A DNA stretch of 59,773 nt from a bacterium. Its GTDB lineage: Bacteria > Omnitrophota > Gorgyraeia > Aquiviventales > Aquiviventaceae. The stretch is taken from contig DASWKB010000030.1 of the NCBI GenBank assembly GCA_036396895.1, positions 1 through 59,773 of the forward strand, written 5' to 3'. This document shows, in pieces, positions 1-59,773 of the stretch; the stretch's first letter is position 1; every line of letters starts with the position of its first letter. The notes under the pieces are model-generated. The model worked only from the letters and a program-made list of their open reading frames with translations. It made no database searches and was not told where the DNA came from. The position numbers were made by a program, and so were the translations under genes.

Positions 1-1
1 C

Positions 2-802
2 GGCATTCGACTGATCGACGGCACGTTTAAACGGCTGCGGGCGGAGCGCCGCGCGGCGCTGATGCCGTTCATCGTGGCCGGCGATCCGCGCGGCGACGTC
101 ACGCCGGACCTGCTCCTGGCGCTCCAGGAGGGGGGCGCCGATCTCATCGAGCTTGGTATTCCGTTTTCCGATCCGCTGGCTGACGGTCCGGTGATCCAGG
201 CCGCCAGCGCACGAGCGCTCGCGCGGGGGATGACGCCCGCCCGCGCGCTGGCGGCCCTGGCGGCAGCGCGGGGCCGCCTTCGCGTGCCGGTTGTCGTGCT
301 CACGTACTGGAACCCGGTGCTGCAGTTCGGAGGGAATCCTGGGGCGTTCGTGGAGGCGGCGGCGGCCAGCGGAGCCGCGGGCCTGATCGTGCCGGACTTG
401 CCGGTCGAGGAGGGGCGGGCATTCGCGGCCCTGGCCGCGCGGCGCGGCGTCGCGCCGGTCTTCCTGGCCAGCCCGACCAGCACGCCCGAACGGCTCCGGC
501 TCATCGCCGAGCTGTCCCGCGGGTTCATCTACTACGTGTCGGTGACCGGCACGACCGGAGTCAGGCGCCGCCTGCCTGCGGAGCTGGGGACCGGGGTCCG
601 GCGCCTGGCGCGCATGACGAGGACGCCTATCTGCGTCGGGTTCGGCATCGCGACGAGCGCGCAGGCGGCGGCAGTCGCGCGGGCCGCCGACGGCGTGATT
701 GTGGGAAGCGCGTTGGTCGCGCGCCTGGCGCGGACGTCGGGCCGCGCCGCCGCGGGGCGCGCGGCGGCGGACTTTGTGCGCCGGCTGAGACGAGGGGTGT
801 GA
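2..802 (+). CDS. trpA: Tryptophan synthase alpha chain (5' end outside window)
   Basis: Frame is open from position 2 (GIRLIDGTFKRLRAERRAALMPF...). Motifs ELGIPFSDPLADGPVIQ, PDLPVEE, GFIYYVSVTGTTG, VGFGI, ADGVIVGSA. Confidence 0.97.
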   Translation, partial: GIRLIDGTFKRLRAERRAALMPFIVAGDPRGDVTPDLLLALQEGGADLIELGIPFSDPLADGPVIQAASARALARGMTPARALAALAAARGRLRVPVVVLTYWNPVLQFGGNPGAFVEAAAASGAAGLIVPDLPVEEGRAFAALAARRGVAPVFLASPTSTPERLRLIAELSRGFIYYVSVTGTTGVRRRLPAELGTGVRRLARMTRTPICVGFGIATSAQAAAVARAADGVIVGSALVARLARTSGRAAAGRAAADFVRRLRRGV

Positions 803-803
803 C

Positions 804-1877
804 ATGGGACGGCGACCTGCGGTGACATTCGTGATCATGGCGGGCGGACGGGGCGAGCGGCTGTGGCCGCTGGTGCGCCTGCGGCGGCCCAAAGTGTGCG
901 TGGCGCCGGACAAGGTGCACACGCTGCTCGCGGCGACGATTGAGCGGCTCCGTCCGGTGTGGCCGGGCGCGCGCTGGCTGGTCGTCACCACCGACGAACA
1001 GGCCGAGGCAGTGCGCGCGTCGCTGCCGCAGCGGCTGCGCGACGTGCTCCTCATCGAGCCGCAGGTGAAGAATACGGCGGCCGCGATCGCACTGGCGGCG
1101 GTCAACCTGGCCATCCGCGAACCGAACCGGATCATGGTGGTGATGCCCGCGGACCACTGGGTCGATGACGCGCGCGAGTTCCAGCGCAGCGTGCGGGCCG
1201 CGATCGCGGCGGCGTCGAAGCACGACGCCATCGTCACGATCGGGGTCCGGCCGACGCACCCGCATCCCCGGCTGGGCTATCTCTGCGCGGGCGCGCGGGT
1301 GCCGGCCGGGCGGGGGCCCCGGGTGTTCCGGGTCGCGCGATTCATCGAGAAGCCTACCGCCGTGCTGGCGCGCCGGCTCGTCAAGCAGCCGCGCACCTTC
1401 TGGAACACCGGGACCTTCATCGGATCGGCGGACAAGTTTCTCGAATGCCTGACGGAGTGGCTGCCCGAGCACACCCGGCGCCTGGTGCCGCTGGCGCAGG
1501 GCATCGGGAGCCTGGCCTTCGCCCACCGCGCGCGGGTCGCGTACCGGGCGCTCAAGCCGATTTCCTTCGAGTACGGCGTCATGGATTATCTCGACGGCGG
1601 GCTCGTCGTGGAAGGCTGCTACGCCTGGGCGGACCTGGGCACCTGGGAAGCCTGGGCGCATCTCAACCCCGACACGTCGCACATCGTGAGCGTGGACAGC
1701 CGCAACGTGACGGTGGTGAGCCAGGAACCGCACCTGGTCGCGACGGTCGGCGTGAACGACGCGGTCGTGGTGCATACGCCCACGGCGACGCTGATCTGCC
1801 GTCCGGATCTGGCGCACCGCGTGCGGGAGGTGGTCCGGCGCTTGAGCGCGAAGGCGCACCTGGCGCCGTACCGCTGA
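804..1877 (+). CDS. manC: Mannose-1-phosphate guanylyltransferase (no cupin domain)
   Basis: MAGGRGERLWPL, EPQVKNTAAA, PADH, FIEKP, WNTG, WADLGTW. Confidence 0.85.
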   Translation: MGRRPAVTFVIMAGGRGERLWPLVRLRRPKVCVAPDKVHTLLAATIERLRPVWPGARWLVVTTDEQAEAVRASLPQRLRDVLLIEPQVKNTAAAIALAAVNLAIREPNRIMVVMPADHWVDDAREFQRSVRAAIAAASKHDAIVTIGVRPTHPHPRLGYLCAGARVPAGRGPRVFRVARFIEKPTAVLARRLVKQPRTFWNTGTFIGSADKFLECLTEWLPEHTRRLVPLAQGIGSLAFAHRARVAYRALKPISFEYGVMDYLDGGLVVEGCYAWADLGTWEAWAHLNPDTSHIVSVDSRNVTVVSQEPHLVATVGVNDAVVVHTPTATLICRPDLAHRVREVVRRLSAKAHLAPYR

Positions 1878-2335
1878 TGGACCGTTCCCGCGTGCTGGCC
1901 TTGGACCTCGGGTTGCGGAGGATCGGCGTCGCCGTGAGCGACGCGCTCGGCATCGCCGCCGGACGCGCGACGATCCTGGAGCGCCGCGGGGGCCAGCGGG
2001 ACCTCGACGCCGTGGCGGAGCTGGTTGCGGAACAGGCCGCGGGGGAGGTCGTCGTCGGCTGGCCGCTGTCGCTGCGCGGCGGAGAGGGTCTCTCGGCCCA
2101 GCGGGCCAGGAGCTTCGCCGCCCGGCTCAGGCAGCGCGTGAAGGTTCCGGTGCACCTGGTCGATGAGCGCTTGAGCTCGGTCGAGGCCGAGCGCACCCTG
2201 CGGGCCCTGAAGACGCGGCGGGGCGGGGGCGCAACGCGGAGGCGAGCCCCGGTGGATGCCGTAGCCGCGCAGCTGATCCTGCAGCGCTTTCTTGAATCGC
2301 GGCGGACCGAAGCGGATCGGATGGCGGATGACTGA
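1877..2335 (+). CDS. yqgF: YqgF/RuvX pre-16S rRNA nuclease / resolvase-like protein
   Basis: ATG at 1877 overlaps the manC stop. LALDLGLRRIGVAVSD, VVVGWPLSL, DERLSS, VDAVAAQLILQ. Confidence 0.93.
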   Translation: MDRSRVLALDLGLRRIGVAVSDALGIAAGRATILERRGGQRDLDAVAELVAEQAAGEVVVGWPLSLRGGEGLSAQRARSFAARLRQRVKVPVHLVDERLSSVEAERTLRALKTRRGGGATRRRAPVDAVAAQLILQRFLESRRTEADRMADD

Positions 2336-3608
2336 CGAATACGAGCTGACGACTCTGGCGAACGGGGCGCGCGTGCTGGCGCGCCGCATGCCCCAGGCGC
2401 TGTCGGCGTCGCTTGGATTCTGGGTGCGCGCCGGAGGGCGCCACGAGACGCCGGCGCTCTCGGGCGTGTCGCATTTTCTTGAGCACCTCGTCTTCAAGGG
2501 CACCCGGCGGTGGGGCTGCGAGGAGCTCAAGCGGCAGGTCGAAGGCGTCGGCGGAAGCCTGAACGGCTTCACCGATGAAGAGTACACCTGCTACCTGGCG
2601 AAGGTGCCGGCGCGCTACGCCCGGCGCGCGCTCAGCGCGCTGGGGGAAATGGTCTGCCGCCCGCGCCTGGCCCCCAAGGACGTTGAGCGCGAGCGGGACG
2701 TCATCCTCGAAGAGATCCGGATGTACGAGGATGCCCCGGGCCAATACGTCCACGATCTGATGCACGCGCTGTTGTGGCCGAACCACCCGCTCGGCATGCT
2801 GCTCTCGGGAACGATCGACTCGGTGCGGCGCATCAAGCACCGGGATCTCGTGGCGTACTGGCGGCTGATGTACCAGCCGAGAAATCTGCTCGTGACGGCC
2901 GTGGGACAGGTCGAGCCGCGCGCGGTGGCGGCCCAGGCGCGCCGGCTCATGGGGAGGCTCTCGGGGCGCCCCGTGCGCCCGGTCGTGCGCGCGCCGCGCC
3001 CGAAACGCCGGCCGCAGGCGAGGATCTGGAAAAAGCCGACGGAGCAGACGCATCTGTGCCTGGGGCTCTATGCCGTGCCGCGCACGCATCCGGACCGGTT
3101 CGCGCTGGAGATCCTGCACGTCATCCTCGGCGCCAACATGTCCTCCCGGCTGTTCCGCGAGGTCAGGGAGAAGCGGGGACTCGTGTACGAAATCGGCTCT
3201 CAGGTGAAGCGCTATGCGGACACGGGGGCGTTCATGATCTCCGCCGGCTGCGATACCGGCAAGCTGCCCCAGACGCTGAGCACGATCGCGTCGGAACTCG
3301 CCCGCATGCGGATCTCGAGCGTTCCGCGGGCGGAGCTGGCGAGGGCGAAGGAGTACTATGCGGGTCAGCTCATCATGGGGCTGGAGGATACGACGGACCA
3401 TATGCTCTGGGCGGGCGAGCAGGTTGTCACCGTCGGAAGGCCGGCGCGGGCCCAGGCGCTCCTGGCGCACATCGACCGGGTGAGCGCCACGGACGTCCGG
3501 CGCGTGGCGCGGCGGCTGTTCCGGTCCGACCGCGCGCATCTGGCCGTGGTCGGCCCGCTCGCCGAAACCGAGGCGCCCCGCCTGCTCGGGCGCTGCCGCA
3601 TCGGATGA
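2328..3608 (+). CDS. M16 family zinc peptidase (insulinase-like)
   Basis: HFLEH inverted zinc motif, LNGFT..E.T.Y, ERDVILEEIRMYED, SSRLFREVREKRGLVY. Start chosen at ATG 2328. Confidence 0.93.
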   Translation: MTDEYELTTLANGARVLARRMPQALSASLGFWVRAGGRHETPALSGVSHFLEHLVFKGTRRWGCEELKRQVEGVGGSLNGFTDEEYTCYLAKVPARYARRALSALGEMVCRPRLAPKDVERERDVILEEIRMYEDAPGQYVHDLMHALLWPNHPLGMLLSGTIDSVRRIKHRDLVAYWRLMYQPRNLLVTAVGQVEPRAVAAQARRLMGRLSGRPVRPVVRAPRPKRRPQARIWKKPTEQTHLCLGLYAVPRTHPDRFALEILHVILGANMSSRLFREVREKRGLVYEIGSQVKRYADTGAFMISAGCDTGKLPQTLSTIASELARMRISSVPRAELARAKEYYAGQLIMGLEDTTDHMLWAGEQVVTVGRPARAQALLAHIDRVSATDVRRVARRLFRSDRAHLAVVGPLAETEAPRLLGRCRIG

Positions 3609-4258
3609 GCGGAATCCTGGTCTCCCCCAGCCTGCTGGCGTGCGACTTCGGCCGCCTCGCCGAGGAGGTCGAGCGGGTGCAGGACGCCGGGGCGGATTGG
3701 CTCCACGTGGACGTGATGGACGGCCACTTCGTGCCGAACCTCACCATCGGGCCGGTGATCGTCGAGGCGATCCGGCGCGTGAGCCGGATCCCGCTTGACG
3801 TGCACCTGATGGTCGACCATCCTGAGCAGTCCGTGCCGCGGTTTCTCGATGCGGGCGCGTCGTTCGTGACGCTGCACGTGGAGGCCCCCGGAGTGGCGCA
3901 GCCGGCCGCGATGCGCGAGACGCTCGAGATCATCCGCGCCGCGGGCGCGGGAACCGGCCTCTCGGTGCGCCCGCGGACGCCCGTGAAGAGCCTGGAACCG
4001 TACCGCGGACTCACGGACCTCGTGCTGGTCATGAGCGTTGAGCCGGGCTTCGGCGGGCAGGCGTTCATCCCGGAGACGGTGCCGAAGGTCCGGGAGGTCC
4101 GGCGCTGGCATGCGGGCCGCCTGGCGGTGGACGGCGGGATCAACGCGAAGACCGGGGCGCTGATGCGGGAAGCGGGGGCGGATGTCCTGGTCGCGGGCAC
4201 GTACGTGTTCCGGGCCGAGTCGTATCGTGAGGCCATCGTGTCGCTGCGGGGGAGCTGA
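3605..4258 (+). CDS. rpe: Ribulose-phosphate 3-epimerase
   Basis: SPSLLACDF, HVDVMDGHFVPNLT, DVHLMV, VMSVEPGFGGQAF, VDGGIN, VAGT. ATGA overlap with upstream stop. Confidence 0.97.
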   Translation: MSGILVSPSLLACDFGRLAEEVERVQDAGADWLHVDVMDGHFVPNLTIGPVIVEAIRRVSRIPLDVHLMVDHPEQSVPRFLDAGASFVTLHVEAPGVAQPAAMRETLEIIRAAGAGTGLSVRPRTPVKSLEPYRGLTDLVLVMSVEPGFGGQAFIPETVPKVREVRRWHAGRLAVDGGINAKTGALMREAGADVLVAGTYVFRAESYREAIVSLRGS

Positions 4259-5673
4259 TGAGGGTGACGTTCGGGACGGAAGGGTGGCGGGGCATCATCG
4301 CGGAGGAGTTCACGACGGAGCGCCTGCGGATGGTGACGCAGGCGGTCGCCGAGCACGTGCTGTCGCTGAGCACGCCGACGTCCTCCCCCACGCTCGCCGT
4401 CGGCTACGACACGCGCTTCCTGTCCGGACGCTTCGCGCGCACCGTGTGCGAGGTGCTCGCCGGCAACGGCATCGCGGCGGTGGTGAGCGGCACGACGGTG
4501 CCGACCTGCGCGGTCAGCCGGTACGTGGTCCGGCACCGTCTCGCGGCGGGCGTCATGATCACCGCGAGCCATAATCCCGGCGCCTACAACGGGTTCAAGC
4601 TCAAAGAAGCCTACGGCGGTTCCGCGACGACCGAAACCGTCGCCTCCGTCGAGCGGCGTCTCGGCCGCCATCCGGTCAAGCGGGTGCCCTTCGATGACGC
4701 GCGGCGGAACCGCAGCATTCGCGAGGCGGACTTCCTCGGCCCCTATCTGGAGGGCATCCGGCGGTTTCTCGATCTTCGGGCCATCCGGCGGGCGCCGCTG
4801 CGGATCGTGGTGGATTCCATGCACGGCGCCGGCGGTACGATCATCGAGGAGCTGCTCCGGGGCGGGCGCTGCCGCGTGGAGACGCTCCGGGCGGCGCCTG
4901 ATCCGCTCTTCGGCGGGCAGGCGCCGGAGCCGATCGCGTCGCACCTCACGGGGCTGAGCCGGCACGTGCGCCGCCGCCGCGCCCACGTGGGCATCGCCAA
5001 CGACGGCGACGCGGACCGGCTGGGCATCGTGTCCCCCAACGGCACCTGGCTCAATCCGGGGCAGGTGATGTGCATGCTCCTCCTGCATCTGGTGCACGCG
5101 CGCGGCTCGCGCGGCGCGGTCGTCAAGACCGTGTCCAACACGATGATGATCAACCGCCTGACGGACGCGCTCGGCCTCAAGCTCATCGAGGTCCCGGTGG
5201 GGTTCAAGCACATCGCGAAACTGATGCTCGAGCAGGACGTGCTGATCGGGGGCGAGGAGTCCGGCGGGATCGGCATGCGGGGTTATCTTCCCGAACGGGA
5301 TGGGATCGTGAACGGCCTGATGCTGGCGGAGGCGATGGCCGCCCGGAAGCAGACGCCCGCGGCGATGCTGCGCGACCTGGAGCGCCGCTACGGCCGGTGG
5401 GCGTACGGGCGCCGGGACCTCACGCTGCGCCTGGAACAGGTCCAGCGCCTGTTCCGGCGCCTCGAGGAGGCCCCCCCGGGTTCCATGGGCGGCGTGCGGG
5501 TGACGGGCGTGAACCGGCTCGACGGCGTCAAGCTGATCGGCCGCGATGAGAGCTGGATGCTGTTCCGGCGTTCCGGCACCGAACCCATCGTGCGCCTCTA
5601 CGCCGAGACGCCCTCGCCTCGCCGATTGGCCGCGCTCCTGTCGCTGGGCATGCGGCTGGCCACACGGAGCTGA
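4258..5673 (+). CDS. Phosphoglucomutase/phosphomannomutase family protein
   Basis: FGTEGWRG, TASHNP (phospho-Ser), NDGDADR (metal loop), GGEESGG, RRSGTEP. Confidence 0.95.
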   Translation: MRVTFGTEGWRGIIAEEFTTERLRMVTQAVAEHVLSLSTPTSSPTLAVGYDTRFLSGRFARTVCEVLAGNGIAAVVSGTTVPTCAVSRYVVRHRLAAGVMITASHNPGAYNGFKLKEAYGGSATTETVASVERRLGRHPVKRVPFDDARRNRSIREADFLGPYLEGIRRFLDLRAIRRAPLRIVVDSMHGAGGTIIEELLRGGRCRVETLRAAPDPLFGGQAPEPIASHLTGLSRHVRRRRAHVGIANDGDADRLGIVSPNGTWLNPGQVMCMLLLHLVHARGSRGAVVKTVSNTMMINRLTDALGLKLIEVPVGFKHIAKLMLEQDVLIGGEESGGIGMRGYLPERDGIVNGLMLAEAMAARKQTPAAMLRDLERRYGRWAYGRRDLTLRLEQVQRLFRRLEEAPPGSMGGVRVTGVNRLDGVKLIGRDESWMLFRRSGTEPIVRLYAETPSPRRLAALLSLGMRLATRS

Positions 5674-5687
5674 TCCGGCCCCCCCTC

Positions 5688-7481
5688 ATGGAGCAGTCGC
5701 GGATCAGGAACTTCTGCATTGTCGCCCACATCGACCACGGCAAGTCCACGCTGGCTGATCGGCTGCTCCAGTTTACCGGCGCCGTGGAGAGCCGGAAGTT
5801 CCGCGAACAGGTGCTGGATGACATGGACCTGGAGCGGGAGCGGGGCATCACGATCAAGGCCTCGTGCGTCCGGCTGCGGTACCGCGGCGCCGATGGGGCC
5901 GAGTATTTCCTGAACCTCATCGACACGCCGGGCCACGTCGATTTTTGCTTCGAGGTCGCGAAGAGTCTGCAGGCGTGCGAGGGGACCGTCCTCGTCGTCG
6001 ATGCCGGGCAGGGCGTCGAAGCGCAGACCGTGGCGAATTATCAGCTGGCCCGGGACCGGGGACTGGCGATCGTCCCGGTGATCAACAAGATCGATCTTCC
6101 GAACGCGGAACCGGAACGGACGGACCGGGAGATCCGCTCCCTCCTGCAGCAGCCCGGGATCCTGGTGACCCGGGCGAGCGCCAAGGAGGGCCGGGGGATC
6201 GAGGAACTCCTCGAGCGCATCGTGCGCGAGGTGCCGCCGCCGGCGGGGGATCCGGACGCGCCGCTCACGGCGCTCGTCTTCGATTCCACCTACGATGCGT
6301 ACAAGGGCGTCATCGTGTTCGTCCGCGTCAAAGACGGCACGATGCGGCCCGGCGCCGAGATCACGCTGATGAGCTCGGGGGTGCGGTTTGAGATCCAGGA
6401 GCTGGGCATCCTCACGCCCGCCCCCGCCCCGGTGGACGTGCTGCGGGCGGGCGAAGTCGGGTATCTCGCCGCGAACATCCGCAATCCCAAGGAGATCGTG
6501 GCGGGGGACACCGTGACCGCGACCGCCAGGCCGGCGGCGGCGCCGTTGCCGGGATTCCTCCGGATGAAGCCGATGGTCTTCGCGGGGGTCTATCCGGCGA
6601 GCGCGCAGGAACTAGGCACGCTGCGGACGGCGATGGAGAAGTTCGCGCTGACCGACGCGGCGTTCCAGTTCGAGCCGGAGCAGTCCGACGCGCTCGGACA
6701 GGGGTTCCGATGCGGGTTCCTGGGTCTCCTGCACATGGAGATCGTGCAGGAGCGCCTCGAGCGCGAATTCGGCGTGGACCTGGTGCTGACGACTCCCAGC
6801 GTGAGCTATCAGGTGCAGGCGCGTTCGGGGGAGACGATCGAAGTGCGGCGCCCGACGGACCTGCCCGAGCCCGGCGCGATCGCGTCCGTCAAGGAGCCGT
6901 TCGTCCGGGCGGTGATGCTCTGTCCGGCCGAAACGGTCGGCGGCCTGATGGAGCTGGCGATCCAGAAGCGGGGCTCGTACGTGTCGATGGAGTACCTGAG
7001 CGAGACCCGCGTCAAACTGGCGTACGAGCTGCCGCTGTCCGAGATCCTGATCGACTTTTATGACCGGCTGAAATCCCTCACGCGGGGCTACGGCTCGTTC
7101 GACTACGACGTGTTGGGATACCGCCCGGCGAATCTCGTCCGGCTGGACATTCTGCTGAACGGCCAGATCTGTGAGCCACTCTCCTCGATCGTCGAAAAGT
7201 CCCACTCGTACGAGCGGGGGAAGGCGCTGGTCAGCAAGCTCCAGTCGCTCATCCCCCGGCAGCTCTTCGAGGTCAGCGTGCAGGCGGCGATCGGCAGCCA
7301 CGTGATCGCCCGGGAGACCGTCCGCGCGATGGCGAAGCACGTGACGGGCAAGTGCTACGGAGGCGACATCACGCGCAAACGCAAGCTGTGGGAGCGGCAG
7401 CGGGAAGGGAAGCGGCGGATGAAGCAGTTCGGGAGCGTCGAGATCCCGCAGGACGCGTTCCTGGCGGTGCTGAAGATCTGA
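5688..7481 (+). CDS. lepA: Elongation factor 4
   Basis: IRNFCIVAHIDHGKSTLADR, LIDTPGHVDF, NKID, GFRCGFLGLLH, KCYGGDITRKRKL. Confidence 0.99.
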   Translation: MEQSRIRNFCIVAHIDHGKSTLADRLLQFTGAVESRKFREQVLDDMDLERERGITIKASCVRLRYRGADGAEYFLNLIDTPGHVDFCFEVAKSLQACEGTVLVVDAGQGVEAQTVANYQLARDRGLAIVPVINKIDLPNAEPERTDREIRSLLQQPGILVTRASAKEGRGIEELLERIVREVPPPAGDPDAPLTALVFDSTYDAYKGVIVFVRVKDGTMRPGAEITLMSSGVRFEIQELGILTPAPAPVDVLRAGEVGYLAANIRNPKEIVAGDTVTATARPAAAPLPGFLRMKPMVFAGVYPASAQELGTLRTAMEKFALTDAAFQFEPEQSDALGQGFRCGFLGLLHMEIVQERLEREFGVDLVLTTPSVSYQVQARSGETIEVRRPTDLPEPGAIASVKEPFVRAVMLCPAETVGGLMELAIQKRGSYVSMEYLSETRVKLAYELPLSEILIDFYDRLKSLTRGYGSFDYDVLGYRPANLVRLDILLNGQICEPLSSIVEKSHSYERGKALVSKLQSLIPRQLFEVSVQAAIGSHVIARETVRAMAKHVTGKCYGGDITRKRKLWERQREGKRRMKQFGSVEIPQDAFLAVLKI

Positions 7482-8035
7482 TGGGTCCAGCCGGCCCGCG
7501 CCCTGGGAAGTCCGCGCTGCGCGAGAACCTCGAATCGCTCGTCTGGGCGGTCGCGATCGCCCTCGTCATCCGGACGTTTATCGTGGCGCCGTTTAAAATC
7601 CCCTCCGGCTCCATGCGCCCGACGCTCATCGAGGGCGACCGCATCCTCGTCAGCAAGTTCCTGTACCGGTTCCGGGAGCCGCGGCGCGGTGAGGTCATCG
7701 TGTTCCGCTATCCCGAAGACCGGAAGCGGCCCTTCATCAAGCGGCTGATCGGCCTCGGCGGAGACCGCGTCGAGATTCTGGACGGCGGCGTCTGGATCAA
7801 CGGCAGCCCGCTCGATGCGCCCCCGGTGGTGGGGGACACCCGGTATGAGAATCAGGGGCGCTACGGCCGGTCCGGGGAGGACGTCGAAGTGCCGCCGGAG
7901 TCGTTCTTCGTGCTGGGGGACAATTCGCGCTCCTCGCACGACAGCCGGTTCTGGGGATTCGTGCCGGAATCGATGCTGATCGGGAAGGCGATCTGCATCT
8001 TCTGGCCGCCCAACCGTATACGACTCATTCAATAA
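7481..8035 (+). CDS. lepB: Signal peptidase I
   Basis: IPSGSMRPTL (catalytic Ser), FIKRLIG (catalytic Lys), GDNSRSSHDSRFWG. Directly follows lepA. Confidence 0.96.
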   Translation: MGPAGPRPGKSALRENLESLVWAVAIALVIRTFIVAPFKIPSGSMRPTLIEGDRILVSKFLYRFREPRRGEVIVFRYPEDRKRPFIKRLIGLGGDRVEILDGGVWINGSPLDAPPVVGDTRYENQGRYGRSGEDVEVPPESFFVLGDNSRSSHDSRFWGFVPESMLIGKAICIFWPPNRIRLIQ

Positions 8036-8048
8036 CAGTGGATCAGTC

Positions 8049-8140
8049 GGATGCTGGATGGGAACCGGACCTCGGCAAACGAGAAGCTGGAAGCTGGAAT
8101 GCGCTCCGCATCATTCCAGCTTCCAGCATCCAGGTTCCCG
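8049..8140. repeat. Inverted heptamer array (GAAGCTG type)
   Basis: gctggaagctggaatg (8086-8101) is the exact reverse complement of cattccagcttccagc (8112-8127). Outer pieces ggatgctgga/tccagcatcc and gggaacc/ggttccc. Confidence 0.85.
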
Positions 8141-8178
8141 AATCCGGCCAGATTCGGCCGCGCCAGGGGACCGGGTCA

Positions 8179-8207
8179 TTGCGCGGAGACGAGGAGCGTG
8201 CTAGACT
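8179..8207 (+). promoter_or_regulatory. Putative sigma70 promoter for the lipoprotein-pgsA-der-plsY unit
   Basis: TTGCGC (8179-84), 17 nt, TAGACT (8202-07) with extended -10 TG. A 5'-UTR hairpin (ggatga 8213-18 / tcatcc 8243-48) precedes SD GGAGGAGG. Confidence 0.55.
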
Positions 8208-8268
8208 ACCACGGATGAGTTGAGCCGGCTGGAACCGGCCGATCATCCACAGCGGAGGAGGGCACACG

Positions 8269-8655
8269 ATGAAACGAGCGCTCGGCACGGTTGCGGCGGT
8301 CGGGCTGACAGCCGTCGCCATGGGGCTGGCCGGATGCGAGTCCATGGGCACCGCGGCGCAGTCCAAGACGGTTCAGGGCGGAGTCCTCGGCGGCGCGCTC
8401 GGCGCGGCCACGGGGGCGGTGATCGGGCATCAGACAGGCCGCGCGGGCGAAGGCGCCGCGATCGGCGCGGGTCTCGGTGCCGTCGGCGGCAGTCTGGTCG
8501 GCCACGGCATGAGCGAGCAGGAGCGCCGGCTGCAGCAGCAGCAGACGCCGCAGGCGACCGCCGGCACCAAGTTCTGCCCCGTGGGCGGAGAGCTGTACAG
8601 CGAGGACATCAAGTACTGTCCGAAGCACGGGGTCGAGCTTCGCGTCAAAGAATAA
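8269..8655 (+). CDS. Glycine-zipper lipoprotein with C-terminal Cys/His motif
   Basis: Lipobox LAGC; GGVLGGALGAATGAVIG...GAAIGAGLGAVGGSLVG zipper; tail FCPVGGELYSEDIKYCPKHG; strong SD. Confidence 0.8.
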   Translation: MKRALGTVAAVGLTAVAMGLAGCESMGTAAQSKTVQGGVLGGALGAATGAVIGHQTGRAGEGAAIGAGLGAVGGSLVGHGMSEQERRLQQQQTPQATAGTKFCPVGGELYSEDIKYCPKHGVELRVKE

Positions 8656-8683
8656 GAGCCGGAGCTGATCCGCCGCGCGGGCG

Positions 8684-9226
8684 ATGAGCCTCCCCAACAA
8701 GCTCTCCGTCCTGCGCATTCTCCTGGTTCCCGGGGTGGTGGCGTCGCTCGTGTATTACCATCCCTCCCGTGACTGGCTGCGGTGGGTCGCGTTTGCGCTG
8801 TTCGCCGCCGGCATGGTGTCCGACGCGCTCGACGGCATGCTCGCCAGAGCGCGCCGCGAGCACTCGGAGCTGGGCGCGTTGCTCGATCCGATCGCGGACA
8901 AGCTGCTGATCCTCGCCACGCTGATCAGCTGCGCCGCCATCGAGGGGCTGCCGGCGTCGATGCGGGTGCCCGCCTGGTTCAATCTCATCGTCATCAGCCG
9001 GGACGTCATCCTGGTGACGGGCGTGCTGCTGCTCTTCGCGATCCAGGGCCGCTGGCGCGTCGCGCCGACGCGGCTCGGCAAATGGACCACCGGAGTCCAA
9101 ATGCTCGTCATTCCCACCGTCCTGCTCGGCCTGCCGGTCAAAACGCCCCTCATCGCGGCCGCCAGCGTGCTGACCGTGTGTTCGGGGATCAGCTATGTGC
9201 GGCTCGGGCTGCGCATGCTTGACTGA
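8684..9226 (+). CDS. CDP-alcohol phosphatidyltransferase (PgsA family)
   Basis: SDALDGMLAR...GALLDPIADK signature; hydrophobic segments. Confidence 0.92.
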   Translation: MSLPNKLSVLRILLVPGVVASLVYYHPSRDWLRWVAFALFAAGMVSDALDGMLARARREHSELGALLDPIADKLLILATLISCAAIEGLPASMRVPAWFNLIVISRDVILVTGVLLLFAIQGRWRVAPTRLGKWTTGVQMLVIPTVLLGLPVKTPLIAAASVLTVCSGISYVRLGLRMLD

Positions 9227-9237
9227 TCGTCCGGCCC

Positions 9238-10629
9238 ATGGCGTCCCCCGGCCTCCCGTCTGATGCCCTCCGCGTCGCGATCGTCGGGCGTCCCAACGTC
9301 GGCAAGTCGACGCTGTTCAACCGCCTGCTCGGGGCGCGCCGCGCCGTCGTGTCGCCGGTGCGCGGGACGACGCGGGATCGCGTGTCGGGCCGGATGCGTT
9401 GGCGGGACCGGACGCTCGTGCTGACCGATACCGGGGGGTTCGAGGCCGACAGCGCCTCCGCACTCGAAGCGGCCATCCAGCGGCACATCGCGACCGCGGT
9501 CCGCGAGGCCGACGTCGTGCTGTTTGTCTGCGATGCCCGGGACGGACTCGTCCCGCAGGATGAGCTGGTCATGGACGCGCTCCGGCCCTCCGGCAAACCC
9601 ATCGTGGTCGCGGTGAACAAGGTGGATCACGGCCTCGGGCCGCCGGAAGAGTTCTTCGAGTTCGGTTTGGAGCGCGTGCACGGGGTCTCGGCGCTTCACG
9701 GGCGTGGCATCGGGGACCTGCTCGAGACGCTCGCCGAATGCGCCTCCCGCGGGGAATCGGAGCCGGAGACGCCCGTGTCGGCGGCGGTGGCGATTCTCGG
9801 GCGGCCGAATGTGGGCAAGTCCTCGCTCTTCAACGCGCTGTTGGCCGAGGAACGGGTCATCGTGAGCGAGCGGCCTGGCACCACGCGCGACGCCATCGAT
9901 ACGCCCATCGTCGTGGGCGGGACCCGGGTCACCATCGTGGACACCGCAGGGCTGCGGCACCGGAGAAAAGTGCGCGACCCGGTCGACATGTTTTCGATGT
10001 CCCGGTCGATCGACGCCATCGATCGCTGCGACGCGGCCATCATGGTGGCGGACGCGACTCAGGGCGTCACGCGAGATGACGCCCGGATCGCCACCAGAGT
10101 CGTCGCCGCCGGGCGGGGGCTCGTGCTGGCGCTCAACAAGTGGGATCTGGTGGAGGGTGTCGATCCCGCGTCGCTGCCGGCGTATATCCGCGACCAGTTG
10201 CCCTTCGCGGCTTTCGCGCCCGTGTTCGCGATATCGGCCAAGACCGGCGCGGGCGTGATGGCCCCGCTTGAATCCGCCATCGACATCGCTTTCCGGATTC
10301 GCGCCGGGGTTCCCGCCAACGAAGTGGAGGCGCTGCTCAAGGCGGCTTGGACGTCTCATCCGCCGCCGAGGATGCGGGGGCGCCTTGTGAATCTCAAACA
10401 CGCCGTCTGGAGGGCCGAACGCGACGGCGGAGCGCGCCGGCACCCGGGCGTGGAGCTCTCGATTGCCCCGCCGGGTCCGCTGCCCGCCGTCTACCGGCAG
10501 TATCTGCTGAACCGGTTGTATGCCGACGCGCGGTTTCGCGGCATCCCGATCACCATCGCCGTGAAAGAGCCGGAGCGCCTCAAGCGCCGGCGCGTCCGTC
10601 ACGCCAGGGGCGGGAGGAGGACCCGATGA
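9238..10629 (+). CDS. der: Ribosome biogenesis GTPase Der (EngA)
   Basis: Two GRPNVGKS P-loops, DTGG/DTAG, NKVD/NKWD, GTTRD twice. Confidence 0.97.
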   Translation: MASPGLPSDALRVAIVGRPNVGKSTLFNRLLGARRAVVSPVRGTTRDRVSGRMRWRDRTLVLTDTGGFEADSASALEAAIQRHIATAVREADVVLFVCDARDGLVPQDELVMDALRPSGKPIVVAVNKVDHGLGPPEEFFEFGLERVHGVSALHGRGIGDLLETLAECASRGESEPETPVSAAVAILGRPNVGKSSLFNALLAEERVIVSERPGTTRDAIDTPIVVGGTRVTIVDTAGLRHRRKVRDPVDMFSMSRSIDAIDRCDAAIMVADATQGVTRDDARIATRVVAAGRGLVLALNKWDLVEGVDPASLPAYIRDQLPFAAFAPVFAISAKTGAGVMAPLESAIDIAFRIRAGVPANEVEALLKAAWTSHPPPRMRGRLVNLKHAVWRAERDGGARRHPGVELSIAPPGPLPAVYRQYLLNRLYADARFRGIPITIAVKEPERLKRRRVRHARGGRRTR

Positions 10630-11243
10630 GCGCGGCGCAGGCGGCGGCATGGATCGGCGCGTATCTGTTGGGCTCGGTGCCGACGGGATTCCTGGTGGTG
10701 CGGGCGCTGGCCCACGTCGACGTGCGCACGGTCGGCAGCGGCGGCACCGGCGCGACGAACGCCGGCCGGGTCCTGGGCCGGCGCGGAGCGGTGCTGGTGT
10801 TCGTCCTGGACATGGCGAAGGGGTGGCTGGCGGTGCGCGTCCTGGCCCCATGGGGCGGGGGAGGGGCGGATCCGCTCATGGAGTGGAGTTGCGCGCTGTT
10901 GGCGGTCGCGGGCCACTGCTATCCGGCATGGCTCGGGTTCCGCGGAGGCAAAGGTGTCGCCACGACGGTCGGCGCGCTGGCCGGCATGTTGCCGGTGTTG
11001 GCGCTCGTGTTTGCGGCGGTCTGGGCGGGCTGCGCCGCCGTCTGGCGATTCGTCTCCGTGGGGTCGATGGCCGGCGCCGTAGCCGTTCCGGTCGCGCAGG
11101 CGGCGTTGGGTCTGTCCGTCGGCGAAACGGGCTTCGGGATCTTGCTCGCGCTGCTCATCGCGCTGCGCCACCGCGAGAATGTCCGCCGCCTCGTGCGCGG
11201 CACCGAACCCAAGATCGGCCGATCGTCATCTGCATCGAAATAA
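10626..11243 (+). CDS. plsY: Glycerol-3-phosphate acyltransferase
   Basis: YLLGSVPTG, GSGGTGATN, DMAKG, GHCYP..LGFRGGKGVAT, RHRENVRRLVRGTE. ATGA overlap with der. Confidence 0.95.
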   Translation: MSAAQAAAWIGAYLLGSVPTGFLVVRALAHVDVRTVGSGGTGATNAGRVLGRRGAVLVFVLDMAKGWLAVRVLAPWGGGGADPLMEWSCALLAVAGHCYPAWLGFRGGKGVATTVGALAGMLPVLALVFAAVWAGCAAVWRFVSVGSMAGAVAVPVAQAALGLSVGETGFGILLALLIALRHRENVRRLVRGTEPKIGRSSSASK

Positions 11244-11269
11244 CAGCGGGTCCGAAGCTGGAGCGCCTT

Positions 11270-11470
11270 GGGGCGCGGGGCGCGGCGTGAGAATGACCAT
11301 GAGAAGATAGAAGGAAGAAGGTAGAAGGTAGAGAAAGCAAAACGACCATTTTCGTTCCACCCTCCACCCGCCACCCCCCACCTTCCACCTTCTCACAATG
11401 ACGCGATGGCCCCTCGCCTCATTCCCCGTGCCCCGGATACGGATGGACTGACGGAACAGACGGAATTGAC
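11270..11470. repeat. Nested inverted heptamer arrays plus nonamer array
   Basis: GGGGCGC x2; GAAGATA/GAAGGAA/GAAGGTA/GAAGGTA (11303-330); TTCCACC-type x5 (11355-389); CCCCGTG-type (11410-435); GACGGAA nonamers (11441-470). Confidence 0.85.
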
Positions 11471-11504
11471 CAAGCTCAAACGGTGAAGCTCGGCGACACG
11501 ATGA

Positions 11505-11532
11505 TTGACAACGGTGGAAACTCAGCTACAAT
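11505..11532 (+). promoter_or_regulatory. Putative sigma70 promoter
   Basis: TTGACA (11505-10), 16 nt, TACAAT (11527-32). Supports ATG 11547 as the SPOR gene start. Confidence 0.65.
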
Positions 11533-11546
11533 GGTGCCCACGGTAC

Positions 11547-12098
11547 ATGGCCACAGATCCGACGAGCCAGCTTGAGCTGTTTCAATTTTCTGACCGGACG
11601 GCTCCCAAGCCGCACCGCGAAACACTGGGCTGGTTGCAGCTGACGTTCCGCTATGATCAGCTCGTCCTGGTGGGGATCGGCGGTCTGCTCGCGCTGACGG
11701 CGGTGTTCGCGCTGGGTGTCGAGCGCGGCAAGCAGTTGGCGAGGACCGAGCGCGCTCTGCTCGTCCGGCGGATTGCCAAGCCCGCCGCGGCGCCGGAGCC
11801 GGCTGCGGCCGCGCCCGCACCCGCCGAGGAACCAGCGGCGCCTGCGAATCCGCCGGCTCTCACCGCGGCTCAGGCGGACGCAACGCGGTACGTGGTCCAG
11901 GTGGTCACGTACAGCCGGCCTCAACTGGCGACGAGGGAGCTTGAACGGCTTCGGGCGAGCGGAGAACTGGCATTCCTCGCGGACCGGCGCGGCCAGACCG
12001 TGCTGTATGTGGGCCCGTTCGAGTCGAAAGACAACGCCAAGCGTAAACTCAGCACGCTGCGGCAGACCTATCGCGATTGTTTCATGAGGACCCTGTAA
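11547..12098 (+). CDS. Single-pass membrane SPOR-domain protein (FtsN/DedD-like architecture)
   Basis: Short N-tail, TM helix (LVLVGIGGLLALTAVFALGV), Ala/Pro linker, C-terminal YVVQVVTY...VLYVGPFESKDNA SPOR-like domain. Confidence 0.8.
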   Translation: MATDPTSQLELFQFSDRTAPKPHRETLGWLQLTFRYDQLVLVGIGGLLALTAVFALGVERGKQLARTERALLVRRIAKPAAAPEPAAAAPAPAEEPAAPANPPALTAAQADATRYVVQVVTYSRPQLATRELERLRASGELAFLADRRGQTVLYVGPFESKDNAKRKLSTLRQTYRDCFMRTL

Positions 12099-12100
12099 CG

Positions 12101-12346
12101 ATGTCCATACACCCATCGCTTCGCTCGCGCAAGGCGTCGACCGGCGCGCTCAGGAACGTCCTGAAGCGCTTCGAGCGCGTCCGGCATCTACAGGAGCGCG
12201 GCACGTGGACGGACGGCCGTTCGGTCTACGGGCTGCCCAAGATCAAGCAGACCAAGGTCAAGGCCCGCAAGAGCGCCGCCAAGGAAACCGAGGCGGCCGC
12301 CGCGGCTCCGGCGGCGCCGGGCGCCGCCGGCTCGACGGCTGCGTAG
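12101..12346 (+). CDS. PVC-superphylum small basic (signature) protein, TIGR04137-like
   Basis: MSIHPSLR...RNVLKRFERV..L...G.W..G.SVYGLPKIK pattern characteristic of this family; Ala-rich tail. Confidence 0.88.
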   Translation: MSIHPSLRSRKASTGALRNVLKRFERVRHLQERGTWTDGRSVYGLPKIKQTKVKARKSAAKETEAAAAAPAAPGAAGSTAA

Positions 12347-12369
12347 AAATTTCGCGAAGCGAAATTTCT
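12345..12369. repeat. 11-bp AT-rich perfect inverted repeat
   Basis: agaaatttcgc-gaa-gcgaaatttct, overlapping the sbp stop codon. Confidence 0.7.
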
Positions 12370-12394
12370 GAATCGAGAAAGACGCAGAATGCTG

Positions 12395-12429
12395 CACCCC
12401 GGCGGACAGCCGGGGTGTTGTTGTCTTGT
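12395..12429 (+). terminator. Putative intrinsic terminator after sbp
   Basis: caccccggc-ggaca-gccggggtg 9-bp stem followed by T-rich ttgttgtcttgt. Confidence 0.6.
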
Positions 12430-12435
12430 GAATCC

Positions 12436-13185
12436 ATGCCGCAATCCATCGCGTTCGCATCCAGGCGTCCCGCCGGCCCTCCGGGAGAGGAAGTGCGCCC
12501 CGGCCGCGGGGTTCCCGTCGCGTCCGTGAGCCGCATGCAGCGCATCGACGAGGAGGCGATCGGGCGGTTCCGCATCCCCCGCCTGCTCTTGATGGAGCAC
12601 GCGGGGCTTGCGCTGGCGCACACCGTGCACCATCTCCTTCCGGATCCGACGGCTCCGCTCCTGGTCTGCTGCGGCACCGGCTACAACGGCGGGGACGGCC
12701 TGGCCGCCGCGCGCCATCTCGCCCTCTGGGGGTATCGCCCGTGCATCCTCATCGCCGGCTCTCTCGAGGGCCTCCGCGAGGAATGCGCGGCGTTCGCCGC
12801 CATGGCCCGCGCCGCGGGGCTCGTGATCGAATCGCCTCCGGCTCCCGGCGCCCGCGGCCCGCACGCGCGCGCGTGGTCCGAGTACGGCGGCATCATCGAC
12901 GCGTTGCTCGGCATCGGGCTGCGCGGCGAGGTGCGTCAGCCCGAACGGGACCTGATCGAGGCCATCAACGGCTCGGGCGCACCGGTCATCGCGGCGGACG
13001 TCCCCTCGGGGCTCGACGCCGACTCGGGTCGCCCGCTCGGCGCGGCGATCCGCGCGGCCGCTACCATCGCGTTCGGCCTGCCGAAGCGCGGCTGCCTGGC
13101 CCCCGGAGCCGCCGCCTACACGGGCCGGCTGTTCGTCCATCCGATCGGAATTCCGCCGAGCCTGCTGGAGCCCGAAGGCCCATGA
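12436..13185 (+). CDS. nnrE: NAD(P)H-hydrate epimerase (stand-alone YjeF N-domain)
   Basis: MQRIDEEAI...LLMEHAG, CGTGYNGGDG, IDALLGIG, DVPSGL, TIAFGLPKRG. Start uncertain. Confidence 0.88.
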   Translation: MPQSIAFASRRPAGPPGEEVRPGRGVPVASVSRMQRIDEEAIGRFRIPRLLLMEHAGLALAHTVHHLLPDPTAPLLVCCGTGYNGGDGLAAARHLALWGYRPCILIAGSLEGLREECAAFAAMARAAGLVIESPPAPGARGPHARAWSEYGGIIDALLGIGLRGEVRQPERDLIEAINGSGAPVIAADVPSGLDADSGRPLGAAIRAAATIAFGLPKRGCLAPGAAAYTGRLFVHPIGIPPSLLEPEGP

Positions 13186-14303
13186 GCCGTCGGCATCGCG
13201 CGATTCGCGTGTCGCTGGGTCCGCGCTCGTATCCGATCGTGCTGGCCGGCTCCTTCGCCGGGCTGCCGGGCGAGATGCGGCGGCTTGCGCTGCCGCGCCT
13301 CGCGTGGGTCGTCTCGCACGCGCGGCTGCTCGCGACGCACGGACGGCCGCTGTGCGCGTCGCTTGAGCGCGGCGGATGGACCGTCCGCGTGATCACGGTG
13401 CCGGAGTCGGAGCGCGCCAAATCGTTCGCGACGGCGCGCCGGGTGATGGCTCGCGTCGCGCGCGGCAGCCCGATGCGGGTGCCGGTGCTCGTGGCCTTCG
13501 GCGGGGGCGTGGTCGGAGATCTCGCGGGGTTCGTCGCGTCCGTGTACCGCCGCGGCGTGCCCTACGTGCAGGTCGCCACGACGCTGCTCGCGCAGGTCGA
13601 TTCGGCCATCGGCGGGAAGGTCGCCATCGATCTTCCGGAAGGGAAGAATCTCATCGGCGCCTATCACCAGCCGCGCCTCGTCTGGAACCATCTGGGTCTC
13701 CTGCGTACGCTGCCGCCGCGCCAGCGCCGGTCGGGGCTGGCCGAGGTGCTGAAGTACGGCGTCATCGCGGATCCGTGGCTCTGGCGGTATCTGGAGCGCC
13801 GCCTGGATGCGTGTCTGGCGCTGACGCCGGGCGCCGCCCGCGTGATGGTGGAGCGCTCGTGCGCCGTCAAGGCGCGCGTGGTGTCCCTCGATGAGCGGGA
13901 AACCCGGGGACCCAGACTGCATCTCAACTACGGGCACACGATCGGGCACGCGCTGGAGACGGTCACGGGGTACCGGCGATTCACGCACGGCGAAGCGATC
14001 GCCGTCGGGATGTGCGCCGCGGCGCACTTGAGCGCCGCCCTCGGGCGCTGTTCGTCCGGCGACGCGGATCGCATCGAGAGCCTGATCCTGGCCGCGGGAC
14101 TCCCCGTGCGCGCCGATGGGGTGGATCCGGAGGCGGTGCTCATGGCGCTTCGCTACGACAAAAAGTTCGTGCGGGGACGCGCCCGCTGGGTGCTGCCGAC
14201 CCGCATCGGACGGGTGATCGTGGCTGAGGACGTGCCGGAGGCCGCGGTGCGGGCCACGGTCCGCCGGTACGTGCGCAAGCGAGGAGGAGTCCGGCATGGC
14301 TGA
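13182..14303 (+). CDS. aroB: 3-dehydroquinate synthase
   Basis: GGGVVGDLAGF, TTLLAQVDSAIGGK, EVLKYG, LNYGHTIGHALE, HGEAIAVG, DKK. Confidence 0.96.
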   Translation: MSRRHRAIRVSLGPRSYPIVLAGSFAGLPGEMRRLALPRLAWVVSHARLLATHGRPLCASLERGGWTVRVITVPESERAKSFATARRVMARVARGSPMRVPVLVAFGGGVVGDLAGFVASVYRRGVPYVQVATTLLAQVDSAIGGKVAIDLPEGKNLIGAYHQPRLVWNHLGLLRTLPPRQRRSGLAEVLKYGVIADPWLWRYLERRLDACLALTPGAARVMVERSCAVKARVVSLDERETRGPRLHLNYGHTIGHALETVTGYRRFTHGEAIAVGMCAAAHLSAALGRCSSGDADRIESLILAAGLPVRADGVDPEAVLMALRYDKKFVRGRARWVLPTRIGRVIVAEDVPEAAVRATVRRYVRKRGGVRHG

Positions 14304-14559
14304 GGCGCGAATGGAGCCCGTGGGGCGGGTGACGGGGTTCTTCTCGAAAGCGTCGGTTGCGGTGGTCGATCTCAGCGGGGCGCTGGCGGTGGGCGATCAG
14401 ATCTACATCAAGGGGCACACGACGGACCTCCAGCAGGCGGTGGACTCCCTGCAGGTGGACCACCAGGCCGTGACGCAGGGGTCGCCGGGGCAGACCGTCG
14501 GGTTGAAGGTTGCCGGGCGCTGCCGCCCGCACGACCTGATCTATCGTCTTGCCGCGTGA
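14296..14559 (+). CDS. Small beta-barrel protein (translation-elongation-factor-like / U32 C-terminal-like)
   Basis: VGRVTGFFSKASVAVV.L.G.L.VGD.I.IKG.TT...Q.V.SLQVDH......PGQ.VGLKV pattern; SD GAGGAG. Confidence 0.7.
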   Translation: MAEARMEPVGRVTGFFSKASVAVVDLSGALAVGDQIYIKGHTTDLQQAVDSLQVDHQAVTQGSPGQTVGLKVAGRCRPHDLIYRLAA

Positions 14560-14607
14560 CGGCGCGCGTGCCGTTCCAACAACGTCGGAGCGGGACGGCC
14601 CCGGGTC

Positions 14608-15120
14608 CTAGGACCCGAGCTCGAGCGTCAACTCCGTGCCGTTGGCGCGGCGCAGCGTGACATCCCGCTCCCGCACGGCCGTGAGCGTCGCGGAGCCGAT
14701 CGTCTCGCCGACCGTCACGATCCTCCCATTGATGATGGCGTACGAGCGGCCGTCTCCGAAGACGATGCCGGAGAGTTCCAGGGTTCCGGGCCGCCTGGCG
14801 GGAGGAGCGGGGATGGCCGACGGGGTCGCCTCAGGGTCACGGGCCGGGATGGTCGCGGGCTCAGGCGCCGGCGGGTCTCCCACGAATCGTCCGCCGATCA
14901 CGGCCACCCCCCAGATCCCGAGCACGATGAGGCCGAGCACCGCCATGCCGAGCGCGGGGGGGCGCGTGGGTTCGGATTCGGCTTCGCCCTGCGTCTGCCA
15001 GGCATGCGCAGCGGGATCCGTCTTGGACGGCGCCTGAGCCGCGCCGGGCTTGGGCGGGGTGCGGACGCGCTTCAAGGTCGGATCGCGGTCGCGCCGAAGC
15101 GCTTCGTCAATGAGGCTCAT
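14608..15120 (-). CDS. GspB/ExeB-like single-pass membrane protein
   Basis: MSLIDEALRR start, one TM, Pro-rich linker, LSGIVF....YAIINGRIV.VGETI C-terminal domain; directly downstream of an ExeA-like ATPase. Confidence 0.7.
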   Translation of the reverse strand: MSLIDEALRRDRDPTLKRVRTPPKPGAAQAPSKTDPAAHAWQTQGEAESEPTRPPALGMAVLGLIVLGIWGVAVIGGRFVGDPPAPEPATIPARDPEATPSAIPAPPARRPGTLELSGIVFGDGRSYAIINGRIVTVGETIGSATLTAVRERDVTLRRANGTELTLELGS

Positions 15121-15967
15121 CCGGTCCTCCCTCATCAGGCCGGTCTCGGTCGTCGTCCTGGACCTGACCCGACAGCTCGCGGAAGCTGCGGCGTACGATC
15201 TCCCCGTCCACCCGCTTGACCCGGAGAATGTAGCAGGCCAGGAGGCAGCGGTCGCACAGCACGTTGATGAGCCGCGGGACGCCCTTGGCATAGCGGTGCA
15301 CGAGCTCCGTCGCGTCCGGCGTCCATTCGAGCGTCCCGTCCGCTCCGGCGGTTCTGAGACGGTGCTCGATGTACGTGCGGACCTCGTCCAGATCGAGCGG
15401 GCTGATGTGGTACCGGACGGCGATCCGCTGGCGGAGCTGCTCGAGCTGGGGCTGGGCGAGCTTCTCGCGCAGCTGGGGCTGGCCGACGAGGATGATCTGG
15501 ATCAGCTTGTCCTTGTCCGTCTCGAAGTTCGAGATCATCCGGATCTGCTCCAGGAGGCGCAGGCTGAGATTCTGGGCCTCATCGATGATGACCGCGGTGT
15601 TGCGGCCGAGCTCCGCCTGCTCCAGGAGGAACTGGTTCAGCTGGGTGAACAGGCCGAGCCGGTTGCCCCTGGACGGGTTCAGGCCGAAGTCCTCCACGAT
15701 GGCGTGCAACAGCTGCAGCTCCGACAGGTTCGAGTGGAGGATGAGCGCCGTCCGGGTCGTCTCGTCGAGGTGGCGCAGGAGCGACTTGCATAGCGTCGTC
15801 TTGCCGGAGCCGATCTCGCCGGTGATGGCCACGAAGCCCTTGCGCTCGCGGATCCCGTAGATCATGTGCGAGAGCGCCTCCCGGTGCTTGCGCGAGAGGT
15901 AGAGGAAGGACGGATCGGACGTGACCGAGAACGGCTTTTCGCGCAATCCGAGAAATTCGAGATACAT
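15107..15967 (-). CDS. ExeA/GspA-family AAA+ ATPase
   Basis: MYLEFLGLREKPFSVTSDP, GEIGSGKT Walker A, IIDEAQNL Walker B, LVGQPQL, LRQRI, GVPRLINVLCD. Confidence 0.92.
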   Translation of the reverse strand: MYLEFLGLREKPFSVTSDPSFLYLSRKHREALSHMIYGIRERKGFVAITGEIGSGKTTLCKSLLRHLDETTRTALILHSNLSELQLLHAIVEDFGLNPSRGNRLGLFTQLNQFLLEQAELGRNTAVIIDEAQNLSLRLLEQIRMISNFETDKDKLIQIILVGQPQLREKLAQPQLEQLRQRIAVRYHISPLDLDEVRTYIEHRLRTAGADGTLEWTPDATELVHRYAKGVPRLINVLCDRCLLACYILRVKRVDGEIVRRSFRELSGQVQDDDRDRPDEGGPDEPH

Positions 15968-16038
15968 GGCTCTCCCTTTTCGCTCAGCACGCCATTGTAG
16001 CTTGGCATGGACGGAGGCGCAACGGGGGCCTCGGGTCA

Positions 16039-16272
16039 GCGACAAGCGACAAGCAACGAGGGGCCAGCAACCGTGAACCAGGCTCGTTGCCGATCAGGTC
16101 TGAAGCTGGATGCTGGAAGCTTGAAGCTGGAACTACTCATTCCAGCCTCCAGCGTCCAGCCTCCAGCTTCCGACCACTGAACGCCACGGTACACGTTGCA
16201 CGGCACACGATGATAGCCCGCCCCTCGCCCCGTGCCCCGTCTCTGGACTTGTCACCTGTCACTAGTCACGCA
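16039..16272. repeat. Nested inverted heptamer arrays
   Basis: Outer left GCGACAA GCGACAA GCAACGA GGGGCCA GCAACCG TGAACCA; inner GAAGCTG-type x4 (16102-129) versus TTCCAGC-type x4-5 (16140-174); outer right GCCCCTC GCCCCGT GCCCCGT ... CTTGTCA CCTGTCA CTAGTCA. Confidence 0.85.
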
Positions 16273-16331
16273 CTTCTTTGATCACAGACCCCAGGGAGAC
16301 CCCAGGGAGGCTGGCGACACCCGGACGTGCA

Positions 16332-16340
16332 TGGTAGAAT
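16332..16340 (+). promoter_or_regulatory. Possible extended -10 promoter for pgk
   Basis: TGgTAGAAT about 40 nt before the pgk ATG; no good -35. Confidence 0.35.
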
Positions 16341-16381
16341 ACCCGTTCAGATATGCGACCCGCCACAAAGGACACCAAGCC

Positions 16382-17599
16382 ATGAAACAGACAGTTCGTG
16401 ACATCGACGTCAAGGGCAAGCGGGTGCTGATCCGGGTGGATTTCAACGTGCCGCTCGAGAAGAGCTCGGGCGCGATCACGGACGACACCCGCATCAGGGA
16501 AAGCCTCCCGACCATCCGCCACTGCCTCGAGCAGGGCTCGCGGGTGATCCTCATGAGCCATTTGGGCCGCCCGAAGGGCCAGCGCGTGGCGTCCATGTCG
16601 CTGCGTCCCGTGGCGGAACGGCTGGGGGCGCTCGTGGGGCGCCCGGTGCGGTTTTCCGAGTCCGCCATCGGTCCGGAGGCCGAACGCGCGGTCTCGGCGC
16701 TGAAGCCCGGGGAACTGCTACTCTTGGAGAACCTGCGGTTCATGCCGGAGGAGGAGAAGAACGACCCCGGGCTGGCGCGGCAGCTGGCACGCCTCGGGGA
16801 CGTCTTCGTGAACGACGCGTTCGGGAGCGCGCACCGCGCGCATGCGTCGACCGAAGGCGTGGCGCACCATCTGCCCGCCGTCGCGGGATTCCTGATGGAG
16901 AAAGAGATCCGGTATCTCGATGAGGCGCTCGCCGAGCCTGCGCGGCCCTACGTCGCGATTCTCGGCGGGGCGAAAGTCTCGGACAAGATCGGCGTCCTCA
17001 CCCGGCTGCTCGAGCGGGTGGACCGCGTGCTGATCGGCGGCGGGATGGCCTACACGTTCCTCAAGGCGCAGGGGCGCGCGATCGGATCCTCGAAGCTCGA
17101 AGCGGACAAGGTGGAGCTGGCGGGCGCGCTGCTGGCGGACGCGGCGCGGCGGAAGGTCGAACTCGTGCTGCCGAGGGACCACGTCATCACGACGTCGCTC
17201 GAAGACGGCAGCGACATGCAGCGCACCGCAGGCGCGGACATTCCCGAGGGGTGGCTGGGCGCGGACATCGGCCCCGAGAGCGTGCGGGAGTTCCTGCGGG
17301 CGCTGGGGGGCGCCAAGACGGTGATCTGGAACGGCCCGGTCGGCGTGTTCGAGCAGCCGCGGTTCGCGGAGGGCAGCCTGGCCGTCGCCAGGGCGCTGGC
17401 CGCGCTCGATGGGACCACCGTCATCGGGGGCGGGGATACGGCCGCGTGCGTCCAGCAGTTCGGACTCGCGAAGACCATGAGCCATATCTCGACCGGCGGC
17501 GGGGCGTCGCTGGAATTTCTCGAGGGCAAGGTGCTGCCGGGGATCGCGATTCTCAGGGACCGCTCCGAAACGGCCGCGGCCCGTCCCGGAGCGCCGTGA
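16382..17599 (+). CDS. pgk: Phosphoglycerate kinase
   Basis: RVDFNVP, SHLGRP, LLENLRF, NDAFGSAHRAHAS, GGAKVSDKI, WNGPVGVFE, GGGDT, STGGGASLEFLEG. Confidence 0.99.
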   Translation: MKQTVRDIDVKGKRVLIRVDFNVPLEKSSGAITDDTRIRESLPTIRHCLEQGSRVILMSHLGRPKGQRVASMSLRPVAERLGALVGRPVRFSESAIGPEAERAVSALKPGELLLLENLRFMPEEEKNDPGLARQLARLGDVFVNDAFGSAHRAHASTEGVAHHLPAVAGFLMEKEIRYLDEALAEPARPYVAILGGAKVSDKIGVLTRLLERVDRVLIGGGMAYTFLKAQGRAIGSSKLEADKVELAGALLADAARRKVELVLPRDHVITTSLEDGSDMQRTAGADIPEGWLGADIGPESVREFLRALGGAKTVIWNGPVGVFEQPRFAEGSLAVARALAALDGTTVIGGGDTAACVQQFGLAKTMSHISTGGGASLEFLEGKVLPGIAILRDRSETAAARPGAP

Positions 17600-17600
17600 G

Positions 17601-18374
17601 ATGCGCCGGCCGATCGTCGCAGGCAACTGGAAGTGCCACCTGACCGTGCCGGAGGCCACCGAGCTCGTGCAGCAGCTCGTGTCCGGCTGCGACACGGACG
17701 CGGTGGACGTGGTGGTCTGTCCCGCGTTTACCGCGCTCGCGCCGGTGGGCGTCCTGCTGGAGGGTTCCGTGTTGCAGCTGGGAGCGCAGGACGTCTTCTG
17801 GGAGGCGCAGGGCGCGTTCACCGGCGAGGTGTCTCCCGCCATGCTCCGGGACGTCGGGTGCCGCTACGTGATCGTCGGGCATTCGGAGCGGCGGCGGGTG
17901 TTCGGCGAATCCGACGAGACGGTCCGGCGGAAACTGCGCGCGGTCTTCGCGCACAACCTCAAGCCGATCCTCTGCATCGGGGAGACGCTCGAGGAGCGCG
18001 AGGCGGGCCGCACGGCTGCGGTGCTGGAGCGCCAGCTGGAGGGCGCGCTCGAGGGGGCCGATCCCGCCGAGTGCGAGCGGCTCGTCGTGGCGTATGAGCC
18101 GGTTTGGGCGATCGGGACCGGGAGGCACGCCGCGCCCGAGCAGGCGCAGGAGGCGCATCAGACGATCCGCCGGTGGCTCGCCGGGCGGCTGGGCGAGCGG
18201 ACGGCCAAGTCGGTGCGGATTCAGTACGGCGGCAGCGTGACGGCGGTCAACGCCGGCGCGCTGCTCGGGCAGCCCGACGTGGACGGCGCGCTCGTGGGCG
18301 GGGCGAGCCTCAAGGCGGGCAGTTTCGGCACGATCGTGAAGGCGGCCCACGAAACGCAGGCGGTGAACCGGTGA
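17601..18374 (+). CDS. tpiA: Triosephosphate isomerase
   Basis: AGNWK, GHSERR, AYEPVWAIGTG, YGGSV, LVGGASL. Confidence 0.99.
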   Translation: MRRPIVAGNWKCHLTVPEATELVQQLVSGCDTDAVDVVVCPAFTALAPVGVLLEGSVLQLGAQDVFWEAQGAFTGEVSPAMLRDVGCRYVIVGHSERRRVFGESDETVRRKLRAVFAHNLKPILCIGETLEEREAGRTAAVLERQLEGALEGADPAECERLVVAYEPVWAIGTGRHAAPEQAQEAHQTIRRWLAGRLGERTAKSVRIQYGGSVTAVNAGALLGQPDVDGALVGGASLKAGSFGTIVKAAHETQAVNR

Positions 18375-18772
18375 TGTACTACGTGATTCTGGCGGTCCAT
18401 GTGCTCGTGTGTGTGTTGCTCATCGTCATCATCCTCGTGCAGGGCGGGCGGGGCGGGCTGGGCGAAGCGCTCGGCGGATCCGGTTCGCAGTCGCTCTTCG
18501 GCGGGGGCACGAACGTCGTGATCGCGAAAGTCACCGCCGTCGGCGGCGCCGTCTTCATGGCGACGTGCCTGACGCTGGCGCTCCTGTCGGCCGCGCGGGG
18601 CCGTTCGGTCATCGAACGGGTCCCGGCCACGCTGCCGGACGTGTTCCCGGCGGCGCTGCCGCAGGCAGATGCACAGCGGTTGCCGGCTCCTCCGGCGAGC
18701 GCCCAGCCGGAGCCGGAGGCGGCGGCTCCCGAGGGCACCCCGGAGCCGGCCGGGACTCTCACGCCGGAATAA
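18374..18772 (+). CDS. secG: Preprotein translocase subunit SecG with Pro/Ala-rich tail
   Basis: TM1, LVQGGRGGLG...GGSGSQSLFGG, TM2; canonical position after tpiA. Confidence 0.92.
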   Translation: MYYVILAVHVLVCVLLIVIILVQGGRGGLGEALGGSGSQSLFGGGTNVVIAKVTAVGGAVFMATCLTLALLSAARGRSVIERVPATLPDVFPAALPQADAQRLPAPPASAQPEPEAAAPEGTPEPAGTLTPE

Positions 18773-18777
18773 CCCCC

Positions 18778-20589
18778 GTGCGCGCGCCCACGCGTGGACA
18801 GTTCGACCCGGAGGAACGGCGCGCCCGTCCGGTCGGCCGGGCGGCGATGGTGTGCGCCCTGGCGGCGGCGCTGGCCGGATGCGGCGGACACCCCCGCGCG
18901 CCGGAGCCGCCGCAGGCGCCCGCGGACGCGCCGGAATCCTCCGGGACATCCGAACCGCGCGTCGGCGGCACGATCACCCTCTCAGCCACAGCGGACCCCA
19001 AATCCTTCAATCCCATCGTGGCCATGGAGACGTCCACCACGGCGGTGACGGGCCTGATCTTCGAAGGGCTCACCCGGACCAACGGGATCACGACGGAGGT
19101 GGAGCCCGCGCTGGCGGAATCCTGGGAGGTCAGCGAGGACGGTCTCCGATGGATCTTCCGGCTCCGGCGGGACGTCTCCTGGTCAGACGGCATGCCGTTC
19201 ACGTCCGAGGACGTCGTCTTCACCTACCGGGACCTGATCTTCAATCTCCAGGTTCCGTCCAGCTCCAGGGACATCTTCACCATCGAAGGCCGCCCGATCG
19301 AGGTCCGGGCCGTGGACCCCCACACGGTGGAGTTCGTCACGGCCACGCCCTTCGCGCCGTTTCTCAGGGCGCTCGGCCAGGAGATCCTGCCGGCGCACCG
19401 GCTTCGCCGGGCGGTGGCCGCGGGGACGTTCGCCTCGACTTTGGGTCTCGATACGCCGCCTGAGGACATCATCGGGACCGGCCCGTTCCGGCTCATCGAG
19501 TATCTCCCGGGGCAATACGCGCGCTTCGTGCGCAACGAGCGCTACTGGCGCCGGGACGCGGACGGCCGGGCGCTGCCGTATCTCGAGGAAGTGCGGATGA
19601 TGTTCGTCCAGAGCCCGGATGTGGCGCTCCTCAAGTTCCAGGAAGGGGAGCTGGACCTCTACAGCCTGCGCTCGTCGGACTACAAGATCCTGAAGCCGGG
19701 GGAGCGCGCAGGCGGCTACACGGTGTTTGAGCTGGGGCCCGCCTTCGGCACCAACTTCCTCGTGTTCAATCAGAACCGGTCGGCCAACCCCGAGACCGGG
19801 CGGGCGGCCGTCCCCCCGCACAAGCTGGCCTGGTTCACCGACCGCGCGTTCCGGCGGGCCGTGGCCCGCGCCATCGACAAACCGGGCATCATCGAGATCG
19901 TCATGGACGGCCTCGGCTATCCCCAGCACGGCCCCATGAGCCCCTCGGCGGGCGCGTTTTACACCCCGGACGTGCCGGCGTATCCCTATGACGTGGCGCG
20001 CGCGCGCGCGGCGCTCGCGGAGGCGGGGTACCGCGATACCGACGGCGACGGGATCGTCGAGGATCCGGGCGGGCGGAAGGTCGAGTTCACGCTCTTCACG
20101 AACGCGGACAACACCGACCGGGTGCAGATCGCCAACTTGATCCGCAAGGACCTGGAGCGCCTCGGATTCAAGGTTCATTTCACGCAGCTGGAGTTCAACG
20201 CGCTTGTGACGAAACTGAACGCGACCTACGACTGGGATGCCATCATCATCGGCCTGACGGGAGGGATCGAACCTCATTTCGGCAAAAATGTCTGGCACTC
20301 GAGCGGCCATCTGCACATGTGGCATCCACGGCAGCCGGAGCCCGCCGCTCCGTGGGAAGCCGAGATCGACCGGATCTTCGACCGTGCGGTCCAGGAGCTC
20401 GACCCCGCCGCGCGCAAGGCGCTGTACGACCGCTGGCAGGTCATCGTCGCTGAGGAGCTGCCCGTCATCTACACGGTCCTGCCGCCGGCGCTGACCGCGG
20501 TGCGCGACCGGTTCGGCAATCTCCGCCCCACGGCCTTCGGGGGCGCCCTGCACAACCTCGAGGAACTGTACGTGCTCGACGGCCAATGA
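18778..20589 (+). CDS. ABC transporter substrate-binding lipoprotein (family 5, OppA/DppA-like)
   Basis: Lipobox LAGC, DPKSFNP, LAESWE, WSDGMPFTSEDVVFT, GTGPFRL, FRRAVARAID. Start GTG 18778 or ATG 18847. Confidence 0.92.
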   Translation: MRAPTRGQFDPEERRARPVGRAAMVCALAAALAGCGGHPRAPEPPQAPADAPESSGTSEPRVGGTITLSATADPKSFNPIVAMETSTTAVTGLIFEGLTRTNGITTEVEPALAESWEVSEDGLRWIFRLRRDVSWSDGMPFTSEDVVFTYRDLIFNLQVPSSSRDIFTIEGRPIEVRAVDPHTVEFVTATPFAPFLRALGQEILPAHRLRRAVAAGTFASTLGLDTPPEDIIGTGPFRLIEYLPGQYARFVRNERYWRRDADGRALPYLEEVRMMFVQSPDVALLKFQEGELDLYSLRSSDYKILKPGERAGGYTVFELGPAFGTNFLVFNQNRSANPETGRAAVPPHKLAWFTDRAFRRAVARAIDKPGIIEIVMDGLGYPQHGPMSPSAGAFYTPDVPAYPYDVARARAALAEAGYRDTDGDGIVEDPGGRKVEFTLFTNADNTDRVQIANLIRKDLERLGFKVHFTQLEFNALVTKLNATYDWDAIIIGLTGGIEPHFGKNVWHSSGHLHMWHPRQPEPAAPWEAEIDRIFDRAVQELDPAARKALYDRWQVIVAEELPVIYTVLPPALTAVRDRFGNLRPTAFGGALHNLEELYVLDGQ

Positions 20590-20591
20590 TT

Positions 20592-20843
20592 CCACAGAGA
20601 CACAGAGCGGAACGTCCGAGTACACCACAGATGTCACAGAGTGCGCTCGGAAATTTGATGAAGGTTTCCATGTTGAAACTTCTATTTCTACCTTCCACCG
20701 TCCACCTTCCACCTTCCACCTTCTTGCGTGGATGTCATGGTCCAATGCCCCATTCCCCGTGCCCCGATCTCAGACGGACTGACGGACCTGACGGACCTGA
20801 CGGACCTGACGGAACCGACGGAATAGACGGAACCGACGGACTC
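20592..20843. repeat. Composite array: CACAGAG nonamers, TTCCACC heptamers, CCCCGTG heptamers, 8 GACGGA nonamers
   Basis: CCACAGAGA CACAGAG...CCACAGATG TCACAGAG; TTCTACC TTCCACC GTCCACC TTCCACC TTCCACC (20686-720); TCCAATG CCCCATT CCCCGTG CCCCG; GACGGACCT x3 and variants (20773-843). Confidence 0.9.
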
Positions 20844-20897
20844 CGGTCCCGTCTCGCCATCCCGGCGTGGTGGCAACAGTGATCTGAGGCTCCCGAG

Positions 20898-21869
20898 ATG
20901 CTGCAATACGTCGTCCGGCGTGTCATCGTGGCGATCCCGCTGCTGTTGGCGATGTCGTTCGTGACCTTCATGTTCATCCAGGCCGCGCCGGGCGATTACT
21001 TCGATCTCCTCCGCCAGAATCCCCAAATCTCCGAGGCGGTGATTGACGCGCTCCGGGCGCAGTACCGCCTGGATCAGCCGCCGCTCATCCAGTACGGCTC
21101 ATGGCTGTGGCATCTTCTGCAGGGGGACCTGGGGTACTCGTTCGCGTATAAGGCGCCGGTCGCCGCCGTCATCGCCGGCCGGATCGGCAATACGCTCATC
21201 CTCACGGGCGTGGCGATGATCCTCGCCTGGCTGATGGCGATTCCGCTGGGCATTTACGGGGCGTTCCGTCACCAGACCGCTGCTGACCGCGCGCTCAGCT
21301 TCTTCGCCTACGTCGGGATGTCGATCCCGAATTTCTTCCTGGCGCTCCTCCTCCTCTACCTGGCGTCGCTGACCGGCTGGCTTCCCCTGGGCGGGATGCG
21401 CTCGGCGGGCTTCGCGGCGCTGTCCTGGCCGTCGAAGGTGGGGGACCTGGCCGCCCACCTGGCGATTCCGGCGCTCGTCATCTCCACGGCCTCGCTGGCG
21501 GGACTGCAGCGGCTCATGCGCGGCAACACGCTCGAAGTGCTCCGGGCGCCGTTCGTCGTGACCGCACGCGCCAAGGGGCTCACCGAGCGCCGCGTCCGGT
21601 ACGTGCACGTCCTGCGCAACGCGATCAATCCGATGATCACGATCTTCGGCTACGAGCTCTCCTCGCTGCTGGGCGGAGCGGCGCTGACGGAGATCATCTG
21701 CAGCTGGCCGGGGCTGGGCTCGCTCATGCTCGGCGCCGTCCGGCAGCAGGACCTGTTTCTGGTCATGGGCAGCATGCTGATGGGCGGGATCATGCTGCTC
21801 GGCGGCAACCTGATTGCGGACCTGCTGCTGGCGTGGTCGGATCCCCGGATTCGCTATGGGCGCATCTGA
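20898..21869 (+). CDS. Peptide/nickel ABC permease (OppB-like)
   Basis: QYGSWLWHLLQGDLGYS, ARAKGL EAA loop, HVLRNA, EIICSWPGLG. Confidence 0.94.
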   Translation: MLQYVVRRVIVAIPLLLAMSFVTFMFIQAAPGDYFDLLRQNPQISEAVIDALRAQYRLDQPPLIQYGSWLWHLLQGDLGYSFAYKAPVAAVIAGRIGNTLILTGVAMILAWLMAIPLGIYGAFRHQTAADRALSFFAYVGMSIPNFFLALLLLYLASLTGWLPLGGMRSAGFAALSWPSKVGDLAAHLAIPALVISTASLAGLQRLMRGNTLEVLRAPFVVTARAKGLTERRVRYVHVLRNAINPMITIFGYELSSLLGGAALTEIICSWPGLGSLMLGAVRQQDLFLVMGSMLMGGIMLLGGNLIADLLLAWSDPRIRYGRI

Positions 21870-22956
21870 GCGGGTCGGCGTCAGCCCCCTCCGGCGGGGG
21901 CTCGGGCGCCTGCGGCGCAACGGGGTGGCGATGGCGAGCGCGGTGGCGCTGGGCGCGATGTACCTGGCGGCCGCGGCGGCGGGCTTCGTGGCGCCGTACC
22001 ATTACGACGACGAGCGGCGCGATCTCTCCTACCATCCGCCGAGCGCCGTCCGCGTCGTGGACGCGGAGGGCCGCTGGCGCCGCCCGTTCGTGTACGCCAC
22101 GACGATGGAGTTCGACGCCTACCGGCGCCGGCACGTCACCGAGGACCGGACCCGGCGCTATCCCATCGGGTTCTTCGTCCGCGGCGAGCCGTACCGCCTC
22201 TTCTGGCTGATCCCCTGCGACCGGCACCTGTTCGGCGTGGCGGCGCCCGCGCGGCTGTATGTGGCCGGCGCGGATTCCCGGGGCCGTGATCTCTTCAGCC
22301 GATTGGTGTCCGGGTCTCAGGTGTCGCTCTCGATCGGCCTGGTCGGCGTGTGCGTCACGTTCACGCTGGGCATGTTCGTGGGGGGGCTGGCAGGGTTCTA
22401 CGGGGGCTGGGCGGACGAGCTCATCATGCGGCTGTGCGAGATGATCATGATGATCCCGGGCTTCTATCTCCTCCTGGCGTTGCGCGCGGCGTTCCCGCCC
22501 GAGCTGTCCTCGGTCGAGGTGTACGTGCTCATCGTCATCATGATGTCGTTCATCGGCTGGGCGGGCCTGGCCCGCGTCATCCGGGGGATGGTGCTGTCGC
22601 TCCGGGAGCGGGAGTACGTCGTGGCGGCGCGCGCGGCGGGGCGGGGGTCCGTCGGCATCGTCTTCAGCCACCTCTTGCCGAACACGGTCTCGTACGCGGT
22701 GGTGGCGGCCACGCTGTCCGTGCCCGGATACATCCTGGGGGAGAGCGCGCTCAGCCTGCTCGGACTCGGCATTCAGGACCCGCACGCCAGCTGGGGGAAT
22801 TTATTGTCCGAAGCGATGAACGTTTCGCAGCTGGCGTTTCACCCCTGGGTGCTGTGGCCCGGCGTGTGCATCTTCGCGACGGTGATGGCGTACAACTTCC
22901 TCGGGGACGGGTTGCGGGACGCGTTCGACCCACGGCTGGAAACGGCCCGCCGTTAA
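21856..22956 (+). CDS. Peptide/nickel ABC permease (OppC-like)
   Basis: GADSRGRDLFSRL, EYVVAARAAG, HLLPN, ESALSLLGLG, NFLGDGLRDAFDP. Confidence 0.94.
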   Translation: MGASERVGVSPLRRGLGRLRRNGVAMASAVALGAMYLAAAAAGFVAPYHYDDERRDLSYHPPSAVRVVDAEGRWRRPFVYATTMEFDAYRRRHVTEDRTRRYPIGFFVRGEPYRLFWLIPCDRHLFGVAAPARLYVAGADSRGRDLFSRLVSGSQVSLSIGLVGVCVTFTLGMFVGGLAGFYGGWADELIMRLCEMIMMIPGFYLLLALRAAFPPELSSVEVYVLIVIMMSFIGWAGLARVIRGMVLSLREREYVVAARAAGRGSVGIVFSHLLPNTVSYAVVAATLSVPGYILGESALSLLGLGIQDPHASWGNLLSEAMNVSQLAFHPWVLWPGVCIFATVMAYNFLGDGLRDAFDPRLETARR

Positions 22957-22969
22957 TCGAAAACAACCA

Positions 22970-23058
22970 TGCCAAATTCGGAATGCGGAATGCGGAATTC
23001 GGAATGGGCGTTCACAGGAATCATTCCGCATTCCCAATTCCGAATTCCGCATTTGGCA
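22970..23058. repeat. Inverted heptamer array (CGGAATT/CGGAATG type)
   Basis: tgccaaat TCGGAAT GCGGAAT GCGGAAT TCGGAAT ... CATTCCG CATTCCC AATTCCG AATTCCG catttggca; terminal tgccaaat/atttggca inverted. Confidence 0.9.
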
Positions 23059-23104
23059 ATCATGCCGCAGACGATGGAGGGTGCGCGCATTCGGATGACT
23101 GGAG

Positions 23105-24079
23105 ATGGCGGCGCTGCTTGAAATCGAAGGTCTCCACGTGCTGTTCCGGACCGACCGCGGCCTCGTGCGGGCGGTCAACGGGGCGAGCCTTCGCGTCGGC
23201 GAGGGAGACACCGTCGGGCTGGTGGGGGAGTCCGGCTGCGGCAAGAGCGTCACGGCCTCAGCCGTGCTGGGGCTGGTGCCGTCGCCGCCGGGGGAGCTCG
23301 CGGCGGGGCGGATTCTGTTCGACGGCCGCGATCTCGCGCGGGCATCCCGGGAGGAGCTGCGCCGCGTGCGGGGCGCCAAGATCGGCATGGTGTTCCAGGA
23401 CCCGCTCAGCGCGCTCAATCCCGTGCTCACCATCGAGGCGCAGCTGACGGAAACGCTGCACGCGCACGAGCGGCTCAGCCGGGCGGACGCGCGCGCGCGG
23501 GCGCTGGAGGCGCTCCGGGACGTGGGGCTGCCGGATCCGGCGCAGCATCTCAAGGCCTACCCGCACCAGCTCTCGGGAGGGATGCGCCAGCGGGTGATGA
23601 TCGCCATGGCGATCGTGCTGCGCCCGGCGCTGCTCATTGCGGATGAGCCGACGACCGCGCTCGATGTCACGGTGCAGGCGCAGCTCATCGCGCTCCTGCG
23701 GGAGCTAAAGCGGCGGCATCGCATGGCGATGCTGCTGATCAGCCACGATCTCGGCGTCGTCGTCCAGCTGGCGGAGCGCATCGCCGTGATGTACGCGGGC
23801 CATGTCGTCGAAGAAGCACCGACGGTCGAGTTGTTCCGCCGGCCCCGGCATCCGTACACCCGGGGCCTGCTGGAGGCGGTGCCGGGACGCGGCACTCCGG
23901 CGCGGGGAATCCCCGGCGCCGTGCCGGATGCGGCGGCGCTGCCGGGCGGGTGCCCGTTTCATCCGCGCTGCCCGCGCGCGCAGACGCGCTGCCGCGAGGT
24001 GTTCCCGGACGATACCGGATCGCTCGGGCGCCGCTTCGCCTGCCACAATCCCGAGCCGGAGCCGCCCGATGGCGCTTGA
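23105..24079 (+). CDS. Peptide ABC ATPase (OppD-like)
   Basis: [38 protein letters not shown], Cys-rich C-terminus. Confidence 0.95.
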
Positions 24080-25028
24080 GGCGCGGGGGCTCACCAAGCG
24101 GTTCCCGGTCCTCGGCGGGCTGATGCGGCGGCCCACGGCGTGGGTCCGCGCCGTCGACCGGGTGACGCTGACGCTCGACCGGGGCGAGACGCTGGGCGTG
24201 GTGGGAGAGAGCGGCTGCGGCAAGACCACCCTGGGCCGGCTGGTGCTGGGGCTGCTCCGTCCCGAGGAGGGCGAGGTGATGCTGGACGGAGCGCCGCTCG
24301 GGCGCGCGCTGCGCGACGACGCCCGCGGGACGCGCCGCCGCATGCAGATCATCTTTCAGGATCCGCTGGACTCCCTCGATCCCCGCTGGACGATCGCGCA
24401 GAGCATCGCCGAGCCGCTTCGGGCCTGCGGCGGCTTCGGCGCGCGCGAGCTCCGCCGGCGGGTGCGGGAGGCGCTGGAGTCCGTGCAGCTGGCGGAGGAC
24501 CTCGCGCAGGCCTATCCGCACGAGCTGAGCGGCGGCCAGCGCCAGCGCGCGGGAATCGCGCGCGCGGTCGCCGTCGAGCCGGCGTACATCGTCTGCGATG
24601 AGCCCGTGAGCTCGCTGGACCTCTCCATTCAGGCGCAGGTCCTCGACGTGCTCCTCCGGCTCCAGCGCGAGCGGAACATCGGGTATCTGTTCATTTCCCA
24701 CGACCTGGGCGTCGTCGAAGCGGTGAGCCGCCGGGTGGCGGTGATGTATCTCGGCGCCGTCGTCGAACTCGCGCCGGCCGGCGAGCTGCTGCGCCGCCCG
24801 TGGCATCCCTACACGGAGGCGCTGCTGGCGGCGGTGCCGCGGCCGGATCCCGACGCGGCCGGCGGCGTCCAGCCCCTGGGCGGGGAGCCCCCCTCGGCGG
24901 CGCAGCTGCCGTCCGGGTGCCGTTTCAGGACGCGCTGTCCGCTCGCCGAGGAGCGCTGCGCAAGGGAAGAGCCGCCCCTCGTTGAGAAGGAACCCGGGCG
25001 CTTCGTCGCGTGCCATTTCCGCCCGTAA
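24069..25028 (+). CDS. Peptide ABC ATPase (OppF-like)
   Basis: GESGCGKT, YPHELSGGQRQR, CDEPVSSLDLSIQAQV, HPYTEALL, VACH. Confidence 0.95.
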   Translation: MALEARGLTKRFPVLGGLMRRPTAWVRAVDRVTLTLDRGETLGVVGESGCGKTTLGRLVLGLLRPEEGEVMLDGAPLGRALRDDARGTRRRMQIIFQDPLDSLDPRWTIAQSIAEPLRACGGFGARELRRRVREALESVQLAEDLAQAYPHELSGGQRQRAGIARAVAVEPAYIVCDEPVSSLDLSIQAQVLDVLLRLQRERNIGYLFISHDLGVVEAVSRRVAVMYLGAVVELAPAGELLRRPWHPYTEALLAAVPRPDPDAAGGVQPLGGEPPSAAQLPSGCRFRTRCPLAEERCAREEPPLVEKEPGRFVACHFRP

Positions 25029-25038
25029 CACTTCTTGA

Positions 25039-25217
25039 GGGGCGCGGGGCGAGCGGGCATGAGATGATAGAAGATGGATGGTAGAAGGTAGAAGGTGGAC
25101 GGCAGAAGGTAGAAGATGGACACACATGCTGCTTGTTCTACCTTCTAGCGTCCATCTTTTATTTTCTACGTCACGTGCGATGGGTAACCGACGACGAACG
25201 ATGGACGACGGACGAGC
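25039..25217. repeat. Inverted heptamer array (GAAGGTA type) with flanking arrays
   Basis: GGGGCGC GGGGCGA; 8 GAAGGTA-type units (25063-118); TTCTACC TTCTAGC GTCCATC TTTTATT TTCTACG (25136-170); then CGACGAC GAACGAT GGACGAC GGACGAG. Confidence 0.85.
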
Positions 25218-25245
25218 ATGATCAACCCTTATGAAATCGCACAGC

Positions 25246-25275
25246 TTGCGCATGCACATCACTCATCGCTATAAT
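25246..25275 (+). promoter_or_regulatory. Putative sigma70 promoter for marC-thiG unit
   Basis: TTGCGC (25246-51), 18 nt, TATAAT (25270-75). Confidence 0.55.
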
Positions 25276-25332
25276 ACGACCTTACATCTCGTCGCCGCCC
25301 CGGACCGCTAGGGGACGACGACGGGACTCCCC

Positions 25333-25908
25333 ATGGACCAGCTCTGGCACGCGAGTCTTCCGCTCTTCGTCGCGCTGGACGGCGTCGGGCTGCTGCCGGT
25401 CTTCTGGGCGCTCTCGCATCACTTGACCCCGCGGGAACGCCGGCGCGCGGCGGCCGAGGCCGTCATCACGGCGCTCCTGGTGACGCTGGCGTTTCTGCTT
25501 GTGAGCGGGTCGGTGTTCGCGCTCATGGGCCTGACGCTCTCGGACATCATGATCGCCGGCGGGGCGATCCTGATCGTGCTGTGCCTGCGCGATCTGCTGC
25601 TGTCCGACAAACCGGCGCCATCGGGCATCGCGGCGCCGGGCGTCGTGCCGCTGGGCGTGCCGCTCTTGGCGGGGCCGGCGGTGCTCACGACGGTCCTCCT
25701 GGTCCGGGACCAGCACGGCTGGCTGCTGACCCTGATCGCGCTGGCGCTGAACATGCTCATCGTGTGGGTGATCCTTCGGTATTCCGGCACGCTGCTGCGA
25801 TGGCTGGGACGGGACGGCGCGCAGGTCATCTCGAAGATCTTCAGTCTGATTCTGACTGCGTACGGCGTCATGCTGATCCGGCGGGGGCTGGTGGCCGTGC
25901 TCGGGTGA
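25333..25908 (+). CDS. MarC family integral membrane protein
   Basis: LFVALDGVGLLPVF, IAGGAIL, VVPLGVPLLAGPAVLTT, KIFSLIL. Confidence 0.9.
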   Translation: MDQLWHASLPLFVALDGVGLLPVFWALSHHLTPRERRRAAAEAVITALLVTLAFLLVSGSVFALMGLTLSDIMIAGGAILIVLCLRDLLLSDKPAPSGIAAPGVVPLGVPLLAGPAVLTTVLLVRDQHGWLLTLIALALNMLIVWVILRYSGTLLRWLGRDGAQVISKIFSLILTAYGVMLIRRGLVAVLG

Positions 25909-25929
25909 GAACGACGACGGAGGAGTATC

Positions 25930-26709
25930 ATGCTGCGCATCGGATCGACCACGTCTGAATCACGGCTGATCGTCGGGACGGGGAAATACGCCTCGTTTCC
26001 GCTCATGCGGGAGGCGATCGAGGCCTCGGGGGCCCGGATCGTGACTGTCGCCGTGCGGCGGGTGAGTCTCCAGCGGGGCGCCGGGGAAAGTCTCCTGGAC
26101 TATCTGGACCCGGCGCGCGTGACGATTCTGCCCAACACCGCCGGCTGCTACACGGCTGAGGACGCCGTGCGGACCGCGCACCTGGCGCGGGAATCCGGAT
26201 TGTCCGACCTGGTGAAGGTGGAGGTGATCGGCGACCGGAAGACGCTGCTGCCGGACACCGAGGCGCTGTTGAGCGCGACCCGCACGCTGGTCAGGGACGG
26301 ATTCGTCGTCATGCCCTACACGAATGACGATCCGGTGATGGCGAAGAAATTGCAGGATGCGGGCGCGGCGTGCGTGATGCCGCTGGCCGCGCCGATCGGG
26401 TCGGGGCAGGGGATCCTCAACCCGCTAAGCATCCGGCTGCTCATGGAGGCGGTGACGATTCCGGTCATCGTGGATGCCGGCGTGGGCACGGCCTCGGATG
26501 CGGCGGAGGCGATGGAGCTTGGAGTGGACGGGGTGCTGATGAACACGGCGATCGCCGGGGCGAACGACCCGGTGAAGATGGCGCGCGCCATGCGGCTCGC
26601 CGTCGACGCGGGGCGGCAGGCGTTCGAAGCCGGTCGGATCCCCCGCCGCCCCTACGCGAGCGCCTCCAGCCCGGCCGAGGGCGTCGTCAGCCACGCGGGG
26701 CGCGCATGA
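25930..26709 (+). CDS. thiG: Thiazole synthase
   Basis: [53 protein letters not shown]. Confidence 0.98.
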
Positions 26710-29700
26710 GCGACCGGGGGGAACTGAAGCGGGTGCTTCGCTGGGTGGCGCTGTGTTATTTCCTTTCCGGGGCGCTGGGGCTCGTGTACCAGGTCCTGTG
26801 GCTGCGGAAGCTGATGCTCGTCTTCGGCAGCACCGTGTACGCGGTCAGCACGGTGCTGACCGTGTTCTTCGGCGGCCTGGCGTTGGGGAGCTGGCTGCTC
26901 GGCCGGTACATCGACCGCCACGGCGACGCGGGACTGCGCATCTACGCGTACCTCGAGCTCGGCATCGGCGCGTACGCGTTCCTGACGCCGTGGCTGTTCG
27001 AGGCCATCCAGCACCTGTACATCCCGGTGTACCGGAGCTCGGGCCTCTCGACGTCCGTGCTGGTCTCCGCGGCGTTCGGGTTGTCCCTGGCGATTCTGCT
27101 CTTGCCGACGACGCTGATGGGCGGAACGTTTCCGGTGTTGAGCCGGTTCCTGATCCGCTCGTCCGAGGAGCGGGGAGTGCGGATCGCCGACCTGTACGGG
27201 CTGAATACGGCCGGCGCGATGACCGGGACGCTCGGGGTGTATTTCATCGGCCTGCCGGTGCTGGGCGTCCTGCGGACCCTCTGGTGCGCCGGGGTCACCA
27301 ATCTCGGGATCGGCGTCCTGTGCCTCATTTTCGACCGGCACCTTGAGTCGCTCGGATTCCGTCGCCAGGCGGCGTCTGCGCCGCCTGCGGCCGCGGCCGA
27401 GCCCACCCCCGCGAGCGAGCGGGGGGACGTGCGGTGGCTCTTGCTGGCGTTCGGGCTGTCGGGGTTTGCCGCCATCGCGTACGAAGTGGTGTGGACCCGG
27501 GCGCTCGGCCTGGTGCTGGGCAGCTCGATCTACGCGTTCTGCATCATCCTGGCGACGTATCTGGGCGGGATGGCCCTGGGGAGCTTTTACGCCAGGGGGA
27601 CGCTCGAGCGCACTCCCGCAACGATCCGCCGCTTCATCGTGATCGAAGTGCTGCTGGCGGCGTGCGGGCTCATCGCGGTGATGCTCTTCAGACAGCTTCC
27701 GGAATGGCTGGTGAACCTGTGGCCGCTGTTCGGGCAGACGTTCGCGACGCTGACCTGGCTGCAGTTTCTCCTGAGCGCGTCGGTGATCATCATCCCGACG
27801 CTGCTCATGGGCTACCTGTTTCCGGTGGTCAGCGATCTGGTGACCCGCCGGTTCTCGCAGCTGGGGCAGCGGCTCGGCGCCGCGTACGCCATCAACACCC
27901 TCGGCGGCATCGCGGGCTCGTTCCTGACCGGGTTTGCGCTCATTCCGGTCTTCGGCCTCGCGTGGGCGGCGGTCACGGCGGCGCTGGTCAACCTCGTGGC
28001 GGCCGGGCTCATGTATCTGCGGTTCGAGGGCGGACCGGGATGGCGGCGCGTGGCGGTCGCCGCCCTCTCGGGCGGCCTGGCGATTGCGGTCAGCACCGAA
28101 CTCGTCATCCCATCGTGGGAAGCTCGGGTGGTGACGGCCGGCGCGTACATGGACCCCGAGAACTTCCGGGAATCCTCGGTCCGGCAGGTCGCGTCCCGGG
28201 CGCAGCTGCTCTATTACAAGGACGGCCTGAACACGACGGTGAGCGTGCATCAGAGCGACGGGGTGCTGTACCTGAAAGTCGGAGGGAAGACGGACGCGTC
28301 GAACCGGCTGGACATGAGCACCCAGGTGTTGTCCGCGCATGTGCCGCTGCTGCTGCATCCGGATCCTGAGTCGGTGCTGGTGATCGGGCTGGGCAGCGGC
28401 ATCACCTTCGGGCACGCGAGCCGGTATCCGGTGTCGAGGCTGGACTGCGCCGAGATCGAGGAGGGCGTGGTGGAAGGGGCGCGATGGTTCGGCGACTACA
28501 ACTATCATGTGCATGACGACCCGCGCGCGACGATCCACATCGCGGACGGCCGCAATATCCTGCTGGCGAGCCCCAGGCGCTACGATGTGATCACCTGCGA
28601 GCCCTCCAATCCGTGGATGGCGGGAATCGCGAACCTGTTCACCAAGGAGTTCTACGAGCTGGCGAAACGGCGCCTGGAGCCGGGCGGCATCATGTGCCAG
28701 TGGGTCCATCTCTACCACATGTTCCCGCAGGATGTGAAGCTGGTCCTGCGGACGTTCCGGGAAGTCTTCCCGCACATGACCGTCTGGTGCACGATCCCGG
28801 GGGACCTGCTGCTGGTCGGCTCGGACTCGCCCCTGTCGCTGGACCGCGACCGGATCGCGGCGCGCATGGAGGACCCGAAGATCGCCGAGAGCCTCCGAGC
28901 GGCGAAGATCGACCGTCCCGAGCTGTTTTTCCAGGCGCTCTGGCTGGACCAGCGCGCGATCGATATGGTGACGTCGGATGTCACCTGGCTGCATGAAGAT
29001 GACCTGCCCTCGCTCGAATTCAGCGCCCCCAAGGCGCTCTACGCGTCCGGGATGCTGAGCGCGAATTACAAGGGGCTGGAGCGCTTCCGGGTTGATCCGA
29101 AATCGGTCGTGCGAGGCTACGACACGGCGCGTGAAACCGCGGACTTTTACCGCGCGCTGGCCGGCCTCTGGGAGTTCCGCGATGAATCGTCGCGCGCGAT
29201 GGAGGCGTGGGAGAAAGCCGTGGAGCTGGAGCCCTCCTCCGTCGAAGCCTGGAGCCGGCTGGGAGAGCTCCTGATGGGCTCGCAGAAGTTCCCGAAGGCG
29301 GAACGGGCGCTCGAACGGGCGGCCGAGCTCGATCCCGCCGATGTGATGTCCCGGCGCCTCTTGGGCCGCGTGGCCTGGAAGCACGGAGAGCCGGAGACGG
29401 CCGGGCGATGGTACGGGCAAGCGGCTGCGATCCGCCCGGCCGAGATGTCGTTCGCCCATGAGCTCGGGGATTTTTACCGCGATCAGCGCGATCACACGCG
29501 GGCGGCGGAATATTACCGTTCATCGATGACGCAGGGAGGCGGGGACCGCCTCGAAGTCGTGCTCGGCTACGCGCAGGCGCTGCGGGAGCTGGAGGCGTGG
29601 GCGGACGCCGAGGCGCTGCTGCGCTTCGGAATGCTCCGATATCCGGGGCAGGCCGCGATGCCGATGCTCCTGGGCAAGACGCTGATCGATCTGGGGCGGT

Positions 29701-29927
29701 TCCGGGAGGCCGAGAGCCTGTTCCGGCACACGCTGATGCTGGCGCCGAACGCGTCAGAGGCATTCTACGAGCTGGCGCAGTGCGCGCTGGAGCGCGGCTC
29801 GCCGGAGGACGCGATGAGGTACCTGAAGAGAACCCTCGGGGCGAGTCCGTATCATGAGGGCGCGTTGAAGCTACTCTATGAAGCCGGGCGGGAATCGAGC
29901 GCGGCGGCGCGCCTGACGGGAGAGTGA
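26706..29927 (+). CDS. Fused MFS-like membrane domain / spermidine-synthase-like domain / TPR protein
   Basis: [15 protein letters not shown] and [15 protein letters not shown] duplicated TM blocks, [33 protein letters not shown]-terminal TPR-like helices. Confidence 0.88.
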
Positions 29928-29928
29928 C

Positions 29929-31041
29929 ATGGCTCAACCGACGCAACCGGGCGTCGCGGGAGCGCGCCCGACACACCGCATTGCGGTCATCCCCGGAGAC
30001 GGGACGGGCCCCGAAGTGGTGCGCGAAGGACGGAAGGTCCTCGACGCGGCCGCGCCGCGCTTCGGCTTTGCGATCGAATGGCGCGACTACCCGCTGGGGG
30101 GCGAGCAGTATCTGCGCACGGGTGAGACGCTGCCAGAGTCCGTGCTCCGCGAGCTGCGCGGGGCGGACGCGATCTATCTCGGCGCCATCGGCCATCCTGA
30201 CGTCGCGCCCGGGATTCTCGAGCACGGCATCCTGCTCCGCCTGAGGTTCGAACTGGACCAGTACATCAACCTGCGGCCGGTCAAGCTGTTTCCGGGCGTC
30301 TGGACGCCGCTCCGGGACAAGGAGCCCTCCGACATCGATTTCGTCGTGGTCCGCGAAAACACCGAGGGGCTCTACAGCGGCGTCGGGGGGTTCCTCCGGC
30401 GCGGCACGGCCGAGGAGGTGGCGCTGCAGACGTCGGTGAACACCCGACGCGGGGTGGAGCGATGCCTCCGGTACGCGTTCGAGTACACGCGCCGGGCCGG
30501 ACGGAAGAAGCTGACGCTGTGCGGCAAGACCAACGTGCTGACGTACGCGCACGATCTCTGGCAGCGCGCGTTCCGGGAGCTCGCCGCGTCCTACCCGGAC
30601 GTGACGACGGACTATACTCACGTGGACGCGTGCTGCATGTGGATGGTCAAAAACCCGGAATGGTTTGACGTGATCGTGACCGACAACATGTTCGGCGACA
30701 TCATCACGGACCTGGGCGCGATGATCCAGGGCGGGATGGGCATCGCGGCGGGAGCGAACCTCAACCCCGGCGGCGTGTCCATGTTCGAGCCGATCGGAGG
30801 GTCGGCGCCCAAGTACACGGGGAAGAACGTGATCAACCCGCTGGCCGCCGTGTGCGCGGGCGCGATGATGCTCGAGGAGCTGGGGCACCAGGACGCCGCC
30901 CGGGCGATCGAGCAGGCGGTGATGGACGTCACGGCGACGCGGCTCAAGAGCCTGGCGGCGGGGAAGATGGGGCACACGACGAGCGAGGTCGGAGACCTCG
31001 TCGTGGCGGCCCTTTCCGCCACACGGTCGCGAAGTCAATAA
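29929..31041 (+). CDS. leuB: 3-isopropylmalate dehydrogenase (beta-decarboxylating dehydrogenase family)
   Basis: IPGDGTGPEV, EHGILLRLRF, NLRP, VRENTEGLY, DNMFGDIITD, EPIGGSAP; leuB-asd-truA context. Confidence 0.85.
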   Translation: MAQPTQPGVAGARPTHRIAVIPGDGTGPEVVREGRKVLDAAAPRFGFAIEWRDYPLGGEQYLRTGETLPESVLRELRGADAIYLGAIGHPDVAPGILEHGILLRLRFELDQYINLRPVKLFPGVWTPLRDKEPSDIDFVVVRENTEGLYSGVGGFLRRGTAEEVALQTSVNTRRGVERCLRYAFEYTRRAGRKKLTLCGKTNVLTYAHDLWQRAFRELAASYPDVTTDYTHVDACCMWMVKNPEWFDVIVTDNMFGDIITDLGAMIQGGMGIAAGANLNPGGVSMFEPIGGSAPKYTGKNVINPLAAVCAGAMMLEELGHQDAARAIEQAVMDVTATRLKSLAAGKMGHTTSEVGDLVVAALSATRSRSQ

Positions 31042-31043
31042 CG

Positions 31044-31111
31044 CGAAATGTGGAATTCGGAGTTCGGAACGCGGAATTCCGCATTCCCAATTCCCCATTC
31101 CGAATTTGGCA
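31044..31111. repeat. Inverted heptamer array (CGGAATT type), arms abutting
   Basis: GTGGAAT TCGGAGT TCGGAAC GCGGAAT / AATTCCG CATTCCC AATTCCC CATTCCG AATTTGGCA, centred on GAATTC 31074-79. Confidence 0.88.
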
Positions 31112-31115
31112 TAGG

Positions 31116-32195
31116 ATGATGAAGGTCATTCGAACGGTCAATGTCGCGGTGGTGGGCGCTACGGGCGCGGTCGGCACGATGATGCTTCGCGTCCTGGAGG
31201 AGCGCCGGTTTCCCGTCGGGGAATTGACGGCGCTGGCCTCGCGGCGCTCGCGGGGCCGCCGCGTGCGATTCGGCGGCCGGTCGGTGCGCGTGCGGGAGCT
31301 GACCCGGGACGCGTTCGACGGGGTGGACCTCGCGCTCTTCAGCGCGGGCGCGGGGTGCAGCCTGGCGTTCGCGCCCGAGGCGGCGCGCAGGGGTGCCCTC
31401 GTCGTGGACAACTCGAGCGCGTTCCGGCTTGAGCCCGGAGTCCCCCTCGTGGTGCCGGAGGTCAATCCGGAAGCGGCCTCGCGTCACCGCGGCATCATCG
31501 CGAATCCCAATTGCTCCACCATCATCATGGTCGTGGCGCTGGAGCCGCTGCACCGGGCCGCGGGGCTGCGGCGGGTGGTGGTGTCCACGTACCAATCGGT
31601 GTCCGGAGCGGGAGCCCGGGCGATCCAGCAGCTCTGGCGGGAGAGCGGGCGGCTGGCCGGCCGGTGGCGCGCCTATGCCCCAGGCCGCGGCGTCGAGCAG
31701 GCCTGCGAGAAGCTGCGCGCGGCGGGCGCATCGGGCGGGCCGCTGCCGCACCGGATCGCCTGCAACGTGATTCCGCAGATCGACGTGATGCGCCCCGACG
31801 GCTACACGAAGGAAGAGTTCAAGATGCGGGCGGAGTCCAGGAAAATTATGGGCTTGCCGTCGCTGCGGTTGTCGGCGACGTGCGTGCGGGTCCCGGTCTA
31901 CCTCGCGCACTCCGAGGCGGTCACGGCGGAGTTCGCGCGGCCGATCACCCCGGCCCGGGCGAGGGCGATCCTCCGCCGCTCGCCGGGGGTGGTGGTGATG
32001 GATGAGCCGGGGGAGGGACGCTACCCGATGCCCATCAATCTCGGCGGCCGCGACGCGGTGGGCGTGGGGCGGATCCGCCAGGATCCGGACGATCCGCGCA
32101 TCCTGCACTTCTGGGCGGTCGGCGACAATGTGCGCAAGGGCGCTGCGACCAACGCGGTGCAGATCGCCGAGCTGCTCGTTGGGGCATCTGCGTAG
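31116..32195 (+). CDS. asd: Aspartate-semialdehyde dehydrogenase
   Basis: VVGATGAVG, DNSSAFR, PLVVPEVNP, NPNCST (catalytic Cys), TYQSVSGAG, DNVRKGAATNAVQIAE. Confidence 0.97.
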   Translation: MMKVIRTVNVAVVGATGAVGTMMLRVLEERRFPVGELTALASRRSRGRRVRFGGRSVRVRELTRDAFDGVDLALFSAGAGCSLAFAPEAARRGALVVDNSSAFRLEPGVPLVVPEVNPEAASRHRGIIANPNCSTIIMVVALEPLHRAAGLRRVVVSTYQSVSGAGARAIQQLWRESGRLAGRWRAYAPGRGVEQACEKLRAAGASGGPLPHRIACNVIPQIDVMRPDGYTKEEFKMRAESRKIMGLPSLRLSATCVRVPVYLAHSEAVTAEFARPITPARARAILRRSPGVVVMDEPGEGRYPMPINLGGRDAVGVGRIRQDPDDPRILHFWAVGDNVRKGAATNAVQIAELLVGASA

Positions 32196-32211
32196 CAGAG
32201 TTTCCAACGCG

Positions 32212-32988
32212 ATGCCGACGCTGAAGCTGACCGTGGCGTACGACGGGACCCGCTACGCCGGCTGGCAGCGGCAGTCCGGCTCCGCCGGCGCGCGGCCGAC
32301 CGTGCAGGAGACGCTGGAGCGGGCGCTCGGAACAATCCTGCGTGAGCGCGTGCGGGTGGTGGGCAGCGGACGGACCGACGCCGGCGTTCATGCCCTGGCG
32401 CAAGTCGCGCACGCGCGCGTGGCGAAGCCCGTGTCCTGCGCCCGGCTGCGCCGGTCGCTCCAAGCCCTCCTGCCCGGCGATCTGGCCGTGCTTCGGGTCG
32501 AGGAGGCGGCGAAGGACTTTCACGCCCGCTTCGACGCGAAGGAGAAGCGGTACCGGTACCGGATCTTCACGGGCCCCGTGCCGGATCCGTTCGCGCGGCC
32601 CTACGTCCACCACGTGCGGGCGCCGCTCAATGCGGCCCGCATGCGGCGGGAAGCCGCGGCGCTGCGGGGCCGGCATGACTTCCGGGCGCTCGCGAGGGCC
32701 GGGCACGGACGGCGCAGTACCGTGCGGGTCATCCGGAGCGTCGGACTCCGGCGGCGGGGCGAGGAGCTGTGGCTCGAGGTCATCGGCAGCGGGTTTCTGC
32801 ACGCGATGGTGCGCAGCATCGCCGGGACGCTGATCGACGTTGGACGCGGCCGTCTGCCCGCGGGCACGCTTCCGCAGCTCCTGCGCGCAGGGCGCCGGGG
32901 CGGGGCGGGGACGACGGCCCCCGCGCGCGGACTCGTGCTGGTGTCGGTGAGGTACCGGGAGGGACGGCATGAACGCGCACGCGACTGA
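32212..32988 (+). CDS. truA: tRNA pseudouridine(38-40) synthase
   Basis: AYDGTRYAGWQRQ, GRTDAGVHALAQV, FHARF, GFLHAMVR, TAPARGL. Confidence 0.96.
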   Translation: MPTLKLTVAYDGTRYAGWQRQSGSAGARPTVQETLERALGTILRERVRVVGSGRTDAGVHALAQVAHARVAKPVSCARLRRSLQALLPGDLAVLRVEEAAKDFHARFDAKEKRYRYRIFTGPVPDPFARPYVHHVRAPLNAARMRREAAALRGRHDFRALARAGHGRRSTVRVIRSVGLRRRGEELWLEVIGSGFLHAMVRSIAGTLIDVGRGRLPAGTLPQLLRAGRRGGAGTTAPARGLVLVSVRYREGRHERARD

Positions 32989-34486
32989 TATGGAGCCGCA
33001 TCGCGCCCAGTGGAAGACGCAGGCGGGATTCCTGCTCGCCGCAGTCGGATCCGCCGTCGGCCTGGGCAATATCTGGCGCTTCTCCTACGTGTCCTACGAA
33101 AACGGCGGCGGCGCGTTCCTGATCCCGTACTGCGTCGCCCTGCTCACCGCCGGCATTCCGCTGATGATCTTGGAGTTCGGCCTCGGGCACCGCATGCGCG
33201 GATCCGCCCCCATGAGCTTCGCCAAGCTCAACCCGCACTGGGAATGGCTGGGCTGGTGGATGGTCACGTTCGTGATGTTCGGGATCGCGCTGTTTTATTC
33301 CGTGATCGTTGCGTGGTGCGTGAACTATCTCGTCTTCGCGGCGGATCTGGCGTGGGGGACGGACCCGAACGCCTTCTTCTTCCAGGAGTTCCTCGGCGCA
33401 AGCGGCGGGCCGCAGGCCATCGGAGACGTCCAGTCGCCGATTCTGCTCGCGCTGCTCGTGGTCTGGGTCATCAACTGGCTGGTCGTGTTCTTCGGCGTCC
33501 AGCACGGCATCGAACAGGCCAACAAAGTCTTCATGCCGCTCCTGATCGTCCTGATGGCGGTGCTCGTCGTGTGGACGATGACGCTGCCCGGAGCGGGAGA
33601 CGGGCTGGCGCGCTACCTGAAGCCGGATTTCAGCCGGCTGTGGGAGCCGCTCGTGTGGCGGGCGGCCTACGCCCAGGTCTTCTTCTCGCTGAGCCTCGGG
33701 TTCGGGATCATGATCGCGTACGCGTCGTACCTGCCGCGCAAGTCGAACATCAGCGTGAACGCGGCGATCACCTGCCTGGCCGACACGAGCTTCGCGATCT
33801 TCGCGGGGCTGGCGGTCTTCGGCACGCTGGGCTACATGGCGAACCAGACGGGGGTGCCCTTCGAGCAGGTGGTGACGAAGGGCCTCGGGCTCGCGTTCGT
33901 CGCCTATCCGCAGGCCATCAGCCTCCTGCCCAGCTTCGCCAGGCTCTTCGGCGTCCTGTTCTTTTTCGCGTTGATCGTCGCGGGCGTCTCCTCGCTCGTG
34001 TCCATCCTGGAAGCGTTCACCTCCTCGGTCATCGACAAGTTCCATTACCCGCGGCGGATCGTCGTCACGGTGCTGTCGGTCCTGGGGCTGCTGGGCGGCG
34101 CGTGCTTCACGACGGGGGCGGGGCTCTACTGGATCGACATCGTCGATCACGCCCTCAGCGAGTACGGGCTCTTCCTGGCCTGCGTCCTCCAGGCGCTGTT
34201 CGTCGGATGGGGCTTCCGGATTTCGAGGATCCGGGAGCACGTAAACGGCGTCTCGAGCTGGCGGATCGGGCGGTGGTGGGACTGGTGCATCCGGTTTGTC
34301 CTGCCGGCGGTGCTCCTGTGGCTGCTCATCGGAGGCATCGTGCAGGAAGTGCGCGAGCCGTACGGCGGCTACCCGTGGCTGGCGCTGGTGCTGCTGGGCA
34401 GGGACTGGCTCCTGGTGACGCTCATCGTCGCGCTGTTCGTCGCGGCGCGGCCCTGGCGGCGCCCGCTCGAGCGTGAGCAGCCGTGA
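32969..34486 (+). CDS. Sodium-dependent transporter, NSS/SNF (LeuT-like) family
   Basis: GSAVGLGNIWRF, GGGAFLIPY, QVFFSLSLGFG, GLAFVAYP, AGVSS. Confidence 0.95.
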   Translation: MNAHATDMEPHRAQWKTQAGFLLAAVGSAVGLGNIWRFSYVSYENGGGAFLIPYCVALLTAGIPLMILEFGLGHRMRGSAPMSFAKLNPHWEWLGWWMVTFVMFGIALFYSVIVAWCVNYLVFAADLAWGTDPNAFFFQEFLGASGGPQAIGDVQSPILLALLVVWVINWLVVFFGVQHGIEQANKVFMPLLIVLMAVLVVWTMTLPGAGDGLARYLKPDFSRLWEPLVWRAAYAQVFFSLSLGFGIMIAYASYLPRKSNISVNAAITCLADTSFAIFAGLAVFGTLGYMANQTGVPFEQVVTKGLGLAFVAYPQAISLLPSFARLFGVLFFFALIVAGVSSLVSILEAFTSSVIDKFHYPRRIVVTVLSVLGLLGGACFTTGAGLYWIDIVDHALSEYGLFLACVLQALFVGWGFRISRIREHVNGVSSWRIGRWWDWCIRFVLPAVLLWLLIGGIVQEVREPYGGYPWLALVLLGRDWLLVTLIVALFVAARPWRRPLEREQP

Positions 34487-34490
34487 TCCG

Positions 34491-34669
34491 CGTCACGCGT
34501 CACGTGGGGCGGGGGGCCTGGGAGTGAAGGACGGAGAGCTCACGAGACGCTTGAGGCTGGAGGCCGGAACAACCGGACGGCGACAGCGCGCGTTCCAGCC
34601 TCTAGCTTCCAGCTTCTAGCTTCAGACTTGCTCAACAGAACGTCCCTGGTTGCCGGTCTCTGGTTGCTG
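34491..34669. repeat. Heptamer arrays with inverted GAAGCTG-type core
   Basis: CGTCACG CGTCACG TGGGGCG...; TTGAGGC TGGAGGC CGGAAC / GTTCCAGC CTCTAGC TTCCAGC TTCTAGC TTCAGAC (34592-627); TGGTTGC CGGTCTC TGGTTGC (34647-667). Confidence 0.8.
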
Positions 34670-34687
34670 AGGAGGACGAGGCGGCCA

Positions 34688-34716
34688 TTGACAGCGAGGC
34701 AGCCGGGTGATACAAT
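34688..34716 (+). promoter_or_regulatory. Strong sigma70 promoter for rplM-rpsI
   Basis: TTGACA (34688-93), 17 nt, TACAAT (34711-16) with extended TG. Confidence 0.75.
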
Positions 34717-34774
34717 TCCGACACGTAGTTTCCTGCCTGAGGCGTCCCGCCTGCGGCGGGGCGACGCCATTGCG

Positions 34775-35254
34775 ATGACGACGACCACATTTCCTCACAC
34801 CAAGCAGTTTGTGCGCGATTGGGTGCTGATTGACGCGCGGGACCAGGTGCTGGGCCGGCTCGCCAGCCGGATCTCCTTGATCCTGCGCGGCAAGCATAAG
34901 CCCACGTTTACCCCGTTTTTGGATACCGGGGACATGGTGGTCGTGATCAACGTCGAGCGCATCGCGGTGACCGGCAACAAGCTGTTGCAGAAGACGTATC
35001 AGCGCTACTCCGGCTACCCAGGCGGGCGGCGGGTGCGGGTGTTGCGGGACGTCATGGCGAAGCATCCGGACCGCGTGCTGCGGCAGGCGGTCAAGGGCAT
35101 GCTGCCGTCCGGCCCGCTCGGGCGGCGGATGCTGGGGAAACTCAAGATTTACGCCGGCGCGTCGCACCCGCACGGGGCGCAGCGGCCGCGGACCATCACC
35201 GTGTCGAAAACCGCAGCGAACGAAGCGAGCGAATCGGAGCCACGCCCCGCATGA
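34775..35254 (+). CDS. rplM: 50S ribosomal protein L13
   Basis: [53 protein letters not shown]. Confidence 0.98.
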
Positions 35255-35721
35255 CGGACGACGAATCGACGGCGACATCCATGCCTGAGCAGCCGCCCGC
35301 GGAACAGCCGCAGGCGCCCGCGGCGGAGCAGTCCGGAGGGGGCATGATCGCCACCGGCCGGCGTCGCGAGGCCATCGCGCGCGTCCGGCTCTCCCCGGGC
35401 GGCGGCGTGATCCTCGTCAACCGCCGGCCGTACGAGGACTATTTCCCGCGCGAAGCGCTGCGCCTGGCCGTGCGCGCGCCGCTGGTCGCGACGCGGCAGA
35501 TGGGCCGGTTCGACGTCATCGCCAACGTCGCGGGAGGGGGATTGGCCGGGCAGGCCGATGCGGTCAAGCTGGGCATCGCCCGGGTGCTGGCGGGCCTCGA
35601 CGGCGCGCACCGCACGACGCTGCGCGGGGCGGGGCTGCTCACGCGCGACCCCCGCATGAAGGAGCGGAAGAAATACGGACAGAAGGGCGCTCGCAAGCGG
35701 TTCCAGTGGACCAAGCGCTGA
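35251..35721 (+). CDS. rpsI: 30S ribosomal protein S9
   Basis: [46 protein letters not shown]. Confidence 0.98.
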
Positions 35722-35753
35722 TGTGTTAATATGAAAGCCTCGCTGCCTCACAG

Positions 35754-36791
35754 ATGCCATCACTTCGAATCGGGATTGCAGGAGCCACCGGGTACGCCGG
35801 CGAAGAGCTTATCCGGATCCTGCACCGACATCCTGCGGTCACACTCACCGTCTTGGCGGCCTCCGCGAAGCGCGACCGTCCGGTCCCGCTTCCCGAGGTC
35901 TTCCCGCGCTTTTCCGGGCTCTCCGGCCTCTCGATAGAGTCGCTTGATCCCGGACGCCTGTCCCGGGAGTGCGACCTCGTCTTCCTGGCGCTTCCCCATG
36001 GGATGTCGATGGATGTGGTCCCCGCGCTCCTGGCGGCGGGACGCCGCGTCATCGATCTCGGCGGGGACTTCCGGTTCCGCGATCCGGCCGTGTTCGAGCG
36101 CTGGTACCGCCGGAGCCACAGCCATCCCGAGTTGCTCGCCGAGGCCGTCTACGGACTCACGGAGCTGAACCGCGCCGCCATCGCCCGCGCTCGCCTGATC
36201 GCCAATCCCGGCTGCTACGCCACCAGCGTCATTCTCGCCCTGGCCCCGCTGCTCAAGGCCGGACTGATCGAGCCGGGCTGGATCGCCGTGGACGCGAAAT
36301 CCGGGCTGACGGGCGCAGGCCGCAAAGCGGACCCCCAGCTGTCGTTCGCGAGCATGAACGAGAATCTGTGGCCCTACAAGGTCGGCGAGCATCAGCACGC
36401 GCCGGAAATCATCCAGGCGCTCTCGCCGTTCGCGACGGACGGCGGCGTCGAGGTCTGTGTCGTGCCGCACGTGGTGCCGATCAACCGCGGCATTCTCTCG
36501 ACGGTGTTCGCCCGCCTGCGCGGCGCATGCGACCGCGGGCGGATCGAGGCGGCGTACCGGGACGCCTATGCCGGCGAGCCGTTTGTGCGCGCATTGCCGG
36601 CGGGCCGCTGGCCGGAGGTTCACGATGTCGCGTGGACGAACGACTGCGTGCTGGCCTTCACCCTGCATCCCGGCACGGGCTCGGTGGTCGTGAGCGCGGC
36701 GATCGACAATCTCACGAAGGGGGCGGCGGGGCAGGCGGTCCAGAATTTGAACGTGATGTGCGGCTGGGACGAAACGACGGGGCTGTCCTGA
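35754..36791 (+). CDS. argC: N-acetyl-gamma-glutamyl-phosphate reductase
   Basis: GATGYAGEEL, ALPHG, DLGGDFR, NPGCY, SGLTGAGR, HQHAPEI, DNLTKGAAGQAVQN. Confidence 0.98.
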   Translation: MPSLRIGIAGATGYAGEELIRILHRHPAVTLTVLAASAKRDRPVPLPEVFPRFSGLSGLSIESLDPGRLSRECDLVFLALPHGMSMDVVPALLAAGRRVIDLGGDFRFRDPAVFERWYRRSHSHPELLAEAVYGLTELNRAAIARARLIANPGCYATSVILALAPLLKAGLIEPGWIAVDAKSGLTGAGRKADPQLSFASMNENLWPYKVGEHQHAPEIIQALSPFATDGGVEVCVVPHVVPINRGILSTVFARLRGACDRGRIEAAYRDAYAGEPFVRALPAGRWPEVHDVAWTNDCVLAFTLHPGTGSVVVSAAIDNLTKGAAGQAVQNLNVMCGWDETTGLS

Positions 36792-38002
36792 TGGCGCGAA
36801 TCCCGATGCGCGCCGCGCCGGGCGGGGTCACCGCGCCCGCCGGGTTCGCGGCCGCCGGCGCCAGCGCCGGCATCAAGCGCGGCCGCAAGCCGGATCTTGC
36901 GCTGGTGGCCTGCGACCGGGTTGCGGCCGCGGCCGCGGTGTTCACCCGGAACCGGATCCAGGCCGCGCCGGTCGTCATCAGCCGCCGCCGCGTGCGCCGC
37001 GGGTCGGCGCGCGCCGTCCTGATCAACAGCGGATGCGCGAACTGTCTGACGGGACCGGCCGGCATGCGGGATGCGCTGGCGCTGGGCCGCGAGGCGGCGC
37101 GAGCGCTCGGCGTCGCGGAGCCGTCGGTGCTGTTGGCCTCCACGGGCCTGATCGGCCGGCGCCTCCCGGCGTCGCGGATCCTGCGGGCGGTGCCCGCACT
37201 GGCCGCGTCGCTCGGCCGAGCCGGCCATCGCCGGGCGGCCGAGGCGATCCTGACGACGGATCTGGCGCCTAAGGAGGCGGCGGTTGAGGCGCGCGTGGGG
37301 GGACGGCGCGTCCGCGTGGGCGGCATGGCGAAAGGCGCGGGGATGATCGCCCCGTCGATGGCGACGATGCTGTGCGTGCTCACGACGGACGCGGACGTGG
37401 AGCCGTCCCTGCTGCGGAGTCTGCTCCAGACGGCCGTGGCGCGCACGTTCAACCGCATCAGCGTGGACGGCGACATGAGCACGAACGACACGGTCTTCGC
37501 GCTGGCCAGCGGCGCCTCGGGCGTCCGCATCCGGCAGGGGTCCCGGGCGGAAGCGCTCCGGAGCATGCTGGAGGCGGTGGCGGGCCGCCTCGCGGAGGCC
37601 ATCGTCCGGGACGGAGAAGGGGCGACGCGCGTGATGGATGTGCGGGTCGAAGGCGCCCGGACCGACCGGGAAGCCCAGCGGTGCGCCCGCCAGGTGGCGG
37701 CCTCTCCGCTGGTCAAGACGATGCTCGCGGGCGGGGATCCGAACGTCGGGCGGATCGCCGGCGCCGTCGGGGCGTCGGGCGCCCGTTTTGCGCCCGCGCG
37801 GATGGAGATCCGGCTCGGGCCGCGGTTGGTGGTGGCGGGCGGCGCGGCGCTGGACGTGCCCCGGGGGGCGGTGCGCGCGTGGCTGCGCCGCCCGACGGTG
37901 CCGGTTCGGATTCACCTGCACGCGGGGCGCGGCGCGGGACGCATGCTGACGTGCGACCTCACCGAAGCCTACGTGCGGATCAACACCGGCTATGCCACGT
38001 GA
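36791..38002 (+). CDS. argJ: Ornithine acetyltransferase
   Basis: NSGCAN, KGAGMIAPSMATML, VDGDMSTND, DGEGA, CDLTEAYVRIN. Confidence 0.97.
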   Translation: MARIPMRAAPGGVTAPAGFAAAGASAGIKRGRKPDLALVACDRVAAAAAVFTRNRIQAAPVVISRRRVRRGSARAVLINSGCANCLTGPAGMRDALALGREAARALGVAEPSVLLASTGLIGRRLPASRILRAVPALAASLGRAGHRRAAEAILTTDLAPKEAAVEARVGGRRVRVGGMAKGAGMIAPSMATMLCVLTTDADVEPSLLRSLLQTAVARTFNRISVDGDMSTNDTVFALASGASGVRIRQGSRAEALRSMLEAVAGRLAEAIVRDGEGATRVMDVRVEGARTDREAQRCARQVAASPLVKTMLAGGDPNVGRIAGAVGASGARFAPARMEIRLGPRLVVAGGAALDVPRGAVRAWLRRPTVPVRIHLHAGRGAGRMLTCDLTEAYVRINTGYAT

Positions 38003-38885
38003 GGACGTTGAGGTCGAGATGCCCGTGCGGCGGATGATGGAGGAGTCGATCCGGAAGGCCGACATCCTCATCGAGGCGCTGCCCTATATTCAGGCGTTCC
38101 GCGGGAAGGTCGTGGTCGCGAAGTACGGGGGCAGCGCGATCGAGAACCCCGCGGCGATCCGCGGCATTCTGCAGGATCTGGTGTTCCTCAGCACCGTGGG
38201 GATCCAGCCCGTGCTGGTGCACGGCGGGGGACCCGCGATCACCAAGCGGCTGGCGGCGCAGGGGCGCGGGACGTCGTTCGTCGATGGGATGCGGGTGACC
38301 GACCAGGCGACGGTCGAGATCGTCGAAGGCTCGCTGGCGGAGCTCAACCGGGCGCTGGCGGAGCAGATTCGCGCGCTGGGGGGACGGGCGGAGGGCCTGG
38401 GGGCGCCGCAGCAGGTCGTGGTCGCCGCGCCCCACCCCAAGGCGGCCCAGCTCGGGTTCGTCGGCCAGGTGCGCGCCGTGCGGACCGCGCCGATCCGCGA
38501 GGTGTTCACGGCGCACGCGATCCCCGTCATCTCGCCCATCGGCGTGGCGGACGGCCAGCTGTACAACATCAACGCGGACGACGTCGCGGCGGCGGTGGCC
38601 GCGCACCTGGAAGCGGAGAAGCTGGTGCTCCTGACGAACGTGCGGGGGATCCTGCGCAATCCCGCCGACCTGGCTTCGCTGATCTCGACGCTGCCGGTCG
38701 GGCAGGCGGGGGGGCTGCTGGCCCGCGGCGTGATCCAGGAAGGCATGATCCCCAAGGTCCAGGCGTGCATCGGGGCGCTGGTTCAAGGGGTGCGCAAGAC
38801 GCACATCATCGATGCGGCGCTGCCGCACGCGATGCTGCTGGAGATCTTCACGAAGCAGGGAATCGGGACCGAGATTGTCCCGTGA
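37992..38885 (+). CDS. argB: Acetylglutamate kinase (true start may be 38019-38037)
   Basis: EALPYI, KYGGSA, VHGGGP, GMRVTD, NINAD, KLVLLTNV, GMIPKV. Confidence 0.97.
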   Translation: MPREDVEVEMPVRRMMEESIRKADILIEALPYIQAFRGKVVVAKYGGSAIENPAAIRGILQDLVFLSTVGIQPVLVHGGGPAITKRLAAQGRGTSFVDGMRVTDQATVEIVEGSLAELNRALAEQIRALGGRAEGLGAPQQVVVAAPHPKAAQLGFVGQVRAVRTAPIREVFTAHAIPVISPIGVADGQLYNINADDVAAAVAAHLEAEKLVLLTNVRGILRNPADLASLISTLPVGQAGGLLARGVIQEGMIPKVQACIGALVQGVRKTHIIDAALPHAMLLEIFTKQGIGTEIVP

Positions 38886-38902
38886 TCGGGGGACGGACGG
38901 GC

Positions 38903-40093
38903 ATGGCACGGGCCACGGAGGAGGTCATCGCGCAGTACGGCCGGTACGTCATGGAGACGTATGCCCGCTCACCGCTGGTGATCACGAAAGCCAAAGGGAG
39001 CCGGGTCTGGGACGTCGAGGGGCGGGAATATCTCGATCTGTTTCCGGGCTGGGGCGTGAGTCTCCTCGGCTATAACCACCCGTTCGTCGTGCGCGCGCTG
39101 CGGGCCCAGGCGGGCCGGGTGCTCCACGTGTCGAACAATTACTATCAGCCGCTGCAGTGGCGGGCGGCCCGGGCGATCGCGGAGGCCGCCTTCGACGGCC
39201 GCGTGTTCTTCTGCAACAGCGGCGCCGAAGCGGTCGAAGGGGCGGTCAAGCTCGCGCGACGCTGGGGCGGGGAGCGCCAGGAGATCATCGTGACGCAGCG
39301 TTCGTTCCACGGGCGCACGATGGGCGCGCTGAGCGCGACCGGACAGCCGAAGCTGCATCAGGGATTCGCGCCGATGCTCAGCGGCTTCGTGCACGTGCCC
39401 TTCAACGATCTGGAGGCGGCCGCTCGCGCCGTGACGCCGGCCACCTGCGCGGTCATGATCGAGCCGATCCAAGGCGAGGGCGGGGTCCATGAAGCCTCCG
39501 TCGAGTATCTGAGGGGTCTGCGGCGGTTGTGCGATGAGCGCCGGCTGCTCTTGGTGGCGGATGAAGTGACGACCGGCATGGGCCGCACCGGCGACTGGTT
39601 CGCGTACCGGGCCGCGGGCATCGAACCGGACGTGCTCCTGCTGGCCAAGGGATTGGCCGGAGGGGTGCCCGCGGGTGCGGTGCTCGCGGCACGGCGGATC
39701 GCGGAAGTCCTCCCTTCGGGGAGCCACGGCACGACCTTCGGAGGCAGCCCGATGGTCTGCGCCTGCATCCTGGCCGTGTTTGAAGCCGTGGAGAAGCAGG
39801 GGCTCTTAGCGCGCGTCCGGACGCTCAGCCGGTACCTGTTCGACCGGTTGGCGCGGCTGCGGGCGCACAGCCCGCTCGTGCACGACGTGCGCGGGCGCGG
39901 ATTCATGGCGGGCATCGAGCTGAGCGTGGACGGCCGCCCGATCGCGGCCGCCGCGCGGGAACGGGGGCTGCTCATCAACTGCACGCAGGAGCGCGTGCTT
40001 CGGCTGATGCCGGCGATGACGATCACGAAGGCCCAGCTCGCCCGCGGAATGGCCGTGCTCGAAGACGTGCTGGCATCGGCGGCGGAGGCCTGA
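38903..40093 (+). CDS. argD: Acetylornithine aminotransferase
   Basis: NSGAEAVE, SFHGRT, EPIQGEGG, DEVTTGMGRTG, AKGLAGG (PLP Lys), HGTTFGG. Confidence 0.95.
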   Translation: MARATEEVIAQYGRYVMETYARSPLVITKAKGSRVWDVEGREYLDLFPGWGVSLLGYNHPFVVRALRAQAGRVLHVSNNYYQPLQWRAARAIAEAAFDGRVFFCNSGAEAVEGAVKLARRWGGERQEIIVTQRSFHGRTMGALSATGQPKLHQGFAPMLSGFVHVPFNDLEAAARAVTPATCAVMIEPIQGEGGVHEASVEYLRGLRRLCDERRLLLVADEVTTGMGRTGDWFAYRAAGIEPDVLLLAKGLAGGVPAGAVLAARRIAEVLPSGSHGTTFGGSPMVCACILAVFEAVEKQGLLARVRTLSRYLFDRLARLRAHSPLVHDVRGRGFMAGIELSVDGRPIAAAARERGLLINCTQERVLRLMPAMTITKAQLARGMAVLEDVLASAAEA

Positions 40094-40096
40094 GCG

Positions 40097-41047
40097 ATGG
40101 CGCGGCACTTTCTGACGCTGGGAGACGTGAGTCCGGCGGAGCTGGCCGGGCTCGTGTCGCGCGCGGCGGAGCTGAAGCGCCGGCCCTCGGCGGCGCGGCG
40201 GACGCTCGCCGGCCGGGTCGTTGCGCTGATGTTCCAGAAGCCGTCGATGCGCACGCGCGTGTCGTTCGAGGTCGGCGTGGCCCGGCTGGGAGGCTCGACG
40301 ATCTATTTGGGGGATGAGACGGTCAAACTGGGCGAGCGGGAGCCGGTGAAGGACGTGGCGCGCGGGCTCTCGCGCTACGTGGACGCCGTCGTGCTCCGGA
40401 CCTTCAGCCACCGGATCGTGGAGGAGTTCGCGGCGTGTGCGGGCGTGCCCGTGGTGAACGGGCTGTCCGACGCCGCGCATCCCTGCCAGGCGCTCGGGGA
40501 CCTGCTCACCATGCGGGAGCACTGCGGGCGCCTGGAGGGCCTGCGGATCGCGTACGTGGGCGACGGCAACAACGTCCTGCATTCGCTGATCGAAGGGTGC
40601 GCGATGCTCGGCGTCCACGCGACGGTGTCCACGCCAGAGGCGTACCGTCCGGACGCGGCCGTGTGGACCCGGGTTCAGGCCCTCGCCGCGCGTCGCGGGG
40701 CCGAGCTGCGCTGGGTTCCGGATCCCCGCGAGGCGGTGCGGGGCGCCCGCATCATCTATACCGACGTGTGGGTCAGCATGGGCCAGGAGGAGGAGCGCCA
40801 GTCCCGTGTGAAGGTCTTCCGGCCCTTTCAGGTGGACTCCGCGCTCGTGAAGCGGGCGGCGCCGGAGTGCCGGGTGATGCATTGTTTGCCTGCGCACCGG
40901 GGGGAGGAGATTACGGAGGAGGTCATCGAGTCGGCGTCCTCCGTGGTGTTTGACCAGGCGGAAAACCGGCTGCACGCCCAGAACGCCCTCATGCTGTTGT
41001 TGCTGGGGCGGGGCGGTCGGCCGCGCGCAAGGAGCGTTCAACGATGA
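40097..41047 (+). CDS. argF: Ornithine carbamoyltransferase
   Basis: KPSMRTR, HPCQ, GDGNN, TDVWVSMG, HCLPAHRGEE, DQAENRLH. Confidence 0.96.
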   Translation: MARHFLTLGDVSPAELAGLVSRAAELKRRPSAARRTLAGRVVALMFQKPSMRTRVSFEVGVARLGGSTIYLGDETVKLGEREPVKDVARGLSRYVDAVVLRTFSHRIVEEFAACAGVPVVNGLSDAAHPCQALGDLLTMREHCGRLEGLRIAYVGDGNNVLHSLIEGCAMLGVHATVSTPEAYRPDAAVWTRVQALAARRGAELRWVPDPREAVRGARIIYTDVWVSMGQEEERQSRVKVFRPFQVDSALVKRAAPECRVMHCLPAHRGEEITEEVIESASSVVFDQAENRLHAQNALMLLLLGRGGRPRARSVQR

Positions 41048-42264
41048 GCACTGCGAGCATGGCATCGAAGACAGTGGTGCTGGCCTATTCGGGCGGATTG
41101 GACACCTCGGTGGCCGTCAAGTGGCTCGCCGAACGCGGCAACCGGGTCGTCGCCTTTATGGCCGACATCGGACAGGGCGGCTCCTCTCGCGCGCTGATCG
41201 CGCGCGCCCGCGGCGCGGGGGCCTGGCGGGTTGTCGTCCGCGACCTTCGCCGCGAGTTCCTCCGGGAGTACGTGTGGCCGGCCTTGCAGGCCCATGCGGT
41301 CTATGAGGGAACCTACCTGCTGGCCACCGCGCTCTCGCGCCCGCTGATCGCGAAGCATCTGGTGCGCGTCGCGCACGAGACCGGGGCCGGCGCGGTCGCC
41401 CACGGCTGCACGGGGAAAGGAAACGATCAGGTCCGGTTCGAGCTGACGGTGCGGATGCTGGACCCGGGCCTCGGCATTGTCGCGCCGGTCCGCGAATGGG
41501 AGTTCCGGTCGCGCGAGGACGAGATCGACTACGCGCGGCGGCACCGGATCCCCGTCGATGTGACGAAGCGGAGCCCCTACAGCATCGATCGCAACCTCTG
41601 GGGACTGAGCATCGAAGCCGGCGTCCTGGAGGATCCCTGGGCCGCGCCGCCGGCGGACACGTACCTGTCGATCCGGCCGCCTGCGCGCGCCGCTGCGCGC
41701 CCGGGCACGGTCCGCATCGACTTCTCCCGCGGCCTTCCGGTGGCGGTGGACGGCCGCCGGGAGGATCCCCTGCGCCTGGTGGCGCGCCTGGCGGCGCTGG
41801 GGGCCAAGCACGGCATCGGCCGCAGCGATATGATCGAAAGCCGGATCGTGGGGATCAAGTCCCGCGAGGTCTATGAGGCGCCGGCGGCGACCATCCTGCT
41901 TGCCGCGCATGCGGAGCTGGAGCGCTTGGTGCATGACCGGGAGCTCCTGCAGGTCAAGGCGCGCCTCGCGGACACCTACGCCCAGTTGGTCTACGCGGGG
42001 CTCTGGGAGACTCCCTTGCGGAAGGCGATCGATGCGTTTGTCGCCCACACGCAGCAGCGGGTGAACGGCAGCGTCCGGCTCATGCTGCACCGCGGGGGGT
42101 GTCTCCCCACGGGCCGGCGCTCGCCGCAGGCGCTCTACCGGACGCGCCTGGCGACGTACACCTCCGAGGACGCGTTCGACCAGCGCTGGGCGGAGGGGTT
42201 CATCAAGATCTTCGGGCTGCCCTTCGAGGGCTCGGCCCGCGGATCGCGGCCCGCGGGGCATTGA
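41044..42264 (+). CDS. argG: Argininosuccinate synthase
   Basis: LAYSGGLDTS, ATALSRP, HGCTGKGNDQVRF, YSIDRNLWG, KSREVYEAP. Confidence 0.98.
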   Translation: MSTASMASKTVVLAYSGGLDTSVAVKWLAERGNRVVAFMADIGQGGSSRALIARARGAGAWRVVVRDLRREFLREYVWPALQAHAVYEGTYLLATALSRPLIAKHLVRVAHETGAGAVAHGCTGKGNDQVRFELTVRMLDPGLGIVAPVREWEFRSREDEIDYARRHRIPVDVTKRSPYSIDRNLWGLSIEAGVLEDPWAAPPADTYLSIRPPARAAARPGTVRIDFSRGLPVAVDGRREDPLRLVARLAALGAKHGIGRSDMIESRIVGIKSREVYEAPAATILLAAHAELERLVHDRELLQVKARLADTYAQLVYAGLWETPLRKAIDAFVAHTQQRVNGSVRLMLHRGGCLPTGRRSPQALYRTRLATYTSEDAFDQRWAEGFIKIFGLPFEGSARGSRPAGH

Positions 42265-42269
42265 CGACG

Positions 42270-43669
<1,400 letters not shown>

Positions 43670-43673
<4 letters not shown>

Positions 43674-44940
43674 CGTATCCGCATGATTTCCACATGGTGA
43701 ACGGAACGCTCCGCTGCGAGCGCGTGGAGCTGGAGCGGATCGCCGCGTCCGTCGGCACTCCGGTGTACGTCTACAGCGCGAAGACGATCGTCGAGCACGT
43801 CCGGAAGCTCCGGGCGGCCTTCGGCGCGATGCGGCCGCTCATCTGCTTCTCGGTGAAGGCCAACGGGAATCTGGCCATCCTGCGCTTGCTGGTGCGCGCG
43901 GGGGCCGGGCTCGATATCGTCTCCGGCGGGGAGCTGTTCAAGGCCCTCCGCGTCGGCTGTCCGCCGTCGAAGATCGTCTATGCCAGCGTCGGCAAGCACC
44001 CGGATGAGATCCGCGCCGCGCTGCGGGCGGGCATCTTCTGCTTCAACGTCGAGTCCGAGCCGGAGCTGGATGCGATCGAGGCGGCCGCCGAGCGCCTTCG
44101 GGTTCACGCGCGGGTCGCGCTGCGGGTCAATCCCGACGTCGAGGCGCACACGCACCGGCACATCACGACGGGAGTCGCGGAGAGCAAATTCGGCATCGAC
44201 CCGCGGACGGCCCGGGCGCTCCTCGCGCGCCATCGCGCGCTGCCCCGGGTGCGCCTGATCGGGCTGCACCTTCATATCGGCTCGCAGATCACCGACGCGA
44301 AGCCGTTCGTTGAGGCCATCCGGAAAGTCGGCGGGCTCTTCGATCACGGGCGGCGGCTCGGGGCGCCGCTGGAGTGGCTCAACCTCGGCGGCGGCCTGGG
44401 CATCATCTACCGGGATGAGCGCCCGCAGACGCCCGGGGCGTTCGCGCGCGCGGTGAGGCCGCTCGTGTCGGCGCTCGGCGCGCGCCTGATCCTCGAGCCG
44501 GGGCGGTTTATCGTGGGGAACGCCGGCGCGTTGCTGACGCGGGTGCTGTATATCAAAGACGCCGGGCGGCGGCGCTTCGCGGTCGTGGATGCCGGGATGA
44601 ACGATCTGTTGCGGCCCGCGCTGTACGACGCGTATCATGAGGTCGTGCGGGTGCGCCGGAACGGAACCGGCGCTCGCGCGCGGCGATTCGACATCGTCGG
44701 CCCCATCTGCGAGAGCGCGGACGTGCTGGCGCGGGACCGGGCCTTCGGGTCGCTCGAGCCGGGGGATCTCCTGGCGGTTCTGGGGGCGGGCGCCTACGGC
44801 TCGACGATGGCGTCCAATTACAACGGACGTCTTCGTCCCGCGGAAGTGCTGGTTCGCGGCCGGCGCTGGGACCTGATCCGGCGGCGCGAGACCCTGCGAG
44901 ACTTGGTGAGGCACGACGTGATCCCGGGGGCGCTCCTCGC

Positions 44941-44944
<4 letters not shown>
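43670..44944 (+). CDS. lysA: Diaminopimelate decarboxylase
   Basis: SVKAN (PLP Lys), DIVSGGE, LRVNP, SKFG, HIGSQ, NLGGG, EPGR, GPICESAD, GAYG. Confidence 0.98.
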
Positions 44945-45884
<940 letters not shown>

Positions 45885-45888
<4 letters not shown>

Positions 45889-46823
45889 GCCTGTCGCTGC
45901 GCGGATCGATGGTGGCCATTGTCACGCCGTTTCGGCAGGACCGGATCGACGAGGACGCGCTGCGTCGGCTGATCGAGATGCAGATCGAGCGCGGCACCTC
46001 GGCGATCGTGCCGTGCGGCACGACCGGGGAGTCGGCCACGCTCTCGCACGAGGAGCACGACCGGGTCATCGAGCTGACCGTGGAGGCCGTCCGGGGGCGG
46101 ACGTCGGTCATCGCCGGCACCGGCTCGAACAACACGCGCGAGGCCGTCCGGCTGACCCGCCACGCGCGCGAGGCCGGGGCGGACGCGGCGCTCCTGATCA
46201 CGCCGTACTACAACAAGCCGACCCAGGAGGGGCTCTACCGGCATTTCCGCGCGGTGGCGGAGGCCGTCGAGCTTCCGCTCGTCTTGTACAACATTCCCGG
46301 GCGGACGGCGGTGAACATGGCACCGGAGACCTTCGGCCGCCTTGTCCGCGACTGTCCGACCATCGTGGCGGTGAAGGAAGCCAGCGGCGACCTCGCGCAG
46401 ATGCGGCGGATGCTCGATCAGACCGAGGGGACCCTCACGCTCATCTCGGGCGACGACGCGCTGACCGTGGATGTGCTCGAGCTGGGCGGGACGGGGGTGA
46501 TCTCGGTCCTCGCCAACCTCGTGCCGCAGGACGTCGCGGACATGGTCCGCGCGTTCGAGTCCGGCGACCGGGCCGGGGCGCGGCGGATGCAGGAGCGCCT
46601 CCTGCCGCTGACGAACGCGCTCTTTCTCGAAACCAACCCCATTCCCGTGAAAACGGCGATGGCCCGGCTCGGCTGGATCGAGCCCGAGCTGCGCCTCCCG
46701 CTGTGCCCGATGTCCGAGGCCAACGCCGCGCGGCTCGAGGCGGCGATGGACGCGTACGGCCTTGCGGGCGGCGCGGCGCACGGCTCGCGCGGCGGTCCCG
46801 CGGCTCGGCCGACGGGCCGCTGA
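45885..46823 (+). CDS. dapA: 4-hydroxy-tetrahydrodipicolinate synthase
   Basis: GTTGES, PYYNKP, LYNIPGRT, VKEASG, SGDD, ETNPIPVK. Confidence 0.98.
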
Positions 46824-46830
46824 GGCTCCC

Positions 46831-47601
46831 ATGAGCGCGCGAGTGGGGATCGCGGGATGCTGCGGCCGGATGGGCCAAGCGATCGGACGGCTGGCCTCGC
46901 AGGAGTCCGACCTGAGCGTGTCCGCGGCCGTCGAAGCCCACGGGCATGCGGACGTGGGGCGTGATTACGGGGACGTGCTGGGGATCGGGCGGCTGCTCGG
47001 AGTGACGGTGACCGAGGACGCCGCGGGCGCGCTGCGCGGATGCGACGTGCTGATCGAATTCACGAACCCCCTCACGACGCTCGAACACGCCGCGCTGGCC
47101 GCGCGGGCCGGCGTCCCGCTTGTCATCGGGACGACCGGGTTGGCGCAGCCGCAGGTGGAGGCGCTCCGCGCGGCCGCCAAGACGGTGCCGATCGTCTGCA
47201 GCCCGAACATGAGTCCGGGCGTGAATCTCCTGTTTGAGTTGGCGAAGACGGCTGCGGCGCGGCTGGGAGCCGGATTCGACGTCGAGATCGTGGAAGCGCA
47301 TCACCGGCACAAACAGGACGCGCCGAGCGGGACCGCCAAACGGCTCGCGGAGGTCGTCGCGGCCGCCCGCGGCGTCCGCCCCGACGCCGTGCCGGTGCAC
47401 GCCCTCCGGGCCGGAGCGATCGTGGGCGACCATACCGTGGTGCTCGCAGGGCCGTTTGAGCGCGTGGAGCTCACGCACCGGGCGCAGGGGCGCGAGGTCT
47501 TCGCCCGGGGCGCGCTGCTGGCGGCGCGCTTCGTGCTCGGCCGGGCGCCGCGCATGTACGACATGGCCGACGTGCTCATGGGGGAGGGGCCACCGGCATG
47601 A
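46831..47601 (+). CDS. dapB: 4-hydroxy-tetrahydrodipicolinate reductase
   Basis: GCCGRMG, IGTTG, PNMSPG, EIVEAHHRHKQDAPSGTA, GDHTV. Confidence 0.97.
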   Translation: MSARVGIAGCCGRMGQAIGRLASQESDLSVSAAVEAHGHADVGRDYGDVLGIGRLLGVTVTEDAAGALRGCDVLIEFTNPLTTLEHAALAARAGVPLVIGTTGLAQPQVEALRAAAKTVPIVCSPNMSPGVNLLFELAKTAAARLGAGFDVEIVEAHHRHKQDAPSGTAKRLAEVVAAARGVRPDAVPVHALRAGAIVGDHTVVLAGPFERVELTHRAQGREVFARGALLAARFVLGRAPRMYDMADVLMGEGPPA

Positions 47602-48782
47602 GCGAGACCCAGGCGTCGGCGCGGGCGGTTCGCGCCGAGCGGCTGGCGGCGCTGCCGCCGTATCTCTTTGCCGAGATCGACCGCGCAACACGGCGCCTGC
47701 TCGAAGCGGGTCAGGACGTGATCGATCTCGGCGTCGGCGACCCCGATCTGCCGAGCGCGCCGCACGTCATCGAGCGGCTTGCCGAGTCGGCTCGCGACCC
47801 CGCGAACCATCGCTACAGCATGACGGAAGGGCTGCCTGAGCTTCGCGCGGCGATCGCGGGTTGGTACCGGCGCCGATTCGGCGTCTCGCTCGACCCGAAC
47901 ACCGAGGTGCTGCCGCTCTTGGGCTCGAAGGAAGGCATCGCCCATCTGCCGCTGGCCATCGTCAATCCCGGAGACGTCGTGCTGGTCCCCGACCCGGGCT
48001 ACCCTCCCTACGTGAGCGGGACCGTGCTGGCCGGCGCCGACGCGCACCCCATGCCGCTCCTGGAAGCTACGGGGTTCTTTCCGGATTTCGAGGGGCTCAG
48101 CCAGCGGGCGGTCCGCCGGGCGAAGCTGATGTTCCTGAATTACCCGAACAACCCGACGGCGGCGCTCGCCTCGTCCGAACAGTTCGCGCAGGCCGTCGAG
48201 TTCGCCAAGACCTTTCAGATCCTCGTGGCGCATGACGCCGCGTATTCGGAGCTCGCGTTCGACGGCGCCCGCCCGAAGAGCTTTCTCGAGAGCCCCGGAG
48301 CCAGGGATGTGGGCGTGGAGTTCCACAGCCTCTCGAAGACATGGAACATGACCGGGTGGCGCATCGGCTGGGTGTGCGGCCACGCGGGCATGATCGCGGC
48401 GCTCGCGAAGCTGAAGACCAACCTCGACTCCGGCATCTTTCAGCCCGTGCAGTGGGCGGGCATCGCCGCGCTCGAGGGCGATGAGACGCCGTGGCGCGAG
48501 AGCCTGGCGGTGTACCGGGAGCGTCGGGACCGGCTCGTCGACGGACTGGCCGCGGCGGGCTGGACGGTGCCGAAGCCGGCGGCCGGCCTGTACGTGTGGG
48601 CGAGGGTCCCCGGCGGCGGCTCCTCGATGGCGTTCGCCGAACGGGTTCTGGAGCAGGCGCGCGTCGTCCTCACGCCGGGGGTCGGGTTCGGCCGCCACGG
48701 GGAAGGGTACGTGCGCATGTCGCTGACGATCCCGACCGAACGGATCGAGGAGGCGGTGGCGCGCCTATCGGGCGTCCTGTGA
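47598..48782 (+). CDS. dapL: LL-diaminopimelate aminotransferase (class I PLP; function supported by dap context)
   Basis: LPPYLFAEID, LGVGDPD, GSKEG, PDPGYP, NYPNNPT, HDAAY, HSLSKTWNMTGWR. Fills the missing step between dapB and dapF. Confidence 0.82.
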   Translation: MSETQASARAVRAERLAALPPYLFAEIDRATRRLLEAGQDVIDLGVGDPDLPSAPHVIERLAESARDPANHRYSMTEGLPELRAAIAGWYRRRFGVSLDPNTEVLPLLGSKEGIAHLPLAIVNPGDVVLVPDPGYPPYVSGTVLAGADAHPMPLLEATGFFPDFEGLSQRAVRRAKLMFLNYPNNPTAALASSEQFAQAVEFAKTFQILVAHDAAYSELAFDGARPKSFLESPGARDVGVEFHSLSKTWNMTGWRIGWVCGHAGMIAALAKLKTNLDSGIFQPVQWAGIAALEGDETPWRESLAVYRERRDRLVDGLAAAGWTVPKPAAGLYVWARVPGGGSSMAFAERVLEQARVVLTPGVGFGRHGEGYVRMSLTIPTERIEEAVARLSGVL

Positions 48783-48792
48783 CGGGCCGCTC

Positions 48793-49278
48793 ATGCCGCG
48801 CGTGTTCATCGGCCTTGGCTCGAATCTCGGAGACCGCGAGGCGCATCTGGCCGGCGCGATCCGGGCGCTCGCCGACGAACCCGGCGTCCGGCTGATCCGG
48901 AGCGCCACGGTGCGCGAAACGCTCCCCGTGGGCGGCCCCCCGCAGGACCCCTACCTGAACACCGTCGTGGAAGTGTCCACCTCGCTCGAACCCCGGCAGC
49001 TGCTCGCGGCCCTCAAGCGCCTGGAGCGGCGCTTCGGCCGGCGGCCGTCCTCCGTCCGGTGGGGGCCGCGCACGCTCGATGTGGATCTGCTCCTCTTCGG
49101 GGATCTCGTGATCGAGGAGCCGGGACTGAGCCTCCCGCATCCCCGCCTGCACGAACGGCCCTTCGTCCTCGAACCGCTCGCCGAGCTGGCTCCCGATGTC
49201 GTGCATCCGCGGCTCGGCCGCACCGCCGCCACGCTGGCGGCGGCCTGCGCGGGCAAGGCCGAGACGGAGCGGCCATGA
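48793..49278 (+). CDS. folK: 2-amino-4-hydroxy-6-hydroxymethyldihydropteridine diphosphokinase
   Basis: IGLGSNLGDR, YLNTV, RWGPRTLDVDLL, PHPRLHERPFVLEPL. Confidence 0.97.
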   Translation: MPRVFIGLGSNLGDREAHLAGAIRALADEPGVRLIRSATVRETLPVGGPPQDPYLNTVVEVSTSLEPRQLLAALKRLERRFGRRPSSVRWGPRTLDVDLLLFGDLVIEEPGLSLPHPRLHERPFVLEPLAELAPDVVHPRLGRTAATLAAACAGKAETERP

Positions 49279-50123
49279 TCGTGATCCGCTCGCACGAGCG
49301 GATGGCGCGCCTCGCCGCCCGATGGGAGCGGGAGGGGCGGCGAATCGGCTTCGTGCCGACGATGGGCGCGCTGCACGCCGGCCACGGCGCGCTGATCCGG
49401 GCGGCGAGGCGCGAGAGCGATCGCGTGATCGTGAGCGTGTTCGTGAACCCGCTGCAGTTCGGTCCCCGGGAGGATTTCGCGCGGTACCCGCGGACGCTCC
49501 GGCGGGACTGCGCGGCCGCGCGCGCCGCCGGCGCGGACGTCGTGTTCGCCCCTCGCCCGTCCGCGATGTTTCCCGGCGGATTCGACACCGCCGTCGACGT
49601 CGGAGCCGTCGCGGCGGGCTGGGAAGGGCGCGCGCGGCCGGGCCACTTCCGCGGCGTGGCGACCGTCGTGCTGAAGCTGCTGCTCGCGACGCGCGCGGCC
49701 GTGCTGGTGCTGGGACAGAAGGACTACCAGCAGACGCGGGTGCTGGCGCGGCTGGTGTCGGACCTGGGGATCGGGGCGCGGCTTCTCGTGTGCCCGACGG
49801 TGCGAGAGCCGGACGGGCTCGCCTTGAGCTCGCGCAACCGGTCCCTGACCCGGGCGCAGCGCGCGCGGGCGGGAGCGCTGAACGCGACGCTTCGCGACGC
49901 GAGCCGGATGATCCGGAGGGGCGCGCGGAGCGCGCCGGCGGTGAACGCGTTCATGCGGCGGCGGCTCGACGCGGTGCCGGGCCTGCGCGTGGAATACGCG
50001 GCGGCGGCGGACGCGGCGACGCTCGAGCCGGTCCGTCGCCTCGGCGGCCGCATCGCGCTCCTGGCGGCGGTGCGGCTCGGTCGCGCACGGCTGATTGACA
50101 ATGTTCTCGTCGACGTGCCATAA
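49275..50123 (+). CDS. panC: Pantoate-beta-alanine ligase
   Basis: FVPTMGALHAGH, FVNPLQF, RPGHFRGV, GQKDYQQ, REPDGLALSSRN, RLIDN. Confidence 0.97.
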   Translation: MIVIRSHERMARLAARWEREGRRIGFVPTMGALHAGHGALIRAARRESDRVIVSVFVNPLQFGPREDFARYPRTLRRDCAAARAAGADVVFAPRPSAMFPGGFDTAVDVGAVAAGWEGRARPGHFRGVATVVLKLLLATRAAVLVLGQKDYQQTRVLARLVSDLGIGARLLVCPTVREPDGLALSSRNRSLTRAQRARAGALNATLRDASRMIRRGARSAPAVNAFMRRRLDAVPGLRVEYAAAADAATLEPVRRLGGRIALLAAVRLGRARLIDNVLVDVP

Positions 50124-50157
50124 TGGCCACTCAATCGCTCGACGGAGGGCACGGCTG

Positions 50158-50574
50158 ATGTGGCGGACGATGTGCAAATCCAAGCTTCACGGCGCGACGG
50201 TGACCGACGCGAACGTGCAGTACGCCGGCAGCGTCACCATCGACGCGGAGCTCATGCGGGCGGCGGACCTCGCGCCGTACGAGCAGGTGCACCTGCTTGA
50301 TCTCGATAACGGCGCGCGCGTCGTGACCTACTGCATCGAGGGCCCGCGCGGATCCGGCACGGTGTGCGTCAACGGCGCGGCCGCGCGCCTGATCCGTTCG
50401 GGCGACCGCGTGATCGTCATCGCGTACGGCCAGTACTCCTCCGACGAGCTCGCCCGGTTCATCCCGACGATCGTGGTGTTGGATGAGCGTAACCGCATTC
50501 GTGACGTGGTCCCCTCGGGGCGCGCGGGGACCGGAGCCGACGGTGAAGCCGCGTCGCTGCCGTCCGGCGCTTGA
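50158..50574 (+). CDS. panD: Aspartate 1-decarboxylase proenzyme
   Basis: KSKLHGATVT, YAG|SVTID cleavage site, NGAR..TY, NGAAA. Confidence 0.97.
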   Translation: MWRTMCKSKLHGATVTDANVQYAGSVTIDAELMRAADLAPYEQVHLLDLDNGARVVTYCIEGPRGSGTVCVNGAAARLIRSGDRVIVIAYGQYSSDELARFIPTIVVLDERNRIRDVVPSGRAGTGADGEAASLPSGA

Positions 50575-51380
50575 TGATCCGCGTCGGTCTGGTGGGCTGC
50601 GGTACCATCGGAACCGGCATGGCGCTGGCGATTGAACGCCGATACGGGAGCATGGCCCGCCTGGTGGCCCTCCATGATATCGATCCCGCTCGAACCGATC
50701 TCCTCCGCCGAAGACTTCGCACCTCCCCCCCGAGCGTCTCCCTGCCGGTCCTCATCCGCCGCAGTCAACTGGTCCTTGAGGCGGCCTCGGTCCGGGCTGC
50801 CGGCGAGGTCGCGACGCGGGCCCTGCGCGCGCATCGGGACGTCCTCATCATGAGCGTGGGCGGCTTGGTCTTGAGCCGGGCCTGGCGCCGCGCCGCGGCT
50901 CGGGGGCGGGCCCGGGTGTACGTGCCGAGCGGAGCGCTGGCGGGGTTGGACGGGATTCGAGCGCTGGCGGAAGGCGGTCTGCGGTCGGTGCGTCTCACGA
51001 CGACCAAGCCGCCGTCGGCGCTGGCCGGCGCGCCGTACGTGCGGGCCCGGAAGCTCAGGCTGTCGGGTCTGCGGAAGCCCCGCGTGGTGTTCGAAGGCAC
51101 GGCGCGGGACGTGGTCGCCGGATTTCCGAAGAACGCGAACATCGCCGCGGCGCTGGCGCTCGCGTGCGGGCGCGCGCGCGCTCGCGTGCGCGTGCGCATC
51201 GTGGCCGATCCTTCGGCGCGGGTGAACCGCCATGAGCTGGAAGCAGTCGGAACCGCCGGCGCCGTGCGCGTGACGATCGAGAGCCGTCCGAGCCGCAATC
51301 CGAACACGAGCGTGTTGGCCGTCCAGTCGGCCGTGGCGGCCCTGGAGCGGATCTTTTCTCCCGTGGCCGTCGGGACCTAG
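50574..51380 (+). CDS. nadX: L-aspartate dehydrogenase
   Basis: GLVGCGTIG, PSGALAGLD, KPP, FEGTARD...FPKNANIAA, NRHE, NPNTS. Confidence 0.85.
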   Translation: MIRVGLVGCGTIGTGMALAIERRYGSMARLVALHDIDPARTDLLRRRLRTSPPSVSLPVLIRRSQLVLEAASVRAAGEVATRALRAHRDVLIMSVGGLVLSRAWRRAAARGRARVYVPSGALAGLDGIRALAEGGLRSVRLTTTKPPSALAGAPYVRARKLRLSGLRKPRVVFEGTARDVVAGFPKNANIAAALALACGRARARVRVRIVADPSARVNRHELEAVGTAGAVRVTIESRPSRNPNTSVLAVQSAVAALERIFSPVAVGT

Positions 51381-51488
51381 CGTGTCCCCGGCACGCGGCC
51401 CGGCATCAAATTTCTGTGGGTCGTCGCGTCAACCCGGAAGCGCGACGGAGGCATAACCGCGTAGCGGATGGAGAGGGGGTGAGTTCCC

Positions 51489-51632
51489 GTGGCAGAAAAG
51501 GTCGCAAAGGTGGGAATCAAGAAGCAGGCCGGTTACCTGTACTTTGTGGACCGGCATGGTGACATCTCGCGAGCCAAGATGGTGCGAGGTGGCCAGAGCC
51601 GACGTCGATCGAGCCGGCGCCGCAGGCGCTGA
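51489..51632 (+). CDS. 47-aa highly basic protein, putative nucleic-acid-binding (Cc1-like motif plus Arg-rich tail); absent from ORF track
   Basis: GTG start 6 nt after SD-like GAGGGGGTGA. MAEKVAKVGIKKQAGYLYFVDRHGDISRAKMVRGGQSRRRSSRRRRR*. Fills an otherwise empty gap. Confidence 0.8.
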   Translation: MAEKVAKVGIKKQAGYLYFVDRHGDISRAKMVRGGQSRRRSSRRRRR

Positions 51633-51642
51633 TCCGGTCGGA

Positions 51643-51694
51643 TCACGACGGGAATCCCTACACGCAGTCCTGCGTGTAGGGATTCCCGTCGTGA
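51643..51694. other. Perfect 24-bp inverted repeat (3' hairpin of the small-protein mRNA)
   Basis: tcacgacgggaatccctacacgca-gtcc-tgcgtgtagggattcccgtcgtga. Confidence 0.8.
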
Positions 51695-51717
51695 GTTATC
51701 ATCGAGTGGTGCGATCC

Positions 51718-54600
51718 ATGTCCCCAGACGACGCCATCCTCGTGCGCGGCGCGCGCGAGCACAATCTCAAGTCGGTGTCGCTCCGGCTGCCCCGCAACCG
51801 CCTGATCGTGATCACCGGGTTGTCGGGCTCCGGCAAGTCCTCGCTGGCCTTCGACACCTTGTACGCGGAGGGGCAGCGGCGTTATGTCGAGAGCCTCTCC
51901 GCCTACGCGCGGCAGTTTCTCGAGCGCCTCGGGAAACCCGACGTGGAGTCGATTGAAGGCCTCTCGCCCGCCATCGCGATCGAGCAGCGCACGGCGGGCG
52001 CCAACCCGCGCTCGACCGTCGCGACGCAGACCGAGGTCTACGATTATCTCCGGGTGCTGTTCGCGCGGCTCGGCCGGGCGCACTGTCCGCGCTGCCGCGT
52101 GCCGATCAGCCGCCAGTCCGCGCAGGAGATCGTCTCTCAGATCCGGTCGCTGCCGGCTGGCGCGGAGCTGACGATCCTGGCGCCCGCGATCCGGGGGCGC
52201 AAGGGTCAGCACCTCGAGCTCTTCCAGGAGGCGCGGCGGCAGGGGTTCGTGGCGGTCCGGGTCGACGGCGCCGTCAGGGATTTGGACGAGCGGATCGTGC
52301 TCGACAAGAAGCGCGCGCACTCGGTCGACATCATCGTGGACCGCCTCGCGCTGGACGGCGGCGAGTCCTCCCGCCTGACGGAGTCGGTCGAGGCGGCGCT
52401 GAAGTCCGGCAAAGGCATCGTGCTGGTCAGCGTGCGGCGCGGCCGCTCCGGAGGGACGCGGATCGCGGCCCAGGAGCTGGTCTTCAGCGAGCTCTATGCG
52501 TGCGCCCGGTGCGGGTTCAGCGTGGAGGAAATCTCGCCCCGCACGTTTTCATTCAACTCTCCCTACGGGGCGTGCCCGTCCTGCGACGGACTGGGGACGC
52601 GCCTCGAAGTCGATCCCGACCTGGTCGTGCCGGACCGGACGACATCGCTCCGGGAGGGCGCGATCGAGCCCTGGAAGCGCGGCGGGGTGCACATGGTGAT
52701 GTATTACTCGCGCCTGTTGCGGGAAGTGGCGCGCCACTTCCGGCTTGACCTGGACACGCCCTTCGGCCGGCTTGATCGGCGCATGCAGCGGATGCTGCTC
52801 TATGGGTCTCCGGAGGAGGTCTGGGACGGGCCGTTCGAAGGCGCCATTCCGAATTTGGAGCGGCGGTTCCGGGACACGCAGTCGGACTTCGTCAAGGAAG
52901 AGATCGCGAAAGTCATGAGCGTCCAGCCGTGCCGGAGCTGCCGCGGCGCCCGGCTTCGTCCCGAGCGCCTCGCCGTCACCATCGGAGGGCGCTCGATCGC
53001 GGACGTGTGCCGCGACTCGGTGGTCGCGGCCGAGGCGTGGCTGGCCGCGTTGAGCTGGTCCGCCGGTGAGCGCGCGGTGGCGGATCCGCTGCTCAAGGAG
53101 ATCCGCTCGCGATTGCAGTTCCTCGTCGATGTGGGCCTGGGATACCTGACGCTGGACCGGGCCTCCGCGAGCCTCTCGGGAGGGGAGGCGCAGCGGATCC
53201 GGCTGGCGACCCAGGTGGGTTCGGGTCTGGTGGGGGTGATGTACGTGCTGGATGAGCCCTCGATCGGGTTGCATCAGCGGGACAACCAGAAGCTGCTGAA
53301 CACCCTGGCGCGGCTCCGGGACCTCGGCAATACGCTCGTCGTGGTCGAACACGACGAGGAGACGATCCGGCGCGCGGACCATATCGTGGATCTCGGGCCC
53401 GGCGCGGGCAAGCACGGAGGGGAGGTCGTGGCCGAGGGGGCGCTGGAGGACATCCTGCGCGAGCCGCGAAGCCTGACGGGGCAATACCTGAGCGGCGGCC
53501 GGCGCATCCCCGTTCCGCCTGCGCGGAGAGCCGGGCACGGGACAGGCATCACGATCCGGGGCGCGGAGGAGCACAACCTGAAGTCCATCGACGTCCGGAT
53601 TCCGCTGGGCTGCTTCGTGTGCGTCACCGGGGTGTCGGGGTCGGGGAAGTCCACGTTGATCGATGAGATCCTCTATCGGGCGCTGGCGCGGCGGCTTTCG
53701 GGCGGGCGGCTGCGCCCCGGCCGGCACCGGAGTCTGAGCGGGGTCGAGCACCTGGACAAGGTGGTCGTCATCGACCAGTCGCCGATCGGGCGGACGCCCC
53801 GCTCCAACCCCGCGACGTATACCGGCGTCTTCGGTCCCGTCCGGGACCTGTTCAGGCAGACCTCGGGCGCCAAACTCCGGGGATTCAAGCCTGGCCGGTT
53901 CAGCTTCAACGTCAAGGGCGGGCGCTGCGAAGCCTGTCAAGGCGACGGCGTGAAGCGGATCGAGATGCATTTCCTCTCGGACGTCTACGTGCGCTGCGAG
54001 GTCTGCAAGGGGAGCCGGTTCAACGAGCTCACGCTGCAAGTGACGTATAAGGGGCGCTCGATCGCGGATGTCCTGGCGATGACGGTGGAGGAGGCGCTGG
54101 AGCTCTTCGGGGCGGTGCCGGCCATCGCCCAGCGTCTGCGGACGATGCAGGCGGTGGGACTGGAGTACCTGGAGCTGGGGCAATCGGCCACGACGCTCTC
54201 GGGCGGCGAGGCGCAGCGGATCAAGCTCTCGCGGGAGCTCTCGCGCCGCGCGACGGGCCGCACCTTGTACCTGCTCGATGAGCCGACCACGGGGCTGCAC
54301 TTCGCCGACATCGAGCGGCTCCTCGGCGTGCTCCACCGGCTTGTGGAGCACGGCAACACGGTGCTCGTCATCGAGCACAATCTTGAAGTCGTGAAGACGG
54401 CGGACCATCTCATCGATCTGGGTCCCGATGGGGGCGACGCGGGCGGACGGCTGGTGGCGGCAGGCACTCCCGAGGAGGTCGCGCGGCAGCCGGCGTCATG
54501 GACGGGCCGGTACCTGCGCCCGCTCCTCGAGGGCCCGAGGGGATCGCTCACGCTGCCGTCGCTTGAAGCGCCGGTTGAGGCGGAGGCGGGCGGCGCATGA
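51718..54600 (+). CDS. uvrA: Excinuclease ABC subunit A
   Basis: GAREHNLK, TGLSGSGKS, zinc fingers (CPRC; CARC..CPSC), LSGGEAQR twice, TGVSGSGKS, LDEPTTGLH. Confidence 0.99.
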   Translation: MSPDDAILVRGAREHNLKSVSLRLPRNRLIVITGLSGSGKSSLAFDTLYAEGQRRYVESLSAYARQFLERLGKPDVESIEGLSPAIAIEQRTAGANPRSTVATQTEVYDYLRVLFARLGRAHCPRCRVPISRQSAQEIVSQIRSLPAGAELTILAPAIRGRKGQHLELFQEARRQGFVAVRVDGAVRDLDERIVLDKKRAHSVDIIVDRLALDGGESSRLTESVEAALKSGKGIVLVSVRRGRSGGTRIAAQELVFSELYACARCGFSVEEISPRTFSFNSPYGACPSCDGLGTRLEVDPDLVVPDRTTSLREGAIEPWKRGGVHMVMYYSRLLREVARHFRLDLDTPFGRLDRRMQRMLLYGSPEEVWDGPFEGAIPNLERRFRDTQSDFVKEEIAKVMSVQPCRSCRGARLRPERLAVTIGGRSIADVCRDSVVAAEAWLAALSWSAGERAVADPLLKEIRSRLQFLVDVGLGYLTLDRASASLSGGEAQRIRLATQVGSGLVGVMYVLDEPSIGLHQRDNQKLLNTLARLRDLGNTLVVVEHDEETIRRADHIVDLGPGAGKHGGEVVAEGALEDILREPRSLTGQYLSGGRRIPVPPARRAGHGTGITIRGAEEHNLKSIDVRIPLGCFVCVTGVSGSGKSTLIDEILYRALARRLSGGRLRPGRHRSLSGVEHLDKVVVIDQSPIGRTPRSNPATYTGVFGPVRDLFRQTSGAKLRGFKPGRFSFNVKGGRCEACQGDGVKRIEMHFLSDVYVRCEVCKGSRFNELTLQVTYKGRSIADVLAMTVEEALELFGAVPAIAQRLRTMQAVGLEYLELGQSATTLSGGEAQRIKLSRELSRRATGRTLYLLDEPTTGLHFADIERLLGVLHRLVEHGNTVLVIEHNLEVVKTADHLIDLGPDGGDAGGRLVAAGTPEEVARQPASWTGRYLRPLLEGPRGSLTLPSLEAPVEAEAGGA

Positions 54601-56693
54601 TGCGGGCGCTGGCAGTGAGTCTCATCCTGCTCGCGCCCGGCGTGCCGGCCGTCCGGGCGCAGACCGCCGGGGAGCCCACGCCCGGCTATGCGAGCGTGCA
54701 GCAGGCGTTTCTCCGGGAGGAGTTTCAGAGCGCCGCGGCGCTGGCGGAGCGCTTTATCACGGAGCACGTCGACGCCCCGGAGCGCGCGCGCGTGCAGCTC
54801 TGGTTCGCGCTGAGCCTTGACCGCCTCGAGCGCGCCAACGACGCGCTGAAGGAGCTGGATGCGCTCAAGTCCCACTTGAGGCGTGCGGACGCGCTCTGGC
54901 CTGAGGCGCTCTACTGGGAGGGGGAGATCAGCCGCCGCGCGCTGCTGTTGATCCGGGCGCGCCTGGCGTATCAGCGGGTCATCGAGCGCGCAGCCGAATC
55001 GAGCTGGGCGGCCCAGGCCCGGATCGGCCTCGGCATGATCTCGATGCACGAACAGGCCTACCGCGATGCCCTGGCGCATTTCGCCCAGGCGGGCAGGGAG
55101 GCCGAGGGGGAGCAGGGCCCGTTCGGCGTTCGCGTGCTGCAGGCGGTCTGCCACCTGAAATTACAGGAATACGAGCAAGCGAGGGCGCTGTTGGAGCCCG
55201 CGCTGGAGCAGGCCGGCGGCTCGGAGGGGGCGGCGCAGGCCGGGTTGTATCTCGGCGAGGCGCTGACGGGCCTTGAGCGGTTCGGAGACGCCCGCGAGGC
55301 GTACCGCCGGGTGCTGGACCTGGCGGAGGACTCCCCGTGGGGGCGTCTGGCCTGGTTCGGGCTGGGATGGGCGGCCTACCGCGCCGACGACTGCGGCGAG
55401 AGCCTCGAGGCGTTCGAGCGGTACGTGGCCCTGGGGGATCCCGAGTTCCGGACGGAGGCGCTGTTCGCGAACGTGGACTGCTTCATGCGCCTCGGGCGGA
55501 CCGATGAGGCGTCCGCGCTGTACGACCGGTTGGTGTCCGCGCGGGGGGATTTCCCTCTGGCCGTCGAGCGCGGCCTGGCCATCGCCGACGCGTACCGTCG
55601 CCAGGGGCAGCTCGAATTCGCCCAGCGCCTGCTGATGCGGCTGTTGGGGCAGGGGCTGACCGAACACGCGCGCGCGCAGATCCGGCTGCAGCTGGGCGCA
55701 CTCGCCCTGGAGCAGGGCGATCCGGACCGGGCGGCCAGCCTGTTTGAGCAGGCGGGCCACACCTCCGACGCCGGCCTCAGGCAGGCGTCGTTGAACGGGT
55801 TGGGCGACGTGCACCTTTGGCTGGGGGCCTACGAGCAGGCGGCGGCGCTGTACGAGCAGAGCCGCGCCCTGTCGGACCCGAACGTCGTCACGGCGTACGC
55901 GACGTATCAGCTGGCCAGGGCCCATCTCGAGCTCGGCGAGACCGAACGGGCCAGGTCGCTGTTCGAAGGGCTGATGGAGCAGGACGCCCTGGGGCGCGCC
56001 GAAGAGGCGCGGTTGGCGCTCGCCCTCATGGAGCTTGCCGGAGGCGAACGCGAGCGGGCGCGGCATCGGCTCGAGACCGTCAGACTCAGGCAGCCTGGGA
56101 GTCAAGCGGCGGGGCGGGCGGCGTATTACCTTGCGCTCCTGGCGGCCAAGGACGACTCGCGTGAGGAAGCCGCCGAGCTCGTTCGGGAGACGCTGGCGTA
56201 CGCCCCCGGGGCGAATGAGGCGGTGGATGCGACCATCACGCTGGCGGAGCTCACCATGCCCGGCGGCCGGGACGAGGCGCTCCTGGACCGGCTGCGCCTC
56301 GCATACGAGGCCGCCCTGCCGCGGCAGCGCGCCGCCTACGCCAAGCGGCTCGGGGATCTCGAGCGGCAGCGGGGCCGCCACCGCAACGCGATCGCGTGGT
56401 ACGCCCGCGCGGGGGAGACGCTGCCGTCGCTGAGGGGCGAAACGCGCTATTGGACCGCGGACTGCCATGAGGCCATGGGGGAGATCGAGGAGGCCATCCG
56501 CCGGTATATGGACGTGACGCAGCATCCCTGGCGCGTCCGGGCGCGCCTCGCCGCGGCGAAGCTGCTGGAGCGGCAGGGGCGGACGGGCGAGGCCAGGGGC
56601 ATCTACGAATCGCTCGCGCAGGAGCCCGTGCCCGAGGCGAAAGTGGCGCGCGAGCGTTTGGGTCGAACCGCAACGCAGAGGAGCACGGAGTGA
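54597..56693 (+). CDS. Exported multi-TPR protein
   Basis: Signal peptide MMRALAVSLILLAPGVPAVRA|Q, followed by repeated helical A.Y.LG/A...LG TPR-like units. Confidence 0.8.
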   Translation: MMRALAVSLILLAPGVPAVRAQTAGEPTPGYASVQQAFLREEFQSAAALAERFITEHVDAPERARVQLWFALSLDRLERANDALKELDALKSHLRRADALWPEALYWEGEISRRALLLIRARLAYQRVIERAAESSWAAQARIGLGMISMHEQAYRDALAHFAQAGREAEGEQGPFGVRVLQAVCHLKLQEYEQARALLEPALEQAGGSEGAAQAGLYLGEALTGLERFGDAREAYRRVLDLAEDSPWGRLAWFGLGWAAYRADDCGESLEAFERYVALGDPEFRTEALFANVDCFMRLGRTDEASALYDRLVSARGDFPLAVERGLAIADAYRRQGQLEFAQRLLMRLLGQGLTEHARAQIRLQLGALALEQGDPDRAASLFEQAGHTSDAGLRQASLNGLGDVHLWLGAYEQAAALYEQSRALSDPNVVTAYATYQLARAHLELGETERARSLFEGLMEQDALGRAEEARLALALMELAGGERERARHRLETVRLRQPGSQAAGRAAYYLALLAAKDDSREEAAELVRETLAYAPGANEAVDATITLAELTMPGGRDEALLDRLRLAYEAALPRQRAAYAKRLGDLERQRGRHRNAIAWYARAGETLPSLRGETRYWTADCHEAMGEIEEAIRRYMDVTQHPWRVRARLAAAKLLERQGRTGEARGIYESLAQEPVPEAKVARERLGRTATQRSTE

Positions 56694-57397
56694 CCATGCT
56701 GAACCGGTGGGTGTTCAATCTGGCGATTCTCGCGACGTCGATCCTGGTGGCGGTGACGGTGTATCAGTTCGTCGACATCGTCAACCGGGGCGGCCCGGTG
56801 ATGGTGCCGATCCTGGTCTGCTCGTTCTTCGCGCTGACCATCACGGTCGAACGGATGATTTATTTCGCTGGACTCGACGCCGACGCCGGAGCCTTCGCCG
56901 ACCGGCTTCGCGCGCTCGTGCAGGCGCGCCAGTGGACGGACGCCCAGGCGCTGTGCCGGGCCGCGCGCGGCCCCATCGCGAGGGTGGCGGCGGCGGGTCT
57001 CGCGGCCAGGGACCACGCGGCGCAGGACATCGAGCGGACCATGGAGGACGCGGCGCACGAGGAGCTCCCGCTCCTGGAGCGCCACCACCAGTGGCTGGCG
57101 ACGATCGCGCAGATCGCGACGTTGCTCGGGCTCCTCGGGACGGTGATCGGCATGGTGGCGGCGTTCCAGTCGGTCGAGACCAAAGCGGTGGGCGCAAGCC
57201 CGGTGAGTCCCGCGGATCTCGCCGGGGGGATCTGGCAGGCGCTGCTCACGACGGTCGCGGGGCTCTCCGTCGCGATCCCCACGATCCTGGCGTACAACTA
57301 CCTCGCGGGCCGGGTGACGGAGCTCCAGTTCCAGATCGAGCGCATCGCGGCGGTCCTGGCGAACTGGCGGCGGGCGGACGCCGCGGAGCGGCCATGA
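56690..57397 (+). CDS. MotA/TolQ/ExbB proton-channel protein
   Basis: GGPVMVPIL, LATIAQIATLLGLLGTVIGMV, LAGGIWQALLTTVAGLSVAIP. Confidence 0.93.
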   Translation: MTMLNRWVFNLAILATSILVAVTVYQFVDIVNRGGPVMVPILVCSFFALTITVERMIYFAGLDADAGAFADRLRALVQARQWTDAQALCRAARGPIARVAAAGLAARDHAAQDIERTMEDAAHEELPLLERHHQWLATIAQIATLLGLLGTVIGMVAAFQSVETKAVGASPVSPADLAGGIWQALLTTVAGLSVAIPTILAYNYLAGRVTELQFQIERIAAVLANWRRADAAERP

Positions 57398-57431
57398 GCG
57401 CCGGGGAGCGCGCCCGGCCGCGGAGCGCGCG

Positions 57432-57824
57432 ATGATCCGCATCCGGCGCGAGGGCACGCGCGCGGTGCCGGTCGACATCGCGCCGCTCATCGATATGGTG
57501 TTCAATCTGCTCTTGTTCTTCATGCTCACCTCGAGCTTCGTGCTCCATCCGAGCATCCGCGTCAGCCTGCCGCAGGCGAGTACGGCCCAGCGCACCTCCG
57601 CGACCAGCCTCATCATCACCCTGACCAAGGAGCACTTGGTCTACGTGAACGACGGCCTGGTGACGTTTACGGAGCTGGAGACGACCTTGGAACGCACGCC
57701 GCGGGACACGCCCGTGCTGATCCGGGCGGATCAGCATGCGTTCGTCGAAAAGCTCGTCGAGTTGTGGGATCTCTGCCGGCGGACCGGCTACGAGCGCGTC
57801 CACATCGCGACGCTGGCGGAATGA
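57432..57824 (+). CDS. ExbD/TolR biopolymer transporter
   Basis: DIAPLIDMVFNLLLFFML (TM Asp), LPQAS, VLIRAD. Confidence 0.93.
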   Translation: MIRIRREGTRAVPVDIAPLIDMVFNLLLFFMLTSSFVLHPSIRVSLPQASTAQRTSATSLIITLTKEHLVYVNDGLVTFTELETTLERTPRDTPVLIRADQHAFVEKLVELWDLCRRTGYERVHIATLAE

Positions 57825-58171
57825 TGAGACCCCGCCGGCGCGCGCAGGTCCTGCTGGTTCTGGTGACGCACCCGGCGGGGCGGGCCGCCGGGCGGTTCGC
57901 CGCGCGGCTCGTGGACGCGCGGCTGGCGGCATGCGTCAACATCCTTCCGGCGGCCGAGTCGGTCTTTTGGTGGCGGGGCAAGCTCGATCGCGGGCGGGAA
58001 TCGCTGCTGCTCATCAAGACCACGGCATCGGCATACGCGCCGCTGGAAGCGGCCATCACGCGCTGGCACCCGTATGACGTGCCGGAAGTCATTGCCGTTC
58101 CTATCATGAGGGGTTCAGCTCCCTATCTTGCCTGGGTGAAATCCAGCGTGCAGGCATCGCGGGCCCCTTAA
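57821..58171 (+). CDS. cutA: Divalent-cation tolerance protein CutA
   Basis: ARLAACVNI, SVFWWRGK, LLIKT, HPYDVPEVIAVP..G..YLAWV. Confidence 0.93.
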   Translation: MMRPRRRAQVLLVLVTHPAGRAAGRFAARLVDARLAACVNILPAAESVFWWRGKLDRGRESLLLIKTTASAYAPLEAAITRWHPYDVPEVIAVPIMRGSAPYLAWVKSSVQASRAP

Positions 58172-58200
58172 ATTCGACCATCGAGCCATGGGAATGAGTC

Positions 58201-58245
58201 GTCTGTGGCGTCTGTGGTGCTCTTGAGCTCTGTGCGCTCTGTGTG
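58201..58245. repeat. Nonamer array (CTCTGTG type)
   Basis: GTCTGTGGC GTCTGTGGT GCTCTTGAG CTCTGTGCG CTCTGTGTG; reverse-complement relative of the CACAGAG units at 20592-20642. Confidence 0.75.
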
Positions 58246-58247
58246 CC

Positions 58248-58277
58248 TTGACGCGCTTGCGCGCGCTCGTGCATACT
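58248..58277 (+). promoter_or_regulatory. Putative sigma70 promoter for pilin cluster
   Basis: TTGACG (58248-53), 18 nt, CATACT (58272-77). Confidence 0.5.
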
Positions 58278-58401
58278 TGAATTACTCAGGGGTTCAAGGA
58301 GTTACGACGCAGGGACCCGGGGGCGGGGCGTCCGGCGGACGGAGCCGGAAGCCCGGGTCCCTGAGTGCATGCATGGTCCAGCCGCAAGGGGGGCGGGGAG
58401 G

Positions 58402-58752
58402 ATGACGCATCGCATTCGAGGCGAGCGCGGCGCCGTGCTCGGTCTCATGATCATTCTGGCCTTCGTCGCCGCCATCGTTGCCTACGGCAACGTCATGATG
58501 GCCATCTCCCAGTCCCGCCAGTCGCAATGGTGGCATGAGCGCCCGCCGGCCCGCTACGCGGCCGAAGCCGGCCTCGTCATCGCCCAGGAACGGCTGTGGG
58601 CGAACCCGAACTACTGCGCGAGCAACGACGTCGTGCCCATCGACGTCGACGGGAACGGCAGCACGACCGATCCGGGCGATCTGTCGGTGGCGATCACGGT
58701 GCAGCCGTGCGGCTCCCCCACCCGGACGATCACGACGAAGGTGGTGTACTGA
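58402..58752 (+). CDS. PilX/PilK-like minor pilin
   Basis: Basic leader, ERG|AVLGLMIIL hydrophobic helix without E5, A.YAAEAGL..A; SD GGGGAGG. Confidence 0.65.
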   Translation: MTHRIRGERGAVLGLMIILAFVAAIVAYGNVMMAISQSRQSQWWHERPPARYAAEAGLVIAQERLWANPNYCASNDVVPIDVDGNGSTTDPGDLSVAITVQPCGSPTRTITTKVVY

Positions 58753-59166
58753 ATGATCCGCCGCCGCGGGTACACGCTGATGGAGATCCTGATCACCGTC
58801 AGCATTCTGGGCATTCTGGCCGCGATCGCGATTCCGCGGTTCGGCAAGGTCGCCGAGCGGCAGCGGTACCAGGAAGCGGCGAGCCTGCTGGGGAGCATCT
58901 ACGCGGGGGAGCAGGCGTACGCGACGCGTCACGACGGCGATTACCGCGGCACGCCGGCCAACAAGCTCGACTGGCGGAACGATCTGATGATGGACGACCC
59001 GAACCCGGCGGACGGCTCGATCTCGTACACGATCCAAATCAGCCCGGGCGCGGACAAGTTCACCGCGTCGGCCAAGCGGACGAAGGGGGGCTGCAACAAC
59101 AAGTCCATCAGCGTGGACCAGGACGGCGTCTGGTCGGACACCTGGCGGACGGCCGGATGCTTCTAG
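58753..59166 (+). CDS. Type IV pilin (prepilin)
   Basis: RRRG|YTLMEILITVSILGILAAIAIPRF class III signal with E5; C-terminal Cys pair. Confidence 0.93.
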   Translation: MIRRRGYTLMEILITVSILGILAAIAIPRFGKVAERQRYQEAASLLGSIYAGEQAYATRHDGDYRGTPANKLDWRNDLMMDDPNPADGSISYTIQISPGADKFTASAKRTKGGCNNKSISVDQDGVWSDTWRTAGCF

Positions 59167-59564
59167 CGCGGCCGCGCGGCTACACGCTCATGGAAGTCAT
59201 GGTGACCGTCGCGGTCATCGGCGTGCTCGCGGCCCTGGCGATGCCGCGGTTCGGACGGACGTTTGAGCGCGAGCGCTGGCAACAGGCGGGGGACATGCTG
59301 CTGGCCATCTATCACGGCGAGCGGCTGTACGCGCTGCGCAACGACGGGGTGTATCAGACGACCACTCCAGCGACCCAGGCGGAATGGCGGGACAAGCTGC
59401 GCATGGACAACCCGACGCCGCCGGACGGGTCGGTGACGTTCGCGGTCGGCGCGGGGGCGGGGGGGTTCAGCGCGACGGCGACCCGCGTGGGCGGGCCGTC
59501 CAATGGAAAGACGAGGACGATCAACGGCAACCGGGTGCTCGGCGGCACCTGGACGCGGCCCTGA
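59157..59564 (+). CDS. Type IV pilin (paralogue of upstream pilin)
   Basis: RPRG|YTLMEVMVTVAVIGVLAALAMPRF; globular part aligns with the upstream pilin. Confidence 0.92.
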   Translation: MLLARPRGYTLMEVMVTVAVIGVLAALAMPRFGRTFERERWQQAGDMLLAIYHGERLYALRNDGVYQTTTPATQAEWRDKLRMDNPTPPDGSVTFAVGAGAGGFSATATRVGGPSNGKTRTINGNRVLGGTWTRP

Positions 59565-59587
59565 GAGACGGGAGGGGACCGGACGGG

Positions 59588-59773
59588 ATGGACGAACGCG
59601 GGTTTTCGCTCATGGAAGTGCTCATCGCCTCGGTGCTCGCGGCGGTCGTCGCCGCCGGGACGCTGGCCTCGTTCGTGGCGTCAGCCAGGATCACCGGCAA
59701 TTACAACGCCTCCACGATGGCGGAGGCGGGCGGGATTTCGATGCAGATCGTCGAGAAGTTCCGCGACAACGTC
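59588..59773 (+). CDS. PilV-like minor pilin (runs off window end)
   Basis: MDERG|FSLMEVLIASVLAAVVAAGTLASF...; no stop before window end; not in ORF track. Confidence 0.85.
   Translation, partial: MDERGFSLMEVLIASVLAAVVAAGTLASFVASARITGNYNASTMAEAGGISMQIVEKFRDNV

Follow-up and report, generated by a model that had tools for sequence, protein, structure and literature searches.

Families of short palindromic heptamer-repeat elements dispersed through the intergenic DNA of an uncultured Omnitrophota bacterium

Short repeated palindromes include the REP/BIME/REPIN elements of E. coli and Pseudomonas with their RAYT transposases, which are extragenic, occur in hundreds of copies, form mosaics of modules, leave no target duplication and expand in lineage-specific bursts. 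In cyanobacteria the STRR sequences, said to have been described by Mazel et al. in 1990, are reportedly intergenic runs of tandem heptanucleotides, of which one genome has several unit families, and reportedly direct arrays rather than capped palindromes with conserved loops. In Xanthomonas and Nostoc tandem 7-nt units (GGGAATC/GGGGAYT) occur genome-wide with an intergenic excess and a preference for four units, and "convergent" inverted pairs of them give stem–loops (Rehm et al. 2015; PMC4692102). Gmet_H4 and the "class 3 global regulator sites" of Geobacter metallireducens are likewise multicopy sequences of four or five tandem heptanucleotides (PMC2700814). The IVS of Coxiella 23S rRNA bears an ORF of the four-helix-bundle type (PF05635/TIGR02436, S23p, Avd-like) (PMC4990558).

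The window analyzed here, that is the whole stretch of 59,773 nucleotides, belongs to a 1.6-Mb MAG of an uncultured Omnitrophota bacterium, about 78% complete. An initial annotation made from the sequence of the window had listed nine intergenic array loci with period-7 or period-9 units, and all nine were recovered at these positions with these units:

8046–8155, no strand: locus 1, an extended hairpin in the spacer between lepB and a glycine-zipper lipoprotein gene; inner arms GAAGCTG x2.4 (8083–8099) and TTCCAGC x3.6 (8114–8138), outer arms of degenerate units GGATGCT... and ...ATCCAGG; fold z = −7.4.
11270–11470, no strand: locus 2, composite, in the spacer between plsY and a SPOR gene; left part GGGGCGC x2.3 (11270–11285), a linker ...ATGACCATGAG and a GAAGGTA-type arm (11302–11334); conserved loop AAGCAAAACGACCATTT (11335–11353); right part a TCCACCC-type arm (11356–11392), a CCCCTCG/CCCCGTG arm (11411–11436) and GACGGA-type units (11437–11470); hairpin weak and mismatched, fold z = −1.4.
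16038–16269, no strand: locus 3, a three-level nest between a divergent AAA_22 gene (−) and pgk (+); left GCGACAA x2.4 (16038–16054), GGGGCC and GAAGCTG x4.4 (16102–16132); a loop of 7–8 nt followed by TCCAGCC x4.4 (16141–16171); right CCCCTCGCCCCGTGCCCCG (16221–16240) and CTTGTCA x3.3 (16247–16269), the units located on this side including the CCCCGTG type; outer, middle and inner arms all paired, fold z = −5.6.
20592–20841, no strand: locus 4, one-armed modules in the spacer between oppA and oppB; CACAGAG-core units (20592–20622), TTCCACC x5.4 (20686–20723), CCCCATTCCCCGTGCCCCG (20749–20767) and the nonamer GACGGACCT x7.8 (20773–20841); no hairpin, fold z = +0.7.
22970–23058 (arrays 22975–23053), no strand: locus 5, a capped palindrome in the spacer between oppC and oppD, built as TGCCAAAT + (KCGGAAT)x4 + 17-nt loop + (ATTCCGM)x4 + ATTTGGCA; the units can also be written CGGAATG/CATTCCG; fold z = −7.1.
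25041–25215, no strand: locus 6, composite, in the spacer between oppF and marC; a GGGGCGC-type outer arm GGGGCGCGGGGCGAGCGGG (25041–25059) and a CATGAG linker, then an inner hairpin of a GAAGGTA/GAAGATG arm (25068–25121), a loop and a TTCTACC-type arm (25136–25170), and GACGACG/GGACGAC units at the end (25190–25215); fold z = −5.2.
31044–31109 (hairpin units 31052–31106), no strand: locus 7, a palindrome of the GGAATKC family in the spacer between leuB and asd (asd start 31119 in the public gene call); arms of about four units each around a 4-nt loop, capped on the left by a degenerate CGAAAT and on the right by ATTTGGCA; fold z = −4.9.
34489–34626, no strand: locus 8, composite, between an SNF transporter gene and rplM; left CGCGTCA x2.3 (34489–34504) and GGGGCGGGGGGCC (34507–34520), then a GAAGCTG-type hairpin with the arm GAGGCTGGAGGCCGGAA (34553–34570), the loop CAACCGGACGGCGACAGCGCGCG and TTCCAGC x4.4 (34593–34623); core hairpin paired, fold z of the whole region = −2.3.
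58200–58251, no strand: locus 9, 3′ of the gene (57821–58171) that follows exbD; direct nonamer-like units CGTCTGTGG x2 and CTCTGTGNG, with no inverted partner and no hairpin (fold z = −0.3).

The description of the arrays as mostly inverted arm pairs holds for the seven loci that fold (z from −7.4 to −1.4) but not for those at 20592 and 58201, which are one-armed or direct only. Nesting, claimed for two loci, is seen at four (11270, 16039, 25039 and 34491). None of the nine loci contains a four-helix-bundle (TIGR02436) ORF.

Scanning the genome for periodicity against a composition-matched background, as had been suggested, gave a clear result: there are 508 period-7 arrays (at least four copies, at least 80% match) compared with 0–5 in third-order Markov simulations, and 14 period-9 arrays compared with about one, while no other period is enriched over the simulations. 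A looser threshold yields 637 arrays (about 640) at some 335 loci, with about 40 unit types. At least 80% of the arrays are intergenic and a further 14% lie at called gene ends; array loci take up about 12% of the non-coding DNA, and one third of them begin 30 nt or less from a stop codon. Arrays are present in approximately 38% of all spacers of at least 40 nt, with similar shares in tandem (39%), convergent (40%) and divergent (36%) spacers. Lone arrays show no strand bias relative to transcription, and the function of the neighbouring genes has no link to the arrays.

The unit consists of an invariant core of 4–5 nt (G.T.GA. or GGAAT) plus 2–3 free positions, and the three largest families have a GGAA core in common. 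An arm typically holds four units; each of the three main families has a local mode at four, as in the counts of 77, 118 and 31 arrays for three, four and five units. The ends are defined by caps such as YRTGCCAAAT...ATTTGGCAYR or GGTCNGA...TCNGACC, the former bounding 26 capped GGAAT elements in the genome, one of which is locus 5. The loops are short and oriented, and the purine-rich arm is always 5′ (98 of 98 inverted pairs); since these pairs represent only about 10–12 independent families, this polarity is weaker evidence than the count implies. Clear hairpins make up only about 40% of the array loci genome-wide. Some 47% of the loci have a single detected array and no hairpin, so that a second process is needed, such as decay, partial copying or slippage.

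Loops are common to elements on different contigs: 35 of 77 have a close partner elsewhere, compared with none when shuffled. The loop AAGCAAAACGACCATTT of locus 2 is met again, in either orientation, at some 12 loci of other contigs; a 23-nt loop, CAGGAGCTGTTGCTAACCGATTG, is identical on five contigs, where the inner arms are near-identical as well; a further loop is found five times within 20 kb of contig C32, again in both orientations; and an element on contig C19 (position 9781) is near-identical to locus 8. Relative to transcription five loops have the same and seven the opposite orientation. The nested A-B...B′-A′ forms, too, are found at many loci, each time with the linkers unchanged, for instance GGGGCRC arrays + ATGACCATGAG + GAAGGTR arrays ... 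CTCATGG + CCCCRYG, and modules are shuffled among copies in the manner of a BIME-like mosaic. The identical loops and linkers show copying of sequence among intergenic sites that are not linked to each other, and the nested layout, since it recurs, is an inherited composite design. We read the larger nested forms as fixed composite designs whose modules are exchanged between copies, and the arrays, judged by these sequence features, as dispersed repeat families rather than products of local slippage. This agrees with one suggestion of the initial annotation, an unnamed dispersed, modular element, since many contigs have units, caps, loops and linkers in common. Arm complementarity is the same within an element (0.81–0.83) as between elements (0.82–0.84), pairing at the K position is seen in 39% (49% expected), and no compensatory co-variation between arms was seen.

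By their sequence the elements are a variant of the known heptamer-repeat class of Xanthomonas, Nostoc and Geobacter. As in Xanthomonas and Nostoc, the arrays are tandem 7-nt repeats far above chance, genome-wide, with an intergenic excess, a mode of four units and convergent inverted pairs. In contrast to the single unit type there, about 40 occur here, at about ten times the density (some 640 arrays in 1.6 Mb versus about 186 in about 5 Mb), with conserved caps and loops, composite nested designs and a four-helix-bundle gene inside one copy. The G4 rationale is not transferable: the main units GCTGGAA, GGTRGAA and GGAATKC have GG and not GGG, and the minor GGGGCGC family alone has tracts of at least three G able to form G-quadruplexes. 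The Geobacter sites resemble the elements in their four or five tandem heptamers, their dozens of copies and some strand-switching (hairpin) pairs, but belong to another phylum, have other units and are in part intragenic, whereas almost all copies here are intergenic; a modular grammar and a cargo gene are described here and not there. The STRR share the tandem intergenic heptamers and the several unit families per genome, yet differ in phylum and units and from the capped palindromes with conserved loops found here. With REP and BIME the elements have in common that they are short extragenic palindromes in hundreds of copies and mosaic clusters, with lineage-specific bursts and no target duplication apparent by eye, in a genome that encodes RAYT-type (NF047646) proteins; however, the heptamer arms have neither a single conserved stem nor a GTAG-type 5′ motif. 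MITE-like are the terminal inverted repeats with defined ends on 26 copies; against this, the printed flanks of these copies, read by eye, showed neither a duplicated target site nor a conserved target motif, and the only gene-bearing copy carries a four-helix-bundle gene instead of a transposase. The likeness to the IVS is that in one copy an inverted-repeat stem, with arms as at three window loci, brackets a TIGR02436 gene, while the elements of the window lack a gene and are not in rRNA.

We compared orthologous spacers of up to 20 same-family relatives, and no arrays or four-helix-bundle cargo were present at comparable sites. The filled alleles proposed in the initial annotation did not appear among the lepB/lipoprotein spacers of 10 relatives or the plsY/SPOR spacers of two; the former have a median length of about 68 nt, compared with 233 nt here. 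These short, array-free spacers mark the elements as lineage-specific insertions, and on this comparison they are insertions relative to family-level relatives. They land in any kind of spacer. GGAATx4 has 70 matches here versus 0–2 in 200 other Omnitrophota, and GCTGGANx4 has 169 versus 0–53 in 34 family genomes. Movement of an element was not observed: the only other public contig covering the window region is 100% identical and thus offers no presence/absence polymorphism to compare.

An association of such arrays with four-helix-bundle (TIGR02436) and GxxExxY genes had been put forward in the initial annotation. The first is borne out: the single TIGR02436 gene of the genome (contig C3, 36149–36535) lies between GAAGCTG...TTCCAGC arms that resemble those at 8083, 16102 and 34553, this filled copy keeps the arm-proximal loop motif CGATTG-TTCC, and among 29 same-family PF05635 loci fetched, a heptamer array lies no more than about 100 nt away at 21, with arrays on both sides at 14. 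The second is not, no GxxExxY (TIGR04256/PF13366) gene being matched in the approximately 78% complete genome. The GAAGCTG-arm family is the commonest, and its gene-carrying version holds the TIGR02436 gene; the window hairpins are thus best seen as gene-less relatives of this cassette, not as sites that it left. Three relatives without a PF05635 gene still have GCTGGAN arrays. The window indeed contains no transposase, but four RAYT-like Y1 transposases (NF047646-like) are encoded elsewhere in the genome. Those on contigs C4, C43 and C16 have their own non-heptamer REP hairpin in the flanks (for example CCGGGACAGTCCCGG, about 35 sites), and for the C45 gene no REP of its own was established. 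There are heptamer arrays around the C16 gene as well, in a genome where 38% of spacers bear arrays. Neither a reverse transcriptase nor a cognate mobilising enzyme was identified in the genome. We know of no catalytic activity of the four-helix-bundle family.

We favour the reading, at a probability of roughly 0.6, that the nine loci belong to a set of related families whose members are small, non-coding palindromes of the REP/BIME or MITE kind and which multiplied in this Omnitrophota lineage. Their spread would be non-autonomous: a protein acting in trans would mobilise them by reading the core motifs in their 7-nt register, probably while the nucleic acid is folded or single-stranded. They may be largely neutral or selfish passengers; the sole certain consequence is that the DNA and any read-through transcript contain an imperfect hairpin. 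A bolder version, which we regard as unlikely, would make the heptamer hairpins non-autonomous members of a transposase-less mobile class, with the four-helix-bundle (PF05635/TIGR02436, Avd-like) cassette as its autonomous member. The oligomeric four-helix-bundle protein would recognise the 7-nt register, a 4–5-nt core plus free spacer with some four units to an arm, when the nucleic acid is single-stranded or folded, and would recruit the host's replication or repair to copy the element. If true, it would account for arm cores kept without co-variation, for the four-unit preference, and for the likeness of the 23S rRNA IVS, the operon-junction cassettes and the heptamers of Xanthomonas, Geobacter and cyanobacteria.

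As one possibility the initial annotation had named cassette sites that are empty or scarred, with nested arms left by repeated insertion and excision at one point; every hairpin would then stand for an excised four-helix-bundle or GxxExxY gene. The one filled copy with the same arms and loop motif and the usual position of the relatives' PF05635 genes between heptamer arrays agree with this, but we hold it to be very unlikely, since some 335 loci face one gene of the first kind and none of the second, oriented conserved loops common to dispersed copies are not expected of independent scars, nested layouts recur elsewhere with identical linkers, and the orthologous spacers of relatives are short and free of arrays and cassette genes. 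Formation of the arrays in place, whether repeats are added on a template at DNA breaks in the manner of telomerase or a retroelement or arise from slippage during replication, would explain the fixed polarity of the 98 pairs, the varying unit number, the independence of the arms at free positions and the many one-armed loci. We hold it to be extremely improbable: it is contradicted by loops, caps and linkers identical between distant copies, no reverse transcriptase was found in the genome, and the polarity reflects only the 10–12 families mentioned.

Host-functional RNA hairpins would act as mRNA 3′-end stabilisers, RNase III sites or transcriptional insulators, roles known for some REP/BIME elements and for the 23S rRNA IVS; a 3′-end or insulator role was the other suggestion of the initial annotation. 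Seven of nine window loci fold, a third of array loci begin close to a stop codon, several stand after the stop codon of one gene and ahead of the promoter that follows, and RNase III cuts out IVS stems (PMC4990558). Nevertheless this function is improbable: nearly half of the loci are not hairpins, divergent spacers carry arrays as often as convergent ones, strand and orientation are unbiased, the arms show no compensatory changes, and relatives lack the hairpins at orthologous sites. A role as terminators is unsupported because the hairpins have no U-tracts; those of the region 8000–25400 are not among the nine terminator-like sites found there, a number not above shuffled expectation. A host binding platform or non-B DNA, with a regulator, nucleoid protein or G-quadruplex reading four spaced cores, would agree with the invariant core with free positions, the mode of four units and the GGAA core of the three largest families, and has precedents proposed for the Geobacter "global regulator sites" (PMC2700814) and the Xanthomonas G4 (PMC4692102). 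We consider it quite improbable given GG tracts too short for a stable three-tetrad G4, about 40 unit types, arrays in every kind of spacer without a link to gene function, and lineage-specific expansions. Recognition of a four-core platform would also fit a mobilising protein instead of a regulator.

Six of the loci had been placed just upstream of a sigma70 promoter. A strict scan of 8000–25400 gave one promoter after an array, and three more pairs were seen by eye:

11505–11532, + strand: sigma-70-like promoter for the SPOR gene, TTGACA-16-TACAAT, 11/12 matches in the strict sigma-70 scan; 3′ of locus 2, gene start 11547 (call in the public contig).
25246–25275, + strand: marC promoter-like pair, TTGCGC-18-TATAAT, by eye and not in the strict scan; 3′ of locus 6.
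34688–34716, + strand: rplM promoter-like pair, TTGACA-17-TACAAT, by eye; 3′ of locus 8, gene call starting at 34775.
8179–8207, + strand: lipoprotein-gene promoter-like pair, TTGCGC-17-TAGACT, by eye; 3′ of the locus 1 hairpin.

The last pair fails the strict sigma-70 scan; a TTGCG...TAGAGT/TACAGT motif is kept in the short lepB/lipoprotein spacers of the relatives.

The initial annotation had described period-7 and period-9 arrays at nine intergenic places in the window. Tandem Repeats Finder and direct reading recovered them, with the units described, at all nine, so that the observation stands apart from small corrections. RNA folding of the loci gave the following picture:

8046–8155, strong hairpin (z = -7.4)
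11270–11470, mismatched hairpin (z = -1.4)
16038–16269, strong hairpin (z = -5.6)
20592–20841, no hairpin (z = +0.7)
22970–23058, strong hairpin (z = -7.1), between oppC and oppD
25041–25215, strong hairpin (z = -5.2)
31044–31109, strong hairpin (z = -4.9), between leuB and asd
34489–34626, weaker hairpin (z = -2.3)
58200–58251, no hairpin (z = -0.3)

We conclude from these z-scores that seven of the nine loci are inverted pairs; four loci (11270, 16039, 25039 and 34491) are nested. A GACGGA motif at 11437–11470, 20773–20841 and 25190–25215 recurs with period 7 (GGACGAC/GGACGAT) as well as with period 9 (GACGGACCT, GACGGAACA) and is therefore one core with differing spacer lengths, which agrees with a design consisting of a core plus a free spacer.

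Counting arrays with at least four units and a self-match of at least 80%, we found 508 period-7 arrays in the genome (0–5 in three third-order Markov simulations) and 14 period-9 arrays (about 1 simulated); the periods 5, 8 and 10–12 were not enriched over the simulations. Relaxing the threshold raises the count to 637 heptamer arrays, which fall into about 40 unit types, the commonest being GAAGCTG (91), GAAGGTA (61), GAAGGTG (48), CGGAATT (47), CGGAATG (41) and AACGCGT (27). Approximately 80% of the arrays are intergenic and another 14% lie at the ends of called genes, percentages that are approximate because the gene caller is a crude one based on GC3. Clustering gave 335 loci which cover ~12% of the non-coding DNA. 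An array locus is present in about 38% of all spacers of at least 40 nt, namely in 39% of those between tandem, 40% between convergent and 36% between divergent genes. This genome is an extreme case of heptamer-repeat load.

The units consist of invariant and free positions, G.T.GA. in the GAAGCTG/GAAGGTR superfamily and GGAAT plus KC in the third family, and a GGAA core is common to all three main families. Complementarity between arms is 0.81–0.83 within an element versus 0.82–0.84 with other elements of the family, and the K of GGAATKC is complementary in 39% of the paired units versus 49% expected. What is conserved is the 7-nt core register, without conservation of arm pairing. Arms most often have four units in each of the three main families; a preference for four units has been reported for Xanthomonas and Geobacter repeats (PMC4692102, PMC2700814). 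The purine-rich arm is the 5′ arm in 98/98 inverted pairs, a polarity that we downgraded as a mechanistic clue because copies inherit it and there are only about 10–12 independent families. It is also not universal, since relative G010 carries a GGATTTC/GAAATCC heptamer hairpin (positions 1010–1075 of the fetched stretch L128) whose 5′ arm is not purine-rich. Strong folding (z < -3) was seen for about 68% of the loci with at least two arrays versus 9% of the single-array loci, and therefore roughly half of the loci in the genome are not hairpins.

Members of the GGAATKC family are palindromes with caps, built as YRTGCCAAAT, KCGGAAT x4, a loop of 5–20 nt, ATTCCGM x4 and ATTTGGCAYR; there are 26 such copies, including the window loci 22970 and 31044. 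Elements of the GAAGCTG family have the caps GGTCNGA...TCNGACC and a loop motif YRATCGG next to the arm, and GAAGGTR arrays are usually set between GGGGCRC arrays plus (G)ATGACCATGAG and CTCATGG plus CCCCRYG arrays. Nearly half of the loops (35 of 77, local score at least 12) have a partner elsewhere; after shuffling there was none. Five contigs carry an identical 23-nt loop, CAGGAGCTGTTGCTAACCGATTG, flanked by inner arms that are nearly identical too; the loop GATCAGGCGGCGATCGCGCGTG is found five times, in both orientations, along about 20 kb of contig C32; and a Hamming scan found the loop AAGCAAAACGACCATTT of window locus 11270 at about 12 loci. Five copies of one loop type could be aligned and turned out to be mosaics of AACCAGC arrays, CCGTCTGTT nonamers, a core hairpin, ACGCGTT arrays and AATCCGC arrays, each module being common to a different subset of the copies, in resemblance to E. 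coli BIMEs. Judged from sequence comparison, these shared parts demonstrate copying of elements between sites of the genome, and the repeats behave like elements that are copied, have caps and are built of modules, not like products of slippage. The initial annotation had also raised the possibility that the arrays are scarred sites and that the nested A-B...B′-A′ forms record repeated insertion and excision at one point. Caps, loops, linkers and modules are common to separate copies, and loops are conserved between unlinked ones, from which it follows that the nested forms are a composite design inherited as such, and no local record of successive insertions; the scar reading is not upheld.

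All relatives belong to other genera and orthologous regions were compared at ~65–70% protein identity, a distance at which element boundaries cannot be aligned. The gene order lepA-lepB-lipoprotein-pgsA-der-plsY-SPOR-aroB-AAA_22 is kept in about 20 same-family genomes; synteny past AAA_22 is kept in one relative only, and the oppC/oppD, leuB/asd and SNF/rplM spacers were therefore left out of the comparison. Within the conserved region the relatives have 0–2.5 arrays per 10 kb versus about 7 in the matching stretch of the window, and no arrays were found in their lepB/lipoprotein or plsY/SPOR spacers. The lepB/lipoprotein spacer measures 233 nt in the window; its median length across ten relatives is about 68 nt, and a promoter-like TTGCG-N17-TAGAGT conserved in the relatives is retained downstream of the inserted hairpin. 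The pattern (GGAATNN)x3GGAAT has 70 matches in our genome versus 0–2 per genome among 200 other Omnitrophota, and (GCTGGAN)x4 has 169 versus 0–53 across 34 same-family genomes, counts which both fit a burst-like expansion. The elements thus appear as insertions specific to this lineage. In relative G023 the lepB/lipoprotein spacer holds, after the conserved promoter, a different palindrome (GAGGGGTCAGACCCCTC ... GGGGTCTGACCCCTC; L086:2025–2140), and so different repeat types settle in one gap across genera.

Our preferred explanation, to which we give a probability of about 60%, is that these are non-autonomous elements of the REP/BIME or MITE kind with heptamer-array arms. They would be copied in trans between intergenic sites by a putative mobilising protein that recognises the 7-nt register of the arrays; both this mechanism and the protein we infer. 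The loops, caps and linkers common to unlinked copies bear out the suggestion of a dispersed element made from the sequence alone. In many bacterial genomes no other simple repeats with long units are as strongly over-represented as heptanucleotide ones, which have been noted, unexplained, in Xanthomonas, Nostoc, Geobacter and cyanobacteria. The class has already been noticed in print without an explanation (PMC4692102, PMC2700814), and the elements described here are a richly documented variant of it. They narrow the question of mechanism to a protein reading a 7-nt register, and can themselves serve as substrates when binding and mobility are assayed.

Four genes for RAYT-like Y1/HUH transposases are present in the genome, with NF047646 (REP-associated tyrosine transposase) as best match and one of them above its cut-off:

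C4:13699–14286 (L132:1468–2055), RAYT-like gene
C43 (L133), RAYT-like gene
C16:5148–5828 (L134), RAYT-like gene
C45 (L135), RAYT-like gene

Classical REP hairpins of their own flank three of the four on both sides, and are found at about 35, 9 and 5 sites respectively (for example CCGGGACAGTCCCGG, about 35 sites). These REPs differ from the heptamer arrays, and ordinary REP-RAYT systems therefore coexist with the heptamer elements. This pairing of the genes with REPs of their own led us to reject RAYT as the default mobiliser. The gene on C16 lies inside a nest of AACGCGT / GGGGCGA ... CCCCG / ACGCGTT arrays. A genesis of the arrays by a reverse transcriptase or telomerase-like enzyme was rejected, as no RT domain was found in the genome, and a G-quadruplex reading was dismissed because the main units have no GGG tracts.

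It had further been proposed that the arrays are empty sites of a small-gene cassette system linked to four-helix-bundle (PF05635/TIGR02436) and GxxExxY genes. The first link is supported: the single four-helix-bundle gene of the genome, of low GC (C3:36149–36535), is enclosed exactly by GAAGCTG and TTCCAGC arrays, with the loop motif of the GAAGCTG family kept beside the 3′ arm, so that the commonest heptamer family shares its arms with this gene. Upstream of it there are 4–5 tandem units of ~94 bp (C3:35720–36090, L001:1030–1400), each a half-element made of a GAAGCTG-type arm and the left part of the loop (CAATCGGGCGGCATTTCTCC...). Among same-family genomes 24/35 carry 1–11 PF05635 genes, and a heptamer array lies within about 100 nt at 21 of 29 fetched loci (on both sides at 14), each with its own unit; three relatives have 7–13 GCTGGAN arrays and no PF05635 gene. 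The second link found no support, as there is no GxxExxY/PF13366 gene in our assembly (about 78% complete). The 2-kb plsY/SPOR gap of relative G003 was tried as a filled allele and rejected: the two genes in it (L113:7616–9334) encode ordinary repeat-containing proteins, neither a four-helix-bundle gene nor an array is present, and the gap is ordinary gene-content variation, no cassette. The product of one of the two genes has 342 residues and contains three nearly identical internal repeats, each about 60 residues long.

Several observations argue against a role as terminators or insulators, the initial suggestion having been RNA 3′-end or insulator hairpins. A T-tract is absent at every hairpin in window 8000–25400 and terminator-like sites there do not exceed the shuffled expectation. 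Neither loop orientation relative to transcription (5 same, 7 opposite) nor the strand of lone arrays (30 sense versus 44 antisense, p = 0.13) is biased, arrays are equally frequent in divergent and in convergent spacers, there is no co-variation between arms, and the elements are missing at the orthologous sites of the relatives. This fits elements that are largely neutral or selfish and settle in any non-coding gap. Those inside operons (oppC/oppD, leuB/asd) must be transcribed, and by analogy their hairpins may be processed by RNase III, as are the stems of 23S rRNA intervening sequences (PMC4990558). Such hairpins should not be labelled terminators, regulatory sites or empty cassette sites in annotations.

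The assembly comprises 1.62 Mb in 71 contigs with 68% GC, and the window is its contig C30. A search of genome contigs with its LepA gave the taxonomic placement, at 76% identity to LepA from groundwater MAGs of Candidatus Omnitrophota (NC_groundwater), with no close relative among the matches. Exact-protein matches to the lipoprotein and rpsI were obtained on one other contig only, which is 100% identical over the 8.4 kb compared for the first protein. The genes of the window are housekeeping genes, nearly all of them in + orientation (lepA, lepB, der, plsY, pgk, tpi, the opp operon, leuB, asd, rplM/rpsI, arg genes and exbD). At 26370–29927 a 1,185-residue protein with a spermidine-synthase-like domain and many TPR repeats is encoded. 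Adjoining locus 16039 there is a perfect 11-nt direct repeat (AGACCCCAGGG x2.2, 16286–16309), unrelated to the heptamer families and placed either shortly before the called pgk start or within it.

Follow-up and report, generated by a model that had tools for sequence, protein, structure and literature searches.

Two stretches lying 9.3 kb apart in a 59,773-nt window, the stretch of DNA analyzed here from the metagenome-assembled genome (MAG) of an uncultured Omnitrophota bacterium (1.6 Mb, 68% G+C), are probably sister copies of a dispersed, non-coding mosaic repeat that is specific to the genus and acts at the DNA level. The best reading of this repeat is a BIME-like layout built from heptamer simple repeats. 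It belongs to a type that has been reported before and is little understood, which makes the find real and fairly ordinary.

Two sister copies in the window

The first-pass annotation had described a gapless 116-bp colinearity between positions 11355-11470 (copy a) and 20686-20801 (copy b). The alignment bears this out with 87 identities over 116 positions, and the identity along this diagonal is elevated only between about 11350 and 11470. Reading of the sequence likewise confirmed the order of the modules and both exact 16-mers described there: in both copies, TTCYACC heptamers are followed by a 16-nt spacer, CCCCNNN units, a 9-nt connector, and GACGGANNN nonamers. The first 16-mer, CCACCTTCCACCTTCT, is uninformative since it occurs 15 times in the genome. 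The second, CATTCCCCGTGCCCCG, is private to copies a and b in a search of the whole genome. Among 190 pairs formed from 20 full-length family copies, a and b are the top pair for gapless 116-nt identity (87, followed by 82, 82, and 80, with a median of 61). They are also reciprocal best matches and each other's closest relatives. Their sister relation stands at the top of the distribution and is no extreme outlier (87 versus 82), and the two-copy colinearity itself adds little beyond the kinship of neighboring copies.

It is highly improbable that this resemblance goes back to chance slippage of common words or to an assembly artifact duplicating one locus. The arrays are of low complexity, the first 16-mer is a frequent word, and 26 of the 142 contig ends lie no more than 250 bp from an array, a sign that these repeats are hard to assemble. 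However, both copies have unique connectors and the private 16-mer in common, a profile derived from other copies matches both loci full-length, and the gene order at both junctions agrees with that of a syntenic relative. Furthermore, the copies differ at 29 positions and therefore do not represent a duplicated assembly path.

Copy a is located between the plsY stop codon and a predicted promoter of the SPOR-domain gene; all features are given on the plus strand unless stated otherwise. It carries both arms (11270-11470), inverted around a loop as a long imperfect palindrome. The left arm was matched by the profile on the minus strand (11258-11322, model positions 1-69, 38.4 bits, E 7.7e-11). 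This match includes the outer left module C (11270-11286), whose GGGGCGC heptamers (TRF 11270-11285, period 7, 2.3 copies) are the inverse partner of the right CCCCNNN module, as well as a left connector (11284-11303) that is the reverse complement of the type-1 connector (GGCGTGAGAATGACCATGAG). An AGAAGGT heptamer array of 4.4 units (11302-11332, TRF) leads to the loop GAAAGCAAAACGACCATTTTCG (11333-11354), the type of which recurs elsewhere in both orientations according to our classification of 70 A-a hairpin loops. The right arm starts with degenerate TTCCACC/TCCACCC heptamers with TTCT at the end (11355-11393, sequence and TRF) and continues with the degenerate 16-nt connector CACAATGACGCGATGG (11394-11409), which has a 6-nt deletion in the profile alignment. 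It is completed by a CCCCNNN module (CCCCTCG CCTCATT CCCCGTG CCCCG, 11410-11435) containing the private 16-mer and by the 9-nt connector with its nonamers (11436-11470, sequence and profile). The profile matched this arm at 11374-11470 with an E of 1.2e-12. Attempts to place the copy a connector in one of the two connector classes of the family failed, its alignment to both consensus connectors being no better than that of shuffles (p > 0.2). The promoter, a sigma-70-like TTGACA-16-TACAAT site (11505-11532, 11 of 12 matches), adjoins copy a downstream and is the sole such site in 10 kb. With the TTGACA..TACAAT pair also present at the equivalent place in the syntenic relative G006, it marks the edge of the insertion.

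Copy b is located between the binding-protein gene oppA and the permease gene oppB, and is a solo right arm (20686-20845). Its left flank (20590-20685) holds CACAGAG-type units and a vestigial GAAGGT, and it contains no partner arm. The arm itself consists of a TTCCACC heptamer array of 5.4 units (20686-20724, TRF), a 16-nt spacer (20725-20740), a CCCCNNN module with the private 16-mer (20741-20766), and a connector with a GACGGACCT-type nonamer array of 7.8 units (20767-20845, TRF 20773-20841). Together with the next bases (TGCGTGGATGTCATGGTCCAATG), the spacer is a variant of the type-1 connector, aligning to its consensus with a p of about 0.01 against shuffles. In total, positions 20704-20811 match the entire model (48.9 bits, E 4.1e-14). 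A third CCCCTCGCCCCGTGCCCCG module in the window (16222-16240) lies in another nested mosaic upstream of pgk, a region giving a weak profile match (16200-16244).

Module grammar of the family

The family profile was built from 11 other copies, leaving out copies a and b, and still recovers both loci, in support of the proposed common ancestry, true dispersed element, and fixed module order. Scanning this genome and its relatives with a profile, as the first-pass annotation had suggested, resulted in 94 matches in the genome, about 20 of which are full-length with the heptamer-CCCC-nonamer order. The genome holds 854 period-7 arrays and 344 places matching the GAAGRTR pattern. Based on gene calls by a home-made codon-usage scorer, 96% of the arrays are intergenic, and 200 of the 369 long intergenic gaps hold arrays. 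Arrays lie closer to the stop codon before them (median 27.5 nt) than to the next gene (median 91.5 nt).

The heptamer arrays that form the arms are 30-140 nt long and enclose loops of 6-50 nt. From the center outwards, their order was shown to be GAAGRTR/YAYCTTC heptamers, a conserved connector of ~21 nt, CCCCNNN, a short connector, and an outer module of one of several types, being the GACGGANNN nonamers in copies a and b. The composite described by the first-pass annotation makes up no more than the right half of a larger inverted structure, as is evident from the left arm of copy a; its place as a single arm within a nested inverted mosaic had been missed. Left-arm to right-arm junctions outnumber the reverse by 204 to 19, and inverted array pairs (Aa 66, Ff 35, Bb 34) include none of reverse polarity. 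Strict detection gave outward-order counts of a->c 24:0, a->d 11:0, and c->n 4:0; loose detection counted cn 15 times versus one nc. Module order in the family is thus markedly directional, not random. Beyond the CCCC block, the next module varies and may be CTGGTTG heptamers, nonamers, TTCCAGC arrays, or nothing.

Two classes of conserved sequence, CATGGTCATCCCCACGCCGTG and ACCAGTTCAACGATCGCACGACGTG, make up the a->c connectors, and unique connectors and loops are conserved across dozens of loci. The 16-nt spacer length holds for both window copies and does not extend to the family in general, most other copies having a conserved sequence of ~21-25 nt at this place. A length-constrained scaffold with fixed spacer length and free spacer sequence, as had been envisaged, finds no support given the two connector classes and the deletions of 6-8 nt that set the window copies apart from the family profile. 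We consider it very unlikely that the arrays serve as a protein-binding scaffold, the second option of the first-pass annotation, for a DNA- or RNA-binding factor reading heptads and nonamers in fixed order and spacing. The connectors are conserved sequences with indels. Such a factor would fit the invariant unit positions (GAAG.T.), which resemble the GGGANTN units of Xanthomonas (PMC4692102), as well as the absolute polarity of inverted pairs, the sharp length mode of 30-32 nt of B, F, and G family arrays, and the low-copy occurrence of the same heptamers in further genera of the family. Peak, invariant positions, and polarity could indeed reflect a functional constraint. However, A-family arrays vary widely in length (under 23 to 143 nt), the module order past the CCCC block is variable, the composite is absent from relatives, and no candidate protein was identified.

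Related copies cluster locally across the genome: similar loops were found in 7 of 23 neighboring hairpin pairs versus 0.62 expected, and none of 5000 permutations reached 7. A metagenome scan returned mostly the source metagenome Ga0214471, with contigs that are 100% identical to the MAG and do not represent an independent assembly; it also added three full copies (L103, L107, and L113). A search for an independent assembly encoding oppB found none. A scan for PGK contigs returned only distant relatives with at most 59-61% identity.

Lineage-specific insertion and the question of an RNA function

A profile search of 40 relatives gave no full-length match and only weak partial ones of CCCC type. 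Gene order over both junctions is the same in the syntenic relative G006, where the plsY-SPOR junction measures about 55 nt versus about 260-300 nt here, and the oppA-oppB junction 7 nt versus 308 nt. No heptamer array was found in the 18 kb of G006 compared. Because its junctions are compact and array-free, both loci are insertions specific to the present lineage. Carriage of the composite by phages was rejected, as the type-1 junction found no match in IMG/VR; plain TACCTTC arrays are present in four viral contigs.

As a rival explanation, we evaluated functional RNA hairpins in 3' untranslated or intercistronic regions, i.e., terminators or REP-like protectors of upstream mRNA which would, e.g., raise oppA over oppB. 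Copy a follows the plsY stop codon ahead of the SPOR promoter, and copy b separates a binding-protein gene from a permease gene, the classic position of REP sequences in enterobacterial ABC operons. Folding energies of intact hairpins average -35 to -45 kcal/mol, denoting high stability, and arrays begin shortly past stop codons (median 27.5 nt) and farther from the next gene, as Xanthomonas repeats do (PMC4692102). Nevertheless, this explanation is unlikely. Of 126 co-directional hairpins, 63 fold better on the sense strand and 61 on the antisense strand, with 234 versus 229 G-U pairs. Divergent gaps, where no 3' ends exist, hold arrays as often (28 of 67) as convergent gaps do (27 of 54). 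The covariation that the first-pass annotation had proposed to look for did not emerge, with no compensated arm positions and 129 matches of variable unit positions between arms compared with 129.7 +/- 3.6 for permuted units. Neither copy folds better than shuffles (z -1.3 for copy a, 0.06 for copy b), copy b has no partner arm, and the relative has neither copy at its orthologous junctions. The arms of both copies lack a following U-tract, and a terminator scan detected no intrinsic (Rho-independent) terminator at either locus, the arms being followed by CACAATG and TGCGTGG. Rfam 15 returned no match at gathering score and only sub-threshold generic hairpins (miRNA precursors). On the present evidence from strand stability, G-U counts, compensation, fold z-scores, and Rfam, RNA-level selection was rejected. 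These tests favor DNA-level, locally spreading, recombining modules over selected RNA hairpins, thereby narrowing the experiments worth performing. That both loci are decayed and show no significant fold had gone unnoticed in the first-pass annotation.

For the dispersed DNA repeat, we propose that the family spread by the copying of whole arms or modules into DNA just 3' of stop codons, with a preference for short distances. Ectopic recombination or gene conversion would then reshuffle the modules, and replication slippage would alter the arrays. Together, these processes would account for exact shared 16-mers beside diverged connectors. Both loci are probably devoid of a sequence-specific cellular function and may be tolerated because the downstream promoter or ribosome-binding site is left intact. 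As neither a target-site duplication nor a defined terminus or cognate enzyme was found for the family, we can only infer the copying mechanism. It is quite unlikely, but conceivable, that the mosaics are no classical transposon relics and that a polar DNA transaction not yet described produced them, in which arms are copied or written in fixed center-to-outside order, mainly at short range, with no target duplication and no recognizable transposase. Such a transaction could be hairpin-templated synthesis or the work of a dedicated recombination system that reads heptads. Its words would then recur from genus to genus within this Omnitrophota family, and 7-nt arrays of a similar kind occur in other phyla.

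Relation to known repeat systems

Heptamer arrays have been known from cyanobacteria for decades, and reports from Xanthomonas and Beggiatoaceae followed. To our knowledge, no mechanism or function has been established for them in bacteria, and they are among the least understood abundant repeats. The present genome represents an unusually dense case (200 of 369 long gaps) and offers a clean contrast in the form of a fully syntenic relative free of arrays.

REP/BIME mosaics of enterobacteria and REPIN-RAYT systems are intergenic, palindromic, and high-copy, and combine modules and connectors in mosaics. The family shares these traits, with few modules and connectors in recurring order, sited after stop codons and within operons, including after binding-protein genes. 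In contrast to REP/BIME, its arms are tandem arrays rather than a palindromic unit of 20-40 nt. The genome contains five RAYT-like (Y1_Tnp) genes, four of them flanked by other, classical palindromes and none by arrays. The RAYT/REPIN hypothesis (cf. Di Nocera et al. 2013, PMC3733652) was rejected for the arrays on this basis.

The heptameric simple-sequence repeats GGGAATC/GGGANTN of Xanthomonas and GGGGAYT of Nostoc (Rehm et al. 2015, PMC4692102) are likewise tandem arrays of two or more 7-nt units that combine fixed with variable positions, often pair up in convergent inverted orientation, and have a strong intergenic bias. Further parallels are the proximity to the preceding stop codon (28 nt in those repeats, 27.5 nt in ours) and array lengths differing among related genomes. 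The preference of those repeats for about four units has an apparent counterpart in the B, F, and G families only, the A family being broad in length. Unlike those repeats, several unit families and nonamers are chained center-outward with conserved unique connectors and loops into a copyable composite. In addition, the GAAGRTR units have no G-tracts (no G3 run), so the quadruplex idea is inapplicable to them; the CCCC modules of copies a and b hold three full C4 runs each, compared with the four runs of at least 3 G of the quadruplex criterion.

Abundant intergenic heptamer arrays in particular lineages are also known as the cyanobacterial STRR heptanucleotide repeats and the Beggiatoaceae TAACTGA direct repeats (MacGregor 2015, PMC4679880). 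Going by the sets counted there, TAACTGA repeats are nearly all direct (169 direct, one indirect), whereas ours are inverted, nested, and multi-module, in another phylum with 68% G+C. A MITE carrying an internal minisatellite, as outlined for Porphyromonas gingivalis (PMC4596501), resembles our family in being dispersed and non-coding, in its inverted ends, and in an internal array of variable length, and filled versus empty sites between relatives (G006) are a further likeness to MITEs. Modules here recombine freely, and no sharp termini were found, nor a parent transposon among the Y1 transposases; no target-site duplication is visible at either locus, including in the comparison with G006. 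GGGGCGC and CCCCNNN, the outer modules, stand in inverted orientation, with array-like, fuzzy ends. On the genome scale, the repeats interrupt assemblies, accounting for 18% of contig ends, and swell the intergenic DNA of otherwise compact Omnitrophota genomes.

Two copies of a dispersed composite element

Gapless alignment of window positions 11355-11470 (copy a) with 20686-20801 (copy b) gave 87 identities out of 116, with identity along this diagonal being elevated across that interval only. Both copies share one module string, i.e., TTCYACC heptamers with a final TTCT, 16 nt, CCCC-type units, 9 nt, and GACGGANNN nonamers; this, together with the two exact 16-mers, confirmed the description given in the first-pass annotation. 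The 16-mer CCACCTTCCACCTTCT is a frequent family word occurring 15 times in the genome, and CATTCCCCGTGCCCCG was found by whole-genome count to be private to the two loci. The colinearity itself is ordinary for this genome.

The profile scan suggested by that annotation was run with a sequence-only profile aligned from 11 other heptamer-CCCC-nonamer composites, both window loci being excluded. It recovered copy b over the whole model (20704-20811, 48.9 bits, E 4.1e-14) as well as copy a (11374-11470, 44.2 bits, E 1.2e-12), complemented by a minus-strand match at 11258-11322 (E 7.7e-11) that corresponds to copy a's left arm in mirrored form. Genome-wide, 94 matches were obtained, about 20 of them spanning the full heptamer-CCCC-nonamer order, 10 of these outside the training set. 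This independent retrieval of both loci and the directional module order support the earlier proposal of a dispersed element with common ancestry and a fixed module order. The proposed length-constrained scaffold is unsupported, as the TTCYACC array and the CCCC block are joined, in most copies, by either of two conserved connectors, CATGGTCATCCCCACGCCGTG (21 nt) or ACCAGTTCAACGATCGCACGACGTG, and not by free sequence of fixed length. Hairpin loops sort into recurring sequence types, found in both orientations.

Within 40 relatives (same family, order, and class), the profile gave no more than weak, partial hits in the CCCC part. The GAAGRTR array pattern, present at 344 places in the window's genome, occurred at 1-5 places in each of five relatives, and the nonamer pattern (49 places) at one place in each of two. 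Given their presence in a few relatives from which the composite is absent, the words are old in the family, with the composite and its expansion being specific to this lineage. In one relative (G001, contig C69, ~1400-1530 of locus L088), a (GAAGGTG)4 array with a TCCTGAGCGAAGTCGAA motif apparently lies within a polyprenyl-synthase-like reading frame, possibly through in-frame insertion or faulty assembly. The type-1 connector junction had no match in IMG/VR. CCTTCTA/TACCTTC heptamers were found 6-7 in tandem in four viral contigs of this resource (e.g., L159:5316-5365 and L160:4385-4437), and the word is hence not limited to Omnitrophota chromosomes.

The genome-wide heptamer array system

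The genome bin containing the window (contig C30) comprises 1.62 Mb in 71 contigs with 68% G+C, its contigs being identical to contigs of metagenome Ga0214471. Tandem Repeats Finder detected 854 period-7 arrays in this genome, vs 123 and 135 arrays of periods 6 and 8, respectively. Their vocabulary is small (GAAGCTG, GAAGGTA/GGTGGAA, GGAATTC/GGAATGC, ACGCGTT, CTGGTTG, CTTGTTG, and CCCCNNG, plus GACGGAANA nonamers). Our module scan placed 96% of 783 arrays between genes and detected arrays in 200 out of the 369 intergenic gaps that measure 150 nt or more. Within co-directional gaps, the median distance is 27.5 nt from the stop codon to the array start and 91.5 nt from the array end to the next gene. 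Contig ends lie at most 250 bp from an array in 26 of 142 cases. Array lengths show a sharp 30-32-nt mode in families B, F, and G; the A family ranges from <23 to 143 nt, compatible with active slippage in this family.

The polarity of inverted array pairs around a loop is absolute: 66 A-a (GAAGRTR/YAYCTTC type), 35 F-f, and 34 B-b pairs were counted, and the opposite arrangement never occurred. Modules are nested, with 204 left-type to right-type junctions vs 19 in reverse, and their order from the centre outward is strongly directional (TTCYACC to CCCC 24:0, TTCYACC to CTGGTTG 11:0, CCCC to nonamers 4:0). A looser scan counted 83 TTCYACC-CCCC and 15 CCCC-nonamer successions, vs one nonamer-CCCC succession, and 10 complete triples. 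The window itself hosts another large nested mosaic upstream of pgk (16040-16270; GCGACAA units, GAAGCTG arm, TCCAGC arm, CCCCTCGCCCCGTGCCCCG, CTTGTCA units) and a CTCTGTG-type array near 58.2 kb (58200-58264).

Insertion, kinship, and decay of the two copies

Copy a is flanked by a plsY-like gene (10626-11243) on its left and by a SPOR-domain gene, the latter preceded by a near-consensus sigma-70-type promoter (TTGACA-16-TACAAT, 11505-11532) being the sole strong promoter match within 10 kb. Copy b separates an oligopeptide-type solute-binding protein gene (18409-20589) from its permease gene (20898-21869). The relative G006 belongs to the same family and has 45% G+C; its contig C110 shows collinearity with window 5688-22956. 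There, ~55 nt lie between plsY stop and SPOR start, with the TTGACA..TACAAT promoter inside this spacer, and only 7 nt between oppA stop and oppB start; the two genes are also adjacent in two further relatives. No heptamer array was found in this 18-kb collinear stretch of G006, and the right end of copy a lies just ahead of the same SPOR promoter. Judged from these comparisons, both copies are insertions. Mis-assembly, considered in the first-pass annotation, is argued against by the synteny at both junctions and by the 29 positions at which the copies differ. The G006 locus (C110:4000-22000) has identical gene order and conserves the promoter position before the SPOR-domain gene, its intergenic gaps being short and array-free; the difference in G+C (45% vs 68%) represents a very large compositional shift within one family.

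Across the genome, each copy has the other as its best match (score 88, followed by 69 and 68), and the pair ranks first in gapless identity among 190 pairs of full-length copies (87; next 82; median 61). Considering also their private 16-mer and distance of 9.3 kb, they are probably sisters. This fits a general rule of loop likeness between neighbouring hairpins: when A-a hairpins with a loop of 15 nt or longer are paired with neighbours at most 12 kb away, loops are similar in 7 out of 23 pairs vs 0.62 expected, 7 being reached by 0 out of 5000 permutations. Exact blocks beside half-diverged connectors suggest that local copying came first and gene conversion later, or that neighbouring copies converted one another, either of which would explain the patchy pattern better than a single clean duplication.

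Both are decayed copies. Copy a is two-armed, consisting of GGGGCGC units (11270-11286), a reversed type-1 connector (11284-11303), an AGAAGGT array (11302-11332), a loop (11333-11354), a degenerate TTCCACC array (11355-11393), a degenerate connector, a CCCC module (11410-11435), and nonamers up to 11470. Aligned to both connector classes, its degenerate connector fits neither. Copy b is a right arm alone, with just CACAGAG-type units and a GAAGGT vestige 5' of its TTCCACC array; it carries a variant of the type-1 connector (p about 0.01).

RNA-level signals and relation to known repeats

None of the tests gave a hint of RNA-level selection. Folding showed no advantage over shuffled sequence (z -1.3 for copy a, 0.06 for copy b), no U-tract follows the arms of either copy, and Rfam returned no family at threshold. 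Within 126 hairpins in co-directional gaps, the better-folding strand was sense in 63 and antisense in 61, with 234 vs 229 G-U pairs, and arrays are equally common in divergent (28/67) and convergent gaps (27/54). The covariation check proposed initially came out negative: variable positions of facing units matched 129 times, no better than with permuted unit order (129.7 +/- 3.6), so that arm pairing rests on the invariant unit positions alone. An effect of intact hairpins on transcripts is possible.

The composite is a variant of an already known, poorly understood repeat class. The closest published description concerns the heptamer repeats GGGAATC/GGGANTN and GGGGAYT of Xanthomonas and Nostoc (PMC4692102), which share the unit logic, convergent inverted pairs, and intergenic bias; those lie about 28 nt from the upstream stop, prefer four units, and are of unknown function. 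Regulatory roles were speculated on in a Nostoc study (bioRxiv 10.1101/2022.06.06.494920), and TAACTGA heptamer arrays feature in a report on Beggiatoaceae (PMC4679880). In layout, the module/connector mosaic resembles enterobacterial BIMEs. The family lacks the defining REP and RAYT features. MITE features are present in part only; neither target duplication nor sharp termini were found for the heptamer mosaics.

Five RAYT-like Y1 transposase genes were detected in the genome (C4:13732-14064, C43:21380-21709, C16:5271-5606, C45:2554-2895, C14:18242-18520). A REPIN-type link to the heptamer arrays is unsupported, as classical palindromes of their own (e.g., GGTATCAGATACGTATCTGATACC, CCGGGACAGTCCCGG, CCCCTCGGTGACAGTCACCGAGGGG), and not arrays, flank four of the five; REPIN-like systems thus coexist with the heptamer mosaics. 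A 40-nt insert, GAGCGAACGAAGTGAGCGGAGTCCTGAGCGAAGTCGAAGG, occupies 25 places in this genome with 15 identical copies (e.g., C5:4467-4506, C7:21515-21554, C8:14180-14219), and sits within CCCCNNG arrays in the copies read. It has no counterpart in the 40 relatives and gives the impression of a small mobile insert of very recent origin. A dispersed repeat of ~141 nt (C38:17829-17969 and 16 other places, 17 copies with 93-100% identity) carries two hairpins, AAATGCGCCCA..TGGGCGCATTT and AAATGGAACCCA..TGGGTTCCATTT, and has CCTGAGCGAAGTCGAAGGG in common with the 40-nt insert.

What the first reader, a model, noticed from the sequence alone, without database searches (positions are those of the whole stretch)
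51489..51632. Unannotated 47-aa basic protein: Cc1-like motif fused to a protamine-like tail
Seen: MAEKVAKVGIKKQAGYLYFVDRHGDISRAKMVRGGQSRRRSSRRRRR (16 K/R versus 3 D/E), with a good SD and a 24-bp 3' hairpin, as for an abundant small mRNA. From memory, the K..GY.Y...DG.(V/I).R..M pattern is that of the crenarchaeal chromatin protein Cc1, which carries it twice; here there is one copy plus RRRSSRRRRR. Inference: a bacterial nucleoid-compacting protein of archaeal type, relevant to very small cells; its position before uvrA may be incidental.
Basis: partly seen in the sequence, partly recalled or inferred. Interest (0 to 1): 0.65.

Follow-up and report, generated by a model that had tools for sequence, protein, structure and literature searches.

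The report
One-unit basic beta protein, not Cc1
The 47-codon frame is a real, strongly conserved gene of an uncultured Omnitrophota bacterium that encodes the shortest form of a large, unnamed family of very basic all-beta proteins shared by tiny bacteria and DPANN archaea; it probably coats DNA or RNA, but it is not related to the archaeal chromatin protein Cc1.

Summary
Observation confirmed. The reading frame at 51489-51632 (+) has a GTG start and gives the 47 residues as written. It has a conserved ribosome-binding site and a perfect 25-bp hairpin after the stop.

It is a real gene. Against its nearest relatives dN is 0.06 and dS about 1. At least 551 species genomes and 1135 clusters at 50% identity hold relatives.

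The family consists of one or two 33-residue units (KVAKVGxKKxxGYLYFxDxxGDxSRAKMxRGG) followed by a Lys/Arg tail of 1 to 65 residues. Most members have two units; the window has one unit plus an all-arginine tail. Members occur in Omnitrophota, Elusimicrobiota and other bacteria and in DPANN archaea. Core identity between the two domains is a median 78%.

Pfam, NCBIfam, the PDB and the searched literature do not name the family. A confident two-unit model (pLDDT 86) matches no solved or viral fold.

The Cc1 reading fails. Genuine CC1 proteins were retrieved. They have a different consensus and no repeat, and the profile comparison gives 0.2% probability. Neither profile finds the other family's genomes.

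Most likely function (inferred, untested): an abundant, non-specific nucleic-acid-binding protein that acts as a homodimer. Support comes from fusions to HNH and Mrr nucleases, H1-like tails in relatives, and uvrA or herA as neighbours.

The parts
51422..51447 (+). Upstream stem-loop: CGTCGCG / CGCGACG stem with a 12-nt loop TCAACCCGGAAG. It lies 42-67 nt before the start codon, in the 108-nt spacer after the aspartate dehydrogenase gene. It may be a 5'-UTR element or the terminator of the upstream gene. Whether it belongs to the gene is uncertain.
   Evidence: Coordinates. Hairpins at the same place, with different stem letters and similar loops (CAACCCGGTGT), occur in L005 and L011. 6 of 14 predicted pairs show changes on both sides, from only 4 sequences. 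The fold of the whole leader is not better than shuffles. No Rfam family matches.
51470..51482 (+). Ribosome-binding site GGAGAGGGGGTGA, 6 nt before the GTG start
   Evidence: The same word precedes the same GTG start in L005, L006 and L011. GGAGG/GGGGGTGA-type words are the most enriched upstream words across 79 loci.
51489..51632 (+). Coding sequence: GTG start, 47 codons plus TGA. One-unit member of the unnamed GYLYF-unit family of small basic proteins.
51489..51593 (+). Residues 1-35: the folded unit MAEKVAKVGIKKQAGYLYFVDRHGDISRAKMVRGG. It is predicted as a three-stranded antiparallel beta element (strands 9-13, 16-20, 26-30).
   Evidence: AlphaFold2 model of the window protein, pLDDT 84-88 over residues 11-30. 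Residues G9, K11, K12, G15, Y16, L17, Y18, F19, D21, G24, D25, A29, K30, M31 and R33 are invariant among 20 aligned sequences.
51594..51629 (+). Residues 36-47: polycationic tail QSRRRSSRRRRR (8 Arg, 3 Ser, 1 Gln), predicted low-confidence or disordered
   Evidence: pLDDT 54-61. Tails in relatives range from 1 to 65 residues, with a median 67% K+R. All-Arg tails are limited to the window's closest relatives L005, L006 and L011.
51643..51694 (+). Perfect 25-bp inverted repeat between the stop codon and uvrA (ATG at 51718). Probably a transcript-end or stabilising hairpin of a monocistronic mRNA. It has no T-run.
   Evidence: All 12 further loci taken from the same phylum have a strong hairpin directly after the stop, and most of those have a T-run. 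The same holds for L005, L006, L011, L039 and L061.

Best explanation
Shown: window 51489-51632 is a real, monocistronic, selectively maintained gene of an uncultured Omnitrophota bacterium. Its 47-residue product is the minimal form of a large unnamed protein family. That family is built from a 33-residue all-beta unit (K-V-A-K-x-G-[VI]-K-K-x-x-G-Y-L-Y-F-[VI]-D-x-x-G-D-[VI]-S-R-A-K-M-x-R-G-G) followed by a Lys/Arg tail. Most members carry two tandem units and the window carries one. The family is not Cc1.

Inferred: two copies of the one-unit protein pair up to give the same six-stranded fold that the two-unit proteins form within one chain. The beta surface offers two exposed tyrosines per unit, flanked by Lys/Arg, to nucleic acid. 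The arginine tail neutralises phosphates. The result would be an abundant, largely sequence-independent protein that coats, bridges or condenses nucleic acid. DNA (a nucleoid-associated role beside the single HU of this genome) is the most likely ligand and RNA is the main alternative.
For: Real gene:
- 885 homologues, the best at 5.6e-30.
- 1135 representative clusters with E <= 1e-3.
- At least 551 species genomes hold a relative.
- 739 synonymous against 229 non-synonymous codon differences among one-unit genes.
- dN 0.06 and dS 0.86-1.04 against the nearest relatives; dS is saturated in 369 of 496 pairs; median omega 0.07.

One copy per genome: the family is present in 73 of 201 genomes of the phylum (71 of 150 high-quality ones). 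One-unit forms occur in four taxonomic families.

Organism: Omnitrophota. A genome of the same class is Candidatus Gorgyraea atricola. Synteny is shared with records titled Omnitrophota.

Fold: the two-unit model has pLDDT 86.4, pTM 0.71 and six strands. The one-unit chain alone is less confident (pLDDT 70.7), as expected if it needs a partner.

Signs of high expression: a conserved strong ribosome-binding site and a hairpin directly after the stop, in the window and in every relative inspected. Archaeal relatives have BRE/TATA-like words upstream.

Nucleic-acid link:
- Net charge is about +12.6.
- Tails of relatives extend to 65 residues of AKKK-type repeats like linker-histone tails.
- The two-unit module is fused to an HNH endonuclease (P0143) and to an Mrr-type restriction endonuclease (P0182), and also to zinc ribbons.
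- The gene sits directly before uvrA in about 12-13 Omnitrophota loci and next to a HerA-type helicase gene in 14 Woesearchaeota loci.
- Within the window's class, 71 of 72 genomes with the family have fewer than two HU genes (70 have one, one has none). 15 of 24 genomes without it have two or more.

Not Cc1.
Against: - No binding, abundance or localisation data exist for any member.
- HU is present in this genome and in 195 of 201 genomes of the phylum, so the protein does not replace HU.
- The link with HU copy number is not corrected for phylogeny and may reflect one or two events.
- The module is also fused to OmpA, DoxX, HIT and membrane segments. It is therefore not diagnostic of DNA binding.
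- Some 'fusions' may be gene-calling errors.
- The alternating aromatic strand after Gly and basic residues resembles RNP-type motifs of RNA and single-strand binders. This resemblance is my own knowledge and was not tested.
- The homodimer is inferred only.
- Gene neighbourhood with uvrA or herA may be inherited order without functional meaning.
Confidence: 0.6

Rival explanations
1. RNA-binding protein: an RNA chaperone, a ribosome-associated factor, or a regulator that binds its own leader. It would use the aromatic beta surface for single-stranded RNA and the arginine tail as an arginine-rich RNA-binding motif.
For: - The G-Y-L-Y-F-V strand, preceded by basic residues, resembles RNP1-type and cold-shock-type aromatic strands (own knowledge).
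- Arg-only tails interrupted by Ser occur in the window's clade.
- Conserved hairpins lie in the leader of the window, L005 and L011, with compensatory changes. TAAGACG...CGTCTTA hairpins lie in the leaders of a Woesearchaeota subclade.
- One fusion is to a HIT / DcpS-like nucleotide hydrolase.
- A GTPase of the ribosome-binding MMR_HSR1 type is a neighbour in 12 archaeal loci.
Against: - 78-92% core identity between archaeal and bacterial members is hard to reconcile with binding to ribosomes, which differ between the domains.
- The fusions to HNH and Mrr nucleases and the H1-like tails point to DNA.
- No ribosomal protein genes are among the recurrent neighbours.
- The leader fold as a whole is not better than shuffles, and no Rfam family matches.
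Confidence: 0.22
2. Sequence-specific, self-regulating DNA-binding protein.
For: - The words GACGA/TCGTC/CGACG/CGTCG are enriched upstream of the gene in archaeal-type loci: 2.33 against 0.39 per 150 nt (Wilcoxon p = 2e-9). Control words are not enriched.
- Inverted pairs of these words occur upstream in 16 of 79 loci, against 76 of 2409 background windows.
- The window has TCGTCGCG-N11-CGCGACG starting 68 nt before the start codon.
Against: - In bacterial-type loci the enrichment is weak: 1.32 against 0.82, p = 0.08.
- The window's nearest relatives L005 and L011 keep a hairpin but not the words.
- Part of the archaeal signal overlaps BRE-like ACGAAA words directly before the TATA box.
- A tail of up to 65 Lys residues and one gene per genome fit a general binder better than a dedicated regulator.
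Confidence: 0.1
3. A bacterial homologue of the crenarchaeal chromatin protein Cc1.
For: Only general likeness: small size, high pI, predicted beta-rich structure. Cc1 is 56 aa with pI 10 (PMC7613761) and is beta-rich, binding single- and double-stranded DNA (PMC4200833).
Against: - Genuine CC1 sequences have an unrelated consensus and no repeat.
- hhalign gives 0.2% probability over 4 columns; BLASTP gives no alignment.
- The CC1 profile finds nothing in the window's genome at E <= 10.
- The family profile finds nothing in a CC1-encoding genome and one chance-level hit (E = 0.008) in 101 genomes of that class.
Confidence: 0.02
4. A general beta-hairpin building block whose free-standing form has a role unrelated to nucleic acids, for example a protein-protein or envelope-associated adaptor.
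For: - The unit also occurs in long proteins with OmpA, DoxX, membrane segments and GAF/RING domains, and in 5 to 9 degenerate copies in 886- and 1139-residue proteins.
- Weak similarity to beta-propeller/BamB-type and WW-type hairpins appears in profile scans.
Against: - The free-standing proteins have no signal peptide or membrane segment.
- They always carry a polycationic tail.
- They are conserved far more strongly than the units in the long proteins.
Confidence: 0.06

Closest known systems
Unnamed family of one- and two-unit 'GYLYF' basic proteins ('hypothetical protein' in Candidatus Gorgyraea atricola MDP8230893.1, Woesearchaeota, Omnitrophota, Elusimicrobiota and Endomicrobia records)
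   Same: Same unit, with 65-88% identity. Same N-terminus MAEKVAKVG. Same ...KM[AV]RGG junction to a K/R tail. Same strong ribosome-binding site and hairpin after the stop. One copy per genome.
   Different: The window has one unit where most members have two: 56 of 80 loci are two-unit, and so are nearly all members of its own phylum. Its tail is all Arg/Ser rather than Lys-rich. That trait is shared only with its nearest relatives and is not explained by G+C content.
CC1 (crenarchaeal chromatin protein 1; Thermoproteus tenax G4RKF6, Pyrobaculum 'DNA-binding protein CC1')
   Same: Small (54-60 aa), basic, reported as beta-rich and as an abundant binder of single- and double-stranded DNA (PMC4200833, PMC7613761). 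This is the kind of job proposed here.
   Different: No sequence relationship. CC1 has no internal repeat, no GYLYF...GD motif and no long tail. CC1 is in Thermoproteales-type genomes, whereas this family was not found in 101 genomes of that class.
Sul7d (Sso7d/Sac7d) and Cren7, SH3-like beta-barrel chromatin proteins of Crenarchaeota
   Same: About 7 kDa, basic, all-beta; DNA binding through a beta-sheet face with aromatic or hydrophobic residues (own knowledge; PMC7373190 for their role).
   Different: Foldseek of the confident two-unit model against the PDB, which holds these proteins, gave no match better than E about 1. Pfam Cren7 finds nothing in the genome. These proteins have no repeat architecture.
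Linker-histone-type and protamine-type polycationic tails (H1 C-terminal domain, chlamydial Hc1, protamines)
   Same: The window's RRRSSRRRRR is protamine-like in composition. DPANN relatives carry 30-65-residue AKKK/TKKK repeat tails like H1.
   Different: The likeness is in composition only. The tail here is 12 residues and is attached to a conserved folded unit. No homology is implied.
HU / IHF (Pfam PF00216), the usual bacterial nucleoid protein
   Same: Small, basic, dimeric and abundant. Within the window's class a second HU paralogue and this family rarely co-occur.
   Different: Unrelated fold and sequence. HU is present beside this gene in the same genome.
phrog_9154 (phage protein family of unknown function)
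   Same: Weak profile match of the unit: P0001 at 6.8e-06 over two stretches, the window protein at 0.08.
   Different: No known function and marginal scores. It adds only that the unit also occurs in phage proteins.

Membership tests
CC1 (crenarchaeal chromatin protein 1) | Detectable sequence similarity to CC1 of Thermoproteus or Pyrobaculum | tested here: not met
   89 CC1-family proteins were retrieved, many named 'DNA-binding protein CC1' by NCBI or UniRef, and aligned as A3. hhalign of A2 against A3 gives 0.2% probability over 4 columns. BLASTP of the window protein against P0319 gives no alignment at E <= 100. The A3 profile gives no hit in the window's genome at E <= 10.
CC1 (crenarchaeal chromatin protein 1) | Single, non-repeated domain of about 56 residues with the consensus KLKFYD...FETD.YE...ARG...FAVA.SPYTGIKVYRLLGKKK | tested here: not met
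   The window protein and its relatives have none of these blocks. CC1 has no K..GY.Y...DG motif and no internal repeat.
CC1 (crenarchaeal chromatin protein 1) | Occurrence in Thermoproteales-type crenarchaeal genomes | tested here: not met
   The family profile A2 gives no hit in the CC1-encoding genome G201. It gives one hit at E = 0.008, inside a 312-aa frame, in 101 genomes of that class. The same profile finds the window gene at 7.8e-21.
CC1 (crenarchaeal chromatin protein 1) | Abundant monomer binding single- and double-stranded DNA with similar affinity | not testable with these tools
   Biochemical property (Luo et al. 2007, as summarised in PMC4200833).
Unnamed GYLYF-unit small basic protein family | The unit K-V-A-K-x-G-[VI]-K-K-x-x-G-Y-L-Y-F-[VI]-D-x-x-G-D-[VI]-S-R-A-K-M-x-R-G | tested here: met
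   The window residues 4-34 fit at every fixed position. 18 columns are invariant among 20 sequences. Unit statistics over 116 two-unit proteins are.
Unnamed GYLYF-unit small basic protein family | Significant profile or sequence match to family members | tested here: met
   phmmer best E = 5.6e-30 with 88% identity. The profile match in the genome search is 7.8e-21.
Unnamed GYLYF-unit small basic protein family | Two tandem units in one chain | tested here: not met
   The window has one unit. There is no second unit in the flanks and no second copy in the genome. One-unit forms are a recurrent minority: about 20 of 80 loci, and four taxonomic families of the phylum. This makes the window protein a variant architecture, not an outsider.
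Unnamed GYLYF-unit small basic protein family | C-terminal Lys/Arg tail directly after ...KM.RGG | tested here: met
   The tail is QSRRRSSRRRRR. Tails of 1-65 residues, median 67% K+R, occur in 79 loci.
Unnamed GYLYF-unit small basic protein family | Stand-alone gene with a strong ribosome-binding site and a hairpin directly after the stop | tested here: met
Sul7d / Cren7 (SH3-like barrel chromatin proteins) | SH3-like five-stranded barrel; match to Pfam PF02294 or PF11520 | tested here: not met
   No Pfam match at E <= 10. PF11520 finds nothing in the genome, while the control rings in Sulfolobus. Foldseek against the PDB gives no hit with E < 1.
Nucleoid-associated / chromatin protein (functional class) | High cellular abundance and association with the chromosome | not testable with these tools
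Only expression signals (ribosome-binding site, hairpin) and context are available.

The most novel reading that the evidence does not exclude
The GYLYF-unit proteins are a previously undescribed class of chromatin or nucleoid protein with a new all-beta fold. They are kept almost unchanged (78-92% core identity) across Bacteria and DPANN Archaea, a degree of constraint comparable to core histones. The window's 47-residue form would be the minimal version: a homodimeric 'unit plus protamine-like arginine tail' that condenses the chromosome in ultra-small Omnitrophota cells. It would also show that the two-unit proteins arose by duplication of a self-pairing unit.
Probability: 0.3. Interest if true: 0.85.

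Novelty: new variant of a known kind. Interest (0 to 1): 0.6.

Why it matters
Small, abundant basic proteins set the physical state of the chromosome. In bacteria that field is dominated by HU-type proteins, and in archaea by histones, Alba and a few lineage-specific proteins.

This family is different on several counts:
- It is present in at least 551 species genomes.
- It is found in about half of the high-quality genomes of the window's phylum, always as a single gene.
- Its conservation across the two prokaryotic domains is far above that of most universal proteins.
- It has no name in Pfam or NCBIfam, no solved relative and no paper in the searched library.

If it binds DNA, it is a missing major component of the nucleoid of many uncultured, small-celled lineages: Omnitrophota, Elusimicrobiota and DPANN.

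The one-unit form in this window is the simplest object for experiments. It is a 5.5-kDa peptide that can be made synthetically. It allows direct tests of whether the unit self-pairs and what the tail adds.

Tried and rejected
1. Cc1 homology: rejected. The original CC1 paper (PMC1797387) is not held. The supplement of PMC7613761 gave no CC1 sequences. A sequence I recalled for the Pyrobaculum protein was therefore used only as bait, and the database proteins it retrieved, named CC1 by their sources, were used for the test.

2. Known families: Pfam, NCBIfam, PHROGs and PDB sequence searches gave nothing significant. The one exception is a weak match to phrog_9154, of unknown function. PF27482, precomputed for one relative, is not in the library at hand.

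3. Fold comparison: the one-unit and two-unit models against the PDB, and the two-unit model against BFVD, gave no match with E < 0.3.

4. 'The arginine tail is just a G+C effect': rejected. The Spearman correlation of locus G+C with R/(K+R) in the tail is 0.12 (p = 0.31). Loci of 64-67% G+C have Lys tails.

5. 'The 3' hairpin is a copy of the dispersed intergenic repeats of this genome': rejected. There is no other copy in the window or the genome.

6. 'The protein replaces HU': rejected. HU is present.

7. Whether the single unit derives from the first or the second unit of a two-unit ancestor: undecided. One-unit proteins score between the two, and the window's unit leans towards the second unit.

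8. Known RNA families in the leader or trailer: none reach threshold.

10. Sigma-70-type promoter scan: nothing found in 51300-51800.

Full report
**1. The observation**

The region was read directly and all reading frames were listed. A frame on the + strand runs from a GTG at 51489 to a TGA at 51630-51632.

- The protein has 5 Lys and 11 Arg against 2 Asp and 1 Glu. Its pI is 11.9 and its net charge about +12.6.
- GGAGAGGGGGTGA lies at 51470-51482, 6 nt before the start.
- After the stop there is a perfect inverted repeat of 25 nt, at 51643-51667 and 51670-51694. It folds at -51.8 kcal/mol with a z-score of -7.7.
- No T-run follows the hairpin. It is not a copy of any dispersed repeat, since no other copy exists in the window or the genome.
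- The upstream gene is an aspartate dehydrogenase, preceded by panD and panC. The downstream gene is uvrA, with its ATG at 51718.
- The exact protein is absent from a collection of about 15 billion predicted proteins, so no pipeline called it.

**2. It is a real gene**

- A word-indexed search found 885 relatives, the best at E = 5.6e-30.
- An exhaustive HMM search found 1135 clusters (at 50% identity) with E <= 1e-3, and 416 with E <= 1e-10.
- A scan of one genome per prokaryotic species found at least 551 species with a relative.
- Among ten one-unit genes there are 739 synonymous and 229 non-synonymous codon differences.
- Against its nearest relatives (L005, L006, L011) the window gene has dN 0.06 and dS 0.86-1.04.
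- Over 496 pairs of two-unit genes, dS is saturated in 369 pairs. The median omega of the rest is 0.07.
- The GTG start and the ribosome-binding word are kept in the nearest relatives.

**3. What the family looks like**

The best hits are 73-83 residues long. They consist of two tandem copies of the same 33-residue unit plus a Lys/Arg tail. In 80 genome loci I counted 56 two-unit genes and about 20 genuine one-unit genes. The rest were mis-parsed two-unit genes, plus one possible three-unit gene interrupted by masked bases.

Tails range from 1 to 65 residues, with a median of 67% Lys+Arg. Some DPANN members carry long AKKK/TKKK repeats like linker-histone tails.

Records that carry names are Woesearchaeota or Nanoarchaeota (DPANN archaea), Omnitrophota, Elusimicrobiota or Endomicrobia, a Nitrospirae bin, a Babeliaceae bin, and PVC or Verrucomicrobiota bins. 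Core identity between named archaeal and bacterial two-unit proteins has a median of 78% and a maximum of 92%. This is remarkable, given that synonymous sites are saturated.

**4. The organism and the distribution in its phylum**

The assembly holds 1.62 Mb in 71 contigs, is 78% complete and has about 70% G+C. It holds one copy of the gene.

In 201 genomes of the same phylum the family is present in 73 (71 of 150 high-quality genomes). There is one copy per genome, with one exception, and nearly all carriers are in the window's class. One genome of that class carries a protein identical to MDP8230893.1 of Candidatus Gorgyraea atricola, on a contig of the same length. That species belongs to the phylum Candidatus Omnitrophota.

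The gene order HPPK-panC, panD, aspartate dehydrogenase, small gene, uvrA recurs in loci whose records are titled Omnitrophota.

One-unit forms occur in four taxonomic families of the phylum, including the window's own. All-arginine tails are confined to the window and its nearest relatives. They are not explained by G+C content (rho = 0.12).

**5. Structure**

AlphaFold2 on the window protein gives three strands (9-13, 16-20, 26-30). Confidence is good over the core (84-88) and low in the tail, with a mean pLDDT of 70.7. A two-unit relative, modelled with a 70-sequence alignment, gives six strands with pLDDT 86.4 and pTM 0.71.

Neither model matches any solved structure, with best E about 1. 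The two-unit model matches no predicted viral structure either. I infer that the one-unit protein pairs with itself to form the same six-stranded body.

**6. The Cc1 question**

The original paper is not held. Reviews describe Cc1 as a 6-kDa, basic, beta-rich monomer that binds single- and double-stranded DNA (PMC4200833). They list it as 56 aa with pI 10, UniProt G4RKF6, with no Pfam model (PMC7613761).

I used a remembered Pyrobaculum sequence only as bait. It retrieved 89 proteins of 45-89 residues, most of them 54-62. Many are named 'DNA-binding protein CC1' by NCBI or UniRef, from Pyrobaculum, Thermoproteus and Thermoproteaceae. Their alignment has the consensus KLKFYDIKAKQAFETDxYEVVEKxTARGPMxFAVAxSPYTGIKVYRLLGKKK. 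It shows no internal repeat and nothing like K..GY.Y...DG.

- The profile-profile comparison with the family gives 0.2% probability over four columns.
- BLASTP gives no alignment.
- The CC1 profile finds nothing in the window's genome.
- The family profile finds nothing in a 1.8-Mb genome that encodes CC1.
- The family profile gives one chance-level hit in 101 genomes of that class.

**7. What it probably does**

Nothing is known experimentally. The indirect evidence for nucleic-acid binding is:
- the extreme charge and the tails;
- fusions of the two-unit module to an HNH endonuclease (P0143) and to an Mrr-type restriction endonuclease (P0182), and to zinc ribbons;
- the position directly before uvrA, kept in about 12-13 Omnitrophota loci, and adjacency to a HerA-type helicase gene in 14 Woesearchaeota loci, in two different orientations;
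- expression signals typical of abundant small proteins: a strong ribosome-binding site, a stand-alone gene, and a hairpin right after the stop in every relative inspected;
- a near-exclusive pattern with a second HU gene inside the window's class. Of the 72 genomes with the family, only one has two HU genes; 70 have one and one has none. Of the 24 genomes without it, 15 have two or more (Fisher p = 1e-10 by genome, about 1e-4 by taxonomic family). This is not corrected for phylogeny.

Against this:
- HU is present in this genome.
- The unit is also found in proteins with OmpA, DoxX, HIT and membrane segments.
- The aromatic strand would suit RNA or single-stranded DNA as well as duplex DNA.

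My estimate is about 0.75 that the protein binds nucleic acid. Within that, roughly two to one for DNA over RNA.

**8. Cis elements**

A short stem-loop at 51422-51447 lies in the leader. L005 and L011 have hairpins at the same place, with different stem letters and a similar loop. The evidence is thin: only four sequences, one of them misaligned.

I find the words GACGA/TCGTC/CGACG/CGTCG enriched about six-fold upstream of archaeal-type genes (p = 2e-9). The enrichment is only weak for bacterial-type genes (p = 0.08). Part of the archaeal signal coincides with BRE-like words before the TATA box.

**9. Novelty and limits**

No library (Pfam, NCBIfam, PHROGs beyond a weak hit of unknown function, PDB) names the family, and no paper found by motif or by topic does. 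The paper library lacks most subscription journals.

Earlier notes of this scan describe the same family in other genomes and reach the same view: unnamed and not Cc1. I treated those notes as leads and repeated the Cc1 test independently.

The kind of thing, a small basic nucleic-acid-coating protein, is known. The family, its fold and this one-unit arginine-tailed form are not described.

Noticed in passing
window 51422-51447; L005 about 190-215; L011 about 2945-2970: A stem-loop lies in the spacer between the aspartate dehydrogenase gene and the small gene. Stem letters differ between relatives, while the loop stays similar (CAACCCGG[AT]...). It could be a leader element or the terminator of the upstream gene.
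   Followed up: partly
Upstream 150 nt of the family gene in L004-L083: The words GACGA/TCGTC/CGACG/CGTCG, often as inverted pairs, are enriched about six-fold before archaeal-type genes and only weakly before bacterial-type genes. A Woesearchaeota subclade has a conserved leader hairpin TAAGACG-N11-CGTCTTA (for example L033, L044, L078, L080).
   Followed up: partly
Genomes G000-G200 of the window's phylum: Inside the window's class, genomes with the small protein almost always have a single HU gene. Four of the five taxonomic families that lack it have two HU genes. Phylogeny was not controlled.
   Followed up: partly
L016, L020, L023, L024, L027, L035, L043, L047, L051, L052, L068, L071, L073, L083: In these Woesearchaeota-type loci a HerA-type helicase gene (Pfam DUF87) lies next to the small gene. 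It is downstream on the same strand in 8 loci and upstream on the other strand in 6.
   Followed up: partly
L007, L008, L010, L013, L019, L021, L025 and others (20 loci); representative L055:2325-2912: A conserved 195-residue protein with no Pfam match sits directly upstream of the small gene, on the same strand, in 20 DPANN-type loci. Its sequence looks like a winged-helix regulator, but this was not tested.
   Followed up: no
P0143, P0182, P0135, P0145, P0123 (representative proteins): The two-unit module occurs fused to an HNH endonuclease, an Mrr-type restriction endonuclease, zinc ribbons with GAF and RING domains, and a membrane-anchored OmpA domain. 886- and 1139-residue proteins carry 5-9 degenerate units.
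   Followed up: partly
L010:3001-3492: An apparent three-unit gene whose third unit runs into a masked stretch of N. It may be a true triplication or an assembly artefact of the near-identical repeats.
   Followed up: no
window 48793-50123; L036:737-2011: In relatives, HPPK (folK) and pantoate-beta-alanine ligase (panC) are fused into one 424-residue protein. In the window the HPPK-like frame (48793-49278) and the panC frame (49059-50123) overlap in different frames. This suggests either separate genes or a frameshift in the assembly.
   Followed up: no
L021, L060, L047, L013, L042, L030: DPANN members of the family carry 30-65-residue tails made of AKKK/TKKK/VKKK repeats, resembling the C-terminal domain of linker histones.
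   Followed up: no
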